This document shows, piece after piece, positions 1 through 64,000 of a stretch of DNA of 64,000 bases. The notes under the pieces are model-generated. The model was not told the DNA's origin. It ran no database searches and saw only the letters and a list, made by a program, of their open reading frames with translations. The stretch lies in sequence record KY794643.1; one strand, given 5' to 3'. How positions within the stretch are numbered: the first letter of the stretch is position 1; each line of letters opens with the position of its first letter. The position numbers and the translations under genes are program-made. Source of the stretch: Staphylococcus phage vB_Sau_S24.

Positions 1-1465
1 GTATCAGTATAACCTTTACCAAATGGCGTTAGAAGAGCATGAGAAGAAGCCAAAGGAAAGAGACAAAGATATTCATCAGTATAGAGATAAGTTTAAAGAT
101 GGTAAATGGATGTTTTCTCCTAGTTCAGGAGACCATAAAGGTAGAGTAATTTATGATATTCTAGGAATTCAATTACCTTATGATAAAGAGTATGTTAAAG
201 AAAAACCATTTAACGCTAATGTTAAAGAAGCAGACCTTACTTGGCAGGATTATAAAACAGATAAGAAAGCTATTGGTTATGCATTAGATAACTTAGATTT
301 AAAGGATGACGTTAAAGAACTTCTTGAATTACTTAAATACCATGCTAGTATGCAGACAAAACGTAATTCATTTACTAAGAAATTACCTAATATGATTAAT
401 AAACAAAAGAGAACATTACACGGTTCTTTCTCTGAGACAGGTACAGAGACATCACGATTAAGTAGTAGTAACCCTAACTTACAAAACTTACCGGCACATA
501 CATCAGATGTAAATAAATTTGATTATAAACACCCTATTAAACGTTCATTTGTTTCTAGATTTGAAAATGGGGTATTACTAGGAGCCGACTATAGTGCCCT
601 AGAGATGCGTATTATTGGATTATTTACTAAAGACCCTGATATGTTACAATCGTTCCTAAACGGAGAAGATATCCATAAAGCTACTGCAAGTATTGTTTAT
701 AATAAACCCGTAGAAGAAGTAACTAAAGAAGAAAGACAAGCAACAAAAGCAGTAAACTTTGGATTAGCCTTCGGTGAATCACCCTTCTCATTTGCAGGTA
801 AAAATAATATGGAAGTAAGTGAAGCAGAAGAAATCTTTGAAAAATATTTCCAAACAAAACCAAGTGTAAAAACTTCTATTGACAGTGTACATGAATTTGT
901 GCAACAATATGGTTATGTTGATACAATGCACGGACACAGAAGATTTATCCGTTCAGCTCAATCAACAGATAAGAAGATAAAAAATGAAGGTCTAAGACAA
1001 TCATTTAATACGATTATCCAAGGTTCAGGTAGTTTCTTAACAAATATGTCTTTAACTTACTTAGATGACTTTATTCAGTCTCGTAACTTGAAATCAAAAG
1101 TTATTGCCACAGTACACGATAGTATCTTAATTGATTGTCCTCCTGAAGAGGCTAAAATTATGGCTAAAGTGACACTTCATATCATGGAAAATTTACCGTT
1201 TGATTTCTTAAAAGCAGAAATTGATGGGAAAAAGGTACAATATCCAATTGAAGCTGATATGGAAATTGGTTTAAATTATAATGACATGGTTGAATACGAT
1301 GAAGAAGAAATAGATACATTTAATTCTTACCAAGGTTATATTAAGTACATGATGAACTTACAAACACTAGAAGACTATAAAGAGTCAGGTAAACTGACTG
1401 ATGAACAATTTGAAAAGGCTACTAGTGTAGTTAAAGGTGAGAAATCTATCTATCAAGAAATTTAA
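1..1465 (+). CDS. DNA polymerase, family A (PolI-like), C-terminal part; 5' end lies outside the window (frame open from base 2)
   Basis: Pol A motifs are present: motif A (DYSALEMRI), motif B (RQATKAVNFGLAFG) and motif C (VHDSILID). The reading frame is open to the window edge. Confidence 0.85.
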   Translation, partial: YQYNLYQMALEEHEKKPKERDKDIHQYRDKFKDGKWMFSPSSGDHKGRVIYDILGIQLPYDKEYVKEKPFNANVKEADLTWQDYKTDKKAIGYALDNLDLKDDVKELLELLKYHASMQTKRNSFTKKLPNMINKQKRTLHGSFSETGTETSRLSSSNPNLQNLPAHTSDVNKFDYKHPIKRSFVSRFENGVLLGADYSALEMRIIGLFTKDPDMLQSFLNGEDIHKATASIVYNKPVEEVTKEERQATKAVNFGLAFGESPFSFAGKNNMEVSEAEEIFEKYFQTKPSVKTSIDSVHEFVQQYGYVDTMHGHRRFIRSAQSTDKKIKNEGLRQSFNTIIQGSGSFLTNMSLTYLDDFIQSRNLKSKVIATVHDSILIDCPPEEAKIMAKVTLHIMENLPFDFLKAEIDGKKVQYPIEADMEIGLNYNDMVEYDEEEIDTFNSYQGYIKYMMNLQTLEDYKESGKLTDEQFEKATSVVKGEKSIYQEI

Positions 1466-1535
1466 AAAAAAGTATTGACAATATGTTTAACTTATGTTAT
1501 ACTAATTAAGTAGTAAAGATAAGGAGGAAAAAACA

Positions 1536-1778
1536 ATGAATACAGGAGAAATTAGATTTAATCGTTCCTTAGATGAATGGATTATAACAAGTATGTACCA
1601 GGATGAATTAGGTGAAATGAATATTGTTATTACATTCTATAATAAGGAAGAAAATAAACATGGCTCTATGGTTTTACCAACAGAGTCATCTACTGGGGAA
1701 GTAGCAAAAGAATTAGAAAGTATTGAAGAGGAATATCCTTTAGCTTTACCCTTAAACAGTATTTCAGTTAATATTTAA
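1536..1778 (+). CDS. hypothetical protein (80 aa)
   Basis: ATG preceded by AAGGAGGAAAAAAC, in a compact + strand operon. Confidence 0.6.
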   Translation: MNTGEIRFNRSLDEWIITSMYQDELGEMNIVITFYNKEENKHGSMVLPTESSTGEVAKELESIEEEYPLALPLNSISVNI

Positions 1779-1794
1779 AAGGAGGAACTGGTAA

Positions 1795-2277
1795 ATGGAA
1801 ATACACATTGATTCCCTGGATTTTACAAATTTTACTATTAAAGATAGAAACGGGAACTCACAGGAGTTTGATATCACAGATGAATTAAAGATTACAGAGT
1901 ATACAATACAAGAGGACTTTATGCAACAATCAGCTAAGTATGCTTTTTGGGCTTCTATATTAGAGAAGGTTAGAGCATATTCTGAAATGGAGCAACGAAA
2001 CCTAGAAACAATTGGTAGTAAGCTAAACCTTACAATTAGACAAGAATACGAACAACAAGGTAAAAAACCTACTAAAGATATGATTGAGTCTAGTGTATAC
2101 ATTCATGACTCTTACCAACAACAGCTTAAAGTTGTTGAGGCTTGGAATTATAAAGTTAAACAACTTCAATATGTTGTAAAAGCTTTTGAGACTAGACGTG
2201 ACATGATGATTCAATTAGGTGCAGAATTACGACAAACAAATAAAAACGGTGGAATTACTAATCCGTTTTCACATTAA
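1795..2277 (+). CDS. hypothetical protein (160 aa)
   Basis: RBS AAGGAGGAA 8 nt upstream of the ATG. Confidence 0.6.
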   Translation: MEIHIDSLDFTNFTIKDRNGNSQEFDITDELKITEYTIQEDFMQQSAKYAFWASILEKVRAYSEMEQRNLETIGSKLNLTIRQEYEQQGKKPTKDMIESSVYIHDSYQQQLKVVEAWNYKVKQLQYVVKAFETRRDMMIQLGAELRQTNKNGGITNPFSH

Positions 2278-2299
2278 AAAATAAATTAAAAAAATATAA

Positions 2300-2328
2300 T
2301 TGACAAATACAAAAAACTATGTTATAAT
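2300..2328 (+). promoter_or_regulatory. sigma-A-type promoter, TTGACA-N17-TATAAT
   Basis: TTGACA at 2300-2305 and TATAAT at 2323-2328 with exactly 17 bp between them, upstream of the 2365 gene. Confidence 0.55.
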
Positions 2329-2364
2329 AAATAAGTAAATTAATTAAAAGGAGAAAAGATAATT

Positions 2365-3543
2365 ATGGATTTCAATCAATTTATTAACAATGAGGCAAGC
2401 AAATTAGAAAGCAGTAACAGTTCTTTTAACAACAATGTAGAGAGCTATAAACCTAAAAACCCTGTATTACGATTAGGTAATATTAAAGATGCAAACGGAA
2501 ATAAAGTTACTAAAGAAAATGCTTTTGTACGAGTATTACCACCTGCACAAGGAACAAATGTTTTCTTTAAAGAATTTAGAACATCAGGAATTAACTACTC
2601 TAAGAAAGATGGTTCTCAAGGGTTCACAGGACTAACATTACCTGCAGAACAAGGTTCATCGGTACTTGACCCTTACATTGATAACTGGATAGCAAATGGT
2701 GTTCAGTTCAGTAGATTCCCTAATAAACCTGCAGTACGTTATTACATTCATGTTATTGAATACTTTAATAATAACGGACAAATTCAACCTAAGACAGACT
2801 CACAAGGTAATATCGTTATTCAACCGATGGAATTATCTAACACAGGTTATAAAGAGCTATTAGCAAACCTTAAAGATACTATGTTAAAACCATCACCTAA
2901 CGCACCTCATAGCTTTATTTCAGCAAATGAAGCATTCTTAGTTAATATTGCTAAAGCTAAAAAAGGTGAAATGTCATGGAAAGTTAGTGTTTATCCTAAT
3001 GCTCCTCTTGGTGCATTACCTCAAGGATGGGAACAACAATTATCTGACTTAGAGAAATTAGCACAACCTACAGAAGAACAAAACCCTAACTTTGTTAACT
3101 TCTTAATCAATAACGTTAATAACACAGAGTTAAGTCATGATAACTTTAAGTTTAACCGTGAGACAAATGTCTTAGGTGAAGAGCCTTCAGCACCTAAACA
3201 AGAGCCTACACAACAGGATATAGATAGTCAGATTCCAAGTAATATTGGCGGACAACAACAGGCTCCTGTACAGTCACAGCAACCACAACAACAACAACAA
3301 GGTAATGTTGATTGGAACAACTTAGCTCAACAACAATCACAGCCTGACTCAAACCCTTTCAATGACTTTGATGTAAGTAGTATTGATGATGTACAAGTAC
3401 CTTTCGATACTCAATATCAAAATACACAACAAGCACCTGAACCACAACCTGAACCACAACAAACTACTCAGGAGCCTCCAAAACAAAAAAAAGAACAAAG
3501 TATTGACGATGTATTAGGGAGTTTAGATTTAGATAACCTATAA
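2365..3543 (+). CDS. hypothetical protein with a Q/P-rich linker and acidic C-terminal tail; possible ssDNA-binding protein
   Basis: Strong RBS. The C-terminus is low-complexity (QQPQQQQQ, PEPQPEPQQ) and ends in an acidic tail (IDDVLGSLDLDNL) like those of phage SSBs. It sits directly upstream of the UvsX/RecA-like gene. The functional call is weak. Confidence 0.5.
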   Translation: MDFNQFINNEASKLESSNSSFNNNVESYKPKNPVLRLGNIKDANGNKVTKENAFVRVLPPAQGTNVFFKEFRTSGINYSKKDGSQGFTGLTLPAEQGSSVLDPYIDNWIANGVQFSRFPNKPAVRYYIHVIEYFNNNGQIQPKTDSQGNIVIQPMELSNTGYKELLANLKDTMLKPSPNAPHSFISANEAFLVNIAKAKKGEMSWKVSVYPNAPLGALPQGWEQQLSDLEKLAQPTEEQNPNFVNFLINNVNNTELSHDNFKFNRETNVLGEEPSAPKQEPTQQDIDSQIPSNIGGQQQAPVQSQQPQQQQQGNVDWNNLAQQQSQPDSNPFNDFDVSSIDDVQVPFDTQYQNTQQAPEPQPEPQQTTQEPPKQKKEQSIDDVLGSLDLDNL

Positions 3544-3602
3544 GATATAGAGTGCTTTAGAGCACTCTTTTATTTAAGATATAATTACTAGGAGGATATT
3601 AA

Positions 3603-4859
3603 ATGGCAAGAGCAAAAAAAGGTAAAGAAGTAGATTTAACAGATTTAAATACAATTGATTTAGGTAAAGAATTAGGATTAACATTATTATCAGATACAAA
3701 TAGAGCAGATATTAAGAATATTATACCGACAATGGTTCCTCAGTATGACTATATTTTAGGTGGAGGTATTCCATTAGGTAGATTAACTGAGGTTTACGGT
3801 TTAACTGGTAGTGGTAAATCAACATTTGCGGTTCACTTATCTAGAATTGCAACACAATTAGGTGTTATTACTATTTGGATTGATATTGAAGGAACAGCAG
3901 ATAATAATCGTATGGAACAACTTGGAGTAGATGTTTCGAAACTGTTCTCTATTCAATCAGGAGAAGGTAGACTTAAAAATACAGTAGAGCTATCTGTAGA
4001 ATCTGTAGGTAAAGAATTAGAGTACTGGATTGACACCTTTAATGAGAAGATACCTGGAGTACCTATTGTGTTTATTTGGGACTCATTAGGAGCTACACGA
4101 ACTCAGAAAGAGATTGATGGCGGTATTGATGAGAAACAAATGGGTCTTAAAGCATCAGCTACTCAAAAAGTAATTAATGCAGTAACACCTAAATTAAATG
4201 ATACAAATACAGGGTTAATTGTTATTAACCAAGCACGAGACGATATGAATGCAGGTATGTGGGGTGACCCTATTAAGTCTACGGGTGGTAGAGCTTTTGA
4301 GCATAGTGCTAGTTTACGTATTAAAGTTCATCAAGCTTCTAAATTAAAACAGAAAAGTGAATTAACTGGTAAAGATGAATATCACGGTCATATTATGCGT
4401 ATTGAAACTAAGAAATCTAAACTATCTAGACCAGGACAAAAAGCAGAAGCAGACTTACTATCTGATTATATGGTAGGTAAAGACGATGACCCTATCTTAT
4501 TAAACGGTATTGACTTAGAACATACTGTATATAAAGAAGCAGTTGAGAGAGGTTTAATTACTAAAGGTGCATGGAGAAACTATGTTACATTGAATGGTGA
4601 GGAAATTAAACTTAGAGATGCTGAATGGGTACCTGTATTAAAAGATAATAGAGAGTTATATTTAGAGTTATTCAGTAGAGTATATGGAGAACATTTCCCT
4701 AATGGATACTCACCATTGCTTAATAACAAAGTAATTGTAACTCAACTAGAAGAGTATCAAGCATTAGAGAATTATTACGAAGAATGGGCTACAAATAATA
4801 AACAGGAAGAACAAGAGGAAGAACCAAAAGGAGAATCTCAAGAAAAGGATTCTGAATAA
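3603..4859 (+). CDS. RecA/UvsX-like recombinase
   Basis: Walker A motif GLTGSGKST, a RecA-like core of about 330 aa and an acidic C-terminal tail. RBS TAGGAGGAT. Confidence 0.85.
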   Translation: MARAKKGKEVDLTDLNTIDLGKELGLTLLSDTNRADIKNIIPTMVPQYDYILGGGIPLGRLTEVYGLTGSGKSTFAVHLSRIATQLGVITIWIDIEGTADNNRMEQLGVDVSKLFSIQSGEGRLKNTVELSVESVGKELEYWIDTFNEKIPGVPIVFIWDSLGATRTQKEIDGGIDEKQMGLKASATQKVINAVTPKLNDTNTGLIVINQARDDMNAGMWGDPIKSTGGRAFEHSASLRIKVHQASKLKQKSELTGKDEYHGHIMRIETKKSKLSRPGQKAEADLLSDYMVGKDDDPILLNGIDLEHTVYKEAVERGLITKGAWRNYVTLNGEEIKLRDAEWVPVLKDNRELYLELFSRVYGEHFPNGYSPLLNNKVIVTQLEEYQALENYYEEWATNNKQEEQEEEPKGESQEKDSE

Positions 4860-4862
4860 TAG

Positions 4863-5216
4863 ATGGATAATTTAATAGATAAAAACATGAATCAGGTAAA
4901 AGAATCTTTGGGGAATGCAAATTCCTCAGATGTTCTTCCTTTACCTTATAAAAACATAGCAAAGAAATTTGAAGAAGTAAAAGAAAAAGGTGAATCAATT
5001 ATCATTGAAGAAGGTGGATTCCCTTATACAGATTCTACAGTGATGTATATAGAACATGTAACAGATAGATGGGCAGGAGGATACTCCTTAATCAGACATG
5101 AAGGTGAAGAGGTTAAAGTACCTAAAACTATCCATTTCTCTGATATATATGTTAAAGATAAATCACATAAAGTAAGAATAATCTTCGAGGGGGCTAATCC
5201 TTATGAAGAAAGCTAA
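4863..5216 (+). CDS. hypothetical protein (117 aa)
   Basis: ORF in the operon; the RBS is weak. Confidence 0.45.
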   Translation: MDNLIDKNMNQVKESLGNANSSDVLPLPYKNIAKKFEEVKEKGESIIIEEGGFPYTDSTVMYIEHVTDRWAGGYSLIRHEGEEVKVPKTIHFSDIYVKDKSHKVRIIFEGANPYEES

Positions 5217-5865
5217 CAATGGTAATAGATATGTAATAGATATAGATGGTATCCCTGTTGACTTTGAAAGAGACTTAGATAGTTTACTTAATAGATATAA
5301 AAACCTTAGATGGGCATTGTACCATAGATATGCAGGTATTTTATCTAATGACTTTGAAAGACAAGAATTAAGAGAATACATTGATGAGCAATTTATTAAA
5401 CTAGTTAAAGAATATAATATTAGAAGTAAAGTAGATTTCCCTGGATACATTAAAGCTAAACTAACTTTAAGAGTTCAGAATAGCTATGTTAAGAAGAATG
5501 AAAAATACAAACGTACTGAAATTATAGGTAAAAAAGATTATACAGTAGAGTCCTTGACTGAGGATTTAAATGAGGACTTTGAGGATAATCAAATTATGAG
5601 TTATGTATTTGATGATATAGAGTTTACAGAAGTTCAAAGTGAACTACTTAAAGAATTACTTATTAACCCTGAAAGAGAAGATGATGCTTTTATCGTTTCT
5701 CAAGTAGCGGAGAAGTTTGATATGAAGAGAAAAGAAGTAGCAAGTGAATTGACAGAATTAAGAGATTATGTTAGATTTAAAATAAATGCATACCATGAGT
5801 ACTATGCAAAGAAAGAATTAAATAACCATAGAGTTAATACTGAAAATCATATTTGGGAAAACTAG
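5203..5865 (+). CDS. putative sigma-factor-like / transcription regulator (220 aa)
   Basis: RBS GAGGGGG. Helical protein with an HTH-like segment near the C-terminus (SQVAEKFDMKRKEVASELTELRDYV). In Twort-like phages a sigma-like gene follows the recombinase gene. The function is inferred from position. Confidence 0.45.
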   Translation: MKKANNGNRYVIDIDGIPVDFERDLDSLLNRYKNLRWALYHRYAGILSNDFERQELREYIDEQFIKLVKEYNIRSKVDFPGYIKAKLTLRVQNSYVKKNEKYKRTEIIGKKDYTVESLTEDLNEDFEDNQIMSYVFDDIEFTEVQSELLKELLINPEREDDAFIVSQVAEKFDMKRKEVASELTELRDYVRFKINAYHEYYAKKELNNHRVNTENHIWEN

Positions 5866-5991
5866 TTACGGTGCCTTCCTTGTGTTATATTATTATCGAG
5901 AATTCAATAATAAAGCATAGGGAAGGCTTTTTCTATGTCTTATAGAATGCTTTAAAATAGATTACTAAAATAAAGATTGGAGATTAAGCTT

Positions 5992-6624
5992 ATGGCTAAA
6001 AAGAATGTTAATGATGTATTACAGCAAGAATCTGTTACAGTAGCAGATAAATATTTACAAGTTAAGGTTAACCGTGACGGTTATACTCGTACACATGAAG
6101 GACAATATGCGTACAAAGTAGTTTCAGAGGGAGAAGAGTTATTCTTATACCCTGTACAAACAGATGGTAAAGGTGTACTAAATATTATGAAGAAATCACC
6201 TATTGCTTACACTGATGGAGACAACATCCATTTTGTAGTAAACACAGTAGTAGACCCTTATAATCACTCATTTATCCGTACTGAAGATATTAAAGGATTA
6301 GATAAAGGTAAACAACTTATTCAAGCTTTCTTAGCTTTCGTTGAAGACCGTTTCAAATTTGGTGTTTATAACGTATTTGTTGCAAATAACAAAGAAGATG
6401 TATTATCTATTGTAGACCCTACAGATAATGATGCAGATGAAGTTAAAGATAGCTTAAAACATGCACATGAAGATGTAATTGCGGATTTCCCTGCTAGTCC
6501 TGCTCGTAAGGACGTTAAAGGTGTAGATTCAGGAGAAGGTCAAGGAGATACTTCAGAACCATCAACACCTGAGAACGTTCAAGTTACTCCTACAGAAGAC
6601 GGAGCAGACGTAACAGCAGAATAA
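5992..6624 (+). CDS. hypothetical protein (about 210 aa); the ATG start is downstream of the TTG used in the ORF track
   Basis: GGAG lies 9 nt upstream of ATG 5992. A long-loop terminator hairpin (5871-5925) precedes it. Confidence 0.55.
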   Translation: MAKKNVNDVLQQESVTVADKYLQVKVNRDGYTRTHEGQYAYKVVSEGEELFLYPVQTDGKGVLNIMKKSPIAYTDGDNIHFVVNTVVDPYNHSFIRTEDIKGLDKGKQLIQAFLAFVEDRFKFGVYNVFVANNKEDVLSIVDPTDNDADEVKDSLKHAHEDVIADFPASPARKDVKGVDSGEGQGDTSEPSTPENVQVTPTEDGADVTAE

Positions 6625-6636
6625 TATAGACAAAGG

Positions 6637-7158
6637 ATGGTAAATTTGGCTAAGTTAAATTTATACAAAGGTAATGACTTACTAGACAGCGTAGAGAAAA
6701 CAGAAGGAAAATCAACTATTACTATTGAAGGATTAGAGGCTAATACAGACTACCCTGCAGGAACATACCAGGTCTCTTTTTCTAACACATCAGGAGAATC
6801 AGAAAAGGTAGATGTACCCCAGTTCAAGACTGATGCTATTGGTGTTGCTTCGGTAACACTAGACGTTGAAAGTTTAGACTTAACAATTGGGGATACACAT
6901 CAGCTACAAGCTACAGTAGCCCCAAGTAATGCTTCTAATAGTAATGTATCTTTTAGTTCTGATGCAGAAGCTGTTGCTACTGTATCAGCTAGTGGATTAG
7001 TTGAAGCCATTACAGCAGGTACAGCTAATATTACAGTAACTACTGAAGATGGAAGTTTTACAGATGCTGTTGCTGTAACAGTTAAGGAACCTATTCCTGA
7101 AGCACCTGCAGATGTAACAGTAGACCCTGGTGAAACTACTGCAGATATTATCGTATAG
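6637..7158 (+). CDS. Ig-like (Big_2) domain protein
   Basis: Big_2-like segment (LTIGDTHQLQATVAPSNASNSNVSFSSDAEAVATVSASGLVEAITAGTANITVTTEDG) plus an N-terminal FN3/Ig-like module. Confidence 0.7.
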   Translation: MVNLAKLNLYKGNDLLDSVEKTEGKSTITIEGLEANTDYPAGTYQVSFSNTSGESEKVDVPQFKTDAIGVASVTLDVESLDLTIGDTHQLQATVAPSNASNSNVSFSSDAEAVATVSASGLVEAITAGTANITVTTEDGSFTDAVAVTVKEPIPEAPADVTVDPGETTADIIV

Positions 7159-7172
7159 GAGGATAACTAAGA

Positions 7173-7406
7173 ATGGAAAAAACATTAAAAGTTTATAGTA
7201 ACGGAGAAGTTGTAGGCTCACAAGTTGCTAATACTGAAGGAGCTACTACAGTTTCTATCACAGGACTAGAAGCAGGGACAACATACCCTGCAGGGACTTT
7301 TAAAGTAGCATTTGCTAATGACTCAGGTGAGTCAGACCAAGTAGATGTCCCTGAATTCACAACAACTACACCTGAACCTGCTCCTGAGGGAGAGACAGGA
7401 GTATAA
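7173..7406 (+). CDS. small Ig/FN3-like protein, paralogous to the N-terminal module of the 6637 protein
   Basis: NTEGATTVSITGLEAGTTYPAGTFKVAFANDSGESDQVDVPEF aligns with KTEGKSTITIEGLEANTDYPAGTYQVSFSNTSGESEKVDVPQF. Confidence 0.6.
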   Translation: MEKTLKVYSNGEVVGSQVANTEGATTVSITGLEAGTTYPAGTFKVAFANDSGESDQVDVPEFTTTTPEPAPEGETGV

Positions 7407-7413
7407 AAGATTA

Positions 7414-7443
7414 AGACCAACTAAAAAAGTTGGTCTTTTTTTA
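7414..7443 (+). terminator. rho-independent terminator
   Basis: Hairpin AGACCAACT-AAAAA-AGTTGGTCT followed by T7. Confidence 0.75.
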
Positions 7444-7444
7444 T

Positions 7445-7475
7445 TGACAATATACTTATCCTGTGTTACACTGTA
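7445..7475 (+). promoter_or_regulatory. promoter placed directly after the terminator (TTGACA-N17-TACACT)
   Basis: TTGACA at 7445-7450. Confidence 0.45.
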
Positions 7476-7502
7476 TAAGAATTAAGAAAAGGAGGGAAAG
7501 TA

Positions 7503-7763
7503 ATGGATATTCCAACAATATTATTTAGAAATCCATATGATTACACAAAAGTAAAAAAATTAATGGAAAGCAAAGAGCAATACATTGTAGTAAAGTTTGA
7601 TTCAGTTTCTGTTCATAACTTAAATGTTCAAGGTATGATGAATGTTATTCAAGATTACCTACACATCTACGGTTACAGAGTTAAAGAATACGGGCAAGAA
7701 AATGCTTCTAAAGATGATGAAAGAGACGTTAAAGGTTACTTATACGAAAGAGTAGGTGACTAA
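7503..7763 (+). CDS. hypothetical protein (86 aa)
   Basis: RBS AAGGAGGGAAAG. Confidence 0.55.
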   Translation: MDIPTILFRNPYDYTKVKKLMESKEQYIVVKFDSVSVHNLNVQGMMNVIQDYLHIYGYRVKEYGQENASKDDERDVKGYLYERVGD

Positions 7764-7766
7764 GCT

Positions 7767-8522
7767 ATGTATATTATAGTAAATGATAATCATATACAGT
7801 CAGATACATTAGACGATTACAGTGGCTTCTTTGATGTATTAAAGGTAGACACTTTTGAGCAAGGACTACTACAGATAGAAGATGAACCTACGATTTTAGC
7901 CGGATTTATTTATGATGGTTACACATACAATAATGTTATTAAGTCCTACCCTGATATTGGAGATTACATTAAGAATAATGATATCTATTATGCAACAGAT
8001 ATCGGAATACTGCCTGATACATTTATTACTGTTACCTCAGAGAAAAAACATTATTCACTATTACAACAGATAGAGGAAATAACTAAAGAGGAACTTCCTA
8101 ATTGGGTAATCGAAGATTCAAAAGATTTAACTAGGTATTATAACTTTCAAGATTTTGAAGATGTATTTGATTTAAATAGTTTTTATAAAAAAGAAGTTGA
8201 CACAGTAAAAGAAAAGTGCTATACTAATGGTAATGTATATTTATTATATGAAGTTCTGCCGGACTATAAACTACCTTTAGCCTATAGGTTACTTGAAGAT
8301 AAGGAACATGGTATTGTTATTATAGGTTCACAGACACGTTCTAATAATGATATACTGACTTTTTATGTTAAAGGTATGGACGTTAAGGCAATAGCTAATA
8401 TGTTTAATGTAGAGCATGACTATGACTCTAACATATTCCATACATTCATAAATAGTCACATTAACATTTTAGGAAATCAAATAACTAAGTTTATAAAAGA
8501 GAAAGGAAGCAGTTATGAGTAA
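7767..8522 (+). CDS. hypothetical protein (251 aa)
   Basis: ORF in the operon with a GGTGA RBS. Confidence 0.55.
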   Translation: MYIIVNDNHIQSDTLDDYSGFFDVLKVDTFEQGLLQIEDEPTILAGFIYDGYTYNNVIKSYPDIGDYIKNNDIYYATDIGILPDTFITVTSEKKHYSLLQQIEEITKEELPNWVIEDSKDLTRYYNFQDFEDVFDLNSFYKKEVDTVKEKCYTNGNVYLLYEVLPDYKLPLAYRLLEDKEHGIVIIGSQTRSNNDILTFYVKGMDVKAIANMFNVEHDYDSNIFHTFINSHINILGNQITKFIKEKGSSYE

Positions 8523-9765
8523 ATATAAAACAATAGAAGAAGTACAAGCAGTTATTATCGGAGTATTATTTAAGGATGAGGGTAAAATTGTAACATCCAA
8601 GTTTAATAAAATTACTAAAGAGTTTGGTTTAGATAGAATAGGTAAAGATGACCTTAAGGAAATTGTAGAAGATATTAGACAAGATGAATATCTAAACGAA
8701 CTTAAAAACAAAGCAATTAAAGGTAAAGTAACATTAGGTGACTTAAAAGATGTTGCAGATAATCAAGTATTCGAAGGTAATAACTACCATGAAGAAGTAT
8801 CTACTTATGTAGTAGCTAAAGAAAAAGAACTATCTCACTTAAGAGAACAACGTAAGCACAATAGGCATACCGCATATCCTCAAATTATGTTTGATGAACT
8901 TAAAGAACATATGGTTAAAGAATTACAGGGAGAAACATTAGTAGAGCATCATGGAAGTAAAGCTAATATTAATGACACAGAATTAATTGTATTACTATCA
9001 GATTTCCACATTGGAAGTATTGTATCTGATATGACTAATGGTAAATATGATTTTGAAGTATTAAAGTCAAGACTAAATCACTTTATTGATACAACAATTA
9101 AAGAGATTGAGGACAGAGATATTTCTAATGTAACTGTTTACTTTGTAGGTGACTTAGTAGAACATATCAACATGAGAGATGTTAACCAAGCATTTGAAAC
9201 AGAGTTTACTTTAGCAGAACAAATCTCTAAAGGTACTCGATTACTTATTGATATCCTAAATGTACTTTCTGATGTAGTTACAGGTGAATTAAGATTTGGT
9301 ATTATCGGCGGTAATCATGACCGTATGCAAGGTAATAAGAACCAAAAGATTTACAATGATAATATTGCTTATGTAGTACTAGATTCTTTACTACTATTTC
9401 AAGAGCAAGGGTTATTAAACGGTGTAGATATTATTGATAATCGTGAAGATATTTACACTATTAGAGATACCTTTGGTGGTAAATCTATTATCATTAACCA
9501 TGGTGACGGCTTAAAAGGTAAAGGTAACCATATTAATAAATTTATCTTAGATAGTCATATTGATTTACTAATTACAGGTCATGTACACCATTTCTCAGTA
9601 AAACAAGAAGATTTTAATAGAATGCATATTGTAGCTTCATCACCAATGGGTTATAATAACTATGCTAAAGAATTACACCTATCAAAAACTAAACCGTCTC
9701 AACAACTGTTATTTGTAAATAAAGAGAATAAAGATATTGATATTAAAACAGTATTTTTAGATTAA
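8515..9765 (+). CDS. calcineurin-like metallophosphoesterase (possibly an SbcD/Mre11-type nuclease) with an N-terminal extension of about 150 aa
   Basis: Ordered motifs DFHIG, GDLVEH, GGNHD, NHGDG and GHVHH. Confidence 0.7.
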   Translation: MSKYKTIEEVQAVIIGVLFKDEGKIVTSKFNKITKEFGLDRIGKDDLKEIVEDIRQDEYLNELKNKAIKGKVTLGDLKDVADNQVFEGNNYHEEVSTYVVAKEKELSHLREQRKHNRHTAYPQIMFDELKEHMVKELQGETLVEHHGSKANINDTELIVLLSDFHIGSIVSDMTNGKYDFEVLKSRLNHFIDTTIKEIEDRDISNVTVYFVGDLVEHINMRDVNQAFETEFTLAEQISKGTRLLIDILNVLSDVVTGELRFGIIGGNHDRMQGNKNQKIYNDNIAYVVLDSLLLFQEQGLLNGVDIIDNREDIYTIRDTFGGKSIIINHGDGLKGKGNHINKFILDSHIDLLITGHVHHFSVKQEDFNRMHIVASSPMGYNNYAKELHLSKTKPSQQLLFVNKENKDIDIKTVFLD

Positions 9766-9778
9766 GGATGATTAACAA

Positions 9779-10147
9779 ATGGATACAATATTTATTATAA
9801 GTGTAGCATTTATTACTTTTGCTACATTTAATATAATTTTTAGATTGTTTGATTTATGGACTACAGAGAAGAAAATGGTAAGTCAAGGACAACCACCACT
9901 AAGTAATTTTGAGTACTATCATGTGATAGTACCTTACTTAGTAGGAGTAATTGTTATTATACTAAGTATTATTTTTAGAGATTCCTTGTATTCTGCACAG
10001 TCAGGATTTGGTGTTATTATTACAAGCTTTATTTATATGCTAGTTTATGTTATGATTGGTCTTGTAGGGTCATTTATACTTACAATATTCCAAGCTAGAA
10101 AAGCTAGACAGTACCAAACACAGGAGGATAATAATGAAGTTCAATGA
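9779..10147 (+). CDS. small membrane protein (122 aa, 3-4 TM)
   Basis: Hydrophobic helices. Confidence 0.55.
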   Translation: MDTIFIISVAFITFATFNIIFRLFDLWTTEKKMVSQGQPPLSNFEYYHVIVPYLVGVIVIILSIIFRDSLYSAQSGFGVIITSFIYMLVYVMIGLVGSFILTIFQARKARQYQTQEDNNEVQ

Positions 10148-10445
10148 TATTTATGAGCAACTAATTAAAAATGATACAGTACAGAACATTCATGAATCTC
10201 AAGATGATAAAGGAAATATTTATACGATACAGTTTGATAAAGGTAACGATAAGTATTTATTTAATATCATTAATGATGGTTTCTTGAAAGAAATGACAGG
10301 TGGTATGGTAGACCATCCTGAAGGTCAGCCATACTCGGTAAGTTTAATTAATAAGGAAACACCTAGTATGTCAGTGAAACAATATTTAACAGATGTAGAA
10401 GATATTGTACCTACTATTAGAAAAATGGAAAAGGATTTCTTATAG
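10134..10445 (+). CDS. hypothetical protein (103 aa)
   Basis: RBS CAGGAGGAT. Confidence 0.55.
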   Translation: MKFNDIYEQLIKNDTVQNIHESQDDKGNIYTIQFDKGNDKYLFNIINDGFLKEMTGGMVDHPEGQPYSVSLINKETPSMSVKQYLTDVEDIVPTIRKMEKDFL

Positions 10446-10473
10446 AGTCAAGTCTTTACTTGACTCTTTTTAC
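10445..10473 (+). terminator. rho-independent terminator (GAGTCAAG..CTTGACTC + T5); a second copy of this module is at 16424
   Basis: Hairpin plus T-run, followed by TGGTATATTAATATA. Confidence 0.65.
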
Positions 10474-10508
10474 TATATATGGTATATTAATATAGAGGTG
10501 ACTTAAAA

Positions 10509-11045
10509 ATGGATTTTAATTTTAGTGCTTTTGATGAGAGTTCATTAGCAATGAGAATTAGTGAGGGCGTATACTATTTCAATGATACCCCTTACTACTT
10601 TATTGAGCATGTAGAGGAAGAACTATCAGAGTATGTTATTGTATATGATATACATGATAGAGAGGAAAAAGAAAATCCTCAGAAGAAATATAGAATAGAG
10701 TCTTATCAACGGACAATACCAGGAGGAACACCTCTTAGTAATTTAATTAAGAGTATGATGCCTCAACGTAAATACCCTAAGAAGGTCGTAGAAGACCCTA
10801 TATTTGTGGCTAATATTATTCCTCTAGGGGTGGATACAATAACAGGTAAAACTGGTAAAGGGTTCTTTGAGAGAGATAGGGATAGAACTATTTACTCACA
10901 GAAAGAACCAACTAAAGTAGTTCATGGTCAATACACAGGTGTTTTTATAGGTCTAACAAATGTTAAATGGAATAGAACTTACACTCCTTTAGAAAGTGTT
11001 GTAGAATACTGTAAGAGAGTCAAAGGAGATAGATTAAATGTCTAA
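10509..11045 (+). CDS. hypothetical protein (178 aa)
   Basis: RBS AGAGGTGA. Confidence 0.55.
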   Translation: MDFNFSAFDESSLAMRISEGVYYFNDTPYYFIEHVEEELSEYVIVYDIHDREEKENPQKKYRIESYQRTIPGGTPLSNLIKSMMPQRKYPKKVVEDPIFVANIIPLGVDTITGKTGKGFFERDRDRTIYSQKEPTKVVHGQYTGVFIGLTNVKWNRTYTPLESVVEYCKRVKGDRLNV

Positions 11046-11805
11046 CGATGTAGTTAAGTTCTATGAAAAAGATATTAAAGACCTTATAAGAACTAAAAAA
11101 CACATGTTTAAAGATGACGAAATAACTAGTGATATAAATGATATACGTATCTTTAATGAGAAAGTAATCTGTCAAGGTAAGTGTAGGACAGATTGCTTAG
11201 TGTTAGACCGTAATGGTACTGTCATGGGTATAGAAATAAAGACTGAGAGAGATTCTACCCAAAGGTTAAACAACCAATTAAAGTATTACAGCTTAGTATG
11301 TAAGTATGTTTATGTAATGTGCCATGATAAACATGTACCTAAAGTAGAGCAAATACTAAAGAGATATAAGCATACTCATGTAGGTATTATGAGTTATATC
11401 AATTTTAAAGGTAAACCTGTTGTAGGTAAATATAAAGATGCTACACCATCACCACATAGAAGCCCTTACCACACAATGAATATATTATGGAAGACTAACC
11501 TTATGACAATACTTAGACTGATTAGAGACCCTCATACGTACAGAACAGGGTATAGTTATAATGCTAGTGGTAGATATAGTGGAGGTGAAGGTAACTTCTC
11601 CCAAACAACACAGAGTAAAAGAATGAAGAAACCTGCTATTATTAATCAGATAATACATTATGTAGGGGTAGATAATACCTATAAACTCTTTACAAGAGGT
11701 GTTATTTATGGTTATAATAATAGGTGGGAGGTAATAGAAGAAGATTTCTTTAATACTATGAAGAATGGGGTAAGAGTAATCAATGAGCAAAGACAAACCA
11801 AATAG
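11038..11805 (+). CDS. hypothetical protein; possible PD-(D/E)xK-type nuclease
   Basis: Segment DCLVLDRNGTVMGIEIKTE looks like a D..(D/E)xK nuclease motif. The call is weak. Confidence 0.5.
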   Translation: MSNDVVKFYEKDIKDLIRTKKHMFKDDEITSDINDIRIFNEKVICQGKCRTDCLVLDRNGTVMGIEIKTERDSTQRLNNQLKYYSLVCKYVYVMCHDKHVPKVEQILKRYKHTHVGIMSYINFKGKPVVGKYKDATPSPHRSPYHTMNILWKTNLMTILRLIRDPHTYRTGYSYNASGRYSGGEGNFSQTTQSKRMKKPAIINQIIHYVGVDNTYKLFTRGVIYGYNNRWEVIEEDFFNTMKNGVRVINEQRQTK

Positions 11806-12229
11806 ACGTAAAGAGATACAACATCAGCCTGTTAACTTTGCCCCTACAAATACTTTAACAGGAGCTAATAATAGTTTCTTAACTAAAAAGCCTGCAGAAC
11901 CTAAAGATACAACATCTGTTATTGAATACAGAATTCTTTTTATTAAGAGGTTCGATAATGTTACTAACACTGATGTTAAACTACAGAAAAAATATGCATT
12001 AAATCTTATTAGTGAAGCACTTGATGTTAAAGAAACTTATCTATCTCTCAAGCAAAAAGGTAAGAAAGTAGAATCTATACTTCATACAGACCGAGTATAT
12101 TATGTTCATAGAGGTAAGAAACTAATTGGTAAGTGTAGTATCAGAGAACAAAGAACTTTTAGAGGTAAACACTTAATATTTATATTCAAGACAAGACATA
12201 GAGTTAAAGCAGAAAGGAAAGATAAGTAA
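11783..12229 (+). CDS. hypothetical basic protein (148 aa)
   Basis: ORF overlaps the previous gene. Confidence 0.45.
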   Translation: MSKDKPNRRKEIQHQPVNFAPTNTLTGANNSFLTKKPAEPKDTTSVIEYRILFIKRFDNVTNTDVKLQKKYALNLISEALDVKETYLSLKQKGKKVESILHTDRVYYVHRGKKLIGKCSIREQRTFRGKHLIFIFKTRHRVKAERKDK

Positions 12230-13092
12230 TGTTAAAAGGATTTTCAGAACATGTAGATAAACCTACAACGATTAAGACCTTATATAAGACACTAACAAGC
12301 GGTAAAGTAGAATTACTAGGTGTATCCTATGATAGTGATTATTTCCCTTCAGGTGTTACAGTACAAGCCTACATTGAAGATATAGGTAATGTAGATGAAG
12401 GGATTCAGTTTGTTAATAAAGTAAACGTAGTGGAATCAATGAAACAAGCTGTAGTAGGAATGAATAATCAGTTAGGTTCTTCAGGTCTTGGGTATGTTAG
12501 AACTGAACAACTTAAAAAAGAACTAGAAGAAACAGGATTAATGACAGATTTACTAGCTAGAGGTACTAACTTAACTTCTACTAAGAAAGTAGATATTGTA
12601 AGTACATTCATAGAACCTACTGTAACTTACCAAGATATTACAATAGCTAAAGATATTAAATTACGTTTATATAAATTAGAAGAGGAATCACCATTAAATA
12701 GGTATACTCATATTGTATATTTACTTACTACAGAAAAATTATATGATGGTCAAACACTATTTGGTATGTTATCTAAGAAAGATAAGTTATCTAAGGGTGA
12801 TACAGAGAAGTTATTAGCATTCTTCAGAAATAATAGTTTAATAAGTAAAAGTGTATTTTGTGTTAAGTTATTAAGTAAAGACTATCACTTCAATTTGTAT
12901 AATACACATGAGACAGGTATATTCTTTTTAGAAGATACAGATATTATTACAGTTGCTTGTGGTCAATCATATGTTAAAGTTAACACTAAAGACATTAAGT
13001 CTAGTCATGTTAAAATTGAAAATGATACTAAGAAATTAACTGAGATAGTAATTAACTTAAAAGGTGAAGATACATTAACTATTTTATTATAA
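12229..13092 (+). CDS. hypothetical protein (287 aa)
   Basis: RBS AAAGGAAAG. Confidence 0.6.
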   Translation: MLKGFSEHVDKPTTIKTLYKTLTSGKVELLGVSYDSDYFPSGVTVQAYIEDIGNVDEGIQFVNKVNVVESMKQAVVGMNNQLGSSGLGYVRTEQLKKELEETGLMTDLLARGTNLTSTKKVDIVSTFIEPTVTYQDITIAKDIKLRLYKLEEESPLNRYTHIVYLLTTEKLYDGQTLFGMLSKKDKLSKGDTEKLLAFFRNNSLISKSVFCVKLLSKDYHFNLYNTHETGIFFLEDTDIITVACGQSYVKVNTKDIKSSHVKIENDTKKLTEIVINLKGEDTLTILL

Positions 13093-13450
13093 ATATGTAG
13101 TAATTAGGTATAAATATACGGTATATAAGAGGTTTTCATAATGTTTTTAATACAGAAGCTAGTTAGGTTTTTTCTACTTACTCTAGTTTCTGTGAAATTA
13201 TATTTATGAAAAGTTAAAATATCTTTTAGGTAAAGGCTTCGTAATTAGTTAAAAAATATATTAAAATTTTATACAAAGTAGTTAATAAAATTATATTACA
13301 TTTATATATTATGAAATTATAACAGAAATTATGATATATTATATAGTGTAACCCTGAAACAGTTGATGTGGTAAGGTTTGTTTATGTTCATTAAACTGGT
13401 TTCAGAAAACCAGTTACCATAAATAAATGACAGTTAAGGAGAGCTATATA

Positions 13451-14182
13451 ATGGCTAGAAAAAAGAATTTACGAAATAAAAACAGTGATATAAAAGTTGT
13501 TCCTGATAAAGAAAAAGAGAGTATATTATCTAAACTATATCATAATAAATTACTACGCTCAAAGGTAGATAATGCATTAGATGAGGATATGAGTTATGAT
13601 GATATTATAGAACTATGTAAAGAATATGATTTAGAGTTGTCTAAATCAGCTATTACAAGATATAAGAGTAAAAGAAAAGAAGCTATTGAAAACGGTTGGG
13701 ATTTAGGAGAGTTAATTGATAAACGTAAGAAAACAAGTGTAAAAGATATTAAGGAAAAAGAAACTCCTATATTAGAAGAGGAGCAACTTTCTCCATTTGA
13801 GCAATCAAAACATCATACACAAACAATTTATGATGATATTCAAGTGTTAGATATGATTATTTCTAAAGGTGCAAAAGGGTTAGAATTTGTGGAAACTTTA
13901 GACCCTGCTTTAATGATACGTGCAATGGAAACAAAAGATAAGATTACCGGAAACCAATTAAAAGGTATGTCATTTATTGGACTTAGAGAGTTACAATTAA
14001 AACAAACAGCTCAAGATACAGCTATGAGTGAAGTATTATTAGAATTTATACCCGAAGAGAAACACGAAGAGGTATTACAACGATTAGAAGAACTACAAAA
14101 TGAATTCTACAAAAACCTAGATTTAGATGAGGAAAGTAGAAAATTAAAAGAAGCTCTTGATAGAGTAGGCTATACAATTTAG
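13451..14182 (+). CDS. hypothetical protein (about 244 aa); start moved to ATG 13451
   Basis: RBS TAAGGAGAG precedes ATG 13451 (MARKKN...). The structured 5' UTR contains hairpin CTGGTTTcagaAAACCAG. Confidence 0.55.
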   Translation: MARKKNLRNKNSDIKVVPDKEKESILSKLYHNKLLRSKVDNALDEDMSYDDIIELCKEYDLELSKSAITRYKSKRKEAIENGWDLGELIDKRKKTSVKDIKEKETPILEEEQLSPFEQSKHHTQTIYDDIQVLDMIISKGAKGLEFVETLDPALMIRAMETKDKITGNQLKGMSFIGLRELQLKQTAQDTAMSEVLLEFIPEEKHEEVLQRLEELQNEFYKNLDLDEESRKLKEALDRVGYTI

Positions 14183-14199
14183 ATAGTGAGGTTAGAGTA

Positions 14200-14658
14200 A
14201 TGGCAGATGAGATTAGTTTAAATCCAATACAAGATGCTAAGCCAATTGATGATATAGTAGAGATTATGACATATTTAAAAGACGGAAGAGTACTGAGAGT
14301 TAAGCAAGACAACCAAGGGGATATCCTTGTTAGAATGAGCCCAGGGAAACATAAGTTTACTGAAGTATCTAGAGACCTAGATAAAGAGTCATTCTACTAT
14401 AAAAGGCATTGGGTTCTATATAATGTATCTGTTAACTCTCTTATAACATTTGATGTTTACCTAGATGAAGAATACTCAGAAACAACTAAGGTTAAGTATC
14501 CTAAAGATACTATTGTAGAATATACAAGAGAAGACCAAGAAAAAGATGTTGCTATGATTAAAGAAATACTTACAGATAATAATGGTAATTATTTCTATGC
14601 ACTTACAGGAGAAACAATGCTCTTTGATGAAAATAAATTAAATAAAATTAAAGATTAA
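14200..14658 (+). CDS. hypothetical protein (152 aa)
   Basis: RBS GTGAGG. Confidence 0.55.
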   Translation: MADEISLNPIQDAKPIDDIVEIMTYLKDGRVLRVKQDNQGDILVRMSPGKHKFTEVSRDLDKESFYYKRHWVLYNVSVNSLITFDVYLDEEYSETTKVKYPKDTIVEYTREDQEKDVAMIKEILTDNNGNYFYALTGETMLFDENKLNKIKD

Positions 14659-14722
14659 GGTTGACAGTTCTTAAAGTATATGATATAGTATATGTATACT
14701 AAAAATAAAGGAGCTAACAATT

Positions 14723-15166
14723 ATGTTTATTTCATTAAATCAAGAAGAGAAAGCATTATTAACTAAAGAGGAAAGCAAGTACACACCACTAGAAACATCA
14801 AGAGAGTTTAACACACCTAAGGAAGAATTCATTGTAACAAGTTATAATGAAGGTAAACCTTTAGATTACATTGCAAAAGAAGCTAAAGTAAGTATGGGAT
14901 TAATTTACACAGTCTTAAACTACTATAAAGTAGGTAAACGTAACAAGAAATCACCTGTAGAAGAAAAAATTGCACACATCTTAAAGGATAAAGACTTAGT
15001 TAAAGAGATTATCAAAGATTACCAGTATATGAATTTACAGGACATTTATAGTAAGTATAATCTTCATAAGAATGGTTTATATTACATCTTAGATTTATAC
15101 CATGTAGAAAGAAAATCTGAACTTAAGGACAAAGCATTAGAAGAAGATAATATTGTCGTTGAGTAA
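14723..15166 (+). CDS. hypothetical protein (147 aa)
   Basis: RBS AAAGGAGCT. Promoter TTGACAGTTC..TATGAT lies upstream at about 14660. Confidence 0.6.
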   Translation: MFISLNQEEKALLTKEESKYTPLETSREFNTPKEEFIVTSYNEGKPLDYIAKEAKVSMGLIYTVLNYYKVGKRNKKSPVEEKIAHILKDKDLVKEIIKDYQYMNLQDIYSKYNLHKNGLYYILDLYHVERKSELKDKALEEDNIVVE

Positions 15167-15182
15167 GTAAAGAGGTTATAAT

Positions 15183-15887
15183 ATGAGAAATAAAAAATCA
15201 TTTCAAGAACAGTTAAATGACATGCGTAATAAAGAGAAATGGGTATCTGAAGAGGAGTTCACTGAAGAAGTGGCTCCTACTGAAGAGCCTGAAGTAGAAG
15301 AAGGAAAACTATACACTTTAGATGAGCTAAAAGAAAACTTATTAGATGCTCAAGGATTAAAAGATGTTGTAGATAATTTTCCTGCATCTAAACCAATATA
15401 CGAGACTAATAAGCTTTATATTTGTACAATACCAAAAGGGTATCGTTCTAAAGAGGTACAACCAGGTCAATACATTGGTATCAGTATAGGATTATTATCA
15501 GAGTCAGAAGAATTTGACCATTTAAGAGGTCAAATGCCTAGAAATCTTTATGAAACTTCTCATGTTTTAAAACCTTTAGTCCGTATTAATAATACAAGTA
15601 TCGAATACCAACAACATGAGTTACTTGAAGATATTAAAGATGATAAGAAAGTATATGATGCTGAATTAGAAGAACTGAGATTAGTAACCGGAGAAGAAAT
15701 TTCTTATTTAGAGATTGTTGATAGTAAGTTTTTTGAAAGTCGTATTAATGAAGTCCTTGATTTTTACCATGAACTAACGGATTCCGATAATTTAATTAAG
15801 TATTATAGCAAATTACGAGAGTTAGTCGGAAATGATAGAATGATTTATTGTCCGCTTTTAAATAAATGTGTTAAAATTATAGAATAG
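15183..15887 (+). CDS. hypothetical protein (234 aa)
   Basis: RBS AAAGAGGTT. Confidence 0.6.
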   Translation: MRNKKSFQEQLNDMRNKEKWVSEEEFTEEVAPTEEPEVEEGKLYTLDELKENLLDAQGLKDVVDNFPASKPIYETNKLYICTIPKGYRSKEVQPGQYIGISIGLLSESEEFDHLRGQMPRNLYETSHVLKPLVRINNTSIEYQQHELLEDIKDDKKVYDAELEELRLVTGEEISYLEIVDSKFFESRINEVLDFYHELTDSDNLIKYYSKLRELVGNDRMIYCPLLNKCVKIIE

Positions 15888-15892
15888 TAACT

Positions 15893-15931
15893 AGTCTCCT
15901 CTTATATTAGAACTGTAAGAGGAGACATTTT
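15893..15931 (+). terminator. rho-independent terminator
   Basis: GTCTCCTCTTA..TAAGAGGAGAC followed by T5. Confidence 0.75.
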
Positions 15932-15947
15932 TGTAGAGGTGTTAATT

Positions 15948-16346
15948 ATGTCAAAAAAAGCAAGTGTATTTTATATACTGGTGGTTATTGTTTTGGCTTT
16001 TTCTATCTCATCTTATTATATATCATCTTTCATGTATCACGACAAAACAAAAAACCAAGTCTCTACTGAGTTATCAAACACAGGAGAGATTAAAGAAGAA
16101 AAGAACGTAGAATTTGTTAGTGACTATACATTGAAAGAGGTTAAGGATAATAAGGCTTATTTTATGGAAACATTACCTACGTACCTTCCAGGTAGAACAG
16201 GAGATAACAGCATAGATATGAGGTACTACAAAACAAGTAGATTTAAAGAAGGGGTAAATTTCAAGCTTATTAGGGTATATACTGAAGATGGGGAAGATAA
16301 TCCAATTCATAAGTATAGGTTTGAGGCAGTACCAACCGAAAAGTAA
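15948..16346 (+). CDS. membrane-anchored protein (ATG start; the ORF track used an upstream GTG)
   Basis: GAGGTG lies 6 nt upstream of ATG 15948. N-terminal TM helix. Confidence 0.55.
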   Translation: MSKKASVFYILVVIVLAFSISSYYISSFMYHDKTKNQVSTELSNTGEIKEEKNVEFVSDYTLKEVKDNKAYFMETLPTYLPGRTGDNSIDMRYYKTSRFKEGVNFKLIRVYTEDGEDNPIHKYRFEAVPTEK

Positions 16347-16423
16347 TAGGGGGTGACTAAAAATGACAGTACTTATTGTTGTCATCTTTATTGCTATCAT
16401 TTATTACTTATGGAACAGTGATT

Positions 16424-16453
16424 GAGTCAAGTTAATTCTTGACTCTCTTTTTG
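16424..16453 (+). terminator. rho-independent terminator, second copy of the 10445 module
   Basis: GAGTCAAG-ttaatt-CTTGACTC followed by TCTTTTTG, then TGGTATATTAATATA. Confidence 0.65.
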
Positions 16454-16492
16454 TTTTATGGTATATTAATATATAGGAAGGAGAGATTAACT

Positions 16493-16735
16493 ATGGAAAT
16501 GGCAGATTTAGAAAGATTTGATGCATTTGTAAGACTAATTTCAGATGATGAGCTTTCGGAGGAGAGAATACTAGAGCTAAGCGTAGATTTACTAAATCCG
16601 ATACTAGAAGGAGGTACAGCTTACAAAGCTAAAAAACGTATTCAAAGTAAATTTGGTAAGTTAGAAGCAAAAAACTTCAAAAGAAATTATAAGTTCTTAC
16701 TTAAGTCGATAGCTCAAATAGACCAAAGGAGATAG
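16493..16735 (+). CDS. hypothetical protein (80 aa; ATG start inside the track ORF)
   Basis: RBS GGAAGGAGAG precedes ATG 16493. Confidence 0.5.
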   Translation: MEMADLERFDAFVRLISDDELSEERILELSVDLLNPILEGGTAYKAKKRIQSKFGKLEAKNFKRNYKFLLKSIAQIDQRR

Positions 16736-16739
16736 GACA

Positions 16740-17297
16740 ATGACAGAAAGGGAAAAATTAGTTAAAGATATTGATGAGGCTAATAGAGATATTCAAATCA
16801 GGTTAAAAGAAGTAGACGATTATAAGGATATTATACGCTCTAAGGGGACACGTAATTATGTATCTACAAAAGTATTAGATTCAATTATGGTAGGGTTAAT
16901 TATAAGTTTCTTTATTCTTGTGATTCTACGTGTTATTGAGTATCTTGTAACAGGTAATGCTGTTTACTCACCTTTAGCACCTGCAGTTATTATTATGTTT
17001 GTTTTAGCACTAGGAACTTGGAAAGTAAGTAAGATGAATAAAATAGTATCTTACAGGGGAAGTATAAAGATATATTGGGAGCTAAGTAATGCTGAGCAGA
17101 AACAAGCTGAGATATTTAAGTATCCGGATGATGAGGTAGATATAGTAGCAAAGCATAAGTTGAGACAAATTACTTTCAGTGAGATAAATATACTTCACTT
17201 TAAATATATGAAGTATAATAAGGCAGTAGAGAACCACACTAAATTATCTAAAGAACTTTTTAAAAAAGATAAAGAAACTGTTGACAAGAACAAATAA
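16740..17297 (+). CDS. membrane protein (185 aa)
   Basis: RBS AAGGAGATAGG. Two TM helices. Confidence 0.55.
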   Translation: MTEREKLVKDIDEANRDIQIRLKEVDDYKDIIRSKGTRNYVSTKVLDSIMVGLIISFFILVILRVIEYLVTGNAVYSPLAPAVIIMFVLALGTWKVSKMNKIVSYRGSIKIYWELSNAEQKQAEIFKYPDDEVDIVAKHKLRQITFSEINILHFKYMKYNKAVENHTKLSKELFKKDKETVDKNK

Positions 17298-17332
17298 GTG
17301 TAGTATAGTATTACTAAAGAAGGAGAGATATT

Positions 17333-17509
17333 ATGGTTATACCTAGTATTAAAGCACAAAACAAATTCAAGAATGAGTTAGAGTATTATAAGCAGGGTCA
17401 CATTAGTGAAAGTGAAATGTTAGAATTAGCTTTTGATTACATCCAAGAATTAGAACAAAATAATGAATACGTTACAAATATGTTAGAAGAGGAGAGATAT
17501 GGTGAGTAA
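17333..17509 (+). CDS. small hypothetical protein (58 aa; below the ORF-track cutoff)
   Basis: RBS GAAGGAGAGATATT precedes ATG 17333. Confidence 0.45.
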   Translation: MVIPSIKAQNKFKNELEYYKQGHISESEMLELAFDYIQELEQNNEYVTNMLEEERYGE

Positions 17510-17750
17510 ATTTATTGGAGTGTACTTATTTAATTTATTAGTAGTAGCATTAATTTATACAGTAGGGTTTTTATTCTTTTATGGTGTATCTAGTTTAGTT
17601 ATTCTTATAACACATGCTACGATTGACCCGTTTGTATTAGCTACTTTCTTAGGGATAGGATTCTTGGTTATTAGAACAGCACACAGAATTATGGTACGAG
17701 TAGTAAATGACGCAGTAGCCCAAGCCATTAAGGATAAAGAAAATGAATAA
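17499..17750 (+). CDS. small membrane protein (83 aa)
   Basis: Two TM helices. RBS GAGGAGAG. Confidence 0.5.
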   Translation: MVSKFIGVYLFNLLVVALIYTVGFLFFYGVSSLVILITHATIDPFVLATFLGIGFLVIRTAHRIMVRVVNDAVAQAIKDKENE

Positions 17751-17763
17751 AGGGGAATTTATT

Positions 17764-17976
17764 ATGGATAAAACATTACCAAAGTTTAGTGTATATGAAG
17801 TTATTGTAAAGACTGTAATTATGACACCTACAGAAGGAAGTTCTAACCGAGAATCATTTTACTTTTCAACCCAACAGTTAGCAGAAAGATTTGTTAAGGA
17901 AAATCAAGCGGAAACAAAAGACGGAAAGCGTGTATCTTTTTCTATTAAAGAACGTAAAGTCAATCAACCGAGCTAA
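17764..17976 (+). CDS. hypothetical protein (70 aa; ATG start inside the track ORF)
   Basis: RBS AAGGGGAA precedes ATG 17764. Confidence 0.45.
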   Translation: MDKTLPKFSVYEVIVKTVIMTPTEGSSNRESFYFSTQQLAERFVKENQAETKDGKRVSFSIKERKVNQPS

Positions 17977-17999
17977 CATTAATTTGTTAGCTTTTTTTA
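17970..17999 (+). terminator. rho-independent terminator, followed by TTGACA at 18000
   Basis: GAGCTAACA-ttaatt-TGTTAGCTT followed by T6. Confidence 0.7.
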
Positions 18000-18056
18000 T
18001 TGACAAATCGTTTTATATAGTGTATAGTAATATTATACAGAAAAGGAGGAACTATT

Positions 18057-18701
18057 ATGAAAGTTTCAGAAGAAGTAAAACAGAGTTACTTAGAGAATAA
18101 ATCTAATACTAAGATGGATAAGATAAGTTGGTCTGAGTTAAGGTCTAGTCCTGCAGGTAGAACATTAGGAGAATTAATATACCTTAGTGTAGTCGTAATA
18201 AATAATATCATAGCTATAGGATTAACATTAACTCTAGGAGACATTATCAAAGACTCAATTGACAGCACTCTAGCTCAAATAATTGTAGGGATGTTCCTAA
18301 TCATTACTGTATATGGTATACTATCAGCTTTAATACCTATACTCATATTTAAATCTGTATTTCCTGGTTGGGAATACACTGAATGGAATAATTCTTATTA
18401 TTTGAGATTACCTGGAGAAAAAGATTATAAGTACTATAGCTACTGGTATTTAAATTTATTAGGTGTTACTGAGTTTTATCGGACAAATGATGAAGGTAAA
18501 GAAATTAAAGAAACTAGTTTAAGTTGGGTTTTTTATACTAAGGTTGATAGACCTGAGGATATTAACCATTGGAAAAATCAATTAATAACTAACAGACCCT
18601 TAACAATTTCCGAGTACAAAAAACTAAAGAAAATAGATAAAGAAAGTGAAATTAGAAAGCAAGAAGATTTAGAAGAGTATCAAAGATACAATAATTTATA
18701 G
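18057..18701 (+). CDS. membrane protein (214 aa)
   Basis: RBS AAAGGAGGAAC. TM helices. Confidence 0.55.
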   Translation: MKVSEEVKQSYLENKSNTKMDKISWSELRSSPAGRTLGELIYLSVVVINNIIAIGLTLTLGDIIKDSIDSTLAQIIVGMFLIITVYGILSALIPILIFKSVFPGWEYTEWNNSYYLRLPGEKDYKYYSYWYLNLLGVTEFYRTNDEGKEIKETSLSWVFYTKVDRPEDINHWKNQLITNRPLTISEYKKLKKIDKESEIRKQEDLEEYQRYNNL

Positions 18702-18715
18702 GAGGTGAGAAACCA

Positions 18716-18964
18716 ATGATAAGTTCATTTGATAGTGTATTACTTGTAATATACATTATTATAGCTTTTGCAGTAGCTATGGCAATACTTTATTTAGTAT
18801 TTAAAGGTATGGCTATCCTACTAGATAAACTAATGATGTTATTATTAAGTAAAACTACTCTAGATGTAAAAGCTTGCTCTGTAATAGTGTCAGGTATCAT
18901 TACAATTGTGTTTGGTATTATTGTACTTTTAATAGGGCTAGTGGTAAACAATATTTTATTGTAA
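18716..18964 (+). CDS. small membrane protein (82 aa)
   Basis: RBS GGAGGTGAG. Confidence 0.5.
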   Translation: MISSFDSVLLVIYIIIAFAVAMAILYLVFKGMAILLDKLMMLLLSKTTLDVKACSVIVSGIITIVFGIIVLLIGLVVNNILL

Positions 18965-18975
18965 GGAGATTTACT

Positions 18976-19152
18976 ATGGATTTTAATGATTTTATAAACA
19001 GTGAATCTGATAGAGTAGGAAAACCTAAACAAAAAAAGAAGGTAGAAAAACAACTACCTTCTTCTACTCCTATCGAAGAAAAGGAAGAAATGTTAAAAAG
19101 AATAAGAGAGAAATCATTATATATTGATTTAAGGAGAAAAAGAAATGACTAA
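18976..19152 (+). CDS. hypothetical protein (58 aa; ATG start inside the track ORF)
   Basis: RBS TAAGGAGAT precedes ATG 18976. Confidence 0.45.
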   Translation: MDFNDFINSESDRVGKPKQKKKVEKQLPSSTPIEEKEEMLKRIREKSLYIDLRRKRND

Positions 19153-19441
19153 GGGAACAAATGTACTTTACAAAGATAAGTATAGAGGTTATACTATAGT
19201 TGTGAGACTAGCAGGTAATATTATTGTTACTGAAGTAGATAAGAAAAATAAAACAAAATTCTCACCTATTATATTTGATAATGGTCGAGAAGGTGTAGAA
19301 CTTGTAATGCGTGTAGGTTCAGAAGAGCTTGGTATGGAAGAACTTAGAGAGTTTACTAAAGAAGTATCAACAGCTCAAAAAGCTTTAGAATATTTTAATA
19401 AAAAACTTTACATTAAAGGCTTGACAGATGGAGAATTTTAG
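19145..19441 (+). CDS. hypothetical protein (98 aa)
   Basis: RBS AAGGAGAAAAAG. Confidence 0.5.
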   Translation: MTKGTNVLYKDKYRGYTIVVRLAGNIIVTEVDKKNKTKFSPIIFDNGREGVELVMRVGSEELGMEELREFTKEVSTAQKALEYFNKKLYIKGLTDGEF

Positions 19442-19488
19442 TATATACTAAGAGTATAAATAAAAAAAAGAAAAGAGGAATGATTATT

Positions 19489-19671
19489 ATGTTATTAGGA
19501 ATTTTATGGTTTATATGGGGATTTGTATCTTATTTTGTAGTGATGCTTGGGATTGAATTTTATAAAGATAGATGGACACTAGGAGTTATTGGAGCAGGAG
19601 CAGTACTGATATTCTTATTTTGGGTTATGAAGTCTATCCACAATGCTATGACAGTAGTATACTTGTATTAG
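19489..19671 (+). CDS. small membrane protein (60 aa)
   Basis: ATG 19489 follows GAGGAATG. Two TM helices. Confidence 0.45.
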   Translation: MLLGILWFIWGFVSYFVVMLGIEFYKDRWTLGVIGAGAVLIFLFWVMKSIHNAMTVVYLY

Positions 19672-19683
19672 GAGGTAATATAG

Positions 19684-20052
19684 ATGAATATATTAGTTAT
19701 CCATTATGAAGACACAAATAAACGAGTTCTAAAAGAAACAATAAAAACAATACAAAACCAATTAAATGATGAACATGGTTTGGTTAAAATGACAGCAACA
19801 AAACTTAGTAGAAAAGCTATAGAAGAGGATTTTAATGATTACAATATAGTTATTGCAGAAAATGACCCTGGTAGTTTTTACAACTATGGAGAGGCAGTAG
19901 AGGAAGCGGATTTTGTTATAGATATACCAATTTCATATTTAGATATACATGCAGGTGTAGAGTGGGATGTAGATAATCCTGTAGATATGTTAGATAGAAA
20001 CCCTGATTTTATAGAAGCTATGGGTCAATTAAATGAGGACTTAATGTTATAA
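19684..20052 (+). CDS. hypothetical protein (122 aa); a distant relative of the ~100-aa paralogous family
   Basis: RBS TAGGAGGTAA. N-terminus MNILVIHYEDTNKRVLKETIKTI and an EEAD motif resemble the family. Confidence 0.5.
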   Translation: MNILVIHYEDTNKRVLKETIKTIQNQLNDEHGLVKMTATKLSRKAIEEDFNDYNIVIAENDPGSFYNYGEAVEEADFVIDIPISYLDIHAGVEWDVDNPVDMLDRNPDFIEAMGQLNEDLML

Positions 20053-20064
20053 GGAGGAAATAAA

Positions 20065-20412
20065 ATGTTAAATGAGAAACTAAAAAATTTAGAAGATACG
20101 AAAGTGTATATGATTAATAGTATTGCAAGTTTACTAAGTTCAAGTACAGGTAAGTTAAGTAAGGTATTTTTTGATGAAGGAGATATTAAAATTGTAAGTG
20201 GTGACATTAAAGCAGTAGAAGTTATTGATAACTTAGTTCATCCTCATTCAGGACGTTTACCTATTAAAACAACAGAACGTATTGCTCTTGGTAGATTAAC
20301 AGATTCTTTACAGTTTGTTATTTCAGAAATAGAAGTGGTTAAAGACCAAATTACAGATGAGGAAAACCAAGCTTACATTGATTTTATGATGGAAGATTGG
20401 GATTGGGACTAA
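20065..20412 (+). CDS. hypothetical protein (115 aa)
   Basis: RBS AAGGAGGAAATAAA. Confidence 0.5.
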   Translation: MLNEKLKNLEDTKVYMINSIASLLSSSTGKLSKVFFDEGDIKIVSGDIKAVEVIDNLVHPHSGRLPIKTTERIALGRLTDSLQFVISEIEVVKDQITDEENQAYIDFMMEDWDWD

Positions 20413-20417
20413 CGCCT

Positions 20418-20690
20418 ATGGACTTAATGACAATTGCTTCTGTTGCCTTTATAGCTGTCGTTATCATTGACTTACTCAATGATGATATGAGCTATATATT
20501 AACGGGTATTGCAATATTAATAAACATTTGGGCAGGTTTTTATGAATGGTACTTTTTACTACAAGCAGGTATGCTACTTTTCTTACTCTTAGCTAGAAAA
20601 GGTGAAGATGCCAAGGAATCTATAGTATACTCAGGTGCTTCGATATTATGTGTATTAGGTATGATAGTAAATCTTCTTGTATTTTCTTAA
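20418..20690 (+). CDS. small membrane protein (90 aa)
   Basis: TM helices; ATG start inside the track ORF. Confidence 0.45.
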   Translation: MDLMTIASVAFIAVVIIDLLNDDMSYILTGIAILINIWAGFYEWYFLLQAGMLLFLLLARKGEDAKESIVYSGASILCVLGMIVNLLVFS

Positions 20691-20758
20691 AATAAGTGTT
20701 GACACTTCTAAACTTTTGTATTATACTATAAGTATAACAAGTACAGGAGATGATTAAT

Positions 20759-21064
20759 ATGAGTAAAGAAACAATCAGAAGACAATTTTCAAATGCAATT
20801 GAGATTATGACAACAACTAAGGAATGGTGGAATTTCTCTAAAAGTTTTAATACAAATAAAGAGTTTAAAATTAAAACTTTTAAAAATGACACACTGGTAT
20901 TTGAAGTTAGAGAAGGTAATAGAAACTTAGGAAGCTTTGTAGTTTTCACATGTATTGACTTTGATTATGATAAACTTGAAGGTACTTCAACACAATACAT
21001 GATTAATTACTTTGCTAAGAAATTAACTAAAGATATGTTTAACTATCATAAGTTACAATTATAA
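20759..21064 (+). CDS. hypothetical protein (101 aa)
   Basis: Promoter TTGACACTTC..TATTAT at about 20698. RBS CAGGAGATG. Confidence 0.5.
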   Translation: MSKETIRRQFSNAIEIMTTTKEWWNFSKSFNTNKEFKIKTFKNDTLVFEVREGNRNLGSFVVFTCIDFDYDKLEGTSTQYMINYFAKKLTKDMFNYHKLQL

Positions 21065-21078
21065 TTGGAGGTGGAAAG

Positions 21079-21429
21079 ATGAGAGAAGAGTTAAAACCTT
21101 TTAATAGGAAGCAAGTTAATGTTAAAGGGTACTTAGATGATGTTAGGCACTCAAAGCGTAGAAGACATAAAGGTAATCAACATGGGTGTGTAAAAATCAC
21201 AGTTACTGATGTAAAGATTAACGGTATACCGATTGACCATGTTAATATTGAAGTAGGTATTTCATTCTACGAAAAGTTAAGAGAACTTAAAGGGAAAAGA
21301 ATTCAATTTGTAGGTACTGTTTACAAGTATGTTAAACATGCTAGAGGACGTAAAGGTAGAATTAAGGGATTTTATAAAGAGGATTATAGTGTAACTTTAG
21401 ATAAGAAGTTACAAAAGGAGGAAAAATAA
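21079..21429 (+). CDS. basic hypothetical protein (116 aa)
   Basis: RBS TTGGAGGTGGAAAG. Confidence 0.5.
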   Translation: MREELKPFNRKQVNVKGYLDDVRHSKRRRHKGNQHGCVKITVTDVKINGIPIDHVNIEVGISFYEKLRELKGKRIQFVGTVYKYVKHARGRKGRIKGFYKEDYSVTLDKKLQKEEK

Positions 21430-21608
21430 TGAATGAGTGGTATGCCTTATGTTACTATGATAAAGTAGGCAGGAAGAAAGTACCTAAGCAAGTAAGAGCA
21501 CACAGAGATATCTCAGTATTAGAGGAATTAAAAGAGAGACTAGAAGAAAGAAATCCTGATATAGAGTACACTATAAAAACAACAAAAGAATTTGATAAGG
21601 AGAGATAG
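21429..21608 (+). CDS. small hypothetical protein (59 aa), probably translationally coupled
   Basis: ATG overlaps the upstream stop (TAATG). RBS AAAAGGAGGAAAAAT. Confidence 0.4.
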   Translation: MNEWYALCYYDKVGRKKVPKQVRAHRDISVLEELKERLEERNPDIEYTIKTTKEFDKER

Positions 21609-21833
21609 AAATGTTGACACCGGAACAATGGACTACTTTAAAAGAGCAACAAAAAAAATTAAGTAAAAAGAAGAAATAACTGTTGACAAATAAGTGTACA
21701 TAGGTTATACTTAAGTTAACAAATAAAGAGGGGGTATGACCTATGTTACTTATAATTTTTATGCTAGTAGTAATGTTTGTACTTGGATTTAAGAATGGAT
21801 ATAACTCAGAAGACTAAAAAAGGAGAGGTTATA

Positions 21834-22244
21834 ATGAAGTTAGAAGATAAAGTATTAGAGAGAATTGATTCTCTTGGAGGTAAGTTAGGTGATATTAGCC
21901 AACATGCTTGGGAAGCCTTAGTAAAGTACCAAGTTGTATACGGTATTGTAGACCTTATATCAGGTATTGTAATTATAGCATTATCTGTATTTTTATGGAA
22001 GGTATTTATTAACCAATACAAAAAGGTAAATGATATAGATAGAGACGATGATTATAGTTTACTATTTGAAGATTGTGAAGATTTATCAGGTATAGGTTTG
22101 TTTTATATAATAGTTACATCAATCATATCAGTAGGTGCATTTATTTACTTAATATATGGAATACCTATGGATATTCTAAGAATAATGAACCCTGAAGTAT
22201 TTGCAGTAAAAGATTTAATCGAACAAGTTAAAGGAGGAAATTAA
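21834..22244 (+). CDS. membrane protein (136 aa)
   Basis: RBS AAAAGGAGAGG precedes ATG 21834. Promoter TTGACAAATAAG at about 21683. Confidence 0.5.
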   Translation: MKLEDKVLERIDSLGGKLGDISQHAWEALVKYQVVYGIVDLISGIVIIALSVFLWKVFINQYKKVNDIDRDDDYSLLFEDCEDLSGIGLFYIIVTSIISVGAFIYLIYGIPMDILRIMNPEVFAVKDLIEQVKGGN

Positions 22245-22245
22245 T

Positions 22246-22539
22246 ATGAAACAAAGAGATTTTGAATTTGAAGAAGATTTTGTACTAGCATATGAGTGTG
22301 AGGATTGTAGGCATTATGAAGATTGGGGTCATGATGAAGAACCTGAAGAATGTAGTGAATGTGGAAGTAGTGACTTAATTAACAATACAAGTCATGAAGA
22401 TACTGAGTGCGACATGTGTAAAGGGTACATTGATATGTGGCAAGATGGATATAGATATATGGGAGACAATAAAGAGTATCTTGAGAAAGAAGATTCAGGT
22501 TTAATTTGTGAAGATTGTTATGAGAAATTAGATATTTAA
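22246..22539 (+). CDS. Cys-rich zinc-ribbon protein (97 aa)
   Basis: CEDCRHY, CSECGSSD, CDMCKGY, CEDCYEK. RBS AAAGGAGGAAATTAAT. Confidence 0.55.
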   Translation: MKQRDFEFEEDFVLAYECEDCRHYEDWGHDEEPEECSECGSSDLINNTSHEDTECDMCKGYIDMWQDGYRYMGDNKEYLEKEDSGLICEDCYEKLDI

Positions 22540-22555
22540 TAAGGAGGAAATTAAT

Positions 22556-22843
22556 ATGAATAAAGCAGTAGAGCAAGCAAGTAACGCACTAGGTCAAGGA
22601 TTTTCAGCCATGGTATGGCATCAAGTATTAGTAGGGTTAGGTTTTATTTTATTAGGACTGGTATTATCTTTATTAGTTTGGGTATTAGTGAAGAAATTCC
22701 ATGTACCTTTTAAACACCCAACAGCATTTGTAGTATATTCAATTATGTTAGTTAGTATTGTTGCTAGTTTTATTTGGGGCGGTTTACACGTCATTAACCC
22801 TGAGTACTACGCAATTTTAGAATTAAAAGGATTTATAAAATAG
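22556..22843 (+). CDS. small membrane protein (95 aa)
   Basis: RBS TAAGGAGGAAATTAAT. TM helices. Confidence 0.5.
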   Translation: MNKAVEQASNALGQGFSAMVWHQVLVGLGFILLGLVLSLLVWVLVKKFHVPFKHPTAFVVYSIMLVSIVASFIWGGLHVINPEYYAILELKGFIK

Positions 22844-22855
22844 GAGGAAATAAAA

Positions 22856-23131
22856 ATGGAAAGCAGAAAACAGAAAATTTTAACACTAAAGGTAAATAAC
22901 TTTTTAATTTTGGCTTTAGATATTGTAGCATTAGTTAGATATAAAAAAGGTAAAGATAAACAAAAGAGTTATAATACAGGACAAATTACAAGAATGTTAG
23001 CTACAACAGCTAACTCACTAGGTATTCTTTACTTAGAAGAACAGGAGCGTCAAGAGAAACGACAGAAGCATAATGATAAGATAGTTAAAGATTTTAGCCA
23101 TACCTTAAATAAAACAAAAGGGGATAAGTAA
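22856..23131 (+). CDS. hypothetical protein (91 aa)
   Basis: RBS TAGGAGGAAATAAAA. Confidence 0.5.
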   Translation: MESRKQKILTLKVNNFLILALDIVALVRYKKGKDKQKSYNTGQITRMLATTANSLGILYLEEQERQEKRQKHNDKIVKDFSHTLNKTKGDK

Positions 23132-23132
23132 A

Positions 23133-23798
23133 ATGGATATTAATTTAAAAGAATGGGAAGAAATTATTAATAAACAAGAAGAAATTGGTGGGTGCCCTAA
23201 AAAGGCTAAGATATCCTTTACAGGTAATAAAGACTGTCAATCATTTAAAGATAGCCTTACTGATGAGGAAGGAATCATATTCTATGTACAAAATGAAAAA
23301 CTAGAGGTAGCCAGTTCAATTGTTGTACTAGCTAACGGTGAAGTTATTGTTACAACTGACAGTACCGTAACTCATGATACGATACCTGCTGATTTTGAAA
23401 CTTCAGAAGAGTCTGTTGTGGAGTTTTTAGATAATTTATACATGAAAGCTACAGAAGAGTACTATAGTTGGTTACAATTACAATTAGTTGGTACTCAGCA
23501 GGAAGACAAATTACCAGGAATCATTGCAGAATTATCAAGAGGTCTTAGAGTAGGTAGTTTTACTATCAATGACCGAAATATGCTCATTCAAAGAAGAAAA
23601 GTAAGTATACATTTACCTGAGGGATACTTAATTGGTATTGAATACTCTAAGGATGAAGGTAGACATATTATAGATACTAAATTGCAAGATTCTGAAGGTA
23701 CTCTTATTAATCGTATTATTAAAACAGATATTACGTATGATGGCTTCGGTCATTTAACTAATACCTTAGAGAGTATTGTAGAACCGATTTCATTATAA
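23133..23798 (+). CDS. hypothetical protein (221 aa)
   Basis: ORF coupled to the previous gene. Confidence 0.55.
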   Translation: MDINLKEWEEIINKQEEIGGCPKKAKISFTGNKDCQSFKDSLTDEEGIIFYVQNEKLEVASSIVVLANGEVIVTTDSTVTHDTIPADFETSEESVVEFLDNLYMKATEEYYSWLQLQLVGTQQEDKLPGIIAELSRGLRVGSFTINDRNMLIQRRKVSIHLPEGYLIGIEYSKDEGRHIIDTKLQDSEGTLINRIIKTDITYDGFGHLTNTLESIVEPISL

Positions 23799-23875
23799 AA
23801 AAAGTTTAAGAAACCTATTGACATTAGGTTTCTTTTATTATATACTAAGAGTATATTAAATAAGGAGGTTAACTT

Positions 23876-24181
23876 ATGAAAGGTATTATTATATTTTATA
23901 AAGAAGAAAATAAACACATCCTAAAGGAACTTTTAGAATTCATTAACACAACAGCAAAAGGGTTATCTTATACTACAGAAGGTACATTAGTCGATAACGA
24001 TATCGTTTTACTTGAAGATAATAATATGGGTAAATATAATTTGAGACAGTTTAGTAAGACAAATAATAGTTTAGTTGTAGGATTATTAAGTAAATCACGT
24101 GATGATGTTCATTATTACGAAAAAGGGGATTCCTACGGTATAAGTATCTTGGATGAGTATTTAAAGGAGATGAGTCAATAG
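23876..24181 (+). CDS. member of the ~100-aa paralogous family (distal copy)
   Basis: MKGIIIFYKEENKHILKELLEFINTTAKGLSYTTEG... matches the consensus of the family at 36294-38596. Upstream, a hairpin (AAACCTA..TAGGTTT) carries TTGACAT in its loop. Confidence 0.55.
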   Translation: MKGIIIFYKEENKHILKELLEFINTTAKGLSYTTEGTLVDNDIVLLEDNNMGKYNLRQFSKTNNSLVVGLLSKSRDDVHYYEKGDSYGISILDEYLKEMSQ

Positions 24182-24588
24182 TGGAAAATGTATTTTTTGT
24201 TTTAGGGTTAGTAATGCTAATATTATGTTTAATCGGTCTTGCCATTATTAAAGTCCTAGAAACAAGACTAAAGAAAAAAGAACTAAGAGAAGAACGAGAA
24301 TCTTTTGATACTTTGGAACCAAGTAAACTAGGTCATACAGGTTATGTTGAAAGTAAATATGCTTTGATTCATAAAGAATCAAGTAAAATAATAATAAGTG
24401 CAAATAAAAGTACAGTTATGGATACATTACAAAAAATGTATGGCTTAGAACTAACATCTGTAGATGTTTCTGAGGTTAAAGGACTAACCCCTTTCGGAGG
24501 TCATACAGAGAATATGGTATTACTTTCATACAAATTAGAAAGAGAAGGTCTCTATAAATTAATTGAGCTTAATAAGGAGGAGAAGTAA
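24181..24588 (+). CDS. membrane-anchored protein (135 aa; GTG start overlaps the upstream stop)
   Basis: N-terminal TM helix. No in-frame ATG has a better RBS. Confidence 0.45.
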   Translation: MENVFFVLGLVMLILCLIGLAIIKVLETRLKKKELREERESFDTLEPSKLGHTGYVESKYALIHKESSKIIISANKSTVMDTLQKMYGLELTSVDVSEVKGLTPFGGHTENMVLLSYKLEREGLYKLIELNKEEK

Positions 24589-24590
24589 TT

Positions 24591-24908
24591 ATGAAAGCAA
24601 AGTCAATAGAACGATTTTTTCAAGACAAGGTATTACAAATAGAAGGGTATAAAGTACGTTTTTCACAAGCTAGTTCAACATATATTTTAGACATAGATAT
24701 GATAGATGAATCAGTATTGTTTTTAGATACTGTAGTTTTCACCTTATCAGGTAAGTACTTATTAGATACACAGATTACGATTAATAAACCTGAAACACTA
24801 AGCCCTAATGAATTATACACAGAGATTAGTAATAATTTACAAGATATTATAGGAGACCAAACTAAAACAAATATAGAGCTATCAAAATACTTTAAAGAGG
24901 TAAAATAA
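24591..24908 (+). CDS. hypothetical protein (105 aa)
   Basis: RBS AAGGAGGAGAAG. Confidence 0.5.
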   Translation: MKAKSIERFFQDKVLQIEGYKVRFSQASSTYILDIDMIDESVLFLDTVVFTLSGKYLLDTQITINKPETLSPNELYTEISNNLQDIIGDQTKTNIELSKYFKEVK

Positions 24909-24985
24909 ATAAGTTTATAAATAACTGTTGACAGCAGGTATTTATTATAGTATACTTTAGATATAAAGAAAAAGGAGAGGTTAAC

Positions 24986-25189
24986 ATGAATAACAAACAA
25001 ATTGAAAGATTACACAGGAAATCAAATGAGGTAGTAAGTAAATCAGAAGGTATTGAAGACTTAGGTTATGTACAAGCACATAAGATTATTAAGGAGTACC
25101 TTGATTTACCAGTGTCTGATTTTGAAAAGAGAGATGTAATGACTGAATTACTATTAGCGTTAGATAAAGCTAACAAAACATTAGACTAA
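24986..25189 (+). CDS. hypothetical protein (67 aa)
   Basis: Promoter TTGACAGCAG..TAGTAT. RBS AAAAGGAGAGG. Confidence 0.5.
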   Translation: MNNKQIERLHRKSNEVVSKSEGIEDLGYVQAHKIIKEYLDLPVSDFEKRDVMTELLLALDKANKTLD

Positions 25190-25222
25190 TTAGGATTTAT
25201 ATTATAAAGGAGGAAATTACAA

Positions 25223-25447
25223 ATGAATTATAAAGAGGTACTAGAAACTATTAAGAAGAATAAACCATGTAAGGTTAGATTTACTGGAAGTATTGTAGCA
25301 ATTGTTAACACAGAATTTAATGCAGACACTGGTAAAGGTGTATTACAGATTGATGTATCAGATATCAATAGAGACGATTACATTAAGCTACAGCAGTATT
25401 GCTTAGAAAGAGACGATTATACTGTAGCAGGTTCTATTTTATTTTAA
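25223..25447 (+). CDS. hypothetical protein (74 aa)
   Basis: RBS AAAGGAGGAAAT. Confidence 0.5.
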   Translation: MNYKEVLETIKKNKPCKVRFTGSIVAIVNTEFNADTGKGVLQIDVSDINRDDYIKLQQYCLERDDYTVAGSILF

Positions 25448-25467
25448 AAAGGAAAGGAGTTAACACG

Positions 25468-26376
25468 ATGATTAAAGTATTTTCAGAAATTGATACAAAA
25501 TATAAGACGATTGTACCGGAGAAATTCCCTAATGGTGAGATTAATTTTAAATACGATGACTTAGAATATTTAGTAGAAAAAGACCTACGGTTTGATGTTT
25601 TCTTTAAATGGGAAAGTGATGCGGACTTAATGCATTTGTATATGTTTACTAAGTATATAGAACAATTAGGTATTAAAGATAAAGCTGAGTTTTTAGACAT
25701 TGCATACGTACCTTATAGCAGAATGGATAGAGTAGAAGAAGGTCATAGTAATATGTTTAGTCTTAAGTATATTGCAGAGTTTATTAACAATCTTAATTAC
25801 AAATCGGTATGGGTAGCAGAGCCTCATAGCCCTGTAACAGAAGAATTACTTAAAAATTCTTTTGCTGTACATGTTACAATTAAACTATTAAACCAATATA
25901 TTGAAATGTCTGAAGAACCTGTAACAATTGTACTACCTGATAAAGGAGCATATGATAGATACCTATTTGATGTAGAACGTATATTAATAGACTCTAACAT
26001 TGAAAATTATTCAATTGTATATGGTGAAAAGGAACGTGATTTTGAGACAGGTAAGATTAAAGGAATTAAAATAATTACAGATGAAAATACTGTATACGAT
26101 AACTGCATCATCCTAGATGATTTAACAAGTTATGGTGGGACTTTTGTAGGTTGTAAAAAAGCTCTTGACAAACTAGGTGTTAATAGTGTATCATTAATAT
26201 TGACTCATGCAGAGAAAATATTTATGGATGGTAAACTATTTGAATCAGGTTTTAAAGATATCGTTGTAACAGACTCAATGTTATCTGATAGCCCTTGGAC
26301 AAAAGCTGTTGCTACCCATATAGCACAGGTAAATGGAACAGAATTACAAATAAAGGATATCGAAAGATATCTATAA
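25468..26376 (+). CDS. ribose-phosphate pyrophosphokinase (PRPP synthetase)-family protein; candidate ADP-ribose pyrophosphokinase (NARP1 Adps-like)
   Basis: RBS AAAGGAAAGGAG precedes ATG 25468. C-terminal PRPP-binding-like motif CIILDDLTSYGGTF. Prs-like size of 302 aa. It lies directly upstream of a NAMPT-like gene. Confidence 0.65.
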   Translation: MIKVFSEIDTKYKTIVPEKFPNGEINFKYDDLEYLVEKDLRFDVFFKWESDADLMHLYMFTKYIEQLGIKDKAEFLDIAYVPYSRMDRVEEGHSNMFSLKYIAEFINNLNYKSVWVAEPHSPVTEELLKNSFAVHVTIKLLNQYIEMSEEPVTIVLPDKGAYDRYLFDVERILIDSNIENYSIVYGEKERDFETGKIKGIKIITDENTVYDNCIILDDLTSYGGTFVGCKKALDKLGVNSVSLILTHAEKIFMDGKLFESGFKDIVVTDSMLSDSPWTKAVATHIAQVNGTELQIKDIERYL

Positions 26377-26393
26377 AAGGAGAAAAATAAACT

Positions 26394-27863
26394 ATGCTAA
26401 ATCCAACATTAATGTGTGACTTCTACAAATTAAGTCACAGAGAACAATATCCTGAAGGTACAGAAATTGTATATAGTACACTTGTACCTAGAAGTAACAA
26501 ATATTATGAACATAGTGATAATATTGTAGTATTTGGTATTCAATCACTTGTTAAAAAGTATTTTATTGATATGTTTAATAGAGAATTTTTTAATAGACCT
26601 AAAAAGGAAGTTATTAACGAATATAAACGTACAGTTAAATTCACATTAGGGCAAGAAAACCCTGACGCTAAACATTTAGAGCAGTTACATGACCTAGGCT
26701 ACTTACCTATTGATGTAAGAGCTTTAAAAGAGGGTACAGTAGTTCACCCTAATACACCTGTTATGACAATAGAAAATACTCACTCAGATTTCTTTTGGCT
26801 AACTAACTACTTAGAAACTATTATTAGTACTCAAACATGGCAAGCAATGACAAGTGCTACACTAGCATATGATATGCGTAAAATGTTAGATAAATATGCA
26901 ATAGAAACGGTAGGTAGTATTGATGCAGTAGATTTCCAAGGACATGACTTTAGTATGCGTGGGATGAGTTCACTAGAAACAGCTCAATTAAGTTCAGCAG
27001 GACATGCAATTAGTTTTAAAGGTAGTGACACTGTACCTGTAGTGGAATTCCTAGAATCTTATTACAATGCAGATGTAGAAAAAGAAATGGTTGTTGCCTC
27101 TATCCCTGCTACTGAGCATTCAGTTATGTGTGCAAACGGTGATTATGAGACAATGGATGAATACGAAACATACAAACGTATGTTAACGGAAATCTATCCA
27201 ACAGGAGTATTCTCTATTGTATCTGATACTTGGGACTTTTGGGGTAATATGACTAAAACTTTACCTAGACTAAAAGATATTATTATGGAAAGAGACGGTA
27301 AAGTAGTAATCAGACCTGATAGTGGAGACCCTGTTAAGATTATCTGCGGTGACCCTGATGCAGATACTGAGCATGAACGTAAAGGTGCTGTAGAAGTACT
27401 TTGGGACACTTTTGGAGGTACAGAAACTGAAAAAGGATATAAAGTACTAGATGAGCATGTAGGGCTAATTTACGGTGATTCTATTAACTATGAGCGTGCT
27501 CAACAAATTTGTGAGGGATTAAAAGAAAAGGGTTTTGCAAGTATTAACGTGGTATTAGGCGTAGGTAGTTTCTCTTATCAATTTAATACTCGTGATACTC
27601 ATGGATTTGCAATCAAAGCAACGTATGCTAAGATTAAAAATGAAGAGAAGCTTATCTATAAGAACCCTAAAACAGATAGCGGTAAACGTTCACACAAAGG
27701 TAGAGTAGCTGTTTACAAAGATGGCTCATGGGAAGATAACCTAAACCTTCACCAGTGGTTAAACAAACAGAATTTAAACCAATTAGAACGAGTATTTGAA
27801 GACGGTAAACTATATCGAGACCAGTCATTAAGTGAAATCAGAGAGATAATTAAAAATAATTAA
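26394..27863 (+). CDS. nicotinamide phosphoribosyltransferase (NAMPT)-family protein; candidate nicotinamide ADP-ribose transferase (NARP1 Namat-like)
   Basis: 489 aa with a NAMPT-like fold signature (…FQGHDFSMRGMSSLETAQLSSAGHAISFKGSDTVP…). RBS AAAGGAGAAAAATAA. Confidence 0.75.
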   Translation: MLNPTLMCDFYKLSHREQYPEGTEIVYSTLVPRSNKYYEHSDNIVVFGIQSLVKKYFIDMFNREFFNRPKKEVINEYKRTVKFTLGQENPDAKHLEQLHDLGYLPIDVRALKEGTVVHPNTPVMTIENTHSDFFWLTNYLETIISTQTWQAMTSATLAYDMRKMLDKYAIETVGSIDAVDFQGHDFSMRGMSSLETAQLSSAGHAISFKGSDTVPVVEFLESYYNADVEKEMVVASIPATEHSVMCANGDYETMDEYETYKRMLTEIYPTGVFSIVSDTWDFWGNMTKTLPRLKDIIMERDGKVVIRPDSGDPVKIICGDPDADTEHERKGAVEVLWDTFGGTETEKGYKVLDEHVGLIYGDSINYERAQQICEGLKEKGFASINVVLGVGSFSYQFNTRDTHGFAIKATYAKIKNEEKLIYKNPKTDSGKRSHKGRVAVYKDGSWEDNLNLHQWLNKQNLNQLERVFEDGKLYRDQSLSEIREIIKNN

Positions 27864-27876
27864 TAAATAGTTAAAC

Positions 27877-27915
27877 TCCCTATTGACAAATAGGGGTTTC
27901 TATTATATAATATAC
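27877..27915 (+). promoter_or_regulatory. terminator hairpin whose loop holds the -35 box (CCCTATT-GACA-AATAGGG), followed by TATAAT
   Basis: TTGACA at 27882-27887 sits inside the hairpin. TATATAAT lies downstream. Confidence 0.5.
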
Positions 27916-27941
27916 CTATAATAAATAAGAGGAGGGTTAAT

Positions 27942-28196
27942 ATGATATACGTTGGAGTAACGGAGAAAGAAAAACTAGTTGCAGGAGACTTAGTAAAATC
28001 AAAAGAAGAAAATAAATGGGGTATAGTAGTAGGAGATAAACAAGACTTAAATGTACTTATTCTAGATGATGAACCTTGGTTGTTTTATAAATCAGGTATT
28101 AAAAGAGTAGAAGGGCAATTAGAGGAGGATTTTAAATTTATTAAAAATAAAAGTGAATATAATATGGATATAGGTGATGGGATTTATTCAGATTAA
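27942..28196 (+). CDS. hypothetical protein (84 aa)
   Basis: RBS AAGAGGAGGG. Confidence 0.5.
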   Translation: MIYVGVTEKEKLVAGDLVKSKEENKWGIVVGDKQDLNVLILDDEPWLFYKSGIKRVEGQLEEDFKFIKNKSEYNMDIGDGIYSD

Positions 28197-28218
28197 ACTA
28201 AATAGTAAGGATGAGAAT

Positions 28219-28530
28219 ATGAAAAAAGTAATAGTATTACTTACAATCACTTTGTCTTTACTATTAGGAGGTTGCTCTCCTGATAATCATGAAGGTAAAG
28301 TAGTAGGTGTAGGTGAGTATAGAGAACCAACTACTTTTATAAAATCAGGGAATGTCACTGTACCGGTCATTGGTGAAATGAGATACTATGTAGACTTAGA
28401 GACAGATAAAGGAGAAGACCGTGTATACCTTAATAGGAAGGTTTATCATAAGTTTGATAAAGGTGATGATTTCTCTAATGTAGGTGGGAAAGTGTATAGG
28501 AATGATGAATTAATTTATAAAGAAGAATAA
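28219..28530 (+). CDS. putative lipoprotein (103 aa)
   Basis: Signal peptide with a lipobox (LSLLLGGC). ATG 28219 follows AAGGATGAG. Confidence 0.55.
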   Translation: MKKVIVLLTITLSLLLGGCSPDNHEGKVVGVGEYREPTTFIKSGNVTVPVIGEMRYYVDLETDKGEDRVYLNRKVYHKFDKGDDFSNVGGKVYRNDELIYKEE

Positions 28531-28608
28531 AAAACTTTAACTCTATCTATTGACTTAGGTAGAGTTTTATAGTATACTAAGAGTATATCAAATAAGGAGA
28601 TGGAAAAT

Positions 28609-28899
28609 ATGAGAATTTATATAAGCAATGATTACAATGAGAAGTTACTTGATAAGTGTTTGAGAGATATCAGAGAGACTAAAAAGAGTATTACTTATAG
28701 TATGAACTATGGAGAGAAGGATATCAAGGAGGCAGATATTGAAGTTATTCATCTTGATAAGAATATGTTAGAAACAGAAAGAAGGGCTTTTGCGTATTCT
28801 AAGTTTACAGGAGACTGTATTTGCTTGTTCCCTTACAAAGTTATACTTATAAGAGAAGGGCAACTAGTATTTAATTTTAAATGGGAGGAATTAATATGA
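28609..28899 (+). CDS. member of the ~100-aa paralogous family (distal copy)
   Basis: MRIYISNDYNEKLLDKCLRDIRETKKSITYSMNYGEKDIKEADIEVIHL matches the family consensus, including the EAD motif encoded by GAGGCAGAT. Confidence 0.5.
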   Translation: MRIYISNDYNEKLLDKCLRDIRETKKSITYSMNYGEKDIKEADIEVIHLDKNMLETERRAFAYSKFTGDCICLFPYKVILIREGQLVFNFKWEELI

Positions 28900-29009
28900 A
28901 TACAGAGAAATTATTAAAAACATCACATATGTATGAAAATGTAAAGCAGTATGACATTAAGAAACTACCAAAACCAAGTATGGTAAGTAAAGACAAATAT
29001 ATGAAGTAA
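28896..29009 (+). CDS. small peptide (37 aa), a candidate only
   Basis: ATGA overlap with the upstream stop. RBS GGGAGGAATTAAT. Confidence 0.3.
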   Translation: MNTEKLLKTSHMYENVKQYDIKKLPKPSMVSKDKYMK

Positions 29010-29039
29010 TAGAAGAATCATTTTATAGGAGGAGTTATA

Positions 29040-29261
29040 ATGTATATAAAAATATATCCTAAAACAGGAGAGCCATATTATTTCCAAAAGATGATTGGTA
29101 AGTATGCTGTAAAAGGAACTAAGAATTTAAAAGATGCTACAATGTTTAAGACATTCAAAGATAGTAAAAAGATAATGGATTCACTAAATCTAAAATTCTC
29201 ATTAGACTATTCATTGTTTGAAGATGTACGAGACACAGATTATCTTTTAAGAGGTTTTTAA
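29040..29261 (+). CDS. hypothetical protein (73 aa)
   Basis: RBS TAGGAGGAGTTATA. Confidence 0.5.
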   Translation: MYIKIYPKTGEPYYFQKMIGKYAVKGTKNLKDATMFKTFKDSKKIMDSLNLKFSLDYSLFEDVRDTDYLLRGF

Positions 29262-29295
29262 AATTAAAACACACATTTTATAAGGAGGAAATGCA

Positions 29296-29529
29296 ATGAA
29301 ATATATAACACATAGACAAATTGATTATATAGTACATTTACACAAGATACTCTCAGAGTTTGGGTTTGTCGATTTCGAGTTTAAAACCTACTCAGAATAT
29401 AGCAAACTAAATATTAAACAAGCAAGTTCATACATTAGAAAACTAGAGAATGAAATGACACCTAATGTATATGATAACATAGAAGAGAAAGCTTGTTTAG
29501 AAGAAGTATATGGTATAGGGCAAGAGTAA
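29296..29529 (+). CDS. hypothetical protein (77 aa)
   Basis: RBS TAAGGAGGAAATGCA. Confidence 0.5.
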   Translation: MKYITHRQIDYIVHLHKILSEFGFVDFEFKTYSEYSKLNIKQASSYIRKLENEMTPNVYDNIEEKACLEEVYGIGQE

Positions 29530-29558
29530 TATTAAATAAAGGGGAAGGAGGAAATACA

Positions 29559-29840
29559 ATGATAAGTAGAAAAGATTTAATTAATAGAGTTAATAACAGT
29601 ATAAATAATCCAACAGATGAAGAAATTAAACATGGAGAGAAGATTTTAAAAAAGTTAGATAAAGGGGTTAAAGAGGTTGCTTATAGAGGAGGAGACTTAG
29701 TTCATTTTCCTTTCTTCATCAGACCTACATTAGGCACTGTTAAATATGTCATAGATAGACTAGAGAATCTAGGTTATGATGTACAGGTACATGATGGTGA
29801 TGCAGGTCACTATATAAATATTTATTTAAATAAGGGTTGA
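29559..29840 (+). CDS. hypothetical protein (93 aa)
   Basis: RBS AAGGAGGAAATACA precedes ATG 29559. Confidence 0.5.
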   Translation: MISRKDLINRVNNSINNPTDEEIKHGEKILKKLDKGVKEVAYRGGDLVHFPFFIRPTLGTVKYVIDRLENLGYDVQVHDGDAGHYINIYLNKG

Positions 29841-29865
29841 CATTAAATAAATAACGTGTTAAGAT
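29837..29865 (+). promoter_or_regulatory. conserved promoter/leader module (TTGACA-N17-TAAGAT with an extended TGn, then leader TAATATATAATCAATTAAGGAGG); copy 1 of 4
   Basis: Near-identical copies are at 32212, 35215 and 36235. Confidence 0.55.
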
Positions 29866-29897
29866 TAATATATAATCAATTAAGGAGGAAAGTTAAC

Positions 29898-32171
29898 ATG
29901 AAACAATTAGTATTAATGAGAGGGGTGCCGGGAGCCGGAAAGTCTACTTTTATTAAAGAGAATGGGTTAGAACCTTACACTCTCTCCCCTGATGAACTTA
30001 GAACAATGCATACAAGCCCTATATATAATGAGCAAGGAATGAAAGTTATATCTCAGAAACACGATAATAAAGTTTGGGATAACCTAATGGAAATTCTTGA
30101 AGAAAGAATGATTAATGGGGATTTTACTGTTATTGATGCTACGCACTCTACAGGAAAATTAATTAAAAAATATGAGACACTAGCTCGTAAATATCGTTAT
30201 CGTACTTATGTAGTAACTATTGAGCAAGATTTAGACACATTAATTGAACGTAATAACCAAAGAAAAGAGTTAAAAAAGGTTCCTGAAGAAGTAATTTACA
30301 ATATTTATGAAAGGTTACAACATGAACATATCCCTAGTTATGCTACAGAAATTAGCTCAGATGAATTAATGGATAAGATTAAATGGAAAAAAGATTCCTT
30401 TGATGCCGATAATTATGATAAAATCCATGTTATTGGGGACGTTCATTCATGTTTTACAGTAATTAATCAGTTTGCAAGTTATCAAAAAATTATTGATAAT
30501 CCAAATGAGTTATTTATCTTTGTCGGGGACTACTTTGATAGAGGTTTAGAGACTAAAGAGGTGTTTGATTACTTAGAACTAATTTATAAACAACCTAATG
30601 TAGTGTTGTTGGAAGGTAATCATGAGAGACACTTAAGACGATATGCCTTTTTAGATGAGGAAGATTATTTAAGTTTAGATTGTACAGATAAAGATTTCTA
30701 TGATACTGCAATGAAATTATTCCATGCAAGAGGTTTTATTCCTACGCTTAAAGAATTCATGACATATGGAATTACTCAAAAACAAGTAAGACGTATTGTT
30801 CATAAATTACAGCAAATAGTATACTTCAATTATAAAGGGCAATACTATATGATTAATCATGGTGGTATCTTACCTAATATGTTAGATGACATTAACTTAG
30901 TATCAACTCACCAAATCATTAATGGCGTAGGTGGGTATGAATATCAAATTGATGAGCAATGGGATGACTCAGATGTTATTCAGATTCACGGTCACAGAAA
31001 TCTTTATAGGGAGCCTTTAGATGTAACAAAACAATCTATTAATTTAGAGGGAAGAGTTGAAAAAGGAGGTTCTTTAAGAGCTGTAACGATTAATGAAGAC
31101 AATACTTTAACGCCTTATGAAATTAAAAACGAAGTATATGATTCTAAATTTTTATTAAACAATGACTATACAGAAGATATTGACCCTAATCTAACAGTTG
31201 AAGATTATTTAAAACTAGCAAAAGAAGACCCCTATATTAAAGTCGTACCTCAATATGATAATGTAGTATCTGTAAACTTTACTAGAAAGGCTTTTAGCAG
31301 AAAGCATTGGAACCAATTATCTGTTACTGCTAGAGGATTATTTATTGATGAGAGTACAAATAAAATTGTTGGTAGAGGGTATAATAAATTCTTTAATATT
31401 AATGAAAGACCTGAAACAAAATTAGAAAATCTACCTGATACTTTAGAATTCCCTGTATATGCTTCATTAAAATATAATGGATTCTTGGGGTTAATGTTCT
31501 ATGACAATAATCGTGATGAACTAATTTACGCTAGCAAATCGAAAACACATTTATCACAACATGATAATTCTTTTGCTCTATTATTTAAAGAAATTGTTGA
31601 AGAAACATGGACTACTGAACAAATTAAAAATACAAAAAAATATTTAAAAGAAACAAATAAAACACTTTTATTTGAAGTAATAGATAATATTAATGACCCT
31701 CATATTATTGATGATGGAGATAAAAGAAGAGTAGTATTATTAGATGCTGTTGACAACACGCTTAAATTTAATAAACTAGTTGGAGAAGAGCTCATTTATC
31801 TTGCAGTAAATGTGATTGGTATTGATAAAAATGTATCCACTTCTAATTTCTCTTTCTCTAATTGGAATGACTTATTTACTTTTTACCAAGACTTAGAAAA
31901 AGATAATTCTTTTGCAATAGAAGGGTTTGTGTTAGAAGACTCTAATGGGTTCATGTTAAAATATAAAACACCATATTACAATAATTGGAAATATATGAGA
32001 AGTTTAGTTGATTCATTATCAAAGGATAACTTACAAAGAAGACCTATTCAAGCAATCTTACAAAAAGATAAAACTCTTACAGACTTTTATTACTGGGCAA
32101 AACAACAAGACAAAGAATATTTAAAGAACGATATTATTACTTTAAGAAATGATTTCTACAAAGAATTATAA
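29898..32171 (+). CDS. Pnkp-like three-domain RNA repair enzyme: P-loop polynucleotide kinase, calcineurin-type phosphoesterase and RNA-ligase-like nucleotidyltransferase
   Basis: N-terminal Walker A (LMRGVPGAGKST). Middle binuclear metallophosphatase motifs (GDVHSCF, GDYFDRG, GNHE, GHRN). C-terminal ligase motifs I (SLKYNGFLG), IV (EGFVLED) and V (LKYKTPYY). The true ATG at 29898 follows AAGGAGGAAAG. Confidence 0.7.
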   Translation: MKQLVLMRGVPGAGKSTFIKENGLEPYTLSPDELRTMHTSPIYNEQGMKVISQKHDNKVWDNLMEILEERMINGDFTVIDATHSTGKLIKKYETLARKYRYRTYVVTIEQDLDTLIERNNQRKELKKVPEEVIYNIYERLQHEHIPSYATEISSDELMDKIKWKKDSFDADNYDKIHVIGDVHSCFTVINQFASYQKIIDNPNELFIFVGDYFDRGLETKEVFDYLELIYKQPNVVLLEGNHERHLRRYAFLDEEDYLSLDCTDKDFYDTAMKLFHARGFIPTLKEFMTYGITQKQVRRIVHKLQQIVYFNYKGQYYMINHGGILPNMLDDINLVSTHQIINGVGGYEYQIDEQWDDSDVIQIHGHRNLYREPLDVTKQSINLEGRVEKGGSLRAVTINEDNTLTPYEIKNEVYDSKFLLNNDYTEDIDPNLTVEDYLKLAKEDPYIKVVPQYDNVVSVNFTRKAFSRKHWNQLSVTARGLFIDESTNKIVGRGYNKFFNINERPETKLENLPDTLEFPVYASLKYNGFLGLMFYDNNRDELIYASKSKTHLSQHDNSFALLFKEIVEETWTTEQIKNTKKYLKETNKTLLFEVIDNINDPHIIDDGDKRRVVLLDAVDNTLKFNKLVGEELIYLAVNVIGIDKNVSTSNFSFSNWNDLFTFYQDLEKDNSFAIEGFVLEDSNGFMLKYKTPYYNNWKYMRSLVDSLSKDNLQRRPIQAILQKDKTLTDFYYWAKQQDKEYLKNDIITLRNDFYKEL

Positions 32172-32211
32172 GATTAGTCCTTAACAGGGCTTTTCTTTTT
32201 ACTATATACTG

Positions 32212-32240
32212 TTGACATTAAATAAATAATGTGTTAAGAT
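32212..32240 (+). promoter_or_regulatory. conserved promoter/leader module, copy 2
   Basis: CTGTTGACATTAAATAAATAATGTGTTAAGATTAATATATAAT is nearly identical to copy 1 at 29835-29877. Confidence 0.55.
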
Positions 32241-32270
32241 TAATATATAATAAATTAGGAGGAGTTAATT

Positions 32271-32540
32271 ATGAAAGTATTAAACATAAAAGAAATTGTA
32301 GGAGTTAAAAGTGCACTAAATAATTTAGGGATTAACAATATTAAAAAAGAGTTTAAAGATGGTTTTTGGACTTTAAAATCTATGACTAAAAATAACTATA
32401 TAGAAATTGATAATTCTACTAATCAAGATAACTATGTGAATTTAAAATATTATGCAAGACCTGATAGTTCTTATATGTCATCTGTACAAGTAGAAATAGA
32501 TTTTTTAGAAAGCTTTTTGGGAAGACAAGTAAATTATTAA
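32271..32540 (+). CDS. hypothetical protein (89 aa)
   Basis: RBS TAGGAGGAGTTAATT. Confidence 0.5.
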   Translation: MKVLNIKEIVGVKSALNNLGINNIKKEFKDGFWTLKSMTKNNYIEIDNSTNQDNYVNLKYYARPDSSYMSSVQVEIDFLESFLGRQVNY

Positions 32541-32568
32541 AACATAGATTTTATAAGGAGGAATAGTT

Positions 32569-32958
32569 ATGTATAGATTTTTATTGTTTAGTTATGCTGA
32601 GTATTACCCTAGTGGTGGATTGGACGATTTGATATTGCAGTTTAATACAATAGAAGAACTTAAAGAAGTAGATACTTTTGATATATCTGATTATGTTGAA
32701 GTTTATGATTTTAAAGCAGGAGAAGAAATATTTGGAGACCATTCACCAGATAGCAGGGAGCATAAAGTAGCTAAGTTAGTTTCTCAGATGGAAGAGTATT
32801 TAAAAAACAATGCTTGGGATTTAAAAAGTCCTAAACCTGGAGTTAGAAATGAGAAAACGTTAGAAGAAATGATGGAAGATAGCCATAATAAGTTTGGTGA
32901 ATTGTATAAAGGTTTAGCAGAGATTGAGAGAAAAGAAAAGGAAGATGATTTAAAATAA
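32569..32958 (+). CDS. acidic hypothetical protein (129 aa)
   Basis: RBS TAAGGAGGAATAG. Confidence 0.5.
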   Translation: MYRFLLFSYAEYYPSGGLDDLILQFNTIEELKEVDTFDISDYVEVYDFKAGEEIFGDHSPDSREHKVAKLVSQMEEYLKNNAWDLKSPKPGVRNEKTLEEMMEDSHNKFGELYKGLAEIERKEKEDDLK

Positions 32959-32984
32959 AAATTTTATAGGAGGAGATTTTATAA

Positions 32985-33134
32985 ATGGGACATTACGTTG
33001 ATGATACAGAACAAAGATTATTATTCCTCGAGAGGGTTGTAGCGGTATTAATAGCAGAAAAAAAGGGCGTTGAATTAGATAGTGAAGATGAAGACATGCT
33101 TGATGAACTATTAGAAGAAAAATACTATAGATAA
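32985..33134 (+). CDS. small acidic protein (49 aa), a candidate only
   Basis: RBS TAGGAGGAGATTTTATAA precedes the ATG. Confidence 0.4.
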   Translation: MGHYVDDTEQRLLFLERVVAVLIAEKKGVELDSEDEDMLDELLEEKYYR

Positions 33135-33173
33135 AAACATATTTAAAATAACCGTTTTATAGGAGGAATTATA

Positions 33174-33485
33174 ATGAATGCATTTCAAGCTAGAACGTTA
33201 TCTATTGTAACTAAATTAGAAGCAAATAAAGAGTACAAAGAAATGTTACCTACACATATAAGAAGTGCTTTAGAAGATATTGATAAGAGAATTGAATATG
33301 AAGCTAGTGTAGGTCGTACAAAGCTAATAGTAAAAGAAGCAGATTATCCTATCCTTAACAAAGAAGCATTTAAAGATATAAAAGAAGATTTAAAGAAAAA
33401 AGGGTTTAAAGTAAAGTTTAAAACTTTTAAAAAAGACTATGGTATGGCTACACTTATCTCTGAGGGATTACTTATTAAGTGGTAA
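33174..33485 (+). CDS. hypothetical protein (103 aa)
   Basis: RBS TAGGAGGAATTATA. Confidence 0.5.
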   Translation: MNAFQARTLSIVTKLEANKEYKEMLPTHIRSALEDIDKRIEYEASVGRTKLIVKEADYPILNKEAFKDIKEDLKKKGFKVKFKTFKKDYGMATLISEGLLIKW

Positions 33486-33493
33486 GGAGTAAA

Positions 33494-33580
33494 GAGAATA
33501 AATTAAAAAACTTTAACTCTATCTATTGACATAGGTAGAGTTTTACTATATACTAAGAGTATATCAAATAAGGAGATGAT
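33494..33580 (+). promoter_or_regulatory. 70-bp terminator/promoter/leader module (hairpin CTCTATCTAT-TGAC-ATAGGTAGAG with the -35 box in its loop), second copy of 28531-28600
   Basis: AAAAACTTTAACTCTATCTATTGAC(A/T)TAGGTAGAGTTTTA..TATACTAAGAGTATATCAAATAAGGAGATG occurs at both sites. Confidence 0.55.
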
Positions 33581-33585
33581 TTGGA

Positions 33586-34677
33586 ATGAGAAAGAAATGG
33601 ACTGATAAGGATTTTAAGTTTAACAGAGGTGATATTGTAAAAGGCGTAGAGATACTGGGGTATACGTATACAAAGTTTAATGATGAGAAATATAATAAAG
33701 CTTTTTGGGTAAAAAATATAAAAGAAAATATTGTTTTTAAGATAGAACAGAATGCTATAAAGAGAAGTAAGTCTACTAACTTACTACCAAAAGGTAAACA
33801 AGCTAGGTTATTTAATACAGTAGCTAAGAAACGTCCTGACTTAATTCCTTTTATTGTTAATAAGGAAGACCTGCAACTTCAACCAGGCTCAAATAAAAAA
33901 GTTAAAGTAAGATGCCCTATCTGCAAGAAAATAAATGAAAAACCTATGATGGTTAATGATTTAGTACGAAGCGGTTTTAATTGTAAGGACTGTACTTTAC
34001 ATAAATCATTTCCCCAACAAGTCATAGAAGCTTATTTATCTTTGAATGATATAGAATATATTACTGAGTATCATATTAGACATAATAATAAAAATAGATA
34101 TATAGATATTATGATTCCTAGTAAAAATATAGCTATCGAAATTCACGGTTATCAACATTACAATGATGTCGTATATTGGAAAAACACGTTAGAGCATCAT
34201 GAAATATCTACAACAATAAAGAAACAATACTGTAAAACTCACAGTATAAAACTAATAGAGATTAATGCAAAAGAGTCTAAACTACCTTATATAAAAAGAA
34301 GTGTAAGGAGCACAGAACTATCTTATATTTTATCTATATCAGATACAGAGGTAATGCAATACGTTCAGACTAATAACTACATCTTAAGAGAAATGGTAGC
34401 TATGTATAAAGAAGGTCACACATTAAAAGAAATAGGCAATAAGTTTAATATGAGCAGTTCCGGTGTAGGTAAAAGAATGACTCAGTTAGGGTTAAAGTCA
34501 CGAGGAAAAAGACCTGTTAAATGTATAACTACTGGAGAAGTATTTGAAAGTGTAAGAGAAGCTAGTAGATGGGCAGGGATAAAGAATAGCGGAAACATCT
34601 GTAATAATATATCCGGGAGAAGTAAATACGCAGGAGAACATAGAGGGGAGAAACTACAATGGGAGTATGTTGACTAA
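33586..34677 (+). CDS. free-standing protein resembling a homing endonuclease: zinc finger, Vsr/DUF559-like nuclease core and AP2/HNH_3-type C-terminal DNA-binding domain
   Basis: CxxC..CxxC (CPICKK...CKDCTL). IDIMIPSKNIAIEIHGYQHY resembles the DUF559/Vsr fold. The C-terminus (VFESVREASRWAGIKNSGNICNNISGRSKYAGEHRGEKLQWEYV) resembles the AP2-like tails of phage HNH endonucleases. Confidence 0.5.
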   Translation: MRKKWTDKDFKFNRGDIVKGVEILGYTYTKFNDEKYNKAFWVKNIKENIVFKIEQNAIKRSKSTNLLPKGKQARLFNTVAKKRPDLIPFIVNKEDLQLQPGSNKKVKVRCPICKKINEKPMMVNDLVRSGFNCKDCTLHKSFPQQVIEAYLSLNDIEYITEYHIRHNNKNRYIDIMIPSKNIAIEIHGYQHYNDVVYWKNTLEHHEISTTIKKQYCKTHSIKLIEINAKESKLPYIKRSVRSTELSYILSISDTEVMQYVQTNNYILREMVAMYKEGHTLKEIGNKFNMSSSGVGKRMTQLGLKSRGKRPVKCITTGEVFESVREASRWAGIKNSGNICNNISGRSKYAGEHRGEKLQWEYVD

Positions 34678-35214
34678 TAAGAAACAAATAAAAACAAATC
34701 AAAACAAATCTAAGTACCTGGGAATTCTTTTACCTCTCCCACTCAGCCTATTACTTACTACCGACTTTCCTAACTACTTATTCTATAGTTATACTATTCA
34801 TTTATTATACAATAGTAAACTATAGTATTCTACCTGTAAACTATGCTGAAGAGGTAGTAATCTATTGTTATTATATAATAAACTTATCTAATGGTATGTT
34901 AATCTATGATGTTACACAAATATAGAAAATAGCTTAAATTTAGAAAATATATAAAACTTTCCCTAGGGGAAAAGTATATACCTATGTACTATAAAGGCTG
35001 TAGGTATGAGATTCTATATTTTAGTATTCTTATGTTACACAAATATATCCGCTTCAATTACAATTAATTGTTGACGGATATGAAGCGGTATGTTATACTT
35101 AGTATATAAAGTTAAGAGGAGGAGTTAATTATGACTAGAGAAGAAATGGAAATGGAACAAGCTAGACAAGACTACGTAACTGCAAAAACAATCAGAAACT
35201 TTTAATCAAAAGTA

Positions 35215-35243
35215 TTGACATTCAATAAGTAGTATGGTAAGAT
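35215..35243 (+). promoter_or_regulatory. conserved promoter/leader module, copy 3
   Basis: TTGACATTCAATAAGTAGTATGGTAAGATTAGTATATAATCAATTAGGAGGAG. Confidence 0.5.
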
Positions 35244-35272
35244 TAGTATATAATCAATTAGGAGGAGAAGTA

Positions 35273-36064
35273 ATGAAATTTCATTTAAATAGTAATATTG
35301 TAGAAGGTACACCTGAGGAGTTAGTAGAGTACTTAAGACTACTAGAAGCGGAGAGCACTGAGAATGATAAAGATAAAGATGAAGGGGAAGAAGTATATAA
35401 CGATGTATATGATAAAGGAGCTTTCTATACAGTAACTGATGAGGCTGAGGATTCAGCATTGCCTGTAGGTGCTATTCTTCAACATCAACATGGTAGAATG
35501 TTTAGAGATTCACAAGGGAATCTATGTATTATCTCTAGACCATCTCTTTTAAATAGAGGACATGTGAATGGTGATGAAATTAAAAAACAACGTTTTGAAC
35601 TAGCTAAACAATTAGGTATTCAACTAACGACTACTATAGATTTTGCTGAGGAAGCTAAAGGTAAATACTTCAAGGTAACAAAAAAGTACTCACACTTAGA
35701 TGTGGGAGACCTTGTTACTATTGATTATGACGAGGAAGATACTCAACCACTATGTAGGGATAAATATGGTAACTCCCTTTATGTGTGTATACATGACCTG
35801 GAGTTATTAGAAGATGCTCCTATGGGATATACATTTTGGTATATAGACGGAGTTTATAATCGTACCAATAATGTACTCGAAGCAACACTTGACGGAGACT
35901 TTGAAGATTCAACAGGAACTAGGTATACTTATCAAGCTGTACATGGTTTGATAAAACCTCTTGATAAAGAAGATGCTCGTAAGCACTTTGAAGAAGCTAA
36001 GCATTATGACTGCCTATTAAAGTATTATTCTACAGTGGATGAATTTACGATGTCTAAATATTAA
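35273..36064 (+). CDS. hypothetical protein (263 aa); the true ATG is downstream of a leader-encoded false extension
   Basis: ATG 35273 follows AATTAGGAGGAGAAGTA. A GAAGCGGTTATCCGCTTC hairpin lies just after the stop. Confidence 0.55.
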   Translation: MKFHLNSNIVEGTPEELVEYLRLLEAESTENDKDKDEGEEVYNDVYDKGAFYTVTDEAEDSALPVGAILQHQHGRMFRDSQGNLCIISRPSLLNRGHVNGDEIKKQRFELAKQLGIQLTTTIDFAEEAKGKYFKVTKKYSHLDVGDLVTIDYDEEDTQPLCRDKYGNSLYVCIHDLELLEDAPMGYTFWYIDGVYNRTNNVLEATLDGDFEDSTGTRYTYQAVHGLIKPLDKEDARKHFEEAKHYDCLLKYYSTVDEFTMSKY

Positions 36065-36195
36065 TTAACAATTGAAGCGGTTATCCGCTTCTCCTACTTA
36101 GAGTATATAAGTAATTGTATATTGTAAGTAGGAGTGATTAACCTACAGACCTTTTAGACTGAGGTCGAGTCATTTTGGTTTGTTCCAAACGCCGG

Positions 36196-36226
36196 CACCC
36201 TATTGGCAGATAGGGTGTTTTTTTTA
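36196..36226 (+). terminator. strong rho-independent terminator (CACCCTAT-tggcag-ATAGGGTG followed by T8) ending a 160-nt non-coding segment that contains four hairpins
   Basis: Read directly from the sequence. Confidence 0.75.
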
Positions 36227-36234
36227 TTTATCTG

Positions 36235-36263
36235 TTGACAAGTAGTAAGTAGTGTGGTAAGAT
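36235..36263 (+). promoter_or_regulatory. conserved promoter/leader module, copy 4
   Basis: TTGACAAGTAGTAAGTAGTGTGGTAAGATTAGTATATAAATTAATTAGGAGTGG. Confidence 0.5.
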
Positions 36264-36293
36264 TAGTATATAAATTAATTAGGAGTGGTTACA

Positions 36294-36587
36294 ATGATTA
36301 GTATTTATTTACGTAGGGATTATAGTAAAAATAAATTAAAAGGTATCCTTAAAGAAATAAAAGGGTTTGCTCCTAGGGAGTTAACCTATGGTGTTGACAA
36401 TGTAGAAGCGGATGTTAATATTGAGGGATTATTAAGGGATGATGTAGATATATTTTATTCTTTAACATTACGTTACCCTGATGATATTAATATCCTAGTA
36501 GGAGATAGCGGGTATATGATAATGTACCAGGATGATTATCTTACAATTCCTGGGCTGAGAGTGGTTATAGAGGAGGCGTTATTATGA
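36294..36587 (+). CDS. ~100-aa paralogous family, tandem copy 1 of 6
   Basis: MISIYLRRDYSKNKLKGILKEIKGFAPRELTYGVDNVEADVNIEG. Consensus: M-I-x-I-(F/Y)-x(4)-Y-x-K-x-x-L-x-x-L-L-x-x-I-x(6)-R-x-L-T-Y-x(7-9)-(E/D)-A-D-V. Confidence 0.6.
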   Translation: MISIYLRRDYSKNKLKGILKEIKGFAPRELTYGVDNVEADVNIEGLLRDDVDIFYSLTLRYPDDINILVGDSGYMIMYQDDYLTIPGLRVVIEEALL

Positions 36588-36766
36588 ATAAAGTATTAGA
36601 ATTTGTTATGTATTATATATTGTATTTAGTAGCAGGATTTATAGGTGTTTGTGTAGGTAATTTAGTTACAGGAGGAGATATTAATCCTTTTACCTTTTGG
36701 TTACCTTATGTATTTGCTTTAATATTTGCTATAGTAGATTATAGAAGTAGTAACAAGGAGGAATAG
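36584..36766 (+). CDS. small membrane protein (60 aa)
   Basis: ATGA overlap; two TM helices. Confidence 0.45.
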   Translation: MNKVLEFVMYYILYLVAGFIGVCVGNLVTGGDINPFTFWLPYVFALIFAIVDYRSSNKEE

Positions 36767-36768
36767 AT

Positions 36769-37068
36769 ATGATAATATTATACAGAGAGAACTTCAAAAG
36801 AGATACAATGTCAGAACTGCTTACACTAATACAGGATATTAAGCCTGATTGGACTTATTCCTTTAATGATGATAGTGAAGCGGATGTAAAGGTTATAAAG
36901 CATACTGGAAGTAGTTTACCTGATACCGCAGAGGAATTAGTTGAAAGTACTGGAGGATTAGTTATATCTATAGTTGGGAATGGTTGTGTATCAGAATGCC
37001 CTAAGGAATTTAATGCAGGTATGACTGATGTTAGAGAACATATTAGAACATACACATATGGAAAGTAA
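36769..37068 (+). CDS. ~100-aa paralogous family, tandem copy 2
   Basis: MIILYRENFKRDTMSELLTLIQDIKPDWTYSFNDDSEADVKVIKH. RBS AAGGAGGAATAG. Confidence 0.6.
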   Translation: MIILYRENFKRDTMSELLTLIQDIKPDWTYSFNDDSEADVKVIKHTGSSLPDTAEELVESTGGLVISIVGNGCVSECPKEFNAGMTDVREHIRTYTYGK

Positions 37069-37083
37069 TAAGGAGGAATAGAT

Positions 37084-37269
37084 ATGATAGGATTCACAAT
37101 ATTAATTACAATAATAGTTATCATGACTATAGCTATGTACACTCAGGTGTTAGTAGATATGATTCAATCAATCAGATATGATAGATTTGATAAGGTACTT
37201 AACATAGTAACGTTTATACTTATGACAGTTGTACTAGTATCAGGTATTTTAATTATGTTTGGCATTTAG
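37084..37269 (+). CDS. small membrane protein (61 aa)
   Basis: RBS TAAGGAGGAATAGAT. Two TM helices. Confidence 0.45.
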   Translation: MIGFTILITIIVIMTIAMYTQVLVDMIQSIRYDRFDKVLNIVTFILMTVVLVSGILIMFGI

Positions 37270-37376
37270 AGCTCATTTAAGAGTATTCTAAGTAGTAGAG
37301 GATAAATTGTACTAGAAATATAATAGAAGCTCTGTATGGAAGGCTGAGAGGGCTTAGAATTGAAAGGAGAGATTTA

Positions 37377-37691
37377 ATGCAAGCAACTATATACTGTGCT
37401 AATAGGTACAGTAAAAATACATTAAAGAGTCTTTTAGAGAAATTAGAAGCGGAGAATAGAAACTTAACATATAGTACTGACATAGCAGATATGAAGGAAG
37501 TGGATGTTATTGTACAACACACTGACCTATCTTTTGCAGAGTTAATGGATTCTTGTGATAGAGTAAGTAAAGGGTCTGACCGCTTCCAAGTATTTGTAGG
37601 TAATCACGCAGGGTATTATATAAACGGTGATTTATACATTAACGAAGTAGGTAAGTTTATTGTACCTAGGAAAACTAATATGATGATGTAG
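37377..37691 (+). CDS. ~100-aa paralogous family, tandem copy 3
   Basis: MQATIYCANRYSKNTLKSLLEKLEAENRNLTYSTDIADMKEVDVIVQH. Confidence 0.6.
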   Translation: MQATIYCANRYSKNTLKSLLEKLEAENRNLTYSTDIADMKEVDVIVQHTDLSFAELMDSCDRVSKGSDRFQVFVGNHAGYYINGDLYINEVGKFIVPRKTNMMM

Positions 37692-37704
37692 AGGGGGAGA
37701 TTTA

Positions 37705-38004
37705 ATGAACATTAAGTTATCTTATACACCTGATTGTAGAAGAGGTAGTTTAAAAGATATAATACATGCAGTAGAAGACAGTAATAGAAGAACTTTAAGA
37801 TACTCTGAATCCATGAGAGAAGAAGCGGATGTATACGTTATTCAAATAGATGATAGTTTTAAAAATTTACAGAAACATACAAAACAGATTTCTGAAGATA
37901 TTCCTGATACTATATTTATCGTAGTAGGTGATTATTGGGAAATATATTATCGAGGGGAAGGGTTAGGTTTAATGAGTGCACTTCCTATTATTAGAGAGGT
38001 ATAA
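37705..38004 (+). CDS. ~100-aa paralogous family, tandem copy 4
   Basis: MNIKLSYTPDCRRGSLKDIIHAVEDSNRRTLRYSESMREEADVYVIQI. Confidence 0.6.
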   Translation: MNIKLSYTPDCRRGSLKDIIHAVEDSNRRTLRYSESMREEADVYVIQIDDSFKNLQKHTKQISEDIPDTIFIVVGDYWEIYYRGEGLGLMSALPIIREV

Positions 38005-38018
38005 AAGGAGGAGATATA

Positions 38019-38309
38019 ATGATTCATATATTTGTAGTAGAGAACTATAATAAAGAAACATTAGGGGATTTACTTGGATATATTAATACTAATGTAGATA
38101 GGGAATTAACTTACGGTCTTAATACAGAGTATGATAAGGATATAGTAGTTGAAATAGATATGCCAATAGATGAGAAAACTGCACGTGAGTTATCAGGTAT
38201 CGACACATTCAAAGGTGACTTATGTATTATTGTAGAAGAAGGTTACTGTAAGGCATTTCTGAATGGTCACCCTACTCTCATACGTACCTATGTAGAAAGG
38301 ATGATATAA
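38019..38309 (+). CDS. ~100-aa paralogous family, tandem copy 5
   Basis: MIHIFVVENYNKETLGDLLGYINTNVDRELTYGLNTEYDKDIVVEI. Confidence 0.6.
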   Translation: MIHIFVVENYNKETLGDLLGYINTNVDRELTYGLNTEYDKDIVVEIDMPIDEKTARELSGIDTFKGDLCIIVEEGYCKAFLNGHPTLIRTYVERMI

Positions 38310-38596
38310 TGATTAAAATATTTATCGGGAAGCGGGATTATAAATATACTTTAGAAGCGGTATTGAGGTTTATTAAAAATAAGTCTGAAAGAGAGTTTAC
38401 CTATAGTACAAGTGATATGGTTGGTGTAGATGTATATGTATACGTAACTGAGTTATTTAGTAGTAGTCGTATTAGAGAGCACTCAGAAGAATTACCACAG
38501 GATATAATTGTACATATTGCAGACGGTTTAGGTATATATGTAGATGGTGAGATAGTGTCTATTGATGAACTTGAAGATTATATAGAGAGGATGTAA
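38309..38596 (+). CDS. ~100-aa paralogous family, tandem copy 6
   Basis: MIKIFIGKRDYKYTLEAVLRFIKNKSEREFTYSTSDMVGVDVYVYV. Confidence 0.6.
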   Translation: MIKIFIGKRDYKYTLEAVLRFIKNKSEREFTYSTSDMVGVDVYVYVTELFSSSRIREHSEELPQDIIVHIADGLGIYVDGEIVSIDELEDYIERM

Positions 38597-38599
38597 TGG

Positions 38600-38851
38600 A
38601 TGTATTCAAATAGTGTTTATAAGATACCTAAGTATAACGTATATCATAATCCATCTAAGAAAATAATAAAAGAAGATATTGATATAAGAGAATTAGTTCA
38701 TTTATTATTTACTATGCACGAAAAAAACATTATAAAGGTATACCCTATGGATTATGGTCTTTCTCTTTTAACTATTCATGTACAGGAATTAATTAAGGAT
38801 GTTGAAGCGGAAGGAAATATAATTATCAATAGAACAATATCGAGTATATAG
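38600..38851 (+). CDS. ~80-aa paralogous family B, tandem copy 1 of 3
   Basis: Shared pattern: ...Y(T/N)VYH.....K(T/V)I...L......L.......(D/N)I.KVYP.DY... as in the copies at 38930 and 39191. Confidence 0.5.
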   Translation: MYSNSVYKIPKYNVYHNPSKKIIKEDIDIRELVHLLFTMHEKNIIKVYPMDYGLSLLTIHVQELIKDVEAEGNIIINRTISSI

Positions 38852-38905
38852 GATAGGATAGGATAGGATAGGATGAAAATAACTTAGGATGCTTAGGATG
38901 AAATA
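38851..38905. repeat. short tandem repeat: five units of GGATA followed by two TTAGGATG units in an intergenic spacer
   Basis: ATAGGATAGGATAGGATAGGATAGGATG...CTTAGGATGCTTAGGATG. Confidence 0.8.
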
Positions 38906-38929
38906 CGATAAGATAGGAGGATGTAATAA

Positions 38930-39178
38930 ATGTTTAATGTATATTATACAGTTTACCATAGACAAAGTATGAAGACGATTAAAGATTATTTAAGTAGGAG
39001 TGATTTAATTGAATTCTTATATGAGACTTGGAATAAGGATATAAGTAAGGTATACCCAACAGATTATACTACGTATGAAACAAAATTCTGTATAGACATA
39101 GACCTAGATAGATTAATTGAAGCGGTTAATGAAGAAGGTATACTACTTATCAACCGTGGTTATGATGCAGAGTTGTAG
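38930..39178 (+). CDS. family B, tandem copy 2
   Basis: MFNVYYTVYHRQSMKTIKDYLSRSDLIEFLYETWNKDISKVYPTDY...LLINRGYDAEL. Confidence 0.5.
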   Translation: MFNVYYTVYHRQSMKTIKDYLSRSDLIEFLYETWNKDISKVYPTDYTTYETKFCIDIDLDRLIEAVNEEGILLINRGYDAEL

Positions 39179-39190
39179 GAGGAGATAAAT

Positions 39191-39427
39191 ATGAATCAGT
39201 TTTTCACGTATACAGTGTATCATCAAGAATCAGGTAAAGTAGTAGCTAAGGATTTGTTTGATGCATCATTGGTGCACCTTATTAACAAGATGATAGAGGA
39301 AGATTTAGTTAAGGATATAGAATTATCTGACTATAGTATTTCTAATGGGGATATAGCTGTACTTAGTCTAATAAAGGCTATAGAATCACAAGGTGTATTT
39401 CTATTCAAACGTAAGATACATGGATAG
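39191..39427 (+). CDS. family B, tandem copy 3
   Basis: MNQFFTYTVYHQESGKVVAKDLFDASLVHLINKMIEEDLVKDIELSDY...VFLFKRKIHG. Confidence 0.5.
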   Translation: MNQFFTYTVYHQESGKVVAKDLFDASLVHLINKMIEEDLVKDIELSDYSISNGDIAVLSLIKAIESQGVFLFKRKIHG

Positions 39428-39600
39428 GATGTTGACAAATCGTAGAGAGGGCTTAAGTAGTCCTCTCTTATTTAGGTTAGAATGTTGACTAAGTAGCTCC
39501 CTTGTTTTTAGGTTAGAATGTTGTCTAAGTAGTTCCCTGTATTTACAAGTAGCTCTCGATTTTTTGATATAGTTGTAAGTAGCTCCCTCTTATTTCCCCT
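39425..39600. repeat. four degenerate direct repeats of about 35-45 bp (GTTG(A/T)C(A/T)AAGTAGCTCCCT..TTT..); candidate left boundary of the long terminal repeat
   Basis: GTTGACAAATCGTAGAGAGGGCTTAAGTAGTCCTCTCTTATTTAGGTTAGAAT / GTTGACTAAGTAGCTCCCTTGTTTTTAGGTTAGAAT / GTTGTCTAAGTAGTTCCCTGTATTT / GTTGTAAGTAGCTCCCTCTTATTT. Confidence 0.6.
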
Positions 39601-39677
39601 AGTTTATCCCAACCGCTTCAAGCAGACCGCAAAAAGAATCCCCAGGAATTATATTCCCAGGGATTTCTATAATTTTT

Positions 39678-40016
39678 TTATAGAATATTTATAACATTAT
39701 ATTCAAATTGATTTACTTCATGTTTTGATTTAATTAAATTTTTAATTAATCCATTTTGTGTTTTGTACGATTTAATTAACTTTTCATTTTCTATAATTAA
39801 ATTATTGAATTCTTTTTCTGTTGTTTCTTCATCTACATAAAATCTACTTTCATATATTTCATAATATTTTTTATCTGTACCACAATCTAAATCATCTGAA
39901 ATTTGATAATTTTTGAATACAATTTCAGTAGATTCTAATTCATTTTGAATTAATTCTGTTTTTGCATATTGTAACACGTCTTCATTTTCCCACATTGGAA
40001 TATAGTTTATTTTCAT
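39678..40016 (-). CDS. hypothetical protein (112 aa) on the opposite strand to the rest of the LTR genes
   Basis: Clean ORF with a weak RBS. Sits just after the left-boundary repeats. Confidence 0.45.
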   Translation of the reverse strand: MKINYIPMWENEDVLQYAKTELIQNELESTEIVFKNYQISDDLDCGTDKKYYEIYESRFYVDEETTEKEFNNLIIENEKLIKSYKTQNGLIKNLIKSKHEVNQFEYNVINIL

Positions 40017-40327
40017 TTAAATCAAATCCTTTTCTTATAATTTTTTTATATAATTTCTGTAGAAACGGTTGGGGGTTTGTCCCTTGCCTTACTACACTTA
40101 ATATATTACAGTATAGTTATTCAGAAGTCAATACTTTTGAATAACTTTTTTTAAATTCTTTTTTCTTCCATATAATAGTAGTTTTTAGCCCTAAAAATGT
40201 TTTTAAATAAATTTTAAAAAACCTATTGACTTATTAATCATATGGTAGTAATATAAAGGTACAGCAAGGGAACAGCAACAAGATATTAGAATTATATAAA
40301 AAAATTATTTAATTGGAGCTGATTTAA

Positions 40328-40636
40328 ATGGAAATAAAAGAAATTGCAGATGCTATTATGGAGTTGTGGCAGATGGACGGGTACAAATGTTCAGAACCTC
40401 CACTATATGAAAGCACAATCAATCACACACGCAAATATACGGCTTTAATCGTTTCTATTAAAGGAAACTATGAAACTGTTCAGATGTTCCGTAAAACGCC
40501 TTTAATGAGCTTGAGAGGGCAAAGCCAACCGGCTAGCATGTTGGTTAATGTAATTGAAGATGTGATTATAATCGTATATGAAAATACGGTTTACGGTGTG
40601 AAAGATAAAGAAATAAAATTTATTGAAGAAATTTAA
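40328..40636 (+). CDS. LTR early-type gene, hypothetical (102 aa)
   Basis: Promoter TTGACTTATTAATCATATGGTAGTAATAT upstream. RBS TTGGAGCTG. Confidence 0.5.
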   Translation: MEIKEIADAIMELWQMDGYKCSEPPLYESTINHTRKYTALIVSIKGNYETVQMFRKTPLMSLRGQSQPASMLVNVIEDVIIIVYENTVYGVKDKEIKFIEEI

Positions 40637-40840
40637 AAATAGGGGTTGCAATACCCCTTAAGATGTAGTAATATAATAGATGTAAGGGATAGCAACACAC
40701 CTTAAAAACTTTTTTAAAAAGTTAAAGAAAAGTGTTGACAACTTACAAGATACATGTTATTATTAAGATAACAAATAAGACAAGCCACATAGCAAATAAC
40801 GAAATTAAATAAAAAAATTATAGAATAGGATTTGATTATT

Positions 40841-41101
40841 ATGACAAACACAAACAAACAATTTAAAAGATTTGAAGATATGGTAGCAGACAAATTGGAA
40901 ATTTTGAAAAATGTTGATATTGATAATATTGAAGAATTTGAATATAATGAAATTATGGGGGTTACGATTGAATTAACTACAATGATTTTTACAACAAAGG
41001 AATTAACAGAAATTACAGAATCAGAAATTGAACAACATATTAAAAATGAAATTGGATTGACTATTGACGATTTACAACAATTAGAAAATAGTTTTTACTA
41101 A
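40841..41101 (+). CDS. LTR early-type gene, hypothetical (86 aa)
   Basis: Hairpin/promoter (GGGGTTGCAATACCCCTT ... TAATATAAT) followed by RBS ATAGGATTTG. Confidence 0.5.
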   Translation: MTNTNKQFKRFEDMVADKLEILKNVDIDNIEEFEYNEIMGVTIELTTMIFTTKELTEITESEIEQHIKNEIGLTIDDLQQLENSFY

Positions 41102-41217
41102 ATTTAAAAATAGGGCTTGCAAAAGCCCTAAAGATGTAGTAATATAATAGATGTAAGGAACACAAGCACACGGAACAGAAATTAAATAAAAAAATTATAG
41201 AATAGGATTTGATTAAT

Positions 41218-41691
41218 ATGACAAACTTAAACCAATTGAAAGCAATTAAAGTTTCACACCTAGACACTGAGAACAGAAAAACAGTAAGCTACATTTCACA
41301 TGAACAGTTTAAAACTAGCTTTGTAGACGAACGTTGGAAAGGTGAAAGACGTACGAATAACAAATATACTATCTTTGGTTATTACCACACTAAAACAACA
41401 GTTACAAGCCCTAGCGGTAGCCAATCAGTGAGAATGTTCGAATTCCCAGATACTCACGAAGAAGCGGAACTAAACCACCGCAAATACACAAACGACAATG
41501 AAGCACGCTATAGAATTGAACATAGTAACAGTGATGTAAAAACTTTATGGTTACTAGCTAAAAACGGAATTATGAGTTATCAAACTGTACGCAATATATT
41601 TAAAAATGAATCTGATAACTTTATTATCTTCAATAGTAAAAGAACTTATAATAAATTTATGGAAAACAGATACAATAGAAGTTTAGTATAA
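41218..41691 (+). CDS. LTR early-type gene, hypothetical (157 aa)
   Basis: Terminator/promoter TAGGGCTTGCAAAAGCCCTA..TAATATAAT upstream. Confidence 0.55.
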   Translation: MTNLNQLKAIKVSHLDTENRKTVSYISHEQFKTSFVDERWKGERRTNNKYTIFGYYHTKTTVTSPSGSQSVRMFEFPDTHEEAELNHRKYTNDNEARYRIEHSNSDVKTLWLLAKNGIMSYQTVRNIFKNESDNFIIFNSKRTYNKFMENRYNRSLV

Positions 41692-41729
41692 TAGTATAAA
41701 AAAATTATAAAAAAGGAAGTTGATTAATT

Positions 41730-41909
41730 ATGTTTAGAATTAAAATAGATACAAATAAATTAGAAGGTAAAGCATATAAAGAATTTATAGAATTTACAAA
41801 AAATCAAAATTATAATATATATTATAATAATGGAATATTAGATACTTGCATAGATAGTATGGAGGAATTAAATTTATATCCGAATTTAAAACCATATGTA
41901 ATTAAATAA
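41730..41909 (+). CDS. small hypothetical protein (59 aa)
   Basis: RBS AAAAAGGAAGTTGATTAATT precedes the ATG. Followed by hairpin CCCTAGG-attaaatt-CCTAGGG and a T-run. Confidence 0.4.
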   Translation: MFRIKIDTNKLEGKAYKEFIEFTKNQNYNIYYNNGILDTCIDSMEELNLYPNLKPYVIK

Positions 41910-42011
41910 AAAAATTATAGAATTCCCTAGGATTAAATTCCTAGGGATTTTTATTTGTTTCAATTTATATAAAAAAATTATTTAATAAAAAAATTAGTGT
42001 AAAATTGACTG

Positions 42012-42041
42012 TTGACAAGAATATATTTTTTATGGTATAAT
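42012..42041 (+). promoter_or_regulatory. strong promoter TTGACA-N18-TATAAT driving a non-coding element (copy A)
   Basis: GTTGACAAGAATATATTTTTTATGGTATAATGAAG. Confidence 0.55.
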
Positions 42042-42047
42042 GAAGTG

Positions 42048-42330
42048 AAGACCTTTTTTAGTATAAAAATATTATTATATAAAAAATTTATATTAAATGG
42101 TTTTAAAGCCCCTCTTTCTCCCCACCTTGTCATATTTATAGTGGAAGGGTTAGGCGGGTTACCACTGTTTTACTTTCTATATATAGTATACTATGAATAA
42201 CGGTAATTGTCAACACCTTTCAGAAACTTTTTTTACTTTCTTTTATTATTATATAAAAAAATTATATATAAAAAAAGGCTCCAATTCCATTATATAATAA
42301 TTCGGACTTATTGTCAATACTTTTATTAAA
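42048..42330 (+). ncRNA. candidate non-coding transcript, copy A (no credible ORF; conserved 5' end of about 70 nt plus a C-rich tract)
   Basis: Shares ATAATGAAGTGA(A/T)GAC..TTTTTT(AG/CG)TATAAAAATA(A)TATTATATAAAAAA(A)TT(A)TAT with 44020-44090. Has no RBS and no conserved reading frame. Confidence 0.3.
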
Positions 42331-42421
42331 AAAAGTTTTTTAAATTAATTTCAATAAATCTATTGACTTATCTTTTATTATCCTTTAATATATAGGTATA
42401 CCAACAAGGGAGGTAATACAA

Positions 42422-42580
42422 ATGCTAAAATTCAAATGGAAAAACAAAACAATTAAATCAACTCAAAAAACAGATAACATTCTTTTACTTATTATAGGTG
42501 GTTTAGTTGCAACAGTCACACCTAAACTTGTAAATTGGTTTTTACTACTACAAGATAACATAAACATTTTTATTAAATAA
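42422..42580 (+). CDS. small membrane peptide (52 aa)
   Basis: Promoter TTGACTTATCTTTTATTAT upstream. RBS CAAGGGAGGTAATACAA. Confidence 0.4.
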   Translation: MLKFKWKNKTIKSTQKTDNILLLIIGGLVATVTPKLVNWFLLLQDNINIFIK

Positions 42581-42653
42581 GTGTTGACAACTTAGAAATT
42601 ACATGTTAATATTAAGATAACAAATAAAACAACTGAAAAGGAATTGATTAATT

Positions 42654-42962
42654 ATGAAAAACTTACAAAACTTGAAATTTTACTCTTACAGTGGATTTGA
42701 AAGCCCTGAATTACTAGCAATCGGATTTGACAACTTAATAAAAGATTTAACTGTAGAAAGCAATTATCTAGGTGATGTAACAGACGATACTATAGATGAA
42801 TTAAAAGATTGGTTGGATTTGTTTGATACTATTGAAGAAATGCAACAACACCATGAGAATGTAATCAACGGAATTTGGATAAACCCAACATATGAAAATT
42901 TAAAAGATTTTAATTTATCTGTTGGACTTGATGAAAATGATTATATAGAAAGTTTTAAATAA
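42654..42962 (+). CDS. LTR early-type gene, hypothetical (102 aa)
   Basis: Promoter GTGTTGACAACTTAGAAATTACATGTTAATATT upstream. RBS AAAAGGAATTG. Confidence 0.5.
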   Translation: MKNLQNLKFYSYSGFESPELLAIGFDNLIKDLTVESNYLGDVTDDTIDELKDWLDLFDTIEEMQQHHENVINGIWINPTYENLKDFNLSVGLDENDYIESFK

Positions 42963-43124
42963 GTGTTGACAATCTAGAAATTACATGTTATTATTAAGGT
43001 ACAAGGTAAGGGAAGCGGTTGACCGCTTCCAACCTAGTAAAAAAAGTTTTAAAAAACTATTGACAGTCACTTGAAACCATGATATTATTAAGATAACAAA
43101 TAAACAGAAAAGGAATTGATTATA

Positions 43125-43451
43125 ATGAAATTTATCAAAACTATCGAAAACTTATTAGAAAAAGCCGAAAACAAAGGGGAAGCAATTTTAAATGGTCGTA
43201 TGAACATGGGTTGGGGAATGTCTGGAGGACTTGAAGAAAAATATGCAATTGAGATTGACGGTAATAAATTAGTTATGAGACATTGGGGAACACAAACAAT
43301 TGAGATTGACTTAAGCATGAAAGAGATTGTTTCATACTATGGAGAGTCTAACAGTGATAGAGATAGCCTAAACACGCTCGTATATTGCCTAGGGATTGCA
43401 CCAAACTTCCGTTACTTGCCTAGCAAAGATTTATTCATTTACGAAAATTAA
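43125..43451 (+). CDS. LTR early-type gene, hypothetical (108 aa)
   Basis: Two promoters upstream (42965, 43058). RBS AAAAGGAATTG. Confidence 0.5.
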   Translation: MKFIKTIENLLEKAENKGEAILNGRMNMGWGMSGGLEEKYAIEIDGNKLVMRHWGTQTIEIDLSMKEIVSYYGESNSDRDSLNTLVYCLGIAPNFRYLPSKDLFIYEN

Positions 43452-43530
43452 TTAAATAAAGGGCTTGACTTCCAAGCCCTAGCATGATATACTTGTATTA
43501 ACAAATCAAAGAGAAAAGGAATTGATGAAA

Positions 43531-43932
43531 ATGTTCAAATTACAAAATAAAGTGGAAATTATCGTACCTAAGGAAGATAACAACGGTGTTGAGATTGACG
43601 ACTTAGCAATTCGTGAATCATTAGAAAATATCACTAAAATATGTGGAGGTTGTACTACTACAGACGTTAAAGGTCAATGGTATTCAGACAATGAACAACG
43701 TATCATGCAAGACAATAACACTAACCTTGAATGGTACTATAATAAGGCTATGGAGGACGTGAACGACCAACAAGGGCTATTAAAAGGCTTATCAGATATT
43801 ACTAGAATTCTAATCACTGAGTACGGTCAAGAAGGCATTAGCATTAAAATTAATGGTACACTATATATCATTGATGAAAGTGATTTAAATTTCTTATCTT
43901 ATGAATTATACGCTTTAATGTTTAAAAATTAA
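43531..43932 (+). CDS. LTR early-type gene, hypothetical (133 aa)
   Basis: Terminator/promoter AGGGCTTGACTTCCAAGCCCT upstream. RBS GAAAAGGAATTG. An alternative ATG lies at 43525. Confidence 0.5.
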   Translation: MFKLQNKVEIIVPKEDNNGVEIDDLAIRESLENITKICGGCTTTDVKGQWYSDNEQRIMQDNNTNLEWYYNKAMEDVNDQQGLLKGLSDITRILITEYGQEGISIKINGTLYIIDESDLNFLSYELYALMFKN

Positions 43933-43999
43933 ATAAAAAATTTATATAAACCGCTTCGGATTAAATTCTTGAAGCGGTTATTTTCTTTTAAATTAGGGC

Positions 44000-44028
44000 T
44001 TGACAAATGTACGAAAAAATGAGATAAT
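44000..44028 (+). promoter_or_regulatory. promoter TTGACA-N17-GATAAT driving copy B of the non-coding element
   Basis: GCTTGACAAATGTACGAAAAAATGAGATAATGAAG. Confidence 0.5.
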
Positions 44029-44034
44029 GAAGTG

Positions 44035-44170
44035 ATGACTTTTTTTCGTATAAAAATAATATTATATAAAAAAATTATATAAATGAATTTAGTTCGGCTC
44101 TTTCCCGATACCCCTCTTGGGCATCTCTGGTATCTCTACAATTATTATTATACTATGAGTAAGGGAAAAG
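44035..44170 (+). ncRNA. candidate non-coding transcript, copy B (5' region conserved with copy A; runs antisense into the HNH gene)
   Basis: Sequence matches 42046-42110. The downstream flank (44730-44800) matches 42330-42400, which suggests an HNH insertion into a duplicated unit. Confidence 0.25.
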
Positions 44171-44171
44171 G

Positions 44172-44666
44172 TCAACCCTTTCCCTTAAATTCTTTTAAAA
44201 TATATTTTACAGAGTCTAAACTTAAATTATATTCCTTTGCTAGCATTGGCATGGTATACTTATATGGTTTATACTTTTGTTGTATTTCTTTGATTTCTTT
44301 TTGTGTTGGTGCTTTACCTCTTTTGTATCTAAAATCATCAGTTTTATTGTGGTGTGTGGTGTGTTCTAATGGGCTAATACATTCTAGGTTATCAATACAG
44401 TTATTTTGTTTATTACCGTCTATATGGTGGATATGGTAGTCTTTGTTGAAGTCTGTTCCAAAATACTCATATACAAGCCTATGCACTCTGATATTTCTTT
44501 TTGCTATCCTAACTGTTGAATACCCTTTTTTAGTTGCAGAATGTTTTAAAATACGCTCTTTTCCTTTGATGTTACTTTTAACAATACCATTACTAGAAAC
44601 ATAATATTTATTATTTTCATTAGATAATTTTTTTATAAGTTTCCAAATTTCTTTTATTTCTTTCAT
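44172..44666 (-). CDS. HNH homing endonuclease with an AP2/HNH_3-type N-terminal DNA-binding domain
   Basis: HNH motif (YHIHHIDGNKQNNCIDNLECISPLEHTTHH) plus an N-terminal NGIVKSNIKGKERILK...VHRLVYEYFG segment. RBS AGGAGGAATATT. Confidence 0.8.
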   Translation of the reverse strand: MKEIKEIWKLIKKLSNENNKYYVSSNGIVKSNIKGKERILKHSATKKGYSTVRIAKRNIRVHRLVYEYFGTDFNKDYHIHHIDGNKQNNCIDNLECISPLEHTTHHNKTDDFRYKRGKAPTQKEIKEIQQKYKPYKYTMPMLAKEYNLSLDSVKYILKEFKGKG

Positions 44667-44926
44667 ATAATATTCCTCCTAGTTTTTGATTCTCTCTTTT
44701 ATTATATAATAATTTGCCCCCAATGTCAAGAACTTTCTTCAAAATAATTTATTTAAAAAAGTTTCATAAATCTATTGACTTATCTTTTATTATAGTGTAA
44801 TATATAGAGTGTAATAAGGAAGCGGAACACTTAAAAAAAGAAATTAAAAAACTTTTAAAAAAGTGTTGACAAACTTCCAACCACATGTTATTATTAATAT
44901 ATACTAAAGAAAAGGAAATGATAATT

Positions 44927-45181
44927 ATGAAAAAAACATTCGAGCAAGCTTTAAACCACGCACAAGAGGAAATCAGACAAGGCAACTTAGGGGAAACAAT
45001 TGTAACGCTTCAAATAGCATTAAGAAGCAAAGGAATTGTCAAGGTAAGCCAGTTCATGTGTCACAGAAATATGGACGTTGAAACTTTCAAAAATAAAGCA
45101 ATCAAAAACATTTGGGAAAACTTTGAAACAAGCATTGAAGAGTCTGACCTAGAATTACCTTACACAGTGATTTGTAAATAA
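44927..45181 (+). CDS. LTR early-type gene, hypothetical (84 aa)
   Basis: Promoter+leader GTGTTGACAAACTTCCAACCACATGTTATTATTAATATATACTAAAGAAAAGGAAATGAT duplicated at 45375. Confidence 0.5.
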   Translation: MKKTFEQALNHAQEEIRQGNLGETIVTLQIALRSKGIVKVSQFMCHRNMDVETFKNKAIKNIWENFETSIEESDLELPYTVICK

Positions 45182-45255
45182 ATTAAATAAAGGGGTTGAC
45201 ATCCAACCCCTATCATGTTAATATTAGAGTATAAAGAAAAGGGAGGAAATACAAA

Positions 45256-45357
45256 ATGGCAAATTCAAACTTAGGCAACATTCAAAAAATGGCGGACAAA
45301 TTCATGCCACCTGCAGGCTATCCAAATAAGAAGAAAAAGCAAAGCAAAAAGAAATAA
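45256..45357 (+). CDS. tiny basic peptide (33 aa), a candidate only
   Basis: Has its own hairpin/promoter (GGGGTTGACATCCAACCCCT..TAATAT). RBS AAAGGGAGGAAATACAAA. Confidence 0.35.
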   Translation: MANSNLGNIQKMADKFMPPAGYPNKKKKQSKKK

Positions 45358-45436
45358 AAAAATCTAAATAAGGGGTTGACACTTAACCCCTTAGATGTTA
45401 TTATTAATATATACTAAAGAAAAGGAAATGATGACA

Positions 45437-45601
45437 ATGACAAAAACAATCAAACAATTAGAAAGCCAACTTGAAAGGCTAGAAAGAAAATCAGATGAGG
45501 AGTTAGCAAACGGATATTATGATTCATTTGAAAGAACATGTGCACAGATTAGAGAATTAGACCTACAAATCGAATTAAAAAAGAATTCAGAAACTGTTTA
45601 A
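45437..45601 (+). CDS. LTR early-type gene, hypothetical (54 aa)
   Basis: Same leader as the 44927 gene; ATG at the equivalent position. Confidence 0.45.
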   Translation: MTKTIKQLESQLERLERKSDEELANGYYDSFERTCAQIRELDLQIELKKNSETV

Positions 45602-45688
45602 AAAAATTAAATACAGGGCTTGACACTCAAGCCCTAAACCCTTATAATTAGAATTAACAAATAAAACAAATGAGAGGAATTGATAAAC

Positions 45689-45925
45689 ATGAAATTATTA
45701 AACCAAGAAAATCAAATCGTAATTAGCATAGTGACACTTGAGAGTGTCAAAAAAGCCCTAATTTGGGAGTACATCGACCACATAGACAATAACATCCTAG
45801 GCAATAAACTTTATGACACAGAAGCGGTTGTCATTACTTCTGAGACCTTGCAGTCAATCAAATTTGCAGAGACTATGGAAGACCTACAGGAATGCATTGC
45901 AGATATTAATTGGAAATTAGTTTAA
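45689..45925 (+). CDS. LTR early-type gene, hypothetical (78 aa)
   Basis: Hairpin/promoter AGGGCTTGACACTCAAGCCCT..TATAAT upstream. Confidence 0.5.
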   Translation: MKLLNQENQIVISIVTLESVKKALIWEYIDHIDNNILGNKLYDTEAVVITSETLQSIKFAETMEDLQECIADINWKLV

Positions 45926-46015
45926 AAAAGTTTTAAATAAGGTCTTGACTTCCAAGCCCTACAATGGTAATATTAAGGTAGTTAGAAAATACTAAATGAA
46001 AAGGAATTGATTATA

Positions 46016-46360
46016 ATGACAAACTTACTAAACACTATTGAAATGGATTTTGAATATAACGGAGTACAATTTGAGGGAAATTGGAAACATAATGCCTACA
46101 CTGTAGAGCTAACGCATAATGGAGTTACAGAAGAATTTGACTGGAAACAAGGCATGGGAATTTACGAAGAGCCTGAACTAGAAAGAATTTTAGAAAGCTT
46201 AATGCTAGATATTCATTACTATGAAGAAGATATCTATTCAATGTATGAGGACGAAGAACAGGCAGAAAAAATAATTGAGCAGTTAAAAGGGCAAACTAAA
46301 AAGGTAAATAAACTATTTACAGATGAGGAACAAGCAGAGCTAGTTGAATATTTTGAATAG
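46016..46360 (+). CDS. LTR early-type gene, acidic hypothetical (114 aa)
   Basis: Promoter TCTTGACTTCCAAGCCCTACAATGGTAATATT upstream. RBS AAAAGGAATTG. Confidence 0.5.
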   Translation: MTNLLNTIEMDFEYNGVQFEGNWKHNAYTVELTHNGVTEEFDWKQGMGIYEEPELERILESLMLDIHYYEEDIYSMYEDEEQAEKIIEQLKGQTKKVNKLFTDEEQAELVEYFE

Positions 46361-46433
46361 TACCAGGAAGCACACAGAGACACACAGAGAAGCTTAACCG
46401 CTTCTCTAATACAAATATTAGGAGATGTTGAAC

Positions 46434-46697
46434 ATGAAAGTAAAACAACTTAACAATGCCAAGGAACTATACGAAAATTTATTTGCTATCGAATATGATA
46501 GCACTATCGAGGAAGATTGGACGATAGATAATGAATCACTAGAAGCGGAATTATTTTTAGGGTTATCAGATGAGGGCAAAAAGGTTTATGCAATGAGTCA
46601 AGCCAAGCAGTGGGCTAATACTGTTATGGATATGGAAGAAGAGGAATATAGAAGACTTTACGGAAATGATTTAGATTATATTTTAGAGGAGATGTAA
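46434..46697 (+). CDS. LTR early-type gene, hypothetical (87 aa)
   Basis: RBS TTAGGAGATG precedes ATG 46434. Confidence 0.5.
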   Translation: MKVKQLNNAKELYENLFAIEYDSTIEEDWTIDNESLEAELFLGLSDEGKKVYAMSQAKQWANTVMDMEEEEYRRLYGNDLDYILEEM

Positions 46698-46700
46698 ATA

Positions 46701-46874
46701 ATGAACACAAGAAGGGTAAACAAAGCGTTAGACGAAGCAGTTAGATTATTAGATAAGCAAATAGCAGACACACAGAAGACAATGCAGGAGCTAAACAAAC
46801 AACTGGAACAACAAATAAAGGCTAAGCAGGAGCTAATGACACTAGTGGATGCTATGACTGGTGATGATGATTAA
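46701..46874 (+). CDS. small coiled-coil protein (57 aa; below the track cutoff)
   Basis: RBS AGAGGAGATGTAAATA precedes the ATG. Its stop overlaps the next ATG (TAATG). Confidence 0.45.
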   Translation: MNTRRVNKALDEAVRLLDKQIADTQKTMQELNKQLEQQIKAKQELMTLVDAMTGDDD

Positions 46875-47143
46875 TGAACATTAAAGAGGTGCATAATGTT
46901 GTTAAGAGTGCAAAGAGCAAGCTCTTGCAGGAGCAGGAGCACATATCAAATCATGTTATTGAAGACTACATCACAGAGGAGCTACACAGACGCACGCAGG
47001 GAAGCGGAACAATACAGATGAACAATAACACCGCTTCATATAGTAATGACTCATATGGTAGCTTAAAAGAGCTTAGAGAAGCTTATGACCTATCTTCGTT
47101 ATCTACTGGTGAGATTAAAGAGCTGATAAAAACATTTGTTTAA
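46874..47143 (+). CDS. LTR early-type gene, hypothetical (89 aa)
   Basis: Translationally coupled ORF. Confidence 0.5.
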   Translation: MNIKEVHNVVKSAKSKLLQEQEHISNHVIEDYITEELHRRTQGSGTIQMNNNTASYSNDSYGSLKELREAYDLSSLSTGEIKELIKTFV

Positions 47144-47238
47144 ATTTATTTAAAAAAGTTTAGTCAAAACACTTTACAACTATTTAATTTGTATGTTACA
47201 ATGAACTTAACAAATTAAAAGAAAAGGAAATGATACAA

Positions 47239-47460
47239 ATGAGAGACTTACAAGAGAGAAAAAGAGAATTAAAAACATTACTATTTAACTTAGCTATAGA
47301 GAAGAACAGAGCAACTGATGAACAGTTAAGAGAGGTATTAGAACAATCTCATCAAGAGGTGATGAATCAATTAAATAAAGTAAGAAAAGAAATTGAAATT
47401 TTAGTCGAAGAGAAAGAAAGAGAATTTTGGAACGATTTCGATTTTAATGGATTAGATTAA
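47239..47460 (+). CDS. LTR early-type gene, hypothetical coiled-coil protein (73 aa)
   Basis: RBS GAAAAGGAAATGATACAA precedes the ATG. Terminator GAGGGCAAACGCCCTTC followed by TTTATTTTTG downstream. Confidence 0.5.
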   Translation: MRDLQERKRELKTLLFNLAIEKNRATDEQLREVLEQSHQEVMNQLNKVRKEIEILVEEKEREFWNDFDFNGLD

Positions 47461-47519
47461 GAGGAGGGCAAACGCCCTTCTTTATTTTTGTCTTATTATA
47501 TAATTTTTTTATATTATAC

Positions 47520-47585
47520 GGGGGCAGGGGTAAAATGCCACTCAAAGGGGGTGGGTCTATATACCCCTACCCTCTACCCAGGTAC
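47520..47585. other. G-run/C-run island (GGGGGCAGGGG..GGGGGTGGG..CCCCTACCCTCTACCC) in otherwise AT-rich DNA
   Basis: Read directly from the sequence; could form a G-quadruplex or i-motif. Confidence 0.6.
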
Positions 47586-47599
47586 TTATTTTTTGGGGA

Positions 47600-47725
47600 A
47601 AATTATGAAAATAAATATTTAAAAGTCAACACCATTATAATAAGTCAACATTATAACCCTACCCTGTCAGTCAACAATTTATAGTATAAATAAGAAGCCC
47701 TTAAATATAAAGTCAACATATCTAA
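47600..47725. repeat. four direct copies of AAGTCAACA spaced 25-42 bp apart; candidate right LTR boundary, packaging or initiation site
   Basis: AAAGTCAACACC.. / AAGTCAACATTA.. / CAGTCAACAATT.. / AAGTCAACATATC. Each copy reads as a TTGACT -35-like box on the - strand. Confidence 0.6.
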
Positions 47726-47727
47726 AA

Positions 47728-47762
47728 TAAAAAAGAGGAGGTATATTCCCCCCCTCCTCTCT
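47728..47762. terminator. bidirectional terminator hairpin (AGAGGAGG-tatatt-CCCCCCCTCCTCT) that ends the - strand left-arm transcript
   Basis: On the - strand the hairpin is followed by TTTTTTATTTT. Confidence 0.65.
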
Positions 47763-47765
47763 TAC

Positions 47766-48056
47766 CTATACAAGTAATCTTCTATTATCTAGTTCCTGTT
47801 CAACGACATTCAAGTGTTCCCAAACCTCAATCCAGTTTACTCTTGAATCATCATGATAAAGGTGGTAGTCTTGAGGGTTTTCTAAATACTCCTCTAGCTC
47901 GTCAAAGTATAGAACCTCAAAAGCTGTGTCGTCTAAACCTAGTTGAATCTTTAGTATATCCTTATACCCTAATTGTTTATCTCCTATATAAGCTGTGTCC
48001 TCTAATCTCTTCTCTAGTTTATTAAATAATGTTTGTACGCCTTGTAATTCATTCAT
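47766..48056 (-). CDS. hypothetical protein (96 aa)
   Basis: RBS AAGGAGGAATTAATT on the - strand. Confidence 0.5.
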   Translation of the reverse strand: MNELQGVQTLFNKLEKRLEDTAYIGDKQLGYKDILKIQLGLDDTAFEVLYFDELEEYLENPQDYHLYHDDSRVNWIEVWEHLNVVEQELDNRRLLV

Positions 48057-48146
48057 AATTAATTCCTCCTTATTGGTTATATACTTAGTATAAAGGATAG
48101 GAATTAGAATGTCAATAGTTTTATATAAAAAAAAAGAGAAAGAATA

Positions 48147-48395
48147 TTATTCTTCCTCTAAGGTATTATTAATAACTTCTAATTCATGAATAGTAATCAT
48201 ATCCATGCTATCGAATCCTCTTGGGTCTCCTTTAATGAACTCTTGTTCTCCTCTATAGGTAATCTCTTCTTTATACCCTTCTTCTTTAATACGTTTAATT
48301 AAGTTCTCCTTATTTGTATAAACTTCATCTTCTCTGAAATGGAAATTATCTTCATAGGGCTCACAATTATTATGTTCTACTTGATATAGTTTCAT
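48147..48395 (-). CDS. hypothetical protein (82 aa)
   Basis: RBS GAGGAGGATAACTA. Confidence 0.5.
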   Translation of the reverse strand: MKLYQVEHNNCEPYEDNFHFREDEVYTNKENLIKRIKEEGYKEEITYRGEQEFIKGDPRGFDSMDMITIHELEVINNTLEEE

Positions 48396-48410
48396 ATTAG
48401 TTATCCTCCT

Positions 48411-48656
48411 CTATTCTCTATAGTCATCATATATTTCTAGGTAAGGTGAAAATGGTGAGTCACCTCTAGTATTGATAATAACTTCACCTTCATGTTTACT
48501 TATCTCTGTGAGCTCTTCTAGGCTATTAATTTCTACACACCAACGTTCTAGTGTAAATGGATTACCTTTTTGGTCTACAAGTTCTAGTTTCTTTATATAG
48601 GCACCCTCTATAGGCTTTTTATTAATGGTGCTTGTTCTATCTATAAAAAATTCCAT
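48411..48656 (-). CDS. hypothetical protein (81 aa)
   Basis: RBS AAGGAGGAAAACTA. Confidence 0.5.
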   Translation of the reverse strand: MEFFIDRTSTINKKPIEGAYIKKLELVDQKGNPFTLERWCVEINSLEELTEISKHEGEVIINTRGDSPFSPYLEIYDDYRE

Positions 48657-49138
48657 TAGTTTTCCTCCTTATATTCTTTATAACTTTTAATAACAATCTT
48701 ACAGATACCTCTATTAACAGCTAAAAACAATAAAAATGATAACAGAGTTATAACTGCTCTAGTATCTCCTGTGAAAGGTAATACTTTAAATAGTAAAACA
48801 CTTTCTAAAACACTTGTAGCTGTGATAATTGTAAGATATAAGATAGATAATAAGTAATCCTTTAATTTTAGTTTAACAAAAGGTTTTTTATTATCTTGAG
48901 TTCTTACTATACCGTATAGAATTATAAACCATTCTACAGGTATGAGCATAGTTATAAAGTCATTATTTATGTCTAATGCATATAAACCATAAATGATACC
49001 TGCAGGAATACCAATAATGAATGCTAAAAATACAGAGAATATAATTAGCATTATAGGAAGAGCTACAAGGAATCCTAAGCCTTGTTTTGAGTACTCTAAT
49101 GTATTCTTTCCTAAGGATTTAAAGAATGTTTTACTCAT
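48656..49138 (-). CDS. membrane protein (160 aa, 4 TM)
   Basis: Hydrophobic helices; coupled ATGA. Confidence 0.55.
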   Translation of the reverse strand: MSKTFFKSLGKNTLEYSKQGLGFLVALPIMLIIFSVFLAFIIGIPAGIIYGLYALDINNDFITMLIPVEWFIILYGIVRTQDNKKPFVKLKLKDYLLSILYLTIITATSVLESVLLFKVLPFTGDTRAVITLLSFLLFLAVNRGICKIVIKSYKEYKEEN

Positions 49139-49559
49139 ATGATTCTTCCTCCTCTTCTATAGAATTACTTTCCGTAATAGTTACTTCTAGCATGTTATTG
49201 TAATACTCATTCTTTTGATTGATATTGTAGAAGTCGTTATATTCATTAAAGTCTACATAAGTGTATTCATTTGTATCATCATCATAAATAATATCTATAG
49301 CTGTAATATCTGAGTATGCTGTAATCATTTCATAAGCATCTGTATTATCCGGATAAGTAAAACCAACTTGAGGTATTTCTTTAGGGTTATCAATAAGGAT
49401 ACCAAAATAAGTACATCTACGTGTTCGACTTATGTGTGAAGTACCGTAGTAATCTATACCTTCTGTAATTCCATCTACATGGAACCTTTTTACATCTTTA
49501 GGTTCTAGTCTTACAACATCACAATTTTCTAATACTAAATCAATATATTTTATATTCAT
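49131..49559 (-). CDS. hypothetical protein (142 aa) with an acidic C-terminus
   Basis: RBS AAAGAGGAGAATTAAA. Confidence 0.5.
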   Translation of the reverse strand: MNIKYIDLVLENCDVVRLEPKDVKRFHVDGITEGIDYYGTSHISRTRRCTYFGILIDNPKEIPQVGFTYPDNTDAYEMITAYSDITAIDIIYDDDTNEYTYVDFNEYNDFYNINQKNEYYNNMLEVTITESNSIEEEEESYE

Positions 49560-49573
49560 TTTAATTCTCCTCT

Positions 49574-50068
49574 TTATTTAAACTTATTATATACGCAATG
49601 GACTCTAACATCTTCCATTACTTTACCTAATAGATTCTGACCTTTCCAGTTGCTTTTATCTAATATCTTAGGGTCATTTGCTTTAAGTCCTACGCCCCAT
49701 ATTTTATCATAAGGTGATGCTTCTACGAAGTCTTTACATAAATCTGTATCGAGTATTTCCCGTTTTAAGTGTGTAGTCATAAATTTATCTTTAACCACTT
49801 CTACCATAATGTCATATCTTACTTTATTCCATTGCTCTTCATTAAAATTACGAACTTTACGTCCTAAACTTTTAGCATGTTTCGGATTCTTAGCATTTAA
49901 TATTTCTCCTGCTATTTGCCAGTCTCTGAAATATTGAGCTTTACGCCACATAAAAGCTTGTTCTGAATTATTAAATGTTCTTCCTTTATGTTTAAACTTT
50001 ATAGGGTAAAAGTTAGAGTAAATATCTTCCTGACCCCAAAACATAATGTATCTTTTAGTCTCTCTCAT
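49574..50068 (-). CDS. NADAR (YbiA/DUF1768)-domain protein
   Basis: Conserved NADAR core (FWGQEDIYSNFYP...FNNSEQAFMWRKAQYF...WGVG). RBS AAAGGAGATAATAACA. Confidence 0.7.
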   Translation of the reverse strand: MRETKRYIMFWGQEDIYSNFYPIKFKHKGRTFNNSEQAFMWRKAQYFRDWQIAGEILNAKNPKHAKSLGRKVRNFNEEQWNKVRYDIMVEVVKDKFMTTHLKREILDTDLCKDFVEASPYDKIWGVGLKANDPKILDKSNWKGQNLLGKVMEDVRVHCVYNKFK

Positions 50069-50085
50069 TTGTTATTATCTCCTTT

Positions 50086-50793
50086 CTAATCCCCCAATTT
50101 AATAAGTGGTAAATCTATATCCCTAAATACAGCACCTACATCACATAACAACATATCATTATGTTCTTCTACTTCTCCGCTAATAGTGGGTGTGTGCCCG
50201 CATACGTGAATAAAGCCATCATTACGTGGTTGGAAATCTCTTGACCATAGTAGTTGGTATTTGGTTTGGTTTTTAGCAGGGTTCCAACTAACTCCACCTG
50301 AATGCGTAAACTCATATTTATCTTGCTTATATATAACAGCACAGTTATGCATTAGTATTTTAAACTTTCTATAGTCTTCAGACTCTTTGAATTCCCTAAT
50401 TTCTTCAACGAATTTATCGAAGTATTCTCTATAAAACTCATTTTGATTTAACTCAAAGCTCTTTAATGGTGTTGTGTCAATACCGTACGACTCTAGTGTT
50501 TCTATACAGTACCTTGCAAACCATTCAACATTATATATATCCAGTTTATCAATATTTTCTATACTATGCCAAAATGCATCATCATGATTTCCTAATAACG
50601 GTATAATGTCATCATCGTTTGAGACTCTTTCAAAAACGTAATTAACTACCTCTCTAGATTTATCCCCTCTATCAATATAATCTCCTAAAAATACTATAAC
50701 ATCTTCAGGTTGTCTTTCCTTGTCTATCTTATTCATAATTGTTATTAGTTTTTCATATTCTCCATGAATATCAGGTACTACGTATATAGCCAT
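50086..50793 (-). CDS. PP-lambda/PPP-family metallophosphoesterase (Ser/Thr phosphatase-like)
   Basis: Motifs DIHGE, GDYIDRGDKSREV, GNHD and GH. RBS AATAAGGAGGAGATTAA. Confidence 0.7.
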   Translation of the reverse strand: MAIYVVPDIHGEYEKLITIMNKIDKERQPEDVIVFLGDYIDRGDKSREVVNYVFERVSNDDDIIPLLGNHDDAFWHSIENIDKLDIYNVEWFARYCIETLESYGIDTTPLKSFELNQNEFYREYFDKFVEEIREFKESEDYRKFKILMHNCAVIYKQDKYEFTHSGGVSWNPAKNQTKYQLLWSRDFQPRNDGFIHVCGHTPTISGEVEEHNDMLLCDVGAVFRDIDLPLIKLGD

Positions 50794-50962
50794 TTAATCT
50801 CCTCCTTATTGTATATAACTATCTTACCATACTTATTTATAAAAGTCAATAAAAAAACACCTATTAATTAAAATAGGTGTAGAAAGAAATCCACATATAC
50901 TCAAGATATACTAGACTTCTCTAATTAATCATTATATATTTCGTTTTCTTATGTAATTATAG

Positions 50963-51039
50963 ATAATACTGGAAGGATTTGAACCTACGCCACAAAGACC
51001 GTGTCTCCTGCTCTACCAAACTGAGCTACATGTATTATC
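50963..51039 (-). tRNA. tRNA-like element 1 (D-arm TAGCTCAGTTTGGTAGAGC and T-arm GGTTCAAATCC present; 8-bp terminal helix GATAATAC/GTATTATC; anticodon arm not canonical). May be a divergent tRNA or a pseudo-tRNA.
   Basis: Reverse complement: GATAATACATGTAGCTCAGTTTGGTAGAGCAGGAGACACGGTCTTTGTGGCGTAGGTTCAAATCCTTCCAGTATTATC. I could not fold a standard anticodon stem. Confidence 0.35.
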
Positions 51040-51050
51040 TATTAATTTCA

Positions 51051-51143
51051 GTGGGAAAGTTGGTATCGAACCAACATTTTATCTCGGTGCATACCCAAGA
51101 CGTGTAGAGTATACCTCTCTACTGCCTACCTAAGGTTTCCCAC
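51051..51143 (-). tRNA. tRNA-like element 2 (93 nt; 7-bp acceptor-like helix TGGGAAA/TTTCCCA and a canonical T-arm GTTGG-TTCGATA-CCAAC; internal hairpins not canonical). May be a class II-like tRNA or a tRNA-like RNA; no CCA encoded.
   Basis: Reverse complement: GTGGGAAACCTTAGGTAGGCAGTAGAGAGGTATACTCTACACGTCTTGGGTATGCACCGAGATAAAATGTTGGTTCGATACCAACTTTCCCAC. Confidence 0.35.
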
Positions 51144-51562
51144 TATGTATTAGCTCACACCTACGTAAGGCAATGAGCTTAGTTATTTAGATACTGGAGT
51201 TGGAAGGGTATTACCACTCAGAATCAACAGCCAGATACAAAGCCTCTGCCGGGCAACATACGGTATCTCTCGTACATCAGGTTGACTAGACCTTTAGAGA
51301 TTTTCACTCCTTCTCTTATAACCAGTAACTTAAGAGAAATAGGATTTACTCAGTAGATATGAAACAATAAATCCACATACAATATTAAATCATAGTCAAG
51401 TAATTGCACATATGTCTAACACCTATAAGTTTTTTGCTAGCCTGGTATATGTATAACCGACCCTACCATAGGTCGGTTTATCCTCTAATTAGCGGTTAGA
51501 AGGACGTTTAAATGAATAATAACTACTTTACTATTACAGTATACCACAAAATATATACTGTG

Positions 51563-52108
51563 TCAAGTTAATTTATAAATAGAGTCTATAATTTTTTTAG
51601 TACTTCTTATATCTGCTTCTTTACTGTGCTTAAGTAAATATTCTAATTTCATTAAAAAAGATTTTTTTCTACTTTCTAAAGAATTCTGTTTGTTATCATA
51701 TTCTGAATACATCATAACATCTATAAATATATTATTTCTATCATGTGAAGGCATACTTATAGAGAAAGGTGAATCAAAGGTTATATCATCTTTATTAATA
51801 CTGAAATCTTCAGTAATATGTGAGTCATTTATTTTAGACACTTCAAAGTACCCATCAACTCTTTTAAGTTCTATAGTACTATTATATCTGTAGTAACGTT
51901 GTTCTTCTATTAATTTCTCTTTTGTTAGATAGGGATATTCATTGATAACTATGTCATTAGTAGTGTCGTAATTGTCTTTAATATATTCAGCATCTTCTAA
52001 TGAATAAGTATACCCTAAAACTTCATACTTTGTGTCAACTACAGTGTACTCCCAATGGTCATAGTCCTTTTCCTCTACTTCTTCTTCTATTATATAAATT
52101 TTTTCCAT
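51563..52108 (-). CDS. hypothetical protein (181 aa)
   Basis: ORF ending at a hairpin. Confidence 0.55.
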   Translation of the reverse strand: MEKIYIIEEEVEEKDYDHWEYTVVDTKYEVLGYTYSLEDAEYIKDNYDTTNDIVINEYPYLTKEKLIEEQRYYRYNSTIELKRVDGYFEVSKINDSHITEDFSINKDDITFDSPFSISMPSHDRNNIFIDVMMYSEYDNKQNSLESRKKSFLMKLEYLLKHSKEADIRSTKKIIDSIYKLT

Positions 52109-52111
52109 ATA

Positions 52112-52327
52112 TTACTCCTGAACACCGATAAGATTTTTAAGTTTGGCTATAACCTCTTCTTCTGTTTGGTAAGAAAAGACTCCTGTAATGTGTTCATAGT
52201 TACCTACAATCTCATAATAACCTTCATAATAATCTACTAAGTACGAGTTATTAAGTAAATTTAATCCTCCATCTCTATAACTAAAGTTAATGTTATAGTC
52301 CATTAAAAACGCTACAATATTTTTCAT
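52112..52327 (-). CDS. hypothetical protein (71 aa)
   Basis: Translationally coupled. Confidence 0.45.
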   Translation of the reverse strand: MKNIVAFLMDYNINFSYRDGGLNLLNNSYLVDYYEGYYEIVGNYEHITGVFSYQTEEEVIAKLKNLIGVQE

Positions 52328-53076
52328 TTATTTACCCCTCTTCCACTGTATTCTTTTGTAAGAAATTCTACAGTTTTATTTTTTAGAGATTCTTCAACTA
52401 AGCCCATTGCAACTCTATAATGTTGCATACTAGACTCATTTTCTTTTAACTTTCTTTTTACTTCATTGATAATAGGTTCTACTTTACTAACTAGGTCGTC
52501 TCTTTTTTCTAGACTTACGTTACTTCTTTTATTATCTAATACCTCTACTGGCATATGTTTTACTTTTGCAAAATCTTTATAACTGACTTGTAAGTTATCT
52601 AAATCATCTAATAGTTCATTATAATATTCTAAATGATTATAGAATGTATAGAATTTAACTAAGTCTTTACCTGTCAATTCCTTCTTTTTAAGAATACTAT
52701 TAATATTACCCATTACTGAGTAAGCTAAAGTTTTAAAATTAGCTCTCACATAAGTCAGAAATACAAAGTCATCATAGAATAAATCTAAAACTTCTTTATT
52801 AAATCTAGTATTTTTAGCCTGCTCTAATTGAGCACATAAGTTAAGAACATTATCAAATCCACTTTTTAGGATTAAACTTATAAACCTCTCTACAGCGTAG
52901 TATCTTGACACTTCTGTATGTTTACTTGATTTCTCATTATTACGAAAAACTGTATCTGATAAGGGTTGAACTACTAAGCTCATATAATCCCTATCTGAAT
53001 GTTCATCCGATGTTCCTTGATACGTACTACCAAATTCTATTTTCGATAATAAAACACATTTTTCTAAATTCATCAA
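52324..53076 (-). CDS. Pol-beta-superfamily nucleotidyltransferase (minimal NTase fold with a helical C-terminal domain)
   Basis: hG[GS]-x9/10-DxD signature (IEFGSTYQGTSDEHSDRDY). RBS AAAGGAGGATACATTG. Confidence 0.55.
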   Translation of the reverse strand: MMNLEKCVLLSKIEFGSTYQGTSDEHSDRDYMSLVVQPLSDTVFRNNEKSSKHTEVSRYYAVERFISLILKSGFDNVLNLCAQLEQAKNTRFNKEVLDLFYDDFVFLTYVRANFKTLAYSVMGNINSILKKKELTGKDLVKFYTFYNHLEYYNELLDDLDNLQVSYKDFAKVKHMPVEVLDNKRSNVSLEKRDDLVSKVEPIINEVKRKLKENESSMQHYRVAMGLVEESLKNKTVEFLTKEYSGRGVNK

Positions 53077-53209
53077 TGTATCCTCCTTTATTGTTAACTT
53101 AATTATACCATATCAATATCGTCTTGTCTATATTTAAAGTATTCATAAACTTTAAATAATATAACTCCTAGTGTTACTAATCCTAAAATATATTTCATAA
53201 CAATCCTCC

Positions 53210-53449
53210 TTAATAGCCATGTCTAGTTAACCATCCATCCATAGCCATAGCATACTCTTCTTCATTTTTAACTCTTATAATACTCTCAATCTCTTCTTTT
53301 GCTTGTCTAGAATCCATGAAATCAATATCTACTATATCTAAATTTGTGTAATCAATATTTTCTTTTATAAACTCTTTCTGTGATGATGTTATAGAATTAA
53401 CTCTTACATTTTCGTGATTTAAAAATTGATAGAAGTCCATATTATTCAC
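53210..53449 (-). CDS. hypothetical protein (79 aa)
   Basis: RBS AAGGAGGATTGTT. Confidence 0.45.
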   Translation of the reverse strand: MNNMDFYQFLNHENVRVNSITSSQKEFIKENIDYTNLDIVDIDFMDSRQAKEEIESIIRVKNEEEYAMAMDGWLTRHGY

Positions 53450-53828
53450 CTTCTTTTAAACAGTCTGCCATATCTTTTAAAGTATTAAGTACATATTTCA
53501 AATCTCTATAGTGGTCGTCAGAAGAATAAATAGTATAGTAAGGTATCATATCACTATAATGGGCACAATCAAATCCCAATACTATGTAATCACCTTCTTG
53601 CTCATCATACGTAATACCTCCATGAGAAAAGTTTTCTATAGCATTAAACTTCTCTTCAGTTATGTCGGTAGGTACATTAATATACCCATTCAAATGCCCC
53701 ATGTCAGGGTGACGCTTAACCGTTAATTCTATACCTCTATAATCTATATTTAAAGTTAAGTCCTCTCCTAATATATTATCCTCTTTGGCTATAGTTTTCA
53801 TAACATGTTCCGGTGCTTTTTCAAACAT
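53442..53828 (-). CDS. hypothetical protein (128 aa)
   Basis: RBS AAAGGAGGTATACATT. The - strand promoter TTGACAAAAC..TATAGT lies upstream. Confidence 0.5.
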   Translation of the reverse strand: MFEKAPEHVMKTIAKEDNILGEDLTLNIDYRGIELTVKRHPDMGHLNGYINVPTDITEEKFNAIENFSHGGITYDEQEGDYIVLGFDCAHYSDMIPYYTIYSSDDHYRDLKYVLNTLKDMADCLKEGE

Positions 53829-53888
53829 AATGTATACCTCCTTTTATTTATAATTCTACTATACACTATTTTTTATGTTTTGTCAACA

Positions 53889-53918
53889 AAAAAAAGGCTA
53901 CTAATTAAAGTAGCCTTA
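53889..53918. terminator. bidirectional terminator hairpin AAGGCTACT-aattaa-AGTAGCCTT flanked by A/T runs
   Basis: Read directly from the sequence. Confidence 0.65.
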
Positions 53919-53926
53919 AAAATTAA

Positions 53927-54100
53927 TTACTTAACCTTATATTTCCATTGCCAGTAACCATTTTTCTGTGAGAACTCAAAGTGAAAACCGTCATAGTCAA
54001 ATTCAATATTATAGTCCCCATCTTGAAGCGGTTTTGAATTTAGTACAGGACTATTACTCTTTGCCAATTCTGCTAGAAACTCATGATTTACTTTTTCCAT
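53927..54100 (-). CDS. small hypothetical protein (57 aa; below the track cutoff)
   Basis: RBS CTAGGAGGAATAAACC precedes ATG 54100. Confidence 0.4.
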   Translation of the reverse strand: MEKVNHEFLAELAKSNSPVLNSKPLQDGDYNIEFDYDGFHFEFSQKNGYWQWKYKVK

Positions 54101-54140
54101 ATGGTTTATTCCTCCTAGTTATTCTTACAGTATTAATATA

Positions 54141-54623
54141 TCACAGGTCTTTTTCTAGGTCGGTTTTAAACTTCTCCTCATATGAGCTAGCATAAGTTAC
54201 TTCATACCCTATTATCTTAGTATAATCTATACATAGTAATTTGTAATTGGACTTTATTTTAATGTCTTCTGCTTGTTCTATTTTGTTGATAATTTCATCT
54301 AGTTCATCTGAAGAATAGTGTTCATTATCTACCTTTATTGTTTTTCCTTGGGTATAGATATCAATTTCTTGTATCATCATTTCATCCTTTTGATTATTCA
54401 TTATTTGGTTATACGTTTCTAAATCATCAATGTTATCTGTATCTGAACCTTTCACTAACCACTCTCCCCTCTTCTTAAGGAGGTCGTCAAACTTCTCACG
54501 CTCTTTAATTATCTTTTCTACTTCACTCGGTATCAAAACAGCCCTAGCGTAGTTTATATGCCACATAGACATATTATCAACAAGATAATTAACCATTCTT
54601 ATAAGTTCCTTCTCGTTTGCCAT
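54141..54623 (-). CDS. hypothetical protein (160 aa)
   Basis: RBS TAAGGAGGTTGGTAT. Confidence 0.5.
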   Translation of the reverse strand: MANEKELIRMVNYLVDNMSMWHINYARAVLIPSEVEKIIKEREKFDDLLKKRGEWLVKGSDTDNIDDLETYNQIMNNQKDEMMIQEIDIYTQGKTIKVDNEHYSSDELDEIINKIEQAEDIKIKSNYKLLCIDYTKIIGYEVTYASSYEEKFKTDLEKDL

Positions 54624-54672
54624 ATACCAACCTCCTTATATCTAATACTAATATAAGAGAAAAGCAGACCTA

Positions 54673-55209
54673 TTAAAGGTCTGCCTCTTCTTTTAATCCT
54701 AACTTTCTATCTTTAGTAAAGGGAATCGTTTTTCTATTTCCTGTTAATAGGGTTAGCTCTCTAGCCTTTTCTTTAGATAATGTTACTAACCCATTATAAT
54801 TATCTACTTTAGCATTATATTGTTGTACTAAAAATTCTATCTCATCTAATATACATCCTAATTCTCCTGATTTAACTCCAAGTAATTTTCTGTACATTTC
54901 ATAATCTTTAGAGAGGATTTCTACTTTATTTTTAGATAAAGAGTCATAAACAGCTTGTAAATTACCTTCTTCAATAAGTTTAAAATTATGCTCTCCAATG
55001 ATTAATTCTTCTTCGGACGAATCAAGAGTTACTAAACCGCTTGTTGTATAATCTTCTGTAACGTTTACAACAACACCTTCAGTTACTTTGTCACCTAATT
55101 CAATAGTCCCATCTTCATTTTCTTTAAATTTACGAGCATCGTATACTTCTACTTTGTCACCTAGTCTTAAATCTTGGGTTAAGTTATGTTTACCTATAAT
55201 TCTATCCAT
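54673..55209 (-). CDS. hypothetical protein (178 aa)
   Basis: Coupled ATGA overlap with the upstream gene. Confidence 0.5.
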   Translation of the reverse strand: MDRIIGKHNLTQDLRLGDKVEVYDARKFKENEDGTIELGDKVTEGVVVNVTEDYTTSGLVTLDSSEEELIIGEHNFKLIEEGNLQAVYDSLSKNKVEILSKDYEMYRKLLGVKSGELGCILDEIEFLVQQYNAKVDNYNGLVTLSKEKARELTLLTGNRKTIPFTKDRKLGLKEEADL

Positions 55210-55742
55210 TACGCATTCTCTCCTTTATTAATAGGGTCTTGTGTTAAAAACATTTCTAAATTATCTTTTGTAATAGGGAACCAAAAATACTGACTGTCCG
55301 GAGTTGAAACCGTGTAAAAGTCCTCTCCTTCATTTACTACAATATTTACTGGAATGAATTCATCTTGCATTAACCAATGAGTAACAACTATATCATAAGA
55401 ACCGTCACCACTATAACTTAAGTCTAATCCATGTTTATATGCTAAATCTTCTAAATATTCTAATAAATCATTTTTTGTATCGGGTTTTTCTTCTATAGGA
55501 TTATCTTTAATAGGGTTAATTAGCTCTTTACAAACGATATTATATAATTCACCATCTGTAACTTCGTAATTCTTTTTAATCAATACATCTTGAATTTTAT
55601 CAATTGAATTTGTAACTACTTCTGCGTATTCTTCTTCTGTAAACTTACATTTATCTAAATCAACATCAGTAATTAATTCTGCAATCCATTTATTTAAAAT
55701 TGATACCGCCATTGTTCTAGAAATAATATTATCATATGTCAT
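55209..55742 (-). CDS. hypothetical protein (177 aa)
   Basis: RBS AAGGAGATTAAATAA. Confidence 0.5.
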   Translation of the reverse strand: MTYDNIISRTMAVSILNKWIAELITDVDLDKCKFTEEEYAEVVTNSIDKIQDVLIKKNYEVTDGELYNIVCKELINPIKDNPIEEKPDTKNDLLEYLEDLAYKHGLDLSYSGDGSYDIVVTHWLMQDEFIPVNIVVNEGEDFYTVSTPDSQYFWFPITKDNLEMFLTQDPINKGENA

Positions 55743-55911
55743 ATTTATTTAATCTCCTTGTTTAGGTGAATGTGGTCTTCTAATGAAAAATCTAAAGGCA
55801 CTACACCATTTCTTTTAGTATTTTTTTCTTTTTTAAGTATAACACATACTATTGGAAAAGTCAAGACAGTTGCTATTAACGTTATTGAAATTTTATTTAA
55901 CTTTTCCATAA

Positions 55912-56193
55912 CTATTCTAACTCCTTAAGTTTATTCCTTACTTTATCTTTATCATACTTATAATCCTTCTCGGATGTATTCTCTATTTTTTCTTCTTCGT
56001 TAAGCTCCCTATATTGTGCTTCTTCTACTTTCTGTTCCTCTTTATCAGAACCTTCTTTAGATTCTCTCACCTCTTGAACCTTACCTTGATTACTAGAACC
56101 TCCAATTTTTTTTCTAAAAAGAAACCAAAGTATTAGTAAAACTATGAATAAAATAATAATGCTTAGTACAACAGCCCAAATATTATTAACCAT
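55912..56193 (-). CDS. membrane-anchored K/E-rich protein (93 aa)
   Basis: N-terminal TM helix followed by a charged tail. Confidence 0.45.
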   Translation of the reverse strand: MVNNIWAVVLSIIILFIVLLILWFLFRKKIGGSSNQGKVQEVRESKEGSDKEEQKVEEAQYRELNEEEKIENTSEKDYKYDKDKVRNKLKELE

Positions 56194-57038
56194 TACAACC
56201 TACCTCCAAATAATTTTTTTACAGCTTTTAAGTTTTCTGATGAATCGTTATTTATATTAATTCCAGTGCTAGAATCAAAAATTACAGCATTATCAAGTAA
56301 ACTCTCTTTAAGTTCATTTTCATAACTACTTTTACCGGTTACACTACCATAACCATCGTGTGTTAAATCAGTCATATCAGATTCAACTTCTAATACTCTA
56401 AACGAAACTCTACGTAAAAATGACGGGTTTACTAAATAAAACGATGATTTAAAAACATTTAATCTTTGATAAGAGTGCTTTATGTTAACAACAAACCCTG
56501 TAAGTTTACCTGTGTAACTTGAGTTTGACAGTTTACCTAAGTATAGATTTATACTATACCCTTTTGTTTCTAATGTTTGGATAGCACTTAACATTATAGC
56601 ACCTCTATAAGCAAGATTCTCAGGGTCTTCCATCCAACTTATACTAGAATTATAGAATACATCAATGACTTTCTTCTCTGCCTTAACTCTTTGTTGAGAC
56701 ATCATAGAGTTAGGTAAACCCTTTATAGCATTAGGTACGTGAGGTTGATAACCTTCCGGAGCTATAACCGGTTTTCTTTTTACAGATTTATCCATTCTGA
56801 ATAATGCATCAGTCATCTTTTTAAGTTTAACAACCATGTCATAAGACTCTCTATCTCCCTTAACCATTAAGTTATAGGCTTCATTAAAGCTGTGAGTACC
56901 TGTGAAATCGTAGCTACCTGTATCTGATGAGTTGTCTCTACCTGAAACTCTATTCTTTTTTAAAGCAGAAAAGAAATCAGGTAGACCATCATATTTAATT
57001 ACATTTAATTTTGAGTTATCTATTAATCGTCTACCCAT
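56193..57038 (-). CDS. hypothetical protein (281 aa), co-transcribed partner of the AAA_5 ATPase
   Basis: RBS ATAGGAGGAAAAACA. Lies directly downstream of the ATPase gene. Confidence 0.55.
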   Translation of the reverse strand: MGRRLIDNSKLNVIKYDGLPDFFSALKKNRVSGRDNSSDTGSYDFTGTHSFNEAYNLMVKGDRESYDMVVKLKKMTDALFRMDKSVKRKPVIAPEGYQPHVPNAIKGLPNSMMSQQRVKAEKKVIDVFYNSSISWMEDPENLAYRGAIMLSAIQTLETKGYSINLYLGKLSNSSYTGKLTGFVVNIKHSYQRLNVFKSSFYLVNPSFLRRVSFRVLEVESDMTDLTHDGYGSVTGKSSYENELKESLLDNAVIFDSSTGININNDSSENLKAVKKLFGGRL

Positions 57039-57049
57039 TGTTTTTCCTC

Positions 57050-58180
57050 CTATTCTAATCCTAGTTTATCCATAATAGTGTCAAAGTCCATTGAATCACT
57101 AGATGAGCTTTGAGTTTTTCCTGGTTCTTGTTTAGGCTCTTGTCTAGGTTCTTGTTTAATACCCAAAAGATTTTTTGTTGCTTCTGTGTATCTATTACCT
57201 TCAGGTAAAGAACTAATAAACTGATTAATCTCGTCTTTTGGTACAGACTTGAAGATGATACTTTCTACAACAAACTCATCATCCATTACTCCGTCTAATT
57301 TACTTCCATTAATAATTGCACGCATTGAGAAGACGTAAGGTAATCCTTTTTCATCATTTTCATATCTTAATTTTTGTACAAAGTTTACTAAGTCTTCATT
57401 ACTTGATAGTTGGTGCTCTACCTTATTATCATAATCAAATTCAACTTGAGCAAATCGGTCTAATGTAGCTCCATCTAGTTGTTGTCTACCTACGTAAATG
57501 TGGTCTGCTCCAGTTCCCATAGTATTACCTGCTGATACTACTCTAAAGTCTTCATGTGCTGAAACACGACCAGTTGGGAAGTCAAAGTATTTATTTGCAA
57601 TAGCTGAGTTAAGAATTAATAATACTTCAGGAATAGAAGCATCCATTTCATCTAAGAAGAATAATCCTCCGTTTGTAAATGCTTTATAGAATTGAGTTTC
57701 ATGAAACTTACCATTTGCATCAATAAATCCTGTTAATTTAAATTCTTGAGTGATTGCATTACTGAAATAGAAGTCTAGGTCTAAGGCTTCTGCTACTTGC
57801 TCTAATACATGGTTCTTACCTGAACCTGCTCCACCTTTTAAAAACACTGGAATGTTTTGGTTAACCAGTTTCAAGATATCTTGGTATCTGTAATGGAAGA
57901 TTCCTGAGATATCCTTAATTGTTTTTCCTTCTTGTTGTAATTCAATCTTAACTGGTAAGTTATTAAGCTGTTCCGCTACATATTCTTCAATTTGTTTTTT
58001 AACATCAGTAATAATGAATTCTCTACTCTCAGTTCCTGCTTTCTCAACAATTGCATCTACAATTGCTTGTTCATAAGGATTAGAGTTCTTCTCTCCTAGT
58101 TTCTCTGATAGTTCCTTTGTTGTTTCCATTTGTTGTTCTACCAATTTCTCTAATCTTTCAATAGTATCTTGCTTTGCCAT
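57050..58180 (-). CDS. AAA+ ATPase of the AAA_5 type (MoxR/dynein-related)
   Basis: Walker A (GGAGSGKN), Walker B (LFFLDEMD) and sensor-1 (VVSAGN). The ATG start at 58180 follows AAAGGAGAATGATAATT. Confidence 0.7.
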   Translation of the reverse strand: MAKQDTIERLEKLVEQQMETTKELSEKLGEKNSNPYEQAIVDAIVEKAGTESREFIITDVKKQIEEYVAEQLNNLPVKIELQQEGKTIKDISGIFHYRYQDILKLVNQNIPVFLKGGAGSGKNHVLEQVAEALDLDFYFSNAITQEFKLTGFIDANGKFHETQFYKAFTNGGLFFLDEMDASIPEVLLILNSAIANKYFDFPTGRVSAHEDFRVVSAGNTMGTGADHIYVGRQQLDGATLDRFAQVEFDYDNKVEHQLSSNEDLVNFVQKLRYENDEKGLPYVFSMRAIINGSKLDGVMDDEFVVESIIFKSVPKDEINQFISSLPEGNRYTEATKNLLGIKQEPRQEPKQEPGKTQSSSSDSMDFDTIMDKLGLE

Positions 58181-58330
58181 AATTATCATTCTCCTTTAAT
58201 TTGTTATACATTTATTATAATACAAGTATTTGCATTTGTCAACAACTTTCTAAAACTTTTTTTAGTTGTTAATAAAAAAATACCTTACACCTATAACTTA
58301 ACATAGGGTAAGGTAATTGTCAACACTTTT

Positions 58331-58672
58331 TTAAAAATACTTTGAATTAAAAAAGTCATCTATATCTTCAGTATCGTGTGTCTCCATATAATACATAAAC
58401 ATACAATTATATGTATGGTTATTCACTATTTCTAGCATATTATGCATAGAAGTTGCCTTATTTAATTCTTTTAAATCAATAGTTATTGTAAGTTCTTGTC
58501 CTTCATAAAGAATGTTTGCTATATAATATTTTTTAACACCTTCCATTGTTCCATGAGAAGTTTCATTATGATTAATAACTTCTATACCTAATGAAGGTAA
58601 ATACTTTGAAAAATAGTATTTACAGAAATATATAAAATTGTCTGTTCTTTTAGACACGTGTACTATCTCCAT
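58331..58672 (-). CDS. hypothetical protein (113 aa)
   Basis: ORF overlaps the upstream gene. Confidence 0.5.
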   Translation of the reverse strand: MEIVHVSKRTDNFIYFCKYYFSKYLPSLGIEVINHNETSHGTMEGVKKYYIANILYEGQELTITIDLKELNKATSMHNMLEIVNNHTYNCMFMYYMETHDTEDIDDFFNSKYF

Positions 58673-59066
58673 ATTTTATATTCCTTTCTAATCTTACATA
58701 GTATGTTTTAATTTTTTGAACTTCTTTTTCTACTGCATCTTTTCTTCCTAGCCTAGTAGTATACTTAACAATATTAAATAACATTGAGTCTACAAACCCA
58801 TCATAAGAAAAATGTTCTTCTAAGAAGGAAATAACATCCTTACTGCCTTTATAGTGCTCAGGTAAATTTGCCTCTACCGATATGTTATAATAGTCTTCTA
58901 GCAAACCAATACTTTCACCTAAACTAGTTAAAGCATAATCTAAATCATTAGAGTCATTAGACCATTCTTTAGATACTGATAACGCATCCTCTATAATTGT
59001 TATTTTTAATTTATCTAGATAATCTTCTACTTGAGCCTGTGTTTTCATAAATTCTTTTGCATTCAT
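58650..59066 (-). CDS. hypothetical protein (138 aa)
   Basis: RBS TTAGGAGGGTATTAA. Confidence 0.5.
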   Translation of the reverse strand: MNAKEFMKTQAQVEDYLDKLKITIIEDALSVSKEWSNDSNDLDYALTSLGESIGLLEDYYNISVEANLPEHYKGSKDVISFLEEHFSYDGFVDSMLFNIVKYTTRLGRKDAVEKEVQKIKTYYVRLERNIKYGDSTRV

Positions 59067-59199
59067 TTAATACCCTCCTAAATTGTATATAAAAAAACAC
59101 CCTGCTTGGTTACAAGCAAGGTGAAAAAGGAAAGATATTATGGAAGTGTACTATCTAAGTACACCTCATAATATAACAGTTTTCCTTGCCAGTTATTCC

Positions 59200-59502
59200 T
59201 TATTTTTTAAGGTCTTCTTCCTTAACAAATACTCCATTAATAAGTTTTCCTTTACGGTCTTTTATTTCATCATATGCCATATCAATGCACTCTTCAATAT
59301 CAATATCTAATTGTAAGCAAAGCACTGTTAATACTACAAATATGTCCCCTACGCTATCTCGTGTTACGTGGTCATTGCTCTTAGCAATTCCTGAAGCTAA
59401 TTCCCCTGCTTCTTCTAATAATTTTAACATCTGTCCTTCAGGTTTACCTGTTTGTAAATTTCTATCTTTTGCCCATTGTTTAATAAGTTCTACTTTTTCC
59501 AT
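59200..59502 (-). CDS. MazG-like nucleoside triphosphate pyrophosphohydrolase
   Basis: EExGE-type motif (LLEEAGELASG) and a second metal-binding segment (DSVGDIFVVL). Confidence 0.65.
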   Translation of the reverse strand: MEKVELIKQWAKDRNLQTGKPEGQMLKLLEEAGELASGIAKSNDHVTRDSVGDIFVVLTVLCLQLDIDIEECIDMAYDEIKDRKGKLINGVFVKEEDLKK

Positions 59503-59690
59503 TATTCTATATCTCCTTTAATTTCTGTATCTTTGATAATTAGATTCTCAGAGTCACTTGTTATATTTAAGTTATCTTCAACTAATTCATGTAGGTTATT
59601 AGTAATATCTTCTTCATACCGATAACCTACACGAGCATAAGCTTTCACTCTGACATCTATATTAACATAATCTTCTTGGAATTTTTCCAT
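59502..59690 (-). CDS. hypothetical protein (62 aa)
   Basis: RBS AAGGAAGTTAGAA; ATGA overlap with the downstream gene. Confidence 0.4.
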   Translation of the reverse strand: MEKFQEDYVNIDVRVKAYARVGYRYEEDITNNLHELVEDNLNITSDSENLIIKDTEIKGDIE

Positions 59691-59733
59691 TTCTAACTTC
59701 CTTTATTATATCATATTGTTATACATTTGTCAA

Positions 59734-59895
59734 TTAATCTGAATAGTTTCCTTTAGCAAGTTGATACTTTTTGTGTAATTCTTCATATACTTTTTCCATA
59801 TCTTTATACTTACGTACGTCTTCTTCAAAATGACTTAAATACTCTATTAGTATTTTAACTTCTTCAGGCTCTAAAGTTATAACTGGTTTGACCAT
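59734..59895 (-). CDS. small hypothetical protein (53 aa), a candidate only
   Basis: GGAGG precedes an ATG that overlaps the upstream stop (TAAATG). Confidence 0.3.
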   Translation of the reverse strand: MVKPVITLEPEEVKILIEYLSHFEEDVRKYKDMEKVYEELHKKYQLAKGNYSD

Positions 59896-61947
59896 TTACG
59901 CAACCTCCTTAAACTCTTCTTTATTGATTTTCTTAATATCTTTTTCTAATACTTCTTTTAATTCATTAGGTAATTTATAAGCATCAATTGATTGTTGCTG
60001 TCCTAACACATAACCATTATCTGTAATACGTATTTCAACTGTAAACCATGAATTATCTAAATCTTCTTCTAATCTTGCTAGTAGTATTAAACAGCTATTC
60101 TTTAAAATTCTATTAGCATATCCCCCAACACAATGAGATAACATTCTACCTTCATCTTTTAATTTACTTACAGTATCTGCAGGAAGGAATTTTACTTTTC
60201 TACCGTCTTTTAATTGATAAGTTTTATCAATTATTTTTTCTAACTTATTATCATACTTAGCTTTAAGTTCTGCATCATCTAATTGTTGTTGAATAGATTG
60301 TTTCTCATCTGTAACTATATCATGCTCTAGTTTCAGTGAAAAAGGTGTTAAGTTAACACTCTCTAATGTTCTATACCCTTCCCGTATTAAAATTGATAAA
60401 TCATGTAAGTAATCCAGGTAATAGTTATCTAGTGCGTATCCTGTTATACGTTGTCTGTCTTGAGCATCTACATCTAAGTAGTGAGTCATCTTTTTGTAGT
60501 TAGCAAAAGATATAGATAATATTTCATTTACAATAGGTTTTACTTTTAAAGCATCTGTAACATTTCTTACATCCTGAACCATTAAAAATGTATCATCAAA
60601 TAGTTGATGTAAATTAACCTCATTGTGTAAATGATTATAGTAATTGTATAAGGTATATGAAAATCTTAAGTAATTACCTTGCTCAAATTTATTTAAAGTT
60701 AGTAATTTTTTATAAGTTTGTTTTGTAAGATTGAAAGCTTCATGAACTTTCCATTTAGGATTTTTAGGTATATGAAATAGTAATGCATTTCTTTCAAATA
60801 ATCCGAATTCTTCTAAGTTATTTATTTTATCAATATTTTTAACAATATCTGTTAAAGTTGTTAAATAATTAGAAGTTGAATTTTCTCCTATAAAAATCCT
60901 ATATTTATCTCCTCTATAATTTATATGACCATAAACATCTATATTATCCGGACACCAACTAGAAAAATCGAAATTATGGTGTTCTAATGTTTGTTCTACT
61001 ATCTTTATTATAACCCCTCTAGTTAAGTTAGGTTGTGAGTAATTTTTTAAAATAACATTTAATAAAACAGATAATGTCAATTCATTTTTATATTCACTTT
61101 TACTAATATCGTCTTTGTATAGATTTAAAGTTAGTTCTTTATTAACAAGGCTATCTGTTAAGAAAACTTTAACCTCTCCTGTTTTAACATCGAATGAGCT
61201 TTTATTTTCTAAAACCCATTTATTACCCATATTATGTTTATTTCTGATATGTCTAACTTTAAGACCAAAAGATGAATTATTCTCAGTACCTGGATGCATG
61301 TACCAAGAACTGCTATACAATGAATCTGACATTTCCTTATAGTACTTACTAGAGCCTTTTCCTGTATCTTCCTGAAGTTTGGAAGTAATAGATGATTTTA
61401 TTAAACCGTACTTACCTTGGTCTAGAATATCCATAATATCATTATTTAAATTATCTACTGCTTCCTTATACTCATCTAATTGTCTAGATTCATACCCCCA
61501 TAAACGGTTTTCATTTTCTAATTCTTTAATTTTTTCTTCTACATAACCTTTAGATTTTATTTGTCTTCTTCTCTTACTACCATATAAAGGAAATTCTTTT
61601 CTTTCTTCTCTACTGGATTCAATATATTCTTTGTAATTTCTTCCTTGATTATTTTCAACAATACCTTCAACTAATTTTTCTACCGTTTTATATGGGTCAC
61701 CGGTAAAGTTAGTTACCTCTTTGTTTCCACATAGTGCTAAGAATAAATGTATTTCTGTAGCAGTATCAAAATTAAAGATATTATGAATATCTCTAAATAG
61801 TTCCTTAGAACCTAAGTTAATTATATTATTTTTCTTCTTCTTAAGGAATACATCTTCTTCTCCTATGTAGATACATCCTTTATTAACTTTAGGTAAATTA
61901 ATAATTTCTTGTTCTGTTAATCCTTTTTGTTTGTATGTTATTGCCAT
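59896..61947 (-). CDS. large hypothetical protein (683 aa) with a conserved C-terminal GRMLSHCVGGY segment (possibly PcfJ-like)
   Basis: Long clean ORF. RBS AAGGAGTGATTTTAA. The - strand promoter TTGACAAGTATTAATTACTATGATATGAT lies upstream. Confidence 0.6.
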   Translation of the reverse strand: MAITYKQKGLTEQEIINLPKVNKGCIYIGEEDVFLKKKKNNIINLGSKELFRDIHNIFNFDTATEIHLFLALCGNKEVTNFTGDPYKTVEKLVEGIVENNQGRNYKEYIESSREERKEFPLYGSKRRRQIKSKGYVEEKIKELENENRLWGYESRQLDEYKEAVDNLNNDIMDILDQGKYGLIKSSITSKLQEDTGKGSSKYYKEMSDSLYSSSWYMHPGTENNSSFGLKVRHIRNKHNMGNKWVLENKSSFDVKTGEVKVFLTDSLVNKELTLNLYKDDISKSEYKNELTLSVLLNVILKNYSQPNLTRGVIIKIVEQTLEHHNFDFSSWCPDNIDVYGHINYRGDKYRIFIGENSTSNYLTTLTDIVKNIDKINNLEEFGLFERNALLFHIPKNPKWKVHEAFNLTKQTYKKLLTLNKFEQGNYLRFSYTLYNYYNHLHNEVNLHQLFDDTFLMVQDVRNVTDALKVKPIVNEILSISFANYKKMTHYLDVDAQDRQRITGYALDNYYLDYLHDLSILIREGYRTLESVNLTPFSLKLEHDIVTDEKQSIQQQLDDAELKAKYDNKLEKIIDKTYQLKDGRKVKFLPADTVSKLKDEGRMLSHCVGGYANRILKNSCLILLARLEEDLDNSWFTVEIRITDNGYVLGQQQSIDAYKLPNELKEVLEKDIKKINKEEFKEVA

Positions 61948-62006
61948 TTAAAATCACTCCTTATTTGTTATGTACTAATCATATCATAGTAATTAATACT
62001 TGTCAA

Positions 62007-62035
62007 CAAAAAAAGAAGAACTTTTTAAAGTTCTT
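62007..62035. terminator. bidirectional terminator hairpin (AGAAGAACTTT-ttaa-AGTTCTTCT)
   Basis: Read directly from the sequence. Confidence 0.6.
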
Positions 62036-62288
62036 CTAAGTGAGTTTCGTATATGACCTTTCGAATTTTATTTAGCGGTTCTAAATCTAAATTTCTAATA
62101 AGTTTTTCGTACTTTCTCGAATTTTTAAAATTGATAGTATTTGGCATAGCAAGAGCCTCATCAACGTCTTTAGTATAGCTTACGACATCTGAATAGATAT
62201 CTACTTCTTTTACATATAGACCTTGAGTTAAACTTTTAAATACTACCTCATTATGTGATACAACTTCTTCTTTCTTTTCTATGCTCAT
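62025..62288 (-). CDS. hypothetical protein (87 aa)
   Basis: RBS CCAGGAGGTTTACAA. Confidence 0.5.
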   Translation of the reverse strand: MSIEKKEEVVSHNEVVFKSLTQGLYVKEVDIYSDVVSYTKDVDEALAMPNTINFKNSRKYEKLIRNLDLEPLNKIRKVIYETHLEEL

Positions 62289-62334
62289 TTGTAAACCTCC
62301 TGGTCTATTCTACACAAACAAGTACGTACTCTAA

Positions 62335-62478
62335 GCTAGTTAATGATACTGATTTAATATTATTTAATTCTTGCAATTTCTTAATATCTACATCATAGTT
62401 TTTACTTATAGTCCATAATGTCTCTCCTGCTTTTACTTTATGGTAATACTCATTTCCCTTTTTAATAAGGTCATTCAA
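62335..62478 (-). CDS. stand-alone LysM-domain mini-protein (47 aa, TTG start)
   Basis: LysM signature (YHKVKAGETLWTISKNYDVDIKKLQELNNI). GGAGGT lies 9 nt upstream of the TTG. Confidence 0.4.
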
Positions 62479-62484
62479 TATTAC

Positions 62485-63063
62485 CTACCTCCTTGAGTAA
62501 TAATTAGCCTGTAGATAACATATAAGTATAAGAACAAAGTTTACAAATTCAGTAGCTATAATGTGAACATAGGTATGTGATAAAACCATACTCGATATCA
62601 ATGAAGCTAATCCTAATCCAATAATAAGGAATAGAAATCTGTTTGTACCTTCTGCACTTTTAGTTTTATAGAATGTTGTTATCTGAGTTACATACGCAAG
62701 GATAATAGTAATAGTTGCTACAGTTTGTGTTAAAGCTGTAAAGTCACTTAATAAAAATAGTAACAATGAGAACACAATAATAAAAGGTATAGAGAAATAA
62801 TCCTTTTTTCTATATGAAGCTACTAGTAAGCAAACAATACCTAGAGTTAAATTAAGACCAACTGATACTACTTGAAACATTGAAGCATCAGTTAATAGTA
62901 AATTGTAAAAACTAATACCTACTGTAGCTACAATTAGATACCAAAAATAACTACTAACCCCTTTAACACTATCTGATTTAACTAAAGCTATTAGACCTGG
63001 TATATAACCTACTGTAACTAATATAGCATATAATATACTCAAGTAATGTGATAAATTATCCAT
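62485..63063 (-). CDS. polytopic membrane protein (192 aa, about 6 TM)
   Basis: Hydrophobic helices. Confidence 0.55.
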   Translation of the reverse strand: MDNLSHYLSILYAILVTVGYIPGLIALVKSDSVKGVSSYFWYLIVATVGISFYNLLLTDASMFQVVSVGLNLTLGIVCLLVASYRKKDYFSIPFIIVFSLLLFLLSDFTALTQTVATITIILAYVTQITTFYKTKSAEGTNRFLFLIIGLGLASLISSMVLSHTYVHIIATEFVNFVLILICYLQANYYSRR

Positions 63064-63682
63064 CTTGTTCTCCTAACTTCTCTAATCTGTTAAGGACTTC
63101 TTCCCAAGAGATAAACCCTTCTCCGTCTGTTAATTCTAAAACCATACCATATACAAATTGATTTGTACTAAACTCAGCTCTATCAGGGTCATCATAACCT
63201 TTTCCATGTCCTTGTCGAATATCCGAGCAATAAATTAAAACAGGTTTATTTACAATATTTTCAAGTTTTTCTACGATTAATTCCTCTTCTTCACTTAACC
63301 AAGTTTCAAATCTATCTGATATATAATTAAAGTGTTCTTCTCCATTATCGTATATATGGTTAATTGTTTCTTGTGCTTGATGTTTCATACCCAATAGAAT
63401 ACCTAGTTCTGCAATTGTTCCTAGTCCTTCGTTAAGAATGTCAAATACAAAAATATCTGACTCTTGCATAGCTTTAAAATCATTGTTTAAAATACGTTCC
63501 GCTAACTTAGTTTGTTCTGCGTTAGCTTTGTCATTAATTGATTTATCTTTGTGAGGGCTGTAAGGAGTTACTCCTACAATACCTTCTACTTGTTTATGTT
63601 GTTTGTCTCTATAATCTACCATTGCGTCATTAAGTAGGTGACCTCCCATGTAGATTACTTTATCTTTAATATAATTAGTCAT
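63056..63682 (-). CDS. nucleoside 2-deoxyribosyltransferase-like protein
   Basis: NDT-like catalytic segment (FVFDILNEGLGTIAELGILLG). RBS AAGGAGGAAAAATAA. Confidence 0.55.
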   Translation of the reverse strand: MTNYIKDKVIYMGGHLLNDAMVDYRDKQHKQVEGIVGVTPYSPHKDKSINDKANAEQTKLAERILNNDFKAMQESDIFVFDILNEGLGTIAELGILLGMKHQAQETINHIYDNGEEHFNYISDRFETWLSEEEELIVEKLENIVNKPVLIYCSDIRQGHGKGYDDPDRAEFSTNQFVYGMVLELTDGEGFISWEEVLNRLEKLGEQDG

Positions 63683-63907
63683 TTATTTTTCCTCCTTAGA
63701 ATTATGTACAATTGAAAATAAAATAAGACTTACACTTGCTAAAAATGCTAATACCACTAAACCAGGTAAATTTAGAACTGTTGATAAGAATAATGATATT
63801 GCACTTATAATGTAAACTAAACCGCTTAGAAATAAAGTTAATAATACAATTGTTATAAGTTTTACCAACCAGTTGTTATTAATAAATACATTAGCTAAAT
63901 AATTCAT
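63683..63907 (-). CDS. small membrane protein (74 aa)
   Basis: Two TM helices. RBS AAGGAGGATTTTTT. Confidence 0.5.
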   Translation of the reverse strand: MNYLANVFINNNWLVKLITIVLLTLFLSGLVYIISAISLFLSTVLNLPGLVVLAFLASVSLILFSIVHNSKEEK

Positions 63908-63924
63908 AAAAAATCCTCCTTAGT

Positions 63925-63970
63925 TATTATAAAATAAGTATACCATAACTAAGGAGGCTTGTCAACATAT
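63925..63970 (-). promoter_or_regulatory. - strand promoter TTGACA-N17-TATACT at the head of the left-arm operon
   Basis: Reverse complement: GTTGACAAGCCTCCTTAGTTATGGTATACTTATT. Confidence 0.45.
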
Positions 63971-64000
63971 TATTTTACCATTTAAAATCGTCTGCGTATT

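Follow-up and report, generated by a model that had tools for sequence, protein, structure and literature searches.

A probable NARP1 NAD+ reconstitution module formed by adjacent Adps-like and Namat-like genes in a Staphylococcus Twortvirinae phage

NARP1 (NAD+ reconstitution pathway 1) has been described in the Bacillus phages SPbetaL1 and FADO (Osterman et al., bioRxiv 10.1101/2024.02.11.579819; PMC12774641), and its two enzymes, the Prs-like Adps and the NAMPT-like Namat, are likewise encoded by adjacent genes in the Vibrio phage ICP1, for which structures of Adps are available (PMC13586617), and in the Escherichia phage Bas63. NARP2 of the Vibrio phage KVP40 serves the same purpose, NAD+ restoration, and also relies on a nicotinamide-using enzyme of the NAMPT family, NadV; it proceeds via NMN, needs a bifunctional Nmnat and involves no Prs-like partner. 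The NARP1 proteins have the folds of housekeeping Prs (TIGR01251) and of NadV/NAMPT salvage enzymes and share catalytic residues with them. Here we compare with these systems a gene pair found in 64,000 nucleotides of DNA from Staphylococcus phage vB_Sau_S24 (KY794643.1), hereafter the window, which belongs to a Staphylococcus Twortvirinae phage and is 98.7% identical to vB_Sau_Clo6. The pair is already known, having been catalogued in the NARP1 discovery paper: Supplementary Tables 1 and 2 of Osterman et al. (bioRxiv 10.1101/2024.02.11.579819) list the Clo6 orthologues, the Prs/Adps homologue with the entry 'Namat within 10 genes: Yes' and the Namat as 'Adps-associated'. Between the Adps encoded in the window and the Clo6 entry of Table S1, identity is 100%.

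The interval from 25468 to 27863 is exactly filled by two co-oriented genes on the plus strand, adps (25468..26376; Prs-like, 302 aa) and namat (26394..27863; NAMPT-like, 489 aa), spaced by 17 nt. Position 25468 is the A of the ATG of the Prs-like gene and 27863 the final base of the NAMPT-like stop codon, so that the back-to-back arrangement of a Prs-family and a NAMPT-family gene reported in the initial annotation was confirmed in its coordinates and, as described below, in its family matches, which far exceed what chance would give. Gene order and orientation are those of SPbetaL1 and FADO, the host here being Staphylococcus instead of Bacillus. The list of open reading frames begins the Prs-like gene at a TTG (25399), a start that overlaps its upstream neighbour. 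Its ATG at 25468 lies downstream of both the TAA of that gene (25445-25447) and a ribosome-binding site, AAAGGAAAGGAG, and is the annotated start of the Clo6 orthologue. The start of namat, 17 nt past the adps TAA, is preceded by AAAGGAGAAAA, and each gene of the pair thus has its own ribosome-binding site.

A consensus scan returned a promoter-like site (TTGACA-17-TATACT, 11/12; 24928..24956, plus strand) upstream of the adps/namat pair and of two small ORFs that precede it; because the total number of promoter-like sites was not above the shuffled expectation, we only infer a promoter function for this site. The small ORFs, also on the plus strand (24986-25189, 67 aa, and 25223-25447, 74 aa), match PHROG 7235 and 7618, both families of unknown function, and neither has a Pfam match. 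They are possibly co-transcribed with the pair. We considered them as additional members of the module and rejected this, as they are missing from the loci of the more distant relatives L014-L016; they probably lie outside the module. In the same scan, the only terminator-like site between 24500 and 28700 was a hairpin at 27877..27896 (plus strand), 14 nt past the namat stop, which is overlapped by a 12/12 promoter-like site (27883-27911) for the next gene.

We consider it highly probable that the two genes are a NARP1 module. This reading draws on the gene structure, the family and clade placement of the proteins, their functional residues and motifs, the absence of an NMNAT and the conserved adjacency of the genes. 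By homology to SPbetaL1, FADO, Bas63 and ICP1, the pathway would operate as follows. A host defence effector (SIR2, TIR, SEFIR or similar) would split NAD+ into ADP-ribose (ADPR) and nicotinamide. Adps (25468-26376) would then act on ADPR and ATP to yield ADPR-PP and AMP, and Namat (26394-27863) would use ADPR-PP and nicotinamide to form NAD+ and PPi. Since Namat would exchange the pyrophosphate of ADPR-PP for nicotinamide, NAD+ would arise directly, and neither an NMN intermediate nor an NMNAT would be necessary. With its NAD+ pool rebuilt, the phage would escape NAD-depletion (abortive infection) defences. Activity is assigned by homology because our literature search returned no NARP1 enzyme assay or phage genetics for Staphylococcus phages or Kayvirus.

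The Prs-like protein scored 78.1 bits (5.5e-22) against TIGR01251, below the curated cut-off of 113. The characterised Adps of SPbetaL1 (106), FADO (96.5) and ICP1 (98) also fall below this cut-off, as opposed to E. coli Prs at 423. The protein was far under the cut-offs of all PRPP synthetase equivalog models of NCBIfam, had no Pfam match at E <= 0.01, and matched PHROG 619 at 2.7e-87. Its nearest characterised relatives are the Adps of SPbetaL1 and FADO, at 37-38% identity, followed by those of ICP1 and Bas63 at 21-24%, while identity to E. coli Prs was 17%. Since a protein homologue search with Adps retrieved Adps-like proteins only and no canonical Prs, outgroups for a neighbour-joining tree were drawn from PDB alignments as well as the E. 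coli genome. In this small, distance-based tree, where three of the four true Prs (E. coli, M. smegmatis, M. jannaschii and S. solfataricus) are partial sequences transcribed from PDB alignments, the window Adps formed one clade with the SPbetaL1 and FADO enzymes (bootstrap 99.5%), and all four characterised Adps fell into one clade, with 69% support, apart from the true Prs.

Residues that matter for Adps activity are retained. Lysine 188 of the catalytic hairpin (K188-E-R190; codons 26029..26037, plus strand) aligns with SPbetaL1 K162 and ICP1 K185 and is invariant in 67 homologues; both SPbetaL1 Adps K162A and ICP1 Adps K185A are inactive. In the alignment with ICP1 and SPbetaL1 Adps, R85, H120, D158, D217, D218 and F226 coincide with functional residues, the first five being acceptor-groove residues held in common with ICP1 and Bas63, and F20 was also conserved when catalytic and ADPR-groove residues were compared. 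The PP loop, D217-D-L-T-S-Y-G-G-T-F226 (codons 26116..26145, plus strand), is of the type DDL[ST]S[YF]GGTF found in SPbetaL1 (DDLSSFGGTF) and FADO (DDLSSYGGTF), unlike the DDICDG(A/G)xx(T/S)F of ICP1 and Bas63. The terminal Phe of the loop, equivalent to ICP1 F221, which acts as an ATP lid (PMC13586617), was present in all aligned Adps and in none of the four true Prs, which carry L, I or M instead. Three ligand contacts of ICP1 Adps differ in the window protein (D216 to S221, F92 to E90 and F223 to G228).

An AlphaFold2 model of Adps (pLDDT 93.7) has the PRPS fold, with TM-scores of about 0.66-0.71 against PRPP synthetase structures, and sequence and fold searches of the PDB, in a set outside which the ICP1 Adps structures lie, returned PRPP synthetases only. 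Unlike housekeeping Prs, the protein does not have the canonical C-terminal regulatory and filament helices (the alpha11-alpha12 module), which are likewise lost in ICP1 and Bas63 Adps: as judged from the alignment and the AlphaFold2 model instead of from superposition on PRPS coordinates, the C-terminal segment of E. coli Prs has no aligned counterpart, and the model terminates a few residues past its last strand (E292-296, H298-301). With its 302 aa, the window Adps exceeds those of SPbetaL1 and FADO (272-277 aa) by about 30 residues, and differs from them by a longer segment at 166-182 and a C-terminal helix at 276-288. In the model, the lineage-specific segments are a longer helix at 159-175 and this extra helix, which precedes the last strand.

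The NAMPT-like protein matched PF04095 at 3.6e-46 and NF006629 at 1.1e-168, and scored 662 bits against the SPbetaL1 Namat structures (PDB 9W5X/9W5W) versus about 224 bits against mammalian (human/rodent) NAMPT. The second-best Namat-like match was PDB 9KE8/9KEO, for which a literature search found nothing relevant. Identity was 60% to SPbetaL1 and FADO Namat, 49% to ICP1 and 46% to Bas63, and 35% to KVP40 NadV, whose gene was located by the published primer sequence. The catalytic core shared with SPbetaL1 and FADO is conserved (D9, Y11, F186, R189, D212, H242, R307 and D309, R307 corresponding to SPbetaL1 R306), and the residues of the clamp are F393, F397, T399, R400, D401 and K36-Y37. The selectivity-clamp (SCH) helix motif G391-S-F-S-Y-Q-F-N-T-R-D401 (codons 27568..27600, plus strand) fits the published consensus for the Namat adenine clamp, GSX-phi-X-phi-X-phi-TRD with aromatic X at positions 3 and 7, and F393 and F397 occupy the two adenine-stacking positions. 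At the same columns KVP40 NadV reads GGGLLQQLDRD, with Gly and Gln in place of the stacking aromatics, and its SCL loop is shorter. The stacking residue that the SCL loop of Namat supplies is either an Arg at position 3 or the residue that comes after a Lys/Tyr. In the SCL loop of the window Namat (S34-N35-K36-Y37), a Lys is followed by an aromatic residue, as in FADO (K-Y) and Bas63 (K-W), whereas SPbetaL1 Namat stacks with Arg40; going by the alignment, Lys36-Tyr37 would take over this stacking role. Phylogeny and active-site residues, the comparisons by which the initial annotation had proposed to check its reading, therefore both point to NARP1: the Prs-like protein groups with characterised Adps, the NAMPT-like protein shares 60% identity with Namat versus 35% with an NMN-forming NadV, and the Namat clamp, the Adps catalytic lysine and the PP loop are all present (PMC12774641, PMC13586617).

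Partner genes of other NAD+ routes were looked for as well. None of the 131 ORFs of the window had a Pfam match to an NMNAT (cytidylyltransferase), NadR, PnuC, Macro or RyR domain, and tblastn with NadD and NadR, run on the window and on 93% of Clo6 (all but the 10 kb from 50000 to 60000), gave nothing significant, the best E-value being 0.65. The initial annotation had seen no NMNAT in the window, and this held both there and in the part of its closest genome that was covered. Neither the neighbours of the pair nor the rest of the window has a Macro or RyR match by Pfam, as would be expected of extended NARP1 with its Macro-domain phosphatase Adpp or of RyDEP-linked NARP1, and neither family of the NARP3 pair PnuC + NadR is among the Pfam matches of the window, the NadR tblastn being negative too. 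A NadD match in 'Staphylococcus phage SA 1306 Kay', the only one under a 'Staphylococcus phage' name in the phage collection, was rejected as a phage NMNAT: its record is marked UNVERIFIED_ORG, its surroundings are those of a standard Firmicute chromosomal locus, and it comes from a mislabelled host contig.

These results bear on the possibility that the pair serves classical auxiliary metabolism, in which a true PRPP synthetase and an NMN-making, NadV-type NAMPT would provide replication with more nucleotides and NAD irrespective of any defence, with host NadD or another enzyme adenylating NMN. The GenBank and PHROG names of both genes agree with this, the Staphylococcus host possesses NadD, the catalytic residues common to Prs and Adps are present, and Namat enzymes have PRPP-to-NMN activity in vitro at about half that of human NAMPT. 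We nevertheless regard it as distinctly unlikely. The Prs-like protein falls under the curated Prs cut-off and groups with Adps, and SPbetaL1 Adps, when supplied with ADPR, yielded a product but did not do so in the Prs-activity test (the substrate of which is ribose-5-phosphate according to the figure legend and PRPP according to the text). The Namat carries the clamp that confers preference for ADPR-PP, and SPbetaL1 Namat, when given PRPP together with ADPR-PP, made NAD+ only. Moreover, Osterman et al. find the phage Nampt genes of the NMN route paired with Nmnat (NARP2), which the phage appears to lack in the window and in 93% of Clo6. Taken together, clade placement, active-site motifs and the absence of an NMNAT support the preference of the initial annotation for NARP1 over classical Prs plus NadV.

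Since Namat enzymes can still form NMN from PRPP in vitro, a secondary NMN route may operate alongside NARP1. A dual use of the pair would have NARP1 act upon ADPR released by defence systems, while in defence-free hosts Namat alone would draw on host PRPP to make NMN for NAD salvage. SPbetaL1 Namat does turn PRPP and nicotinamide into NMN without ADPR-PP, and the near-universality of the pair in Staphylococcus Twort-like phages would suit a benefit extending beyond rare defence systems. Osterman et al., however, argue that NARP1 is idle unless NAD+ is being cleaved, and the step from NMN to NAD+ would rely on host enzymes; we judge dual use to be highly improbable. That the Staphylococcus-phage enzymes depart from canonical NARP1 in the ADPR-derived acceptor or donor they use, as the lineage-specific Adps segments (the longer helix and the extra helix 276-288) and the three positions differing from ICP1 Adps might suggest, has a next to negligible chance of being correct, since the Namat clamp is canonical and the validated SPbetaL1 Adps has the ICP1 residue at none of the three positions, matching the window protein at two (S195 and E74) and carrying K202 at that of F223.

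Very unlikely, too, is the view that NARP1 of Staphylococcus Twort-like phages is a functionally distinct Firmicute-phage variant, either with an Adps that accepts other ADPR-derived substrates or in partnership with a NADAR protein. The first form has been based on the extra helices of Adps and its Ser/Tyr PP loop; the SPbetaL1 enzyme, with a PP loop of the same type, acts as a canonical Adps. In the second form, ADP-ribose taken off ADP-ribosylated targets by the NADAR protein would return to NAD+. The same phage encodes a NADAR-domain protein at 49574-50068, adjoining a metallophosphatase.

Relatives sharing 48% and 40% identity have the same order, Adps then Namat, amid different flanking genes. 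This DNA was matched by 226 phage records, 223 of them from Staphylococcus, and the Prs-like protein was present in 196 Staphylococcus records, indicating that nearly all Staphylococcus Twort-like phages carry the pair.

Relative to published NARP1 work, these results add no new biology. In Staphylococcus Twort-like phages, many of which are therapeutic candidates, the two genes are widely misannotated as 'ribose-phosphate pyrophosphokinase' and 'nicotinamide phosphoribosyltransferase', and the NARP1 reading corrects this. With a NARP1 module, these phages are predicted to withstand defences that deplete NAD, for example type I Thoeris, DSR1/2, SIR2-HerA and SEFIR, and this predicted resistance is relevant to predicting host range and to engineering phages.

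The interval 25468-27863 comprises exactly two genes, a Prs-like gene followed by a NAMPT-like gene, back to back as the initial annotation had placed them, co-oriented and 17 nt apart. The first (predicted adps, plus strand, 302 aa) runs from ATG 25468 to TAA 26376. A mechanical ORF list starts it at TTG 25399, which overlaps the gene upstream; ATG 25468 lies 3' of the upstream stop and of the ribosome-binding site AAAGGAAAGGAG, and the annotation of phage vB_Sau_Clo6 (KY794642; 98.7% identical over 25000-28200) uses the equivalent start. The second (predicted namat, 26394-27863, plus strand, 489 aa) is preceded by AAAGGAGAAAA. A consensus scan, yielding pattern matches only, placed a plus-strand promoter-like site (11/12) at 24928-24956, 5' of two small plus-strand ORFs of unknown function (67 and 74 aa) that precede the Prs-like gene, and a plus-strand terminator-like hairpin, the sole one in the region, at 27877-27896, just 3' of the NAMPT-like gene. 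The window (G+C about 30%) matches Staphylococcus Twortvirinae phages, and 223 of 226 phage records matching 25000-28200 are Staphylococcus records.

In NARP1, Adps pyrophosphorylates ADPR and Namat joins the resulting ADPR-PP to nicotinamide, giving NAD+ (Osterman et al., bioRxiv 10.1101/2024.02.11.579819). Judged by its sequence, the NAMPT-like gene encodes a Namat. The protein matched PF04095 and PF18127, and a PDB sequence search ranked 9W5X and 9W5W, crystal structures of SPbetaL1 Namat (PMC12774641), at the top with 662 bits, against about 224 bits for mammalian NAMPT. In an alignment including the characterised loci of SPbetaL1, FADO, ICP1, Bas63 and KVP40, it was 60% identical to the Namat of SPbetaL1 (assayed in vitro and in vivo), 60% to that of FADO (which has a deletion phenotype), 49% to ICP1 and 46% to Bas63, versus 35% to KVP40 NadV, the NARP2 enzyme that forms NMN. 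Namat is distinguished from Nampt by an adenine 'selectivity clamp', made up of the SCH motif GSX-phi-X-phi-X-phi-TRD, with aromatics at the adenine-stacking positions, and the SCL loop, which contributes one more stacking residue, either an Arg in position 3 or a residue preceded by Lys/Tyr (PMC12774641). The window protein carries the SCH motif G391-S-F-S-Y-Q-F-N-T-R-D401, with F393 and F397 corresponding to SPbetaL1 F392 and Y396, and the SCL S34-N35-K36-Y37, which resembles those of FADO (K-Y) and Bas63 (K-W). KVP40 NadV, in contrast, has GGGLLQQLDRD at the SCH position and a shorter SCL loop. The window protein also retains its full catalytic core (D9, Y11, F186, S187, R189, D212, H242, R307, D309, G361, D362).

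The second-best solved relative of the window Namat, 9KE8/9KEO (528 bits), has the clamp GAQTYQRNTRD, with Gln and Arg where Namat has two aromatics; a literature search found no paper describing it. The Clo6 Namat gene (L001, our Clo6 stretch, 30678-33068; KY794642 90677-93067) contains a 307-aa in-frame, intein-like insert that interrupts the catalytic VIRPD|SGDP motif, with CYDEE at its start, a TPNH block within and VCGN at its end before Ser; the window allele is uninterrupted.

The Prs-like protein is, on its sequence and predicted structure, an Adps. Its AlphaFold2 model shows a PRPS fold (pLDDT 93.7), and its top PDB fold matches were all PRPP synthetases (TM about 0.66-0.71). We rejected a curated Prs: there was no Pfam match at E <= 0.01, TIGR01251 scored 78 bits (cut-off 113), and all equivalog models fell far under their own cut-offs. 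TIGR01251 was also under cut-off in three of the four characterised Adps (SPbetaL1, 106; FADO, 96.5; ICP1, 98 bits), with 138.5 bits for Bas63 Adps and 423 for E. coli Prs. The SPbetaL1 and FADO Adps share 37-38% identity with it, those of ICP1 and Bas63 21-24%, and E. coli Prs 17%. In a small neighbour-joining tree (25 sequences, 200 bootstraps), the protein joined the Adps of SPbetaL1 and FADO with 99.5% support, nested within a clade that held the four characterised Adps (69%) and was separate from the PRPP synthetases of E. coli, M. smegmatis, M. jannaschii and S. solfataricus, three of these four being partial sequences transcribed from PDB alignments. K188 maps to SPbetaL1 K162 (Osterman et al., bioRxiv 10.1101/2024.02.11.579819) and ICP1 K185 (PMC13586617), both essential by mutagenesis, and the protein keeps R85, H120, D158, D217, D218 and F20. 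Its PP loop, DDLTSYGGTF, belongs to the type seen in SPbetaL1 and FADO. At the position of ICP1 F221, which forms part of the ATP lid (PMC13586617), it has F226; Phe occupies this position in all Adps aligned and in none of the four Prs. The canonical C-terminal helices of Prs, whose loss is a family signature of Adps (PMC13586617), have no counterpart in the alignment or model. ICP1 residues D216, F92 and F223 are not kept, as is also the case in the validated SPbetaL1 Adps.

The initial annotation had favoured NARP1 over classical Prs plus NadV, and the Namat clamp, the Adps clade, the published residues and the lack of an NMNAT bear this out. Most of the remaining doubt attaches to a possible classical or dual PRPP/NMN role of the pair, since Namat keeps NMN-forming activity in vitro (PMC12774641). 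As noted initially, no NMNAT was seen in the window: a Pfam scan of all 131 ORFs called (minimum length 45 aa) gave no match to an NMNAT/cytidylyltransferase, NadR, PnuC, Nudix, Macro or RyR domain. Searches with E. coli NadR and NadD (tblastn) of the window and 93% of the genome of Clo6, the closest relative, gave nothing better than E = 0.65, and the Clo6 annotation lists no gene of this kind. Because these searches of the window and of 93% of Clo6 found no partner genes for other routes, NARP2, NARP3 and Macro-extended NARP1 are excluded. A NadD search of the whole phage collection returned one 'Staphylococcus phage' record only, SA 1306 Kay (OR844995.1, UNVERIFIED_ORG), whose nadD we rejected as a phage NMNAT; 36077-44637 holds a standard Firmicute chromosomal mtnN-yqeG-yqeH-aroE-nadD-yqeK-rsfS-comEA-comEB locus, and at least this part of the record is host DNA.

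In metagenomic relatives with Adps 48% and 40% identical, a NAMPT-like gene again lies directly 3' and the flanks differ. Retention of the pair while its flanks change supports a two-gene module, and suggests that the two small ORFs lie outside it. In two loci with the 40% identical Adps (L015 and L016), a metallophosphatase gene at 6596-7384 directly follows the NAMPT-like gene; it lacks a Macro domain and may serve the module as an accessory phosphatase.

Elsewhere in the window, a NADAR-domain protein (PF08719, E = 1.8e-39) is encoded at 49574-50068 (minus strand), 22 kb from the pair, with a calcineurin-like metallophosphatase gene directly upstream (50086-50793, minus strand). This is a second gene of the window with a domain whose name points to NAD and ADP-ribose; any functional tie to NARP1 is speculation. 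A 771-aa fusion of AAA_33 kinase, calcineurin-like phosphoesterase and T4 Rnl1-type RNA ligase (29856-32171, plus strand), annotated in Clo6 only as 'RNA ligase', looks like an RNA-repair enzyme. One ORF within 32271-47684 has HNH_3 and NUMOD4 homing-endonuclease domains, and a nucleoside 2-deoxyribosyltransferase match (PF05014, E = 6.8e-08) likely stems from ORF 63056-63682 (minus strand), by position relative to Clo6 gene 190.

Collectively, the sequence evidence makes it highly probable that the pair is a NARP1 module, as first proposed. Such a pair in a Staphylococcus phage is already known: Osterman et al. (bioRxiv 10.1101/2024.02.11.579819) list KY794642_00110, 100% identical to the window Adps, in Supplementary Table 1 ('Namat within 10 genes: Yes'), together with phages K, G1, ISP and A5W, and KY794642_00111 as 'Adps-associated' in Supplementary Table 2. 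With its Clo6 orthologues in both tables, the pair therefore falls within the 859 phage genomes they counted with NARP1. A literature search found no experimental test of a Staphylococcus-phage NARP1. The defences that NARP1 overcomes include type I Thoeris, DSR1, DSR2, SIR2-HerA and SEFIR (Osterman et al., bioRxiv 10.1101/2024.02.11.579819). The finding adds no new biology; its value lies in a corrected annotation and in the defence resistance it predicts for Staphylococcus Twort-like phages.

What the first reader, a model, noticed from the sequence alone, without database searches (positions are those of the whole stretch)
35048..47037. The heptamer GAAGCGG/CCGCTTC is heavily over-represented in the 35-47 kb block
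I count about 22 copies of GAAGCGG or its complement in this 12 kb (for example 36074, 36085, 36405, 36877, 37446, 37823, 38354, 38804, 39117, 39612, 41461, 43002, 43013, 43951, 43971, 44818, 45821, 46398, 46544, 47001, 47031). Outside it I find only two or three in the other 52 kb (19903, 54024). At this AT content a rough expectation is well under one copy per 12 kb. Extended variants recur, GAAGCGGAAC three times (41461, 44818, 47001) and (T)TGAAGCGGTT(A) at least four times. Several copies pair as inverted repeats with very different loop lengths (4, 4, 13, 23 and 26 nt), and they sit both inside coding sequence and between genes. Some of the excess is inherited from the paralogous family, where the motif encodes the conserved E-A-D. 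Many copies are in unrelated genes or intergenic hairpins, though. This pattern suggests a sequence-specific recognition element, such as a site for a phage or host DNA-binding protein, a packaging or recombination signal, or a selected or avoided modification or restriction motif, confined to the terminal-repeat region.
Basis: seen in the sequence. Interest (0 to 1): 0.7.

Follow-up and report, generated by a model that had tools for sequence, protein, structure and literature searches.

The report
Host Chi sites packed into phage terminal repeat
The repeated heptamer is the Chi sequence that the Staphylococcus DNA-end-processing enzyme RexAB/AddAB recognises, and this phage and its relatives pack it about 17 times more densely than the host chromosome, almost only in the long terminal repeat that forms both ends of their linear DNA, most likely to stop the host nuclease at the ends and turn it into a recombination helper.

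Summary
GAAGCGG/CCGCTTC occurs 29 times in the window, 26 of them at 35049-47037, against 0.7 expected (0.23 for the repeat under a Markov-3 background). The block is the long terminal repeat (LTR, about 34711-47588) of a Staphylococcus Twort-like myovirus.

GAAGCGG is the reported Chi sequence of S. aureus RexAB/AddAB. Four results point to selection on the DNA word itself:
- Glu-Ala-x is written GAA-GCG-G in 11 of 13 cases inside the LTR and 1 of 15 outside.
- GCG is otherwise a 2-3% codon.
- Only 3 copies share a paralogous position.
- Nothing is conserved outside the 7 bases.

The same LTR-confined cluster occurs in phage K (20 per LTR, 0 in 131 kb), Clo6, Twort, Romulus and BE05, mostly at non-orthologous sites. 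In Bacillus phages SPO1 and phiNIT1 the enriched word changes to AGCGG, the B. subtilis Chi.

Best explanation: a Chi array that halts RexAB at the exposed genome ends and loads RecA inside the duplicated LTR. This is inferred, not tested. I found no publication describing it. The closest analogue is the Chi-rich terminal redundancy of coliphage P1. I rate it a new variant of a known kind.

The parts
34711..47588 (+). Long terminal repeat (LTR) of the phage genome, which contains the Chi array. By analogy with phage K's annotated boundaries the repeat proper is about 34721-47578.
   Evidence: The 12-bp inverted repeat TAAGTACCTGGG / CCCAGGTACTTA sits at 34711 and 47577, and the same motif brackets the annotated LTR of phage K. 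The annotated repeat_region of Stab22 (1-12225) starts at the equivalent of about window 34721. The genes underneath are Tre genes.
34711..34722 (+). Left LTR boundary motif TAAGTACCTGGG.
47577..47588 (-). Right LTR boundary motif (reverse complement of the left one). It is preceded by the G-tract cluster at about 47520-47575, which marks the genome end that phage 812 ejects first.
35049..35088 (.). Inverted Chi pair: CCGCTTC at 35049 ('-') and GAAGCGG at 35082 ('+'), with a 26-nt spacer, intergenic. The '-' copy is the first site met from the left LTR end (339 bp in). The '+' copy lies in the spacer of a promoter-like TTGACG-17-TATACT.
   Evidence: hairpin -17.3 kcal/mol, z -4.3.
35345..35351 (+). 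Chi, in frame as GAA-GCG-G (L-E-A-E) in ORF 35234-36064.
36074..36091 (.). Inverted Chi pair ('+' at 36074, '-' at 36085) with a 4-nt loop, intergenic.
   Evidence: -11.7 kcal/mol, z -4.0.
36405..36411 (+). Chi, in frame (V-E-A-D) in Tre paralog ORF 36285-36587. Shares its alignment column with 36877 and 37822.
36877..36883 (+). Chi, in frame (S-E-A-D) in Tre paralog ORF 36769-37068. Paralogous column.
37446..37452 (+). Chi, in frame (L-E-A-E) in ORF 37377-37691. Different alignment column from the E-A-D copies.
37580..37586 (-). Chi on the '-' strand, antisense within ORF 37377-37691.
37822..37828 (+). Chi, in frame (E-E-A-D) in Tre paralog ORF 37705-38004. Paralogous column.
38329..38335 (+). 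Chi in reading frame 2 (G-K-R) of ORF 38309-38596.
38354..38360 (+). Chi, in frame (L-E-A-V) in ORF 38309-38596.
38804..38810 (+). Chi, in frame (V-E-A-E) in ORF 38600-38851.
39119..39125 (+). Chi, in frame (I-E-A-V) in ORF 38930-39178.
39613..39619 (-). Chi on the '-' strand, intergenic, next to a terminator-like hairpin at 39637-39665.
41461..41467 (+). Chi, in frame (E-E-A-E) in ORF 41209-41691.
43012..43029 (.). Inverted Chi pair ('+' at 43012, '-' at 43023) with a 4-nt loop, intergenic.
   Evidence: -18.4 kcal/mol, z -5.9.
43951..43977 (.). Inverted Chi pair ('-' at 43951, '+' at 43971) with a 13-nt loop. The stem AACCGCTTC/GAAGCGGTT is followed by ATTTTCTTTT, so it looks like an intrinsic terminator. 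A consensus promoter follows directly.
   Evidence: -16 kcal/mol, z -4.4.
44819..44825 (+). Chi, intergenic, single copy.
45821..45827 (+). Chi, in frame (T-E-A-V) in ORF 45680-45925.
46398..46404 (-). Chi on the '-' strand, intergenic.
46542..46548 (+). Chi, in frame (L-E-A-E) in ORF 46425-46697.
47001..47037 (.). Inverted Chi pair ('+' at 47001, '-' at 47031) with a 23-nt spacer, inside ORF 46874-47143. The '+' copy is the first correctly oriented site met from the right LTR end (581 bp in).
33968..33974 (+). Single '+' copy about 0.74 kb to the left of the LTR, in ORF 33586-34677 (frame 1). It may be a chance copy or a last site beyond the repeat; Clo6 has one in a similar place (99173).

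Best explanation
The heptamer is the Chi (crossover hotspot instigator) sequence of the staphylococcal RexAB/AddAB helicase-nuclease. The phage's long terminal repeat has been selected to carry a dense array of it in both orientations, about 2 per kb. That is roughly 17 times the density of the host chromosome or of the temperate phage phi11.

Proposed mechanism:
1. The virion DNA is linear, with one LTR copy at each end.
2. On infection the right end enters first. The host RexAB/AddAB loads on the free end and unwinds and degrades inward.
3. Within a few hundred bp it meets correctly oriented Chi copies. There are 18 '+' copies facing the right end, the first 581 bp in, and 8 '-' copies facing the left end, the first 339 bp in.
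4. Chi recognition attenuates degradation of the 3'-ended strand and leads to RecA loading on a 3' single-stranded tail made of LTR sequence.
5. Because the LTR is the only duplicated part of the genome, this tail can invade the other LTR copy, on the same or a sister molecule. That repairs any loss and yields circles, concatemers or recombination-primed replication.

What is shown here: the identity of the word, its confinement to the LTR, selection on the DNA sequence, conservation across five Staphylococcus phage lineages, and the change to the Bacillus Chi in Bacillus phages. What comes from the literature: GAAGCGG acts as an orientation-dependent Chi in S. aureus, AddAB processes injected phage DNA and is limited by chi sites, and ejection starts from the right end. 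What is inferred: steps 2 to 5 as they would apply to this phage.
For: Identity of the word. GAAGCGG is cited as the S. aureus Chi recognised by AddAB/RexAB. Chi sites bound AddAB-dependent spacer-acquisition hotspots at free DNA ends in S. aureus, and AddAB processes injected phage DNA.

Enrichment. The window has 29 copies against 0.74 expected. The LTR has 26 against a Markov-3 expectation of 0.23 to 3.3. GAAGCGG is the top LTR-enriched 7-mer in unbiased scans of the window (P 4e-29) and of phage K (20 versus 0, P 6e-49).

Confinement to the LTR in whole genomes:
- Clo6: 27 of 30 copies in the LTR.
- Phage K: 20 per LTR and 0 in 131 kb of unique DNA.
- Twort: 15 of 15 within 7.6 kb.
- Romulus: 8 of 9 within 4.7 kb, and the most spatially clustered 7-mer in that genome.
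- BE05: 13 of 13 in the Tre block.
- For comparison, the host chromosome has about 0.12 per kb and phi11 0.11 per kb.

Selection on the DNA word:
- E-A-[VADEG] is written GAAGCGG in 11/13, 6/8 and 9/9 cases inside the LTR, and 1/15, 0/36 and 1/40 outside (Fisher P from 5e-5 to 5e-9).
- GCG is otherwise a 2-3% Ala codon.
- Copies are spread over 11 intergenic sites, 11 in-frame sites and 4 in other frames or antisense.
- Only 3 copies are paralogous.
- Nothing is conserved outside the 7-mer.
- Motif columns diverge 3-7 times less than flanks in three of five comparisons.
- Sites turn over while density stays at 2.0-2.7 per kb, and Twort's LTR is not alignable to the Kayvirus LTRs at all.

The word follows the host:
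- In SPO1, AGCGG (B. subtilis Chi) is the top enriched 5-mer in the terminal redundancy: 46 versus 97 copies, 3.5 versus 0.8 per kb, P 1.5e-15.
- In phiNIT1, AGCGG is enriched 2.9-fold and GAGCGG 10-fold.
- In Staphylococcus LTRs, AGCGG is enriched essentially only with the GA prefix (26/28, 20/26, 15/16). In the Bacillus phages it is enriched with any prefix. This matches a 7-mer Chi in one host and a 5-mer Chi in the other.

Geometry. Both orientations are always present, with a correctly oriented copy 0.2-0.6 kb from each end wherever the ends are known. Phage 812 ejects its right end first, and the majority '+' orientation is the one active against an enzyme entering there (polarity rule).
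Against: No experiment links RexAB to this phage. As of 2021, direct biochemical interaction of S. aureus AddAB with GAAGCGG and hotspot activity had not been reported.

The orientation bias is modest: 18:8 in the window (P 0.08), 13:7 in K, 9:6 in Twort and 4:4 in Romulus. '+' copies are spread along the whole LTR rather than polarised towards one end. In coding regions the '+' bias could also reflect the ease of writing GAA-GCG-G on the sense strand.

These phages encode their own RecA/UvsX-like recombinase and SbcCD-like nucleases, so they may not need host RecA loading.

Listeria phage A511 (3.1-kb LTR, host Chi unknown) shows no comparable clustered word, so the pattern is not shown to be universal in the family.

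Two of the five purifying-selection comparisons were not significant.

Some paired copies also form RNA hairpins, and one looks like a terminator, so part of the signal may serve a second purpose.

The primary paper defining the S. aureus Chi (Halpern 2007) could not be read here.
Confidence: 0.78

Rival explanations
1. The copies are Chi sites, but their main selected role is not end protection. They could instead stimulate RecA-dependent recombination that primes replication and shuffles LTR gene cassettes between co-infecting phages. Or they could limit how far AddAB-generated fragments, the substrates for CRISPR spacer capture, extend into the genome.
For: The LTR is by far the most mosaic region: relatives cover 36-68% of it but 94-99% of the flanks. 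Sites turn over between relatives. Chi sites bound spacer-acquisition hotspots in staphylococci. For P1 and for Rec-less lambdoid phages, the proposed role of Chi is recombination-dependent growth.
Against: These roles depend on the same molecular event, Chi recognition by RexAB entering at a DNA end, so they do not exclude protection. Confinement to the duplicated terminal region, with correctly oriented copies close to both ends, fits an end-related role better than general recombination. CRISPR is uncommon in S. aureus (abstract of PMC10434264). The phage has its own recombinase.
Confidence: 0.12
2. The heptamer is the binding site of a phage-encoded or host transcription factor or nucleoid protein that regulates the early (host-takeover) genes of the LTR, and its identity to Chi is a coincidence.
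For: The LTR holds the earliest transcribed genes and many near-consensus promoters. One copy lies in a promoter spacer (35082), and several are intergenic.
Against: There is no fixed spacing or orientation relative to promoters. Eleven copies are in-frame codons inside genes. Nothing is conserved beyond 7 nt and single copies are not palindromic. The word is exactly the host Chi, and it changes to the B. subtilis Chi in two Bacillus phage lineages whose LTR genes are unrelated.
Confidence: 0.05
3. The excess is a by-product: GC-rich stems of RNA hairpins or terminators, plus a conserved E-A-D motif inherited in a paralogous gene family, with no function for the heptamer itself.
For: Ten copies form five inverted pairs that fold stably, and one pair has a U-tail. 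Inverted pairs are in excess in every phage examined. Three copies share a paralogous E-A-D-V column.
Against: Sixteen of the 26 copies are unpaired, and only 3 are paralogous. Other LTR hairpins use different stems, such as AGGGCTTG and CCCTAGG. The synonymous-codon test shows selection for GCG only in the Chi context. This view does not explain why the same word is chosen in non-homologous LTRs, or why it changes with the host.
Confidence: 0.03
4. The heptamer is the target of a restriction-modification, methylation or other defence system, or part of the packaging or terminase signal.
For: It is confined to the terminal region where packaging cuts occur. Short asymmetric words are typical of Type IIS and Type III recognition sites.
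Against: Restriction targets are normally avoided rather than enriched about 100-fold. The copies are spread over 12.9 kb, while the ends carry their own boundary repeat and G-tracts. I found no literature linking the word to such a system. The change of word with host matches Chi.
Confidence: 0.02

Closest known systems
Chi sites of the S. aureus chromosome (5'-GAAGCGG-3', RexAB/AddAB)
   Same: The sequence is identical, and the 7-mer is needed rather than the 5-mer core. The presumed enzyme is the same, and the action is expected to be orientation-dependent.
   Different: Density is about 2 per kb in the LTR against about 0.12 per kb in the chromosome. [quoted passage not shown] Here both orientations are kept, often as inverted pairs, and the word requires a codon (GCG) that the phage otherwise avoids.
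Chi-rich terminal redundancy of coliphage P1 (Subramaniam and Smith; bioRxiv 10.1101/2021.07.08.451572)
   Same: Both are linear virion DNAs with a terminal redundancy that must recombine. In both, Chi is concentrated in or near the terminal repeats so that the host helicase-nuclease entering from either end meets an active site.
   Different: P1 is a temperate headful (pac) phage of a Gram-negative host. Its ends vary over 20-40 kb, it uses RecBCD, and it has 50 sites spread over a wide region. The phage here is a strictly lytic Gram-positive myovirus with fixed 8-13 kb repeats and defined ends, near-total confinement of Chi to the repeat, and its own recombinase.
Rec-module-less, Chi-rich lambdoid phages LLS and MD8 (Genome Res 2025, PMC12315714)
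   Same: A phage genome enriched in host Chi, interpreted as recruiting the host recombination machinery.
   Different: Those phages lack their own recombination genes and are Chi-rich genome-wide. The Twort-like phages encode a RecA/UvsX-like recombinase, SbcCD-like nucleases and a resolvase, and have essentially no Chi outside the LTR.
Protein inhibitors of RecBCD/AddAB (lambda Gam, T7 gp5.9, P22 Abc2)
   Same: They address the same problem: protecting linear phage DNA ends from the host helicase-nuclease.
   Different: Those are proteins that block the enzyme. The feature here would be a cis-acting DNA solution that redirects the enzyme rather than blocking it. I did not test whether this phage also encodes an inhibitor.

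Membership tests
Chi site of S. aureus RexAB/AddAB | Sequence 5'-GAAGCGG-3' exactly | tested here: met
   There are 26 exact copies in the LTR. The word is cited as the S. aureus Chi. AGCGG without the GA prefix is not enriched in the window or Twort.
Chi site of S. aureus RexAB/AddAB | Over-representation beyond base and codon composition, indicating selection | tested here: met
   26 copies observed against 0.23 to 3.3 expected under Markov-3. The synonymous-codon test gives 11/13 inside against 1/15 outside. It is the top 7-mer in unbiased scans.
Chi site of S. aureus RexAB/AddAB | Orientation-dependent action, with sites oriented to face the DNA end where the enzyme enters | tested here: inconclusive
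   Both orientations are present and correctly oriented copies lie 339 and 581 bp from the two ends. The '+' majority of 18:8 faces the first-ejected right end, but the bias is weak (P 0.08) and is 4:4 in Romulus.
Chi site of S. aureus RexAB/AddAB | Attenuates RexAB/AddAB nuclease and promotes RecA loading or recombination on this DNA | not testable with these tools
   This needs biochemistry or genetics. The literature notes that direct RexAB-Chi biochemistry had not been reported as of 2021.
Chi site of S. aureus RexAB/AddAB | The motif follows the host species' enzyme specificity | tested here: met
   In the B. subtilis phages SPO1 and phiNIT1, AGCGG is enriched in the terminal redundancy whatever its prefix. 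In the Staphylococcus phages, enrichment is essentially confined to GA-AGCGG. Listeria A511 was uninformative.
P1-type Chi-rich terminal redundancy | Terminally redundant linear virion DNA with Chi concentrated in or near the redundancy | tested here: met
   The LTR is defined by homology to annotated repeat regions and by the boundary motifs. Between 89 and 100% of copies lie in the LTR.
P1-type Chi-rich terminal redundancy | Headful (pac) packaging with variable ends, and a temperate plasmid lifestyle that requires circularisation | tested here: not met
   The LTR boundaries are fixed and conserved. The phage belongs to the lytic Herelleviridae.
P1-type Chi-rich terminal redundancy | Growth depends on host RecBCD/AddAB, RecA and Chi recognition | not testable with these tools
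   No genetic data were found for Kayvirus on rexAB or recA hosts.
Rec-less Chi-rich lambdoid class | Absence of a phage recombination module | tested here: not met
   The window and its relatives carry a repair recombinase (UvsX/RecA-like), recombination exonucleases A and B, and a resolvase.
Intrinsic terminator hairpins | GC-rich stem-loop followed by a U-run, downstream of a gene | tested here: not met
   Only the 43951/43971 pair has a U-tail, and only the 36074/36085 pair scored in the terminator scan. Sixteen of the 26 copies are unpaired.
Transcription-factor operator or promoter element | Fixed position and orientation relative to promoters, and an extended or palindromic consensus | tested here: not met
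   Eleven copies are in-frame codons and the contexts are heterogeneous. Nothing is conserved outside the 7 nt.

The most novel reading that the evidence does not exclude
The long terminal repeats of Herelleviridae may act in general as Chi-loaded, sacrificial and recombinogenic end modules. On this reading the phage does not block the host AddAB/RexAB. It feeds the enzyme a dense two-way array of the host's own Chi inside the only duplicated part of the genome. End resection is then converted into RecA-loaded LTR tails that start concatemer formation or recombination-dependent replication. If so, the word most enriched in a phage's LTR reports the Chi specificity of its host, which would offer a way to read unknown Chi sequences of Firmicutes from their phages. 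Chi content would also be a host-range determinant for therapeutic Kayviruses.
Probability: 0.4. Interest if true: 0.8.

Novelty: new variant of a known kind. Interest (0 to 1): 0.7.

Why it matters
Kayvirus and Twort-like phages are the main therapeutic phages against S. aureus. How their linear DNA survives the host RexAB/AddAB nuclease in the first minutes of infection is not known. A cis-acting Chi array in the terminal repeat would be a counter-defence written into the DNA rather than carried by an inhibitor protein. It would also give a function to part of the otherwise puzzling LTR sequence.

It makes several questions testable:
- Does RexAB restrict these phages when the Chi copies are removed?
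- Does LTR-LTR recombination start replication?
- Does the match between phage Chi and host enzyme limit host range across staphylococcal species?

The parallel enrichment of AGCGG in two Bacillus phage lineages suggests the principle extends beyond one genus. It also suggests that phage LTRs could be mined to infer Chi sequences of hosts where none is known. Finally, it bears on the debate over whether Chi frequency in genomes is only a by-product of codon usage. In these LTRs it clearly is not, because the word depends on a codon the phage otherwise avoids.

Tried and rejected
1. Paralog inheritance. The alignment of the Tre paralogs shows that only 3 copies share a column, so I rejected this as the main cause.

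2. Codon or composition artefact. I rejected this on the synonymous-codon and Markov-3 tests.

3. Terminator stems. Folding and the terminator scan show that only one or two pairs look like terminators.

4. IMG/VR scan for the 4-nt-loop inverted pair GAAGCGGNNNNCCGCTTC. This was uninformative. Most of the 120 loci are high-GC contigs where the pattern occurs by chance, and the only dense low-GC Staphylococcus locus was Kayvirus G15's LTR.

5. Listeria phage A511, as a blind test in a host whose Chi is unknown. No strongly clustered word emerged (best was GCGGGA, 5 versus 9 copies). The LTR is only 3.1 kb, so I count this as inconclusive or negative for universality.

6. The boundary motif TAAGTACCTGGG was not found in Twort, BE05 or the left side of Clo6. 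LTR limits in those genomes are therefore approximate, taken from the Tre-gene block and the strand switch.

7. The primary paper on the S. aureus Chi (Halpern 2007) and the SPO1 genome paper could not be retrieved. Identity and assay details rest on secondary citations.

8. Literature searches for an earlier description of Chi in Kayvirus or Herelleviridae LTRs found nothing. The library lacks most subscription journals, so an earlier description cannot be ruled out.

9. Possible avoidance of the word outside the LTR (0 observed against about 2 expected in K and in Twort). This is too weak to claim.

Full report
OBSERVATION. An exact search finds 29 copies of GAAGCGG or its complement in the 64-kb window, where dinucleotide-preserving shuffles give 0.74 +/- 0.86 with a maximum of 3. 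Twenty-six lie between 35049 and 47037. The others are at 19903, 33968 and 54025.

WHAT THE REGION IS. The window is about 97% identical to Staphylococcus phages vB_Sau_Clo6 and Stab22 (Herelleviridae, Twortvirinae), and the block carries their Tre (terminal-repeat-encoded) genes. The 12-bp inverted repeat TAAGTACCTGGG / CCCAGGTACTTA lies at 34711 and 47577. The same motif brackets the annotated 8,486-bp LTR of phage K. Stab22's annotated 12.2-kb repeat region begins at the equivalent of about 34721. The right end carries the same G-tract cluster as phage K. The block is therefore the long terminal repeat, about 34.7-47.6 kb, and the heptamer cluster fills it.

WHAT THE WORD IS. GAAGCGG is the sequence reported as the Chi site of S. 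aureus. It was identified because it allows a rolling-circle plasmid to accumulate high-molecular-weight DNA, in an orientation-dependent way, and it is attributed to the AddAB/RexAB helicase-nuclease. It extends the B. subtilis Chi, AGCGG. In S. aureus, chi sites bound the AddAB-dependent spacer-acquisition hotspots that start at free DNA ends, and AddAB is cited as processing injected phage DNA. One caveat from the literature: as of 2021, direct biochemistry of S. aureus AddAB on this word, and recombination-hotspot activity, had not been shown. I could not retrieve the primary paper.

IS THE EXCESS CONFINED TO THE LTR? Yes, in every complete or partial genome I examined:
- Clo6 (143.7 kb): 30 copies, 27 of them in the 13-kb LTR.
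- Phage K (148 kb, both LTRs present): 20 copies per LTR and none in 131 kb of unique sequence.
- Twort: 15 of 15 copies within 7.6 kb of its Tre block.
- Romulus (Silviavirus): 8 of 9 copies within 4.7 kb. A blind scan ranks GAAGCGG as the most spatially clustered 7-mer of that genome.
- BE05 (Sepunavirus, S. epidermidis host): 13 of 13 copies in the Tre block and none in the adjacent 33 kb.

An unbiased comparison of all 7-mers inside and outside the LTR puts GAAGCGG first in phage K (P 6e-49) and in the window (P 4e-29). Density is 2.0-2.7 per kb in the Kayvirus-type LTRs (window, Clo6, K, Stab22) and about 1.3-2.0 per kb in Twort, Romulus and BE05. That compares with about 0.12 per kb in the S. 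aureus chromosome (335 copies in 2.82 Mb) and 0.11 per kb in the temperate phage phi11.

IS IT SELECTION ON THE DNA WORD? Of the 26 LTR copies, 11 are intergenic, 11 are in-frame GAA-GCG-Gnn codons (Glu-Ala-x) in ten different ORFs, and 4 are in other frames or antisense. Only three copies (36405, 36877, 37822) occupy the same column of the Tre paralog alignment, and three other family members lack the word at that column. Collapsing paralogs therefore removes at most two copies.

The codon test is the clearest evidence. Tripeptides E-A-[V/A/D/E/G] are written GAAGCGG in 11/13 (window), 6/8 (K) and 9/9 (Clo6) cases inside the LTR. Outside, the figures are 1/15, 0/36 and 1/40 (Fisher P 5e-5, 4e-6 and 5e-9). 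GCG is a 2-3% alanine codon genome-wide. In the window and Clo6 LTRs it stays at about 2% once the Chi context is excluded.

No position outside the seven bases is conserved. Where LTR segments can be aligned between relatives, the seven columns diverge less than the +/-60-nt flanks: 2.6% against 12.8% for window to K (P 0.003), 2.0% against 13.5% for K to Stab22 (P 1e-4), and 2.1% against 5.7% for window to Stab22 (P 0.045). Two other comparisons were not significant. Sites also turn over. The window and phage K share only about 10 orthologous copies. The rest lie in non-homologous mosaic DNA or differ by single changes such as GAAGAGG. Twort's LTR cannot be aligned with the Kayvirus LTRs at all. 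What is maintained is the density of the word, not particular sites.

DOES THE WORD FOLLOW THE HOST? In Bacillus phage SPO1 (terminal redundancy 1-13185), the most enriched 5-mer in the redundancy is AGCGG, the B. subtilis Chi, with 46 copies against 97 outside (3.5 against 0.8 per kb, P 1.5e-15). The most enriched 6-mer is GAGCGG (24 against 14, about 15-fold). In phiNIT1, a B. subtilis phage of another subfamily with an annotated 5.1-kb redundancy, AGCGG is 2.9-fold enriched and GAGCGG 10-fold. The prefix test separates the two hosts cleanly. In Staphylococcus LTRs, AGCGG is preceded by GA in 26/28, 20/26 and 15/16 cases. Without that prefix it is at background in the window and Twort, with a small residual excess in K. 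In the Bacillus phages the prefixes are heterogeneous, and AGCGG without GA is still enriched: 2.96 against 0.65 per kb in SPO1 and 2.74 against 1.14 per kb in phiNIT1. This matches a 7-nt Chi in S. aureus and a 5-nt Chi in B. subtilis. It is hard to reconcile with a phage-specific protein site. Listeria phage A511 (LTR 3.1 kb, host Chi unknown) gave no comparable word, so I do not claim the pattern for the whole family.

GEOMETRY. Chi acts only when the enzyme approaches from its 3' side. '+' copies therefore face an enzyme entering at the right end, and '-' copies face one entering at the left end. The LTR sits at both ends of the virion DNA, so it needs both orientations, and it has them: 18 '+' and 8 '-' in the window, 13 and 7 in K, 9 and 6 in Twort, 4 and 4 in Romulus. 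The first '-' copy is 339 bp from the left LTR end and the last '+' copy is 581 bp from the right end. Inverted pairs, which place both orientations at one spot, are 3-8 times more frequent than expected in every phage examined, including SPO1. In phiNIT1 the '-' copies sit at the left end and the '+' copies run to within 131 bp of the right end.

[quoted passage not shown] The majority '+' orientation is thus the one that faces the first-exposed end. The bias is modest, and in coding regions it could also reflect the ease of encoding GAA-GCG-G on the sense strand. In SPO1, however, the '+' excess persists where genes are on the '-' strand.

MECHANISM (inferred). RexAB/AddAB binds the free LTR end, resects inward, and soon meets one of many correctly oriented Chi copies. 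Assuming a per-site recognition probability of 0.2-0.3, which is an assumption borrowed from what I recall of E. coli, 18 sites give more than 98% capture and 8 sites give 83-94%. After Chi recognition the 3'-ended strand is spared and RecA is loaded. The resulting tail is LTR sequence, which has a homologous partner at the other genome end or on sister molecules. Invasion restores whatever was lost and points the 3' end into the genome interior, the geometry needed for circularisation, concatemer formation or recombination-primed replication. Limiting CRISPR spacer capture and promoting the striking mosaicism of the LTR would be side effects of the same event, or alternative selected benefits.

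SECONDARY USES. All five inverted pairs can fold as RNA hairpins (z from -2.2 to -5.9). The 43951/43971 pair is followed by a U-rich tail and then a consensus promoter, so it probably also terminates transcription. One copy (35082) lies in the spacer of a promoter-like site. This variety of contexts argues that the heptamer was inserted wherever it could be tolerated.

COMPARISON WITH WHAT IS KNOWN. Chi sites themselves are well known. [quoted passage not shown] It has also been proposed for lambdoid phages that lack recombination modules and are Chi-rich genome-wide. The present case differs in several ways: a Gram-positive host and AddAB-type enzyme, a strictly lytic myovirus with fixed long terminal repeats, almost complete confinement of Chi to the repeat, frequent inverted pairs, and a phage that has its own recombinase and SbcCD-like nucleases. 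Full-text searches found no paper connecting GAAGCGG or Chi with Kayvirus, Twort-like or Herelleviridae terminal repeats. The library lacks most subscription journals, so an earlier description cannot be excluded.

VERDICT. I rate this a new variant of a known kind, with interest 0.7. Confidence that the array is selected for interaction with RexAB/AddAB is about 0.78. Whether the main benefit is end protection, recombination-dependent replication, or both remains open and needs the experiments listed.

Noticed in passing
window 34711-34722 and 47577-47588: A perfect 12-bp inverted repeat, TAAGTACCTGGG / CCCAGGTACTTA, brackets the LTR. The same motif brackets the annotated LTR of phage K, but it was not found in Twort or BE05.
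   Followed up: partly
window about 47520-47575: A cluster of G-tracts (GGGGG, GGGG, GGGGG, GGG) lies just inside the right LTR end, in an otherwise 70% AT genome. It is almost identical to the phage K sequence. The phage 812 structural paper describes this as the DNA end held in the tail channel.
   Followed up: partly
window LTR, e.g. 34956-34975 and 41924-41947: The palindrome CCCTAGG is also LTR-specific (6 inside versus 0 outside in the window, 7 versus 0 in phage K). It tends to form the stems of terminator-like hairpins. Its meaning is unknown.
   Followed up: no
window 43460-43480, 45191-45211, 45614-45636 (and the promoter cluster at 40.7-45.7 kb): About a dozen near-consensus sigma-A promoters crowd the right half of the LTR. 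Several have their -35 box TTGAC(A/T) embedded in a hairpin, AGGGCTTGAC...CAAGCCCT, so a terminator-like stem on one strand overlaps a promoter on the other.
   Followed up: no
window 35000-47100 versus the flanks: The LTR is by far the most mosaic part of the genome. The best relatives cover only 36-68% of it by megablast, against 94-99% of the flanking 25 kb and 16 kb.
   Followed up: partly
phage K (L005-L007) and Twort (L011-L013), unique regions: Outside the LTR the heptamer is absent, at 0 copies where a Markov-3 model expects about 2.1-2.2 in each genome. This hints at mild avoidance of Chi in the unique region, but it is not significant on its own. Clo6 has 3 copies against 2.7 expected.
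   Followed up: partly
L021 (phiNIT1) 1-5103: In this Bacillus phage's terminal redundancy, the four '-' AGCGG copies lie towards the left end (18, 145, 509, 1693) and the sixteen '+' copies run from 896 to 4972. This is the polarised layout expected if sites must face both ends.
   Followed up: partly
L009 (SPO1) 32793-33011: SPO1 gp21.6 is annotated in RefSeq as 'host RecBCD nuclease inhibitor'. If that is correct, SPO1 would combine a protein inhibitor with a Chi-rich terminal redundancy.
   Followed up: no
L056 (IMGVR_UViG_2773857896_000002): A 36-kb viral contig (34% GC) of unknown host carries 6 copies of GAAGCGG in 4.6 kb. Megablast shows no relationship to Staphylococcus phages, only a short SSB match to Streptococcus phages.
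   Followed up: partly

What the first reader, a model, noticed from the sequence alone, without database searches (positions are those of the whole stretch)
39425..47762. Candidate long-terminal-repeat block, about 8.3 kb, bracketed by two different repeat clusters
The left edge has four degenerate direct repeats, GTTG(A/T)C(A/T)AAGTAGCTCCCT..TTT, at 39425-39600. The right edge has a G/C-run island (47520-47585) followed by four AAGTCAACA repeats (47600-47725) and a bidirectional terminator. Between them all genes but two are tiny + strand ORFs with individual sigma-A promoters, the organisation of the terminal redundancy of SPO1- and Twort-like phages. Both repeat types embed TTGAC(A/T) cores without proper -10 boxes. 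They may be protein-binding boundary elements or terminase recognition sites, or they may mark where the repeat is copied.
Basis: partly seen in the sequence, partly recalled or inferred. Interest (0 to 1): 0.55.

Follow-up and report, generated by a model that had tools for sequence, protein, structure and literature searches.

The report
Known phage terminal repeat, left edge misplaced
The block is the early-gene half of the well-known long terminal repeat of a Staphylococcus phage K-like virus; the true repeat starts 4.7 kb further left, so this is an ordinary feature, though two conserved repeat arrays beside it remain unexplained.

Summary
The window comes from a Twortvirinae staphylococcal myovirus, about 98% identical to vB_Sau_Clo6 and close to Stab22. 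The repeats, the G/C island and the promoter-rich small-ORF block are all real.

The terminal-repeat idea is right in kind, but the left edge is wrong. The published 12-bp border inverted repeats of K-like phages occur exactly once each, TAAGTACCTGGG at 34711-34722 and CCCAGGTACTTA at 47577-47588. Read-mapped left termini of relatives start at GGAATTCTTTTACC, which is window 34721. PhageTerm right ends of relatives fall at CTACC|CAGG, which is 47578|47579. The inferred repeat is therefore 34721-47578 (12,858 bp). Stab22 has 12,225 bp annotated.

- **Left array:** five TAAGTAG-core units lie inside the repeat, just 3' of treI. This placement is conserved in K and Twort.
- **Right array:** four AGTCAACA iterons lie just outside the right border.

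In three genera the annotated right end sits 60-61 nt after ACGGGGG and 45-46 nt before the first iteron, although the cut-site sequence differs. This suggests a fixed-distance processing signal, which is untested.

The parts
34676..34709 (.). Short tandem repeat (AATAAAAACA x3.3) in the unique DNA just outside the left LTR border
   Evidence: TRF. The equivalent flank is a variable tandem-repeat zone in relatives: K has a 35-bp unit x2.6 carrying CTAAGTACCT pseudo-borders, SAP6 has a run of about eleven TAAGTAG units, and fGlntSau01 has TAC/TAT arrays.
34711..34722 (+). Left border 12-mer TAAGTACCTGGG (inferred cut TAAGTACCTG|GG)
   Evidence: Exact match, with one copy per strand in 64 kb. 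Published as the LTR border mark of Twort/K-like phages.
34721..47578 (.). Inferred long terminal repeat, 12,858 bp, present once here (collapsed or concatemer-junction form)
   Evidence: K base 1 aligns to 34721 and K 8486 to 47578. IME-SA1/2/3 read-start termini begin GGAATTCTTTTACC. PhageTerm right ends of Maine and fGlntSau01 fall at CTACC|CAGG. The Stab22 LTR is annotated at 12,225 bp and the Stab21 LTR is reported at 11,149 bp.
35071..35099 (+). First LTR promoter (TTGACG-17-TATACT with TG), flanked by the CCGCTTCA/TGAAGCGG inverted repeat. It is the homologue of the phage K TU1 promoter.
   Evidence: The K promoter at 425-454 is classed 'middle' in Table S1 of PMC11598898.
35273..39427 (+). 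Left sub-module of the LTR (treA-H-like small genes), including two tandem paralogue families
   Evidence: ORFs. Six ~100-aa paralogues and three ~80-aa paralogues. Homologues are annotated TreB/C/E/F in Clo6. The K counterparts gp001-008 fall in middle clusters C2/C3.
39444..39590 (+). The first unit sits in the loop of a + strand terminator-like hairpin at 39444-39468.
   Evidence: The cores are conserved while spacers differ in K, A3R, Clo6 and Stab22. Degenerate copies occur in SAP01. Twort has 3 copies 3' of treI. SAP6 has 2 copies.
39637..39665 (-). Terminator of treI, the homologue of the K bidirectional terminator at 3117-3154
39678..40016 (-). treI homologue (112 aa, phrog_3077)
   Evidence: 100% identical to the Clo6 protein, 37% to Twort TreI.
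40328..47460 (+). Immediate-early 'host takeover' genes (treJ, treN, treP, treT, treU and others), each a known PHROG family of unknown function
   Evidence: The K homologues gp010-021 are early and dominate cluster C1.
40735..45973 (+). About ten strong sigma-A promoters (TTGACA-17-TGnTATTAT type) lying in 59-76 nt repeat families
   Evidence: (families D1, D2).
44172..44666 (-). HNH homing endonuclease (treM-like)
   Evidence: Pfam HNH_3 and NUMOD4, PHROG HNH families.
47460..47483 (+). Terminator after treU
47492..47631 (.). Block of about 140 nt straddling the right border, nearly invariant among the K-like relatives aligned. It contains the G/C island at 47518-47588.
   Evidence: Alignment of six phages that are otherwise 81-96% identical. 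292 phage records match this region, and positions 47510-47558 are 96% identical in Silviavirus Romulus. Cross-genus alignment.
47577..47588 (-). Right border 12-mer (CCCAGGTACTTA on the + strand; inferred cut CC|CAGGTACTTA)
47623..47718 (+). Four (A/C)AGTCAACA iterons in unique DNA, 46, 65, 91 and 133 nt beyond the LTR end
   Evidence: Relatives carry 3-5 copies. The same motif occurs just outside the right border in Silviavirus SAP6 and in Twort.
47602..47629 (-). Candidate leftward promoter (TTGACT-16-CATAAT) built on the border-proximal iteron
   Evidence: By eye, comparable -35/-10 pairs are present in SAP6 and Twort. Phage K has a minus-strand RNA, snc004, at 8370-8665 that spans this intergenic region.
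47729..47762 (-). Terminator of the leftward operon of the unique region
47766..48395 (-). First genes of the non-redundant region: 47766-48056, and 48147-48395, which maps by position to the gene annotated BofL ('border ORF L') in Clo6

Best explanation
**What it is.** The block is the right-hand part of the long terminal repeat (LTR) of a Clo6/Stab22-like Twortvirinae phage, plus 184 bp of unique DNA. It runs from treI to treU, and the rightward genes treJ-treU are the immediate-early class in phage K. The LTR itself is inferred to span 34721-47578 (12,858 bp). It is delimited by the family's inverted 12-mers, TAAGTACCTG|GG on the left and CC|CAGGTACTTA on the right.

**How it works.**
1. 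*Established for relatives:* virion DNA carries one LTR copy at each end.
2. *Shown by RNA-seq in phage K:* on entry, host sigma-A RNA polymerase fires the roughly ten strong promoters in 40.7-46 kb and expresses the small Tre proteins within 2 minutes. The left sub-module (treA-H-like genes, 35.1-39.4 kb) is transcribed later as a separate unit. It ends at the convergent terminators next to treI.
3. *Inferred from border geometry and the classical T7 model:* in concatemers a single LTR copy separates genomes. The 12-mer is nicked after its tenth base, on the top strand at the left border and on the bottom strand at the right border. This creates the two mature 5' ends. It also leaves two 3'-OH primers whose strand-displacement extension duplicates the LTR.

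**The two repeat arrays are not the LTR edges.**
- The TAAGTAG array is an internal, conserved cis-element at the seam between the middle and early transcription units. It is most likely a protein-binding array. Its function is not shown.
- The AGTCAACA iterons, together with the G-rich ACGGGGG element, flank the right cut at fixed distances. They most likely form the anchor sites of the right-border processing or packaging complex. This is inferred.
For: **Identity of the phage**
- 303 Staphylococcus/Silviavirus myovirus records match the region.
- The neighbouring 24 kb is 98.1% identical to Clo6 and 96.9% to Stab22.

**Borders**
- The exact 12-mers occur once per strand, and the literature names them as the LTR border marks.
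- K base 1 aligns to 34721, while homology with K is lost upstream of the border.
- Read-start termini of IME-SA1/2/3 begin GGAATTCTTTTACC.
- PhageTerm right ends fall at CTACC|CAGG.
- LTRs of 11-12 kb are known in this clade.

**Gene content**
- Tre homologues are present, and the downstream neighbour maps to the gene Clo6 annotates as BofL.

**Transcription classes**
- K TU1 (gp001-008) is classed middle. gp009 (treI) is also listed as middle but with cluster label 1. gp010-021 are early. Terminators lie at K 3117-3154.
- Promoters in the window are shown.

**Arrays**
- Both clusters are statistically significant.
- Cores are conserved while spacers vary.
- Both arrays recur across genera.
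- Distances are fixed: ACGGGGG to LTR end is 60-61 nt, and LTR end to first iteron is 45-46 nt, in window, K, A3R, Stab22, SAP6 and Twort.
Against: - No reads or virion DNA exist for this phage, so its physical redundancy and exact ends rest on homology.
- The IME-SA study found a sharp left terminus but no sharp right terminus. The right end may therefore be less precise than the model assumes.
- The left 12-mer is not universal. Clo6 has AAGAACCTGGG, Stab22 has TCGTACCTGGG and Maine has TAGGAGCCTG.
- The K LTR annotation is itself 'inferred from sequence similarity', and how the SAP6 ends were set is unknown.
- No protein is known to bind either array.
- The iteron region is also transcribed on the minus strand in K (snc004). 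An RNA-level or promoter role is therefore possible.
- The window's left sub-module has extra sigma-A-like promoters at 35215, 36235 and 36394, so calling it 'middle class' is an extrapolation from K.
Confidence: 0.88

Rival explanations
1. The terminal repeat is 39425-47762, and the TAAGTAG array and the AGTCAACA array are its two boundary elements.
For: - Both arrays are real and conserved.
- The interval is about 8.3 kb, the typical LTR size of classical K-like phages.
- The TAAGTAG core resembles the border 12-mer TAAGTACCTGGG. TAAGTA-type tandem arrays also sit at the outer flank of the true left border in K and SAP6.
Against: - The exact left 12-mer and the mapped terminus sequence are at 34711-34734.
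- In K and A3R the same array lies at 2951-3040 inside LTRs of 8486 and 8306 bp. In Stab22 it lies at about 4040-4140 of 12,225 bp. In Twort it lies at 7683-7740 of 9201 bp.
- The AGTCAACA array lies beyond the PhageTerm-mapped right end.
Confidence: 0.03
2. The internal TAAGTAG array is a vestigial or secondary left border. It would be an older or alternative processing site from a time when only the early module was terminally redundant. It might still be used at low frequency.
For: - The motif is related to the border 12-mer, and unit b reads TGTTGAC-TAAGTAGCTCCC.
- TAAGTAG and CTAAGTACCT arrays occur immediately outside the true left border in SAP6 and K.
- The array sits exactly at the start of the early module in Kayvirus and Twort.
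Against: - Only one high-frequency forward terminus was seen in IME-SA1/2/3.
- The array lacks the CCTG|GG cut-site core.
- In Twort the array lies only 1.5 kb from the right end.
- TAAGTA alone is a common hexamer in this AT-rich genome.
Confidence: 0.1
3. The AGTCAACA iterons and the conserved right-border block act in transcription or as RNA, not in DNA processing. Read on the minus strand they are TGTTGACTT -35 elements. The proximal one would drive a leftward transcript across the border, corresponding to K's snc004. Alternatively the array titrates or positions RNA polymerase.
For: - TTGACT-16-CATAAT lies at 47629 to 47602.
- By eye, appropriately spaced -10-like hexamers follow the first iteron in SAP6 (TTGACT-17-TAATAT) and Twort (TTGACT-16-TATAAA).
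- The minus-strand RNA snc004 was detected at K 8370-8665.
Against: - snc004 starts right at the stop codon of gp022, so it may be 3'UTR read-through.
- Only the proximal iteron has a -10.
- The fold of the minus-strand RNA is unremarkable (z = -1.66).
- No Rfam family matches.
- The K promoter tables list no promoter here.
- This model does not explain the fixed spacing of the cut site between the two motifs.
Confidence: 0.25
4. The iterons, or the internal array, are a replication origin: initiator-binding repeats next to AT-rich DNA.
For: - Both are direct-repeat arrays in non-coding, AT-rich DNA between convergent transcription units.
- The cumulative GC skew turns at 47-48 kb.
Against: - The skew turn coincides with the switch in gene orientation, so it is uninformative.
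- No initiator gene lies adjacent.
- Nothing in the accessible literature places an origin here.
- An origin model does not predict fixed spacing to the LTR end.
Confidence: 0.1

Closest known systems
Long terminal repeats of Staphylococcus K-like/Twort-like phages (K, A5W, A3R, 812, Team1, B1/JA1, 515A1)
   Same: - The same 12-bp inverted border repeats and the same left-terminus sequence.
- The same tre gene set and order: treI on the minus strand, then treJ, treN, treP, treT and treU.
- A downstream neighbour that maps to the gene annotated BofL in Clo6.
- The same internal TAAGTAG array and external AGTCAACA iterons.
   Different: - The LTR here is 12.9 kb against 7.6-8.5 kb. The left half is expanded by tandem paralogues.
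- The early module carries different and additional small ORFs.
- The tandem repeats outside the left border are short here.
Stab20-23 / vB_Sau_Clo6 clade (Stab22 LTR 12,225 bp; Stab21 LTR 11,149 bp)
   Same: - These are the closest genomes, at 97-98% identity in the flanking replication module.
- The LTR is similarly long.
- The internal array is almost identical: 99.6% over 281 nt in Clo6 and 92.5% in Stab22.
   Different: - The right third of the early module is mosaic: 86-95% identical, with indels, and closer to SAP01- or P68-like phages.
- Clo6 has an extra gene inserted just outside the left border and a variant border, AAGAACCTGGG.
- Stab22 has 3 iterons, against 4 here.
Bacillus phage SPO1 terminal redundancy (13.2 kb host-takeover module)
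   Same: From established knowledge, SPO1 also has a long direct terminal repeat packed with small early genes, each with its own host sigma-A promoter. It belongs to the same family, Herelleviridae.
   Different: No sequence similarity was tested or seen here. No border motifs or flanking iterons have been described for SPO1 as far as I know.
T7-type duplication of direct terminal repeats from concatemers; lambda cosN/cosB and pac-site architecture
   Same: - Mirror-image cut sites at the two repeat borders fit staggered nicks followed by strand-displacement synthesis.
- An array of direct repeats beside the cut resembles the terminase small-subunit binding sites (R sites) next to cosN.
   Different: - The repeat is about 80 times longer than in T7.
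- No terminase small subunit or binding protein has been identified for these phages.
- The analogy is inferred from geometry only.
Phage T5 long terminal repeat with first-step-transfer genes and injection stop signal
   Same: Both have a 10-kb-class LTR that carries the earliest genes. Both have a repeat-rich non-coding region near the inner end of the LTR. This comparison rests on established knowledge.
   Different: Two-step DNA entry has not been shown for K-like phages. The motifs are unrelated.

Membership tests
Twortvirinae (K-like) long terminal repeat | 12-bp inverted repeats 5'-TAAGTACCTGGG / 5'-CCCAGGTACTTA separating the LTR from non-redundant DNA | tested here: met
   Exact copies at 34711-34722 (+) and 47577-47588 (-), the only two in 64 kb. 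The defining statement appears in PMC4111496, PMC6022877 and PMC7596081.
Twortvirinae (K-like) long terminal repeat | Left physical terminus sequence GGAATTCTTTTACCTCTC... | tested here: met
   The window reads GGAATTCTTTTACCTCTCCCACTCAGCCTA from 34721. IME-SA1/2 high-frequency read starts read GGAATTCTTTTACCTCTCTCACTCAGCCTA. K bases 1-197 align at 89%.
Twortvirinae (K-like) long terminal repeat | Right end at ...CTACC|CAGGTACTTA, followed by leftward genes of the unique region (BofL side) | tested here: met
   Alignment to K 8486 and A3R 8306. PhageTerm ends of Maine and fGlntSau01. The - strand genes at 47766-48395 map to the region that includes the gene annotated BofL in Clo6.
Twortvirinae (K-like) long terminal repeat | Terminal-repeat-encoded (tre) gene set | tested here: met
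   Homologues are annotated TreB/C/E/F/J/N/P/T/U in Clo6, SAP01 and Stab22. treI is confirmed by tblastn. PHROG families match every ORF tested.
Twortvirinae (K-like) long terminal repeat | Physical duplication of the segment at both virion DNA ends (two-fold read depth) | not testable with these tools
   No reads or virion DNA are available. The window shows one copy flanked by right-end and left-end unique genes, as expected for a collapsed assembly.
Immediate-early host-takeover module (SPO1/K type) | Cluster of small ORFs, each preceded by a strong host sigma-A promoter | tested here: met
   Ten extended -10 consensus promoters on the + strand at 40735-45945, in repeat families D1 and D2.
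Immediate-early host-takeover module (SPO1/K type) | Transcription within the first minutes of infection | not testable with these tools
   Shown only for the phage K homologues gp010-021 and gp014-018.
Terminase recognition site of cos/pac type (cut site plus adjacent array of binding repeats) | Direct repeats adjacent to the cleavage site at conserved distance | tested here: met
   The first AGTCAAC lies 45-46 nt from the annotated LTR end, and ACGGGGG lies 60-61 nt on the other side, in six phages of three genera.
Terminase recognition site of cos/pac type (cut site plus adjacent array of binding repeats) | Binding of the repeats by the small terminase subunit or another packaging protein, and a requirement for packaging | not testable with these tools
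   No binding protein has been identified. This needs EMSA or DAP-seq, and mutagenesis.
T5-type injection stop signal | Two-step DNA entry pausing at a repeat-rich site in the LTR | not testable with these tools
   Considered only by analogy. No data exist for K-like phages in the papers read.

The most novel reading that the evidence does not exclude
The position of the right LTR end may be set by distance rather than by the 12-mer sequence alone. Two anchor elements would do the measuring: the G-rich ACGGGGG...ATGC(C/A)AC element 60-61 nt inside the end, and the AGTCAACA iteron array starting 45-46 nt outside it. Both anchors are conserved across Kayvirus-like phages, Silviavirus and Twortvirus, while the cut-site sequence itself differs (CTACC|CAGG, CTACCT|AAGG, CTAGTT|GGGG). 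On this reading the arrays are the long-sought packaging and repeat-duplication signal of Herelleviridae-type long-terminal-repeat phages. The internal TAAGTAG array would be a related protein-binding element, either an insulator or a vestigial border.
Probability: 0.3. Interest if true: 0.5.

Novelty: new member of a known kind. Interest (0 to 1): 0.22.

Why it matters
As an LTR call it matters mainly for correct annotation. The genome should be opened at 34721, and its packaged length should include a second 12.9-kb copy. The early module inside it holds the host-takeover genes relevant to the safety and engineering of phage therapy.

The modest added value is comparative. Both repeat arrays are conserved across genera, and the right end keeps a fixed spacing between two conserved motifs. 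That gives a concrete, testable candidate for the cis-acting signal that defines and duplicates long terminal repeats in SPO1/Twort-type phages. I know of no characterised mechanism for that process, and the papers I could read describe none.

Tried and rejected
- **Rfam E-value scan of 34000-48500.** Only two sub-threshold chance hits, so no known RNA family accounts for either array.
- **RNA fold of the minus-strand intergenic region 47461-47765.** z = -1.66, mostly the two terminators, so there is no evidence for a structured RNA.
- **Full-text searches for the motif strings AAGTCAACA and TAAGTAGCT.** Nothing relevant.
- **Other literature searches.** Searches on Twortvirinae borders and on the Twort LTR found nothing.
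- **Papers I could not read.** The Lobocka 2012 chapter and Sergueev 2019 ('hypervariable repeat locus' of Sb-1) are not held. I cannot exclude that the arrays are described there.
- **IMG/VR scan for the right-border string.** One contig only, so no extra diversity was gained.
- **PDB sequence searches.** No usable match for treI or for the 136-aa ORF labelled 'SAM hydrolase' in SAP01.
- **Bipartite inverted repeat, considered and rejected.** TGTTGACT-N35-12-mer is mirrored at both borders. On the left, however, the TGTTGACT is the C-terminal EYVD-stop codons of ORF 33586-34677, and its spacing differs in K, Stab22 and Maine. It is probably coincidence.
- **AAGTAG depletion in the early module.** 0 observed against 4.6 expected. 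This is too weak to interpret.
- **GC-skew turn at 47-48 kb.** It coincides with the change in gene orientation and says nothing about an origin.

Full report
**1. What the window is**

The interval 39000-48200 matches 303 phage records, 302 named Staphylococcus phage and one Silviavirus. All of those examined are Herelleviridae/Twortvirinae myoviruses. The 24 kb to the left is 98.1% identical to vB_Sau_Clo6 and 96.9% to Stab22. No record covers the whole region at 99% or more, so this is a new mosaic member of the Clo6/Stab22 clade.

Genes run rightward up to about 47.46 kb and leftward from 47.77 kb.

**2. Checking the observation**

All the described sequence features exist.

- **Left cluster.** It has five units, not four, with the core (T/C)AAGTAG(C/T)(C/T)C at 39455-39590.
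- **Right cluster.** It has three exact AAGTCAACA copies and one CAGTCAACA at 47623-47718. These are the only + strand AGTCAACA in 64 kb.
- **Significance.** In 300 Markov simulations of the window, no sequence reached more than two same-strand hits within 150 nt for either motif.
- **G/C island.** Positions 47518-47588 are 55% G+C in a 30% genome.
- **Genes and promoters.** The block between the clusters carries small + strand ORFs, all matching PHROG families. There are two - strand genes, treI and an HNH endonuclease. About ten consensus sigma-A promoters with the extended -10 lie in 59-76 nt repeat families.
- **Terminator.** The terminator at 47729-47762 scores only on the - strand.

**3. 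Where the terminal repeat really is**

The phage K record annotates its LTR as 1-8486. K bases 1-197 align to window 34721-34916. The K treI region (from 3106) aligns from 39623, and K 8647 aligns to 47738.

*The border motifs.* Three papers state that LTRs of Twort/K-like phages are separated from unique DNA by the 12-bp inverted repeats TAAGTACCTGGG and CCCAGGTACTTA. The window contains exactly one copy of each, at 34711-34722 and 47577-47588.

*The left end.* High-throughput read-start analysis of IME-SA1/2/3 found a single sharp left terminus beginning GGAATTCTTTTACCTCTCTCACTCAGCCTA. The window reads GGAATTCTTTTACCTCTCCCACTCAGCCTA from 34721. Upstream of that point, homology between the window and K ceases. 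Downstream it is high.

*The right end.* PhageTerm-defined repeat ends in Maine and fGlntSau01 fall at ...CTACC|CAGGTACTTA. This corresponds to 47578|47579.

*The size.* The inferred LTR is therefore 34721-47578, or 12,858 bp. That is longer than the 7.6-8.5 kb of classical K-like phages. It agrees with the 12,225 bp annotated for Stab22 and the 11,149 bp reported for Stab21. The extra length comes largely from tandem paralogues in the left half: six ORFs of about 100 aa and three of about 80 aa.

**4.

In phage K RNA-seq, gp001-008 (treA-H) form a 'middle' transcription unit that ends at a bidirectional terminator at 3117-3154. The next gene, gp009 (treI), is transcribed leftward. The rightward genes gp010-021 form the early units and dominate the immediate-early cluster. 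A second study detected gp014-018 transcripts at 2 minutes.

It therefore equals treI plus the immediate-early module of the LTR, plus 184 bp of unique DNA.

**5. The left (internal) array**

- K and A3R have four CTAAGTAGCTC units at 2951-3040, with different spacers and spacing.
- Clo6 and Stab22 share the window's five units.
- SAP01 has degenerate copies.
- Twort, a different genus, has CTAAGTA / TAAGTAGC / CTAAGTAGC at 7683-7740, again just 3' of treI and its terminator.
- Silviavirus SAP6 has two TAAGTAGC copies at 5083 and 5271.

Core conservation with spacer turnover argues for a protein-binding array rather than coding sequence or RNA structure.

TAAGTA-type tandem arrays also occupy the outer flank of the true left border in K and in SAP6. 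K has a 35-bp unit x2.6 carrying CTAAGTACCT pseudo-borders. SAP6 has a run of about eleven TAAGTAG units. A relationship to border recognition is therefore possible but unproven. The function of the array is not established.

**6. The right border complex**

About 140 nt (47492-47631) are almost invariant among six K-like phages whose flanks are 81-96% identical. The G-rich part is 96% identical even in Silviavirus Romulus.

The iteron copy number varies from 3 to 5. The same AAGTCAACA iterons lie just outside the right LTR end in SAP6 and Twort.

In the window, K, A3R, Stab22, SAP6 and Twort:

| Measure | Distance |
|---|---|
| ACGGGGG to annotated LTR end | 60-61 nt |
| LTR end to first AGTCAAC | 45-46 nt |
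| ACGGGGG to first iteron | 105-106 nt |

The sequence at the cut differs between genera (CTACC|CAGG, CTACCT|AAGG, CTAGTT|GGGG), yet these distances hold. This points to a nucleoprotein complex anchored on the two conserved motifs. I regard it as the best candidate for the right-border processing or packaging signal.

There are caveats:
- The ends in some records were set by similarity or by unknown methods.
- The IME-SA data saw no sharp right terminus.
- The same DNA is transcribed on the minus strand in K, as snc004 at 8370-8665.
- The proximal iteron forms a plausible leftward promoter.

**7. Mechanism**

*Shown in relatives:*
- The LTR is present at both virion ends.
- Host sigma-A polymerase transcribes the early module immediately.

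*Inferred:*
- The two 12-mers are in inverted orientation, and the mapped ends fall after base 10 of each. Nicks on opposite strands would therefore produce the two mature 5' ends.
- The same nicks would leave 3'-OH primers for strand-displacement copying of the single concatemeric LTR. This is the classical T7 scheme, which I cite from established knowledge.

*Not shown:*
- Which protein nicks the DNA.
- Whether the arrays are required.

**8. Dead ends**

- No Rfam family matched.
- The RNA fold was unremarkable.
- TreI and the ORF labelled 'SAM hydrolase' in SAP01 had no PDB homologues.
- Motif strings were absent from the searchable literature.
- Key papers were not held.
- An apparent mirror-image TGTTGACT-N35-12-mer at both borders is probably coincidental. 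The left copy encodes the C-terminus of an ORF, and its spacing is not conserved.

**9. Verdict**

This is a correct family-level recognition of a well-known feature, with the left boundary misplaced by 4.7 kb. The repeat arrays are real, conserved and functionally unexplained. The fixed-spacing architecture at the right end is the only part that might repay experiments.

Noticed in passing
window 36285-39427: The left half of the LTR consists largely of two tandem paralogue families. Six ORFs of about 100 aa are 18-31% identical and share a LTYS...EADV motif. Three ORFs of about 80 aa are 36-39% identical. This expansion accounts for much of the unusually long (12.9 kb) LTR.
   Followed up: partly
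window 40290-44082 (six copies, e.g. 40803-40825, 41180-41202, 41900-41922); also 39664-39686 and 47495-47517: An A/T palindrome-like motif, AATTAAATAAAAAAATTATAGAA / ATAATTTTTTTATA, recurs in the 5' leaders of early genes. It also lies next to the treI terminator and immediately before the G-rich island. Similar sequences occur at the equivalent Twort sites. It may be a regulatory or bending element.
   Followed up: no
window 35048-35092; also 36074-36091 and 39612-39620: The inverted repeat CCGCTTCA...TGAAGCGG brackets the -35 box of the first LTR promoter, exactly as in phage K 405-445. GAAGCGG/CCGCTTC copies recur elsewhere in the LTR. This looks like an operator for the 'middle' treA-H unit.
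   Followed up: no
window 34676-34709; L006 (K) 2241-2331; L009 (SAP6) 565-650; L018 (fGlntSau01) 150-400: The unique DNA just outside the left LTR border is a variable tandem-repeat zone in every phage examined. In K the 35-bp unit carries CTAAGTACCT pseudo-borders that differ from the real border only in TTG versus GGG. It may correspond to the 'hypervariable repeat locus' reported for Sb-1, a paper I could not read.
   Followed up: partly
window 34668-34675 and 47624-47631: TGTTGACT lies 35 nt outside the left 12-mer and its reverse complement lies 35 nt outside the right 12-mer, giving a 55-nt bipartite mirror. The left copy is the last codons (EYVD-stop) of ORF 33586-34677, and the spacing is not kept in K, Stab22 or Maine. 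It is probably chance.
   Followed up: yes
window 40017-47578 versus 34721-39427: The hexamer AAGTAG (either strand) is absent from the early module (0 observed, 4.6 expected) and enriched in the left LTR half (13 observed, 5.3 expected). Stab22 shows the same pattern.
   Followed up: partly
window 43522-43932: The homologue in vB_SAP01 is annotated 'SAM hydrolase (similar to 7OCK_L)'. This 136-aa protein has no Pfam hit and no PDB sequence match at E<1, so the label is unsupported by sequence.
   Followed up: partly
window 39678-40016 (treI): A TreI homologue at 49.5% identity is encoded by the unrelated 92-kb siphovirus vB_SepS_SEP9. The G15 and MCE-2014 records begin 22 nt before the treI stop, right after the internal array.
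   Followed up: no
L004 (Clo6) 1432-1940 versus window 34675-34720: The closest relative, Clo6, carries an extra 119-aa gene and about 130 nt of AC-rich repeats inserted exactly between the last unique ORF and the left LTR border. Its border reads AAGAACCTGGG instead of TAAGTACCTGGG.
   Followed up: partly
L012 (Twort) 195-215 and 533-555: Twort has a second copy of its left-border sequence (AACCCCAGAACTTTTTC) about 340 bp upstream of the real border, a pseudo-border analogous to those of phage K.
   Followed up: no
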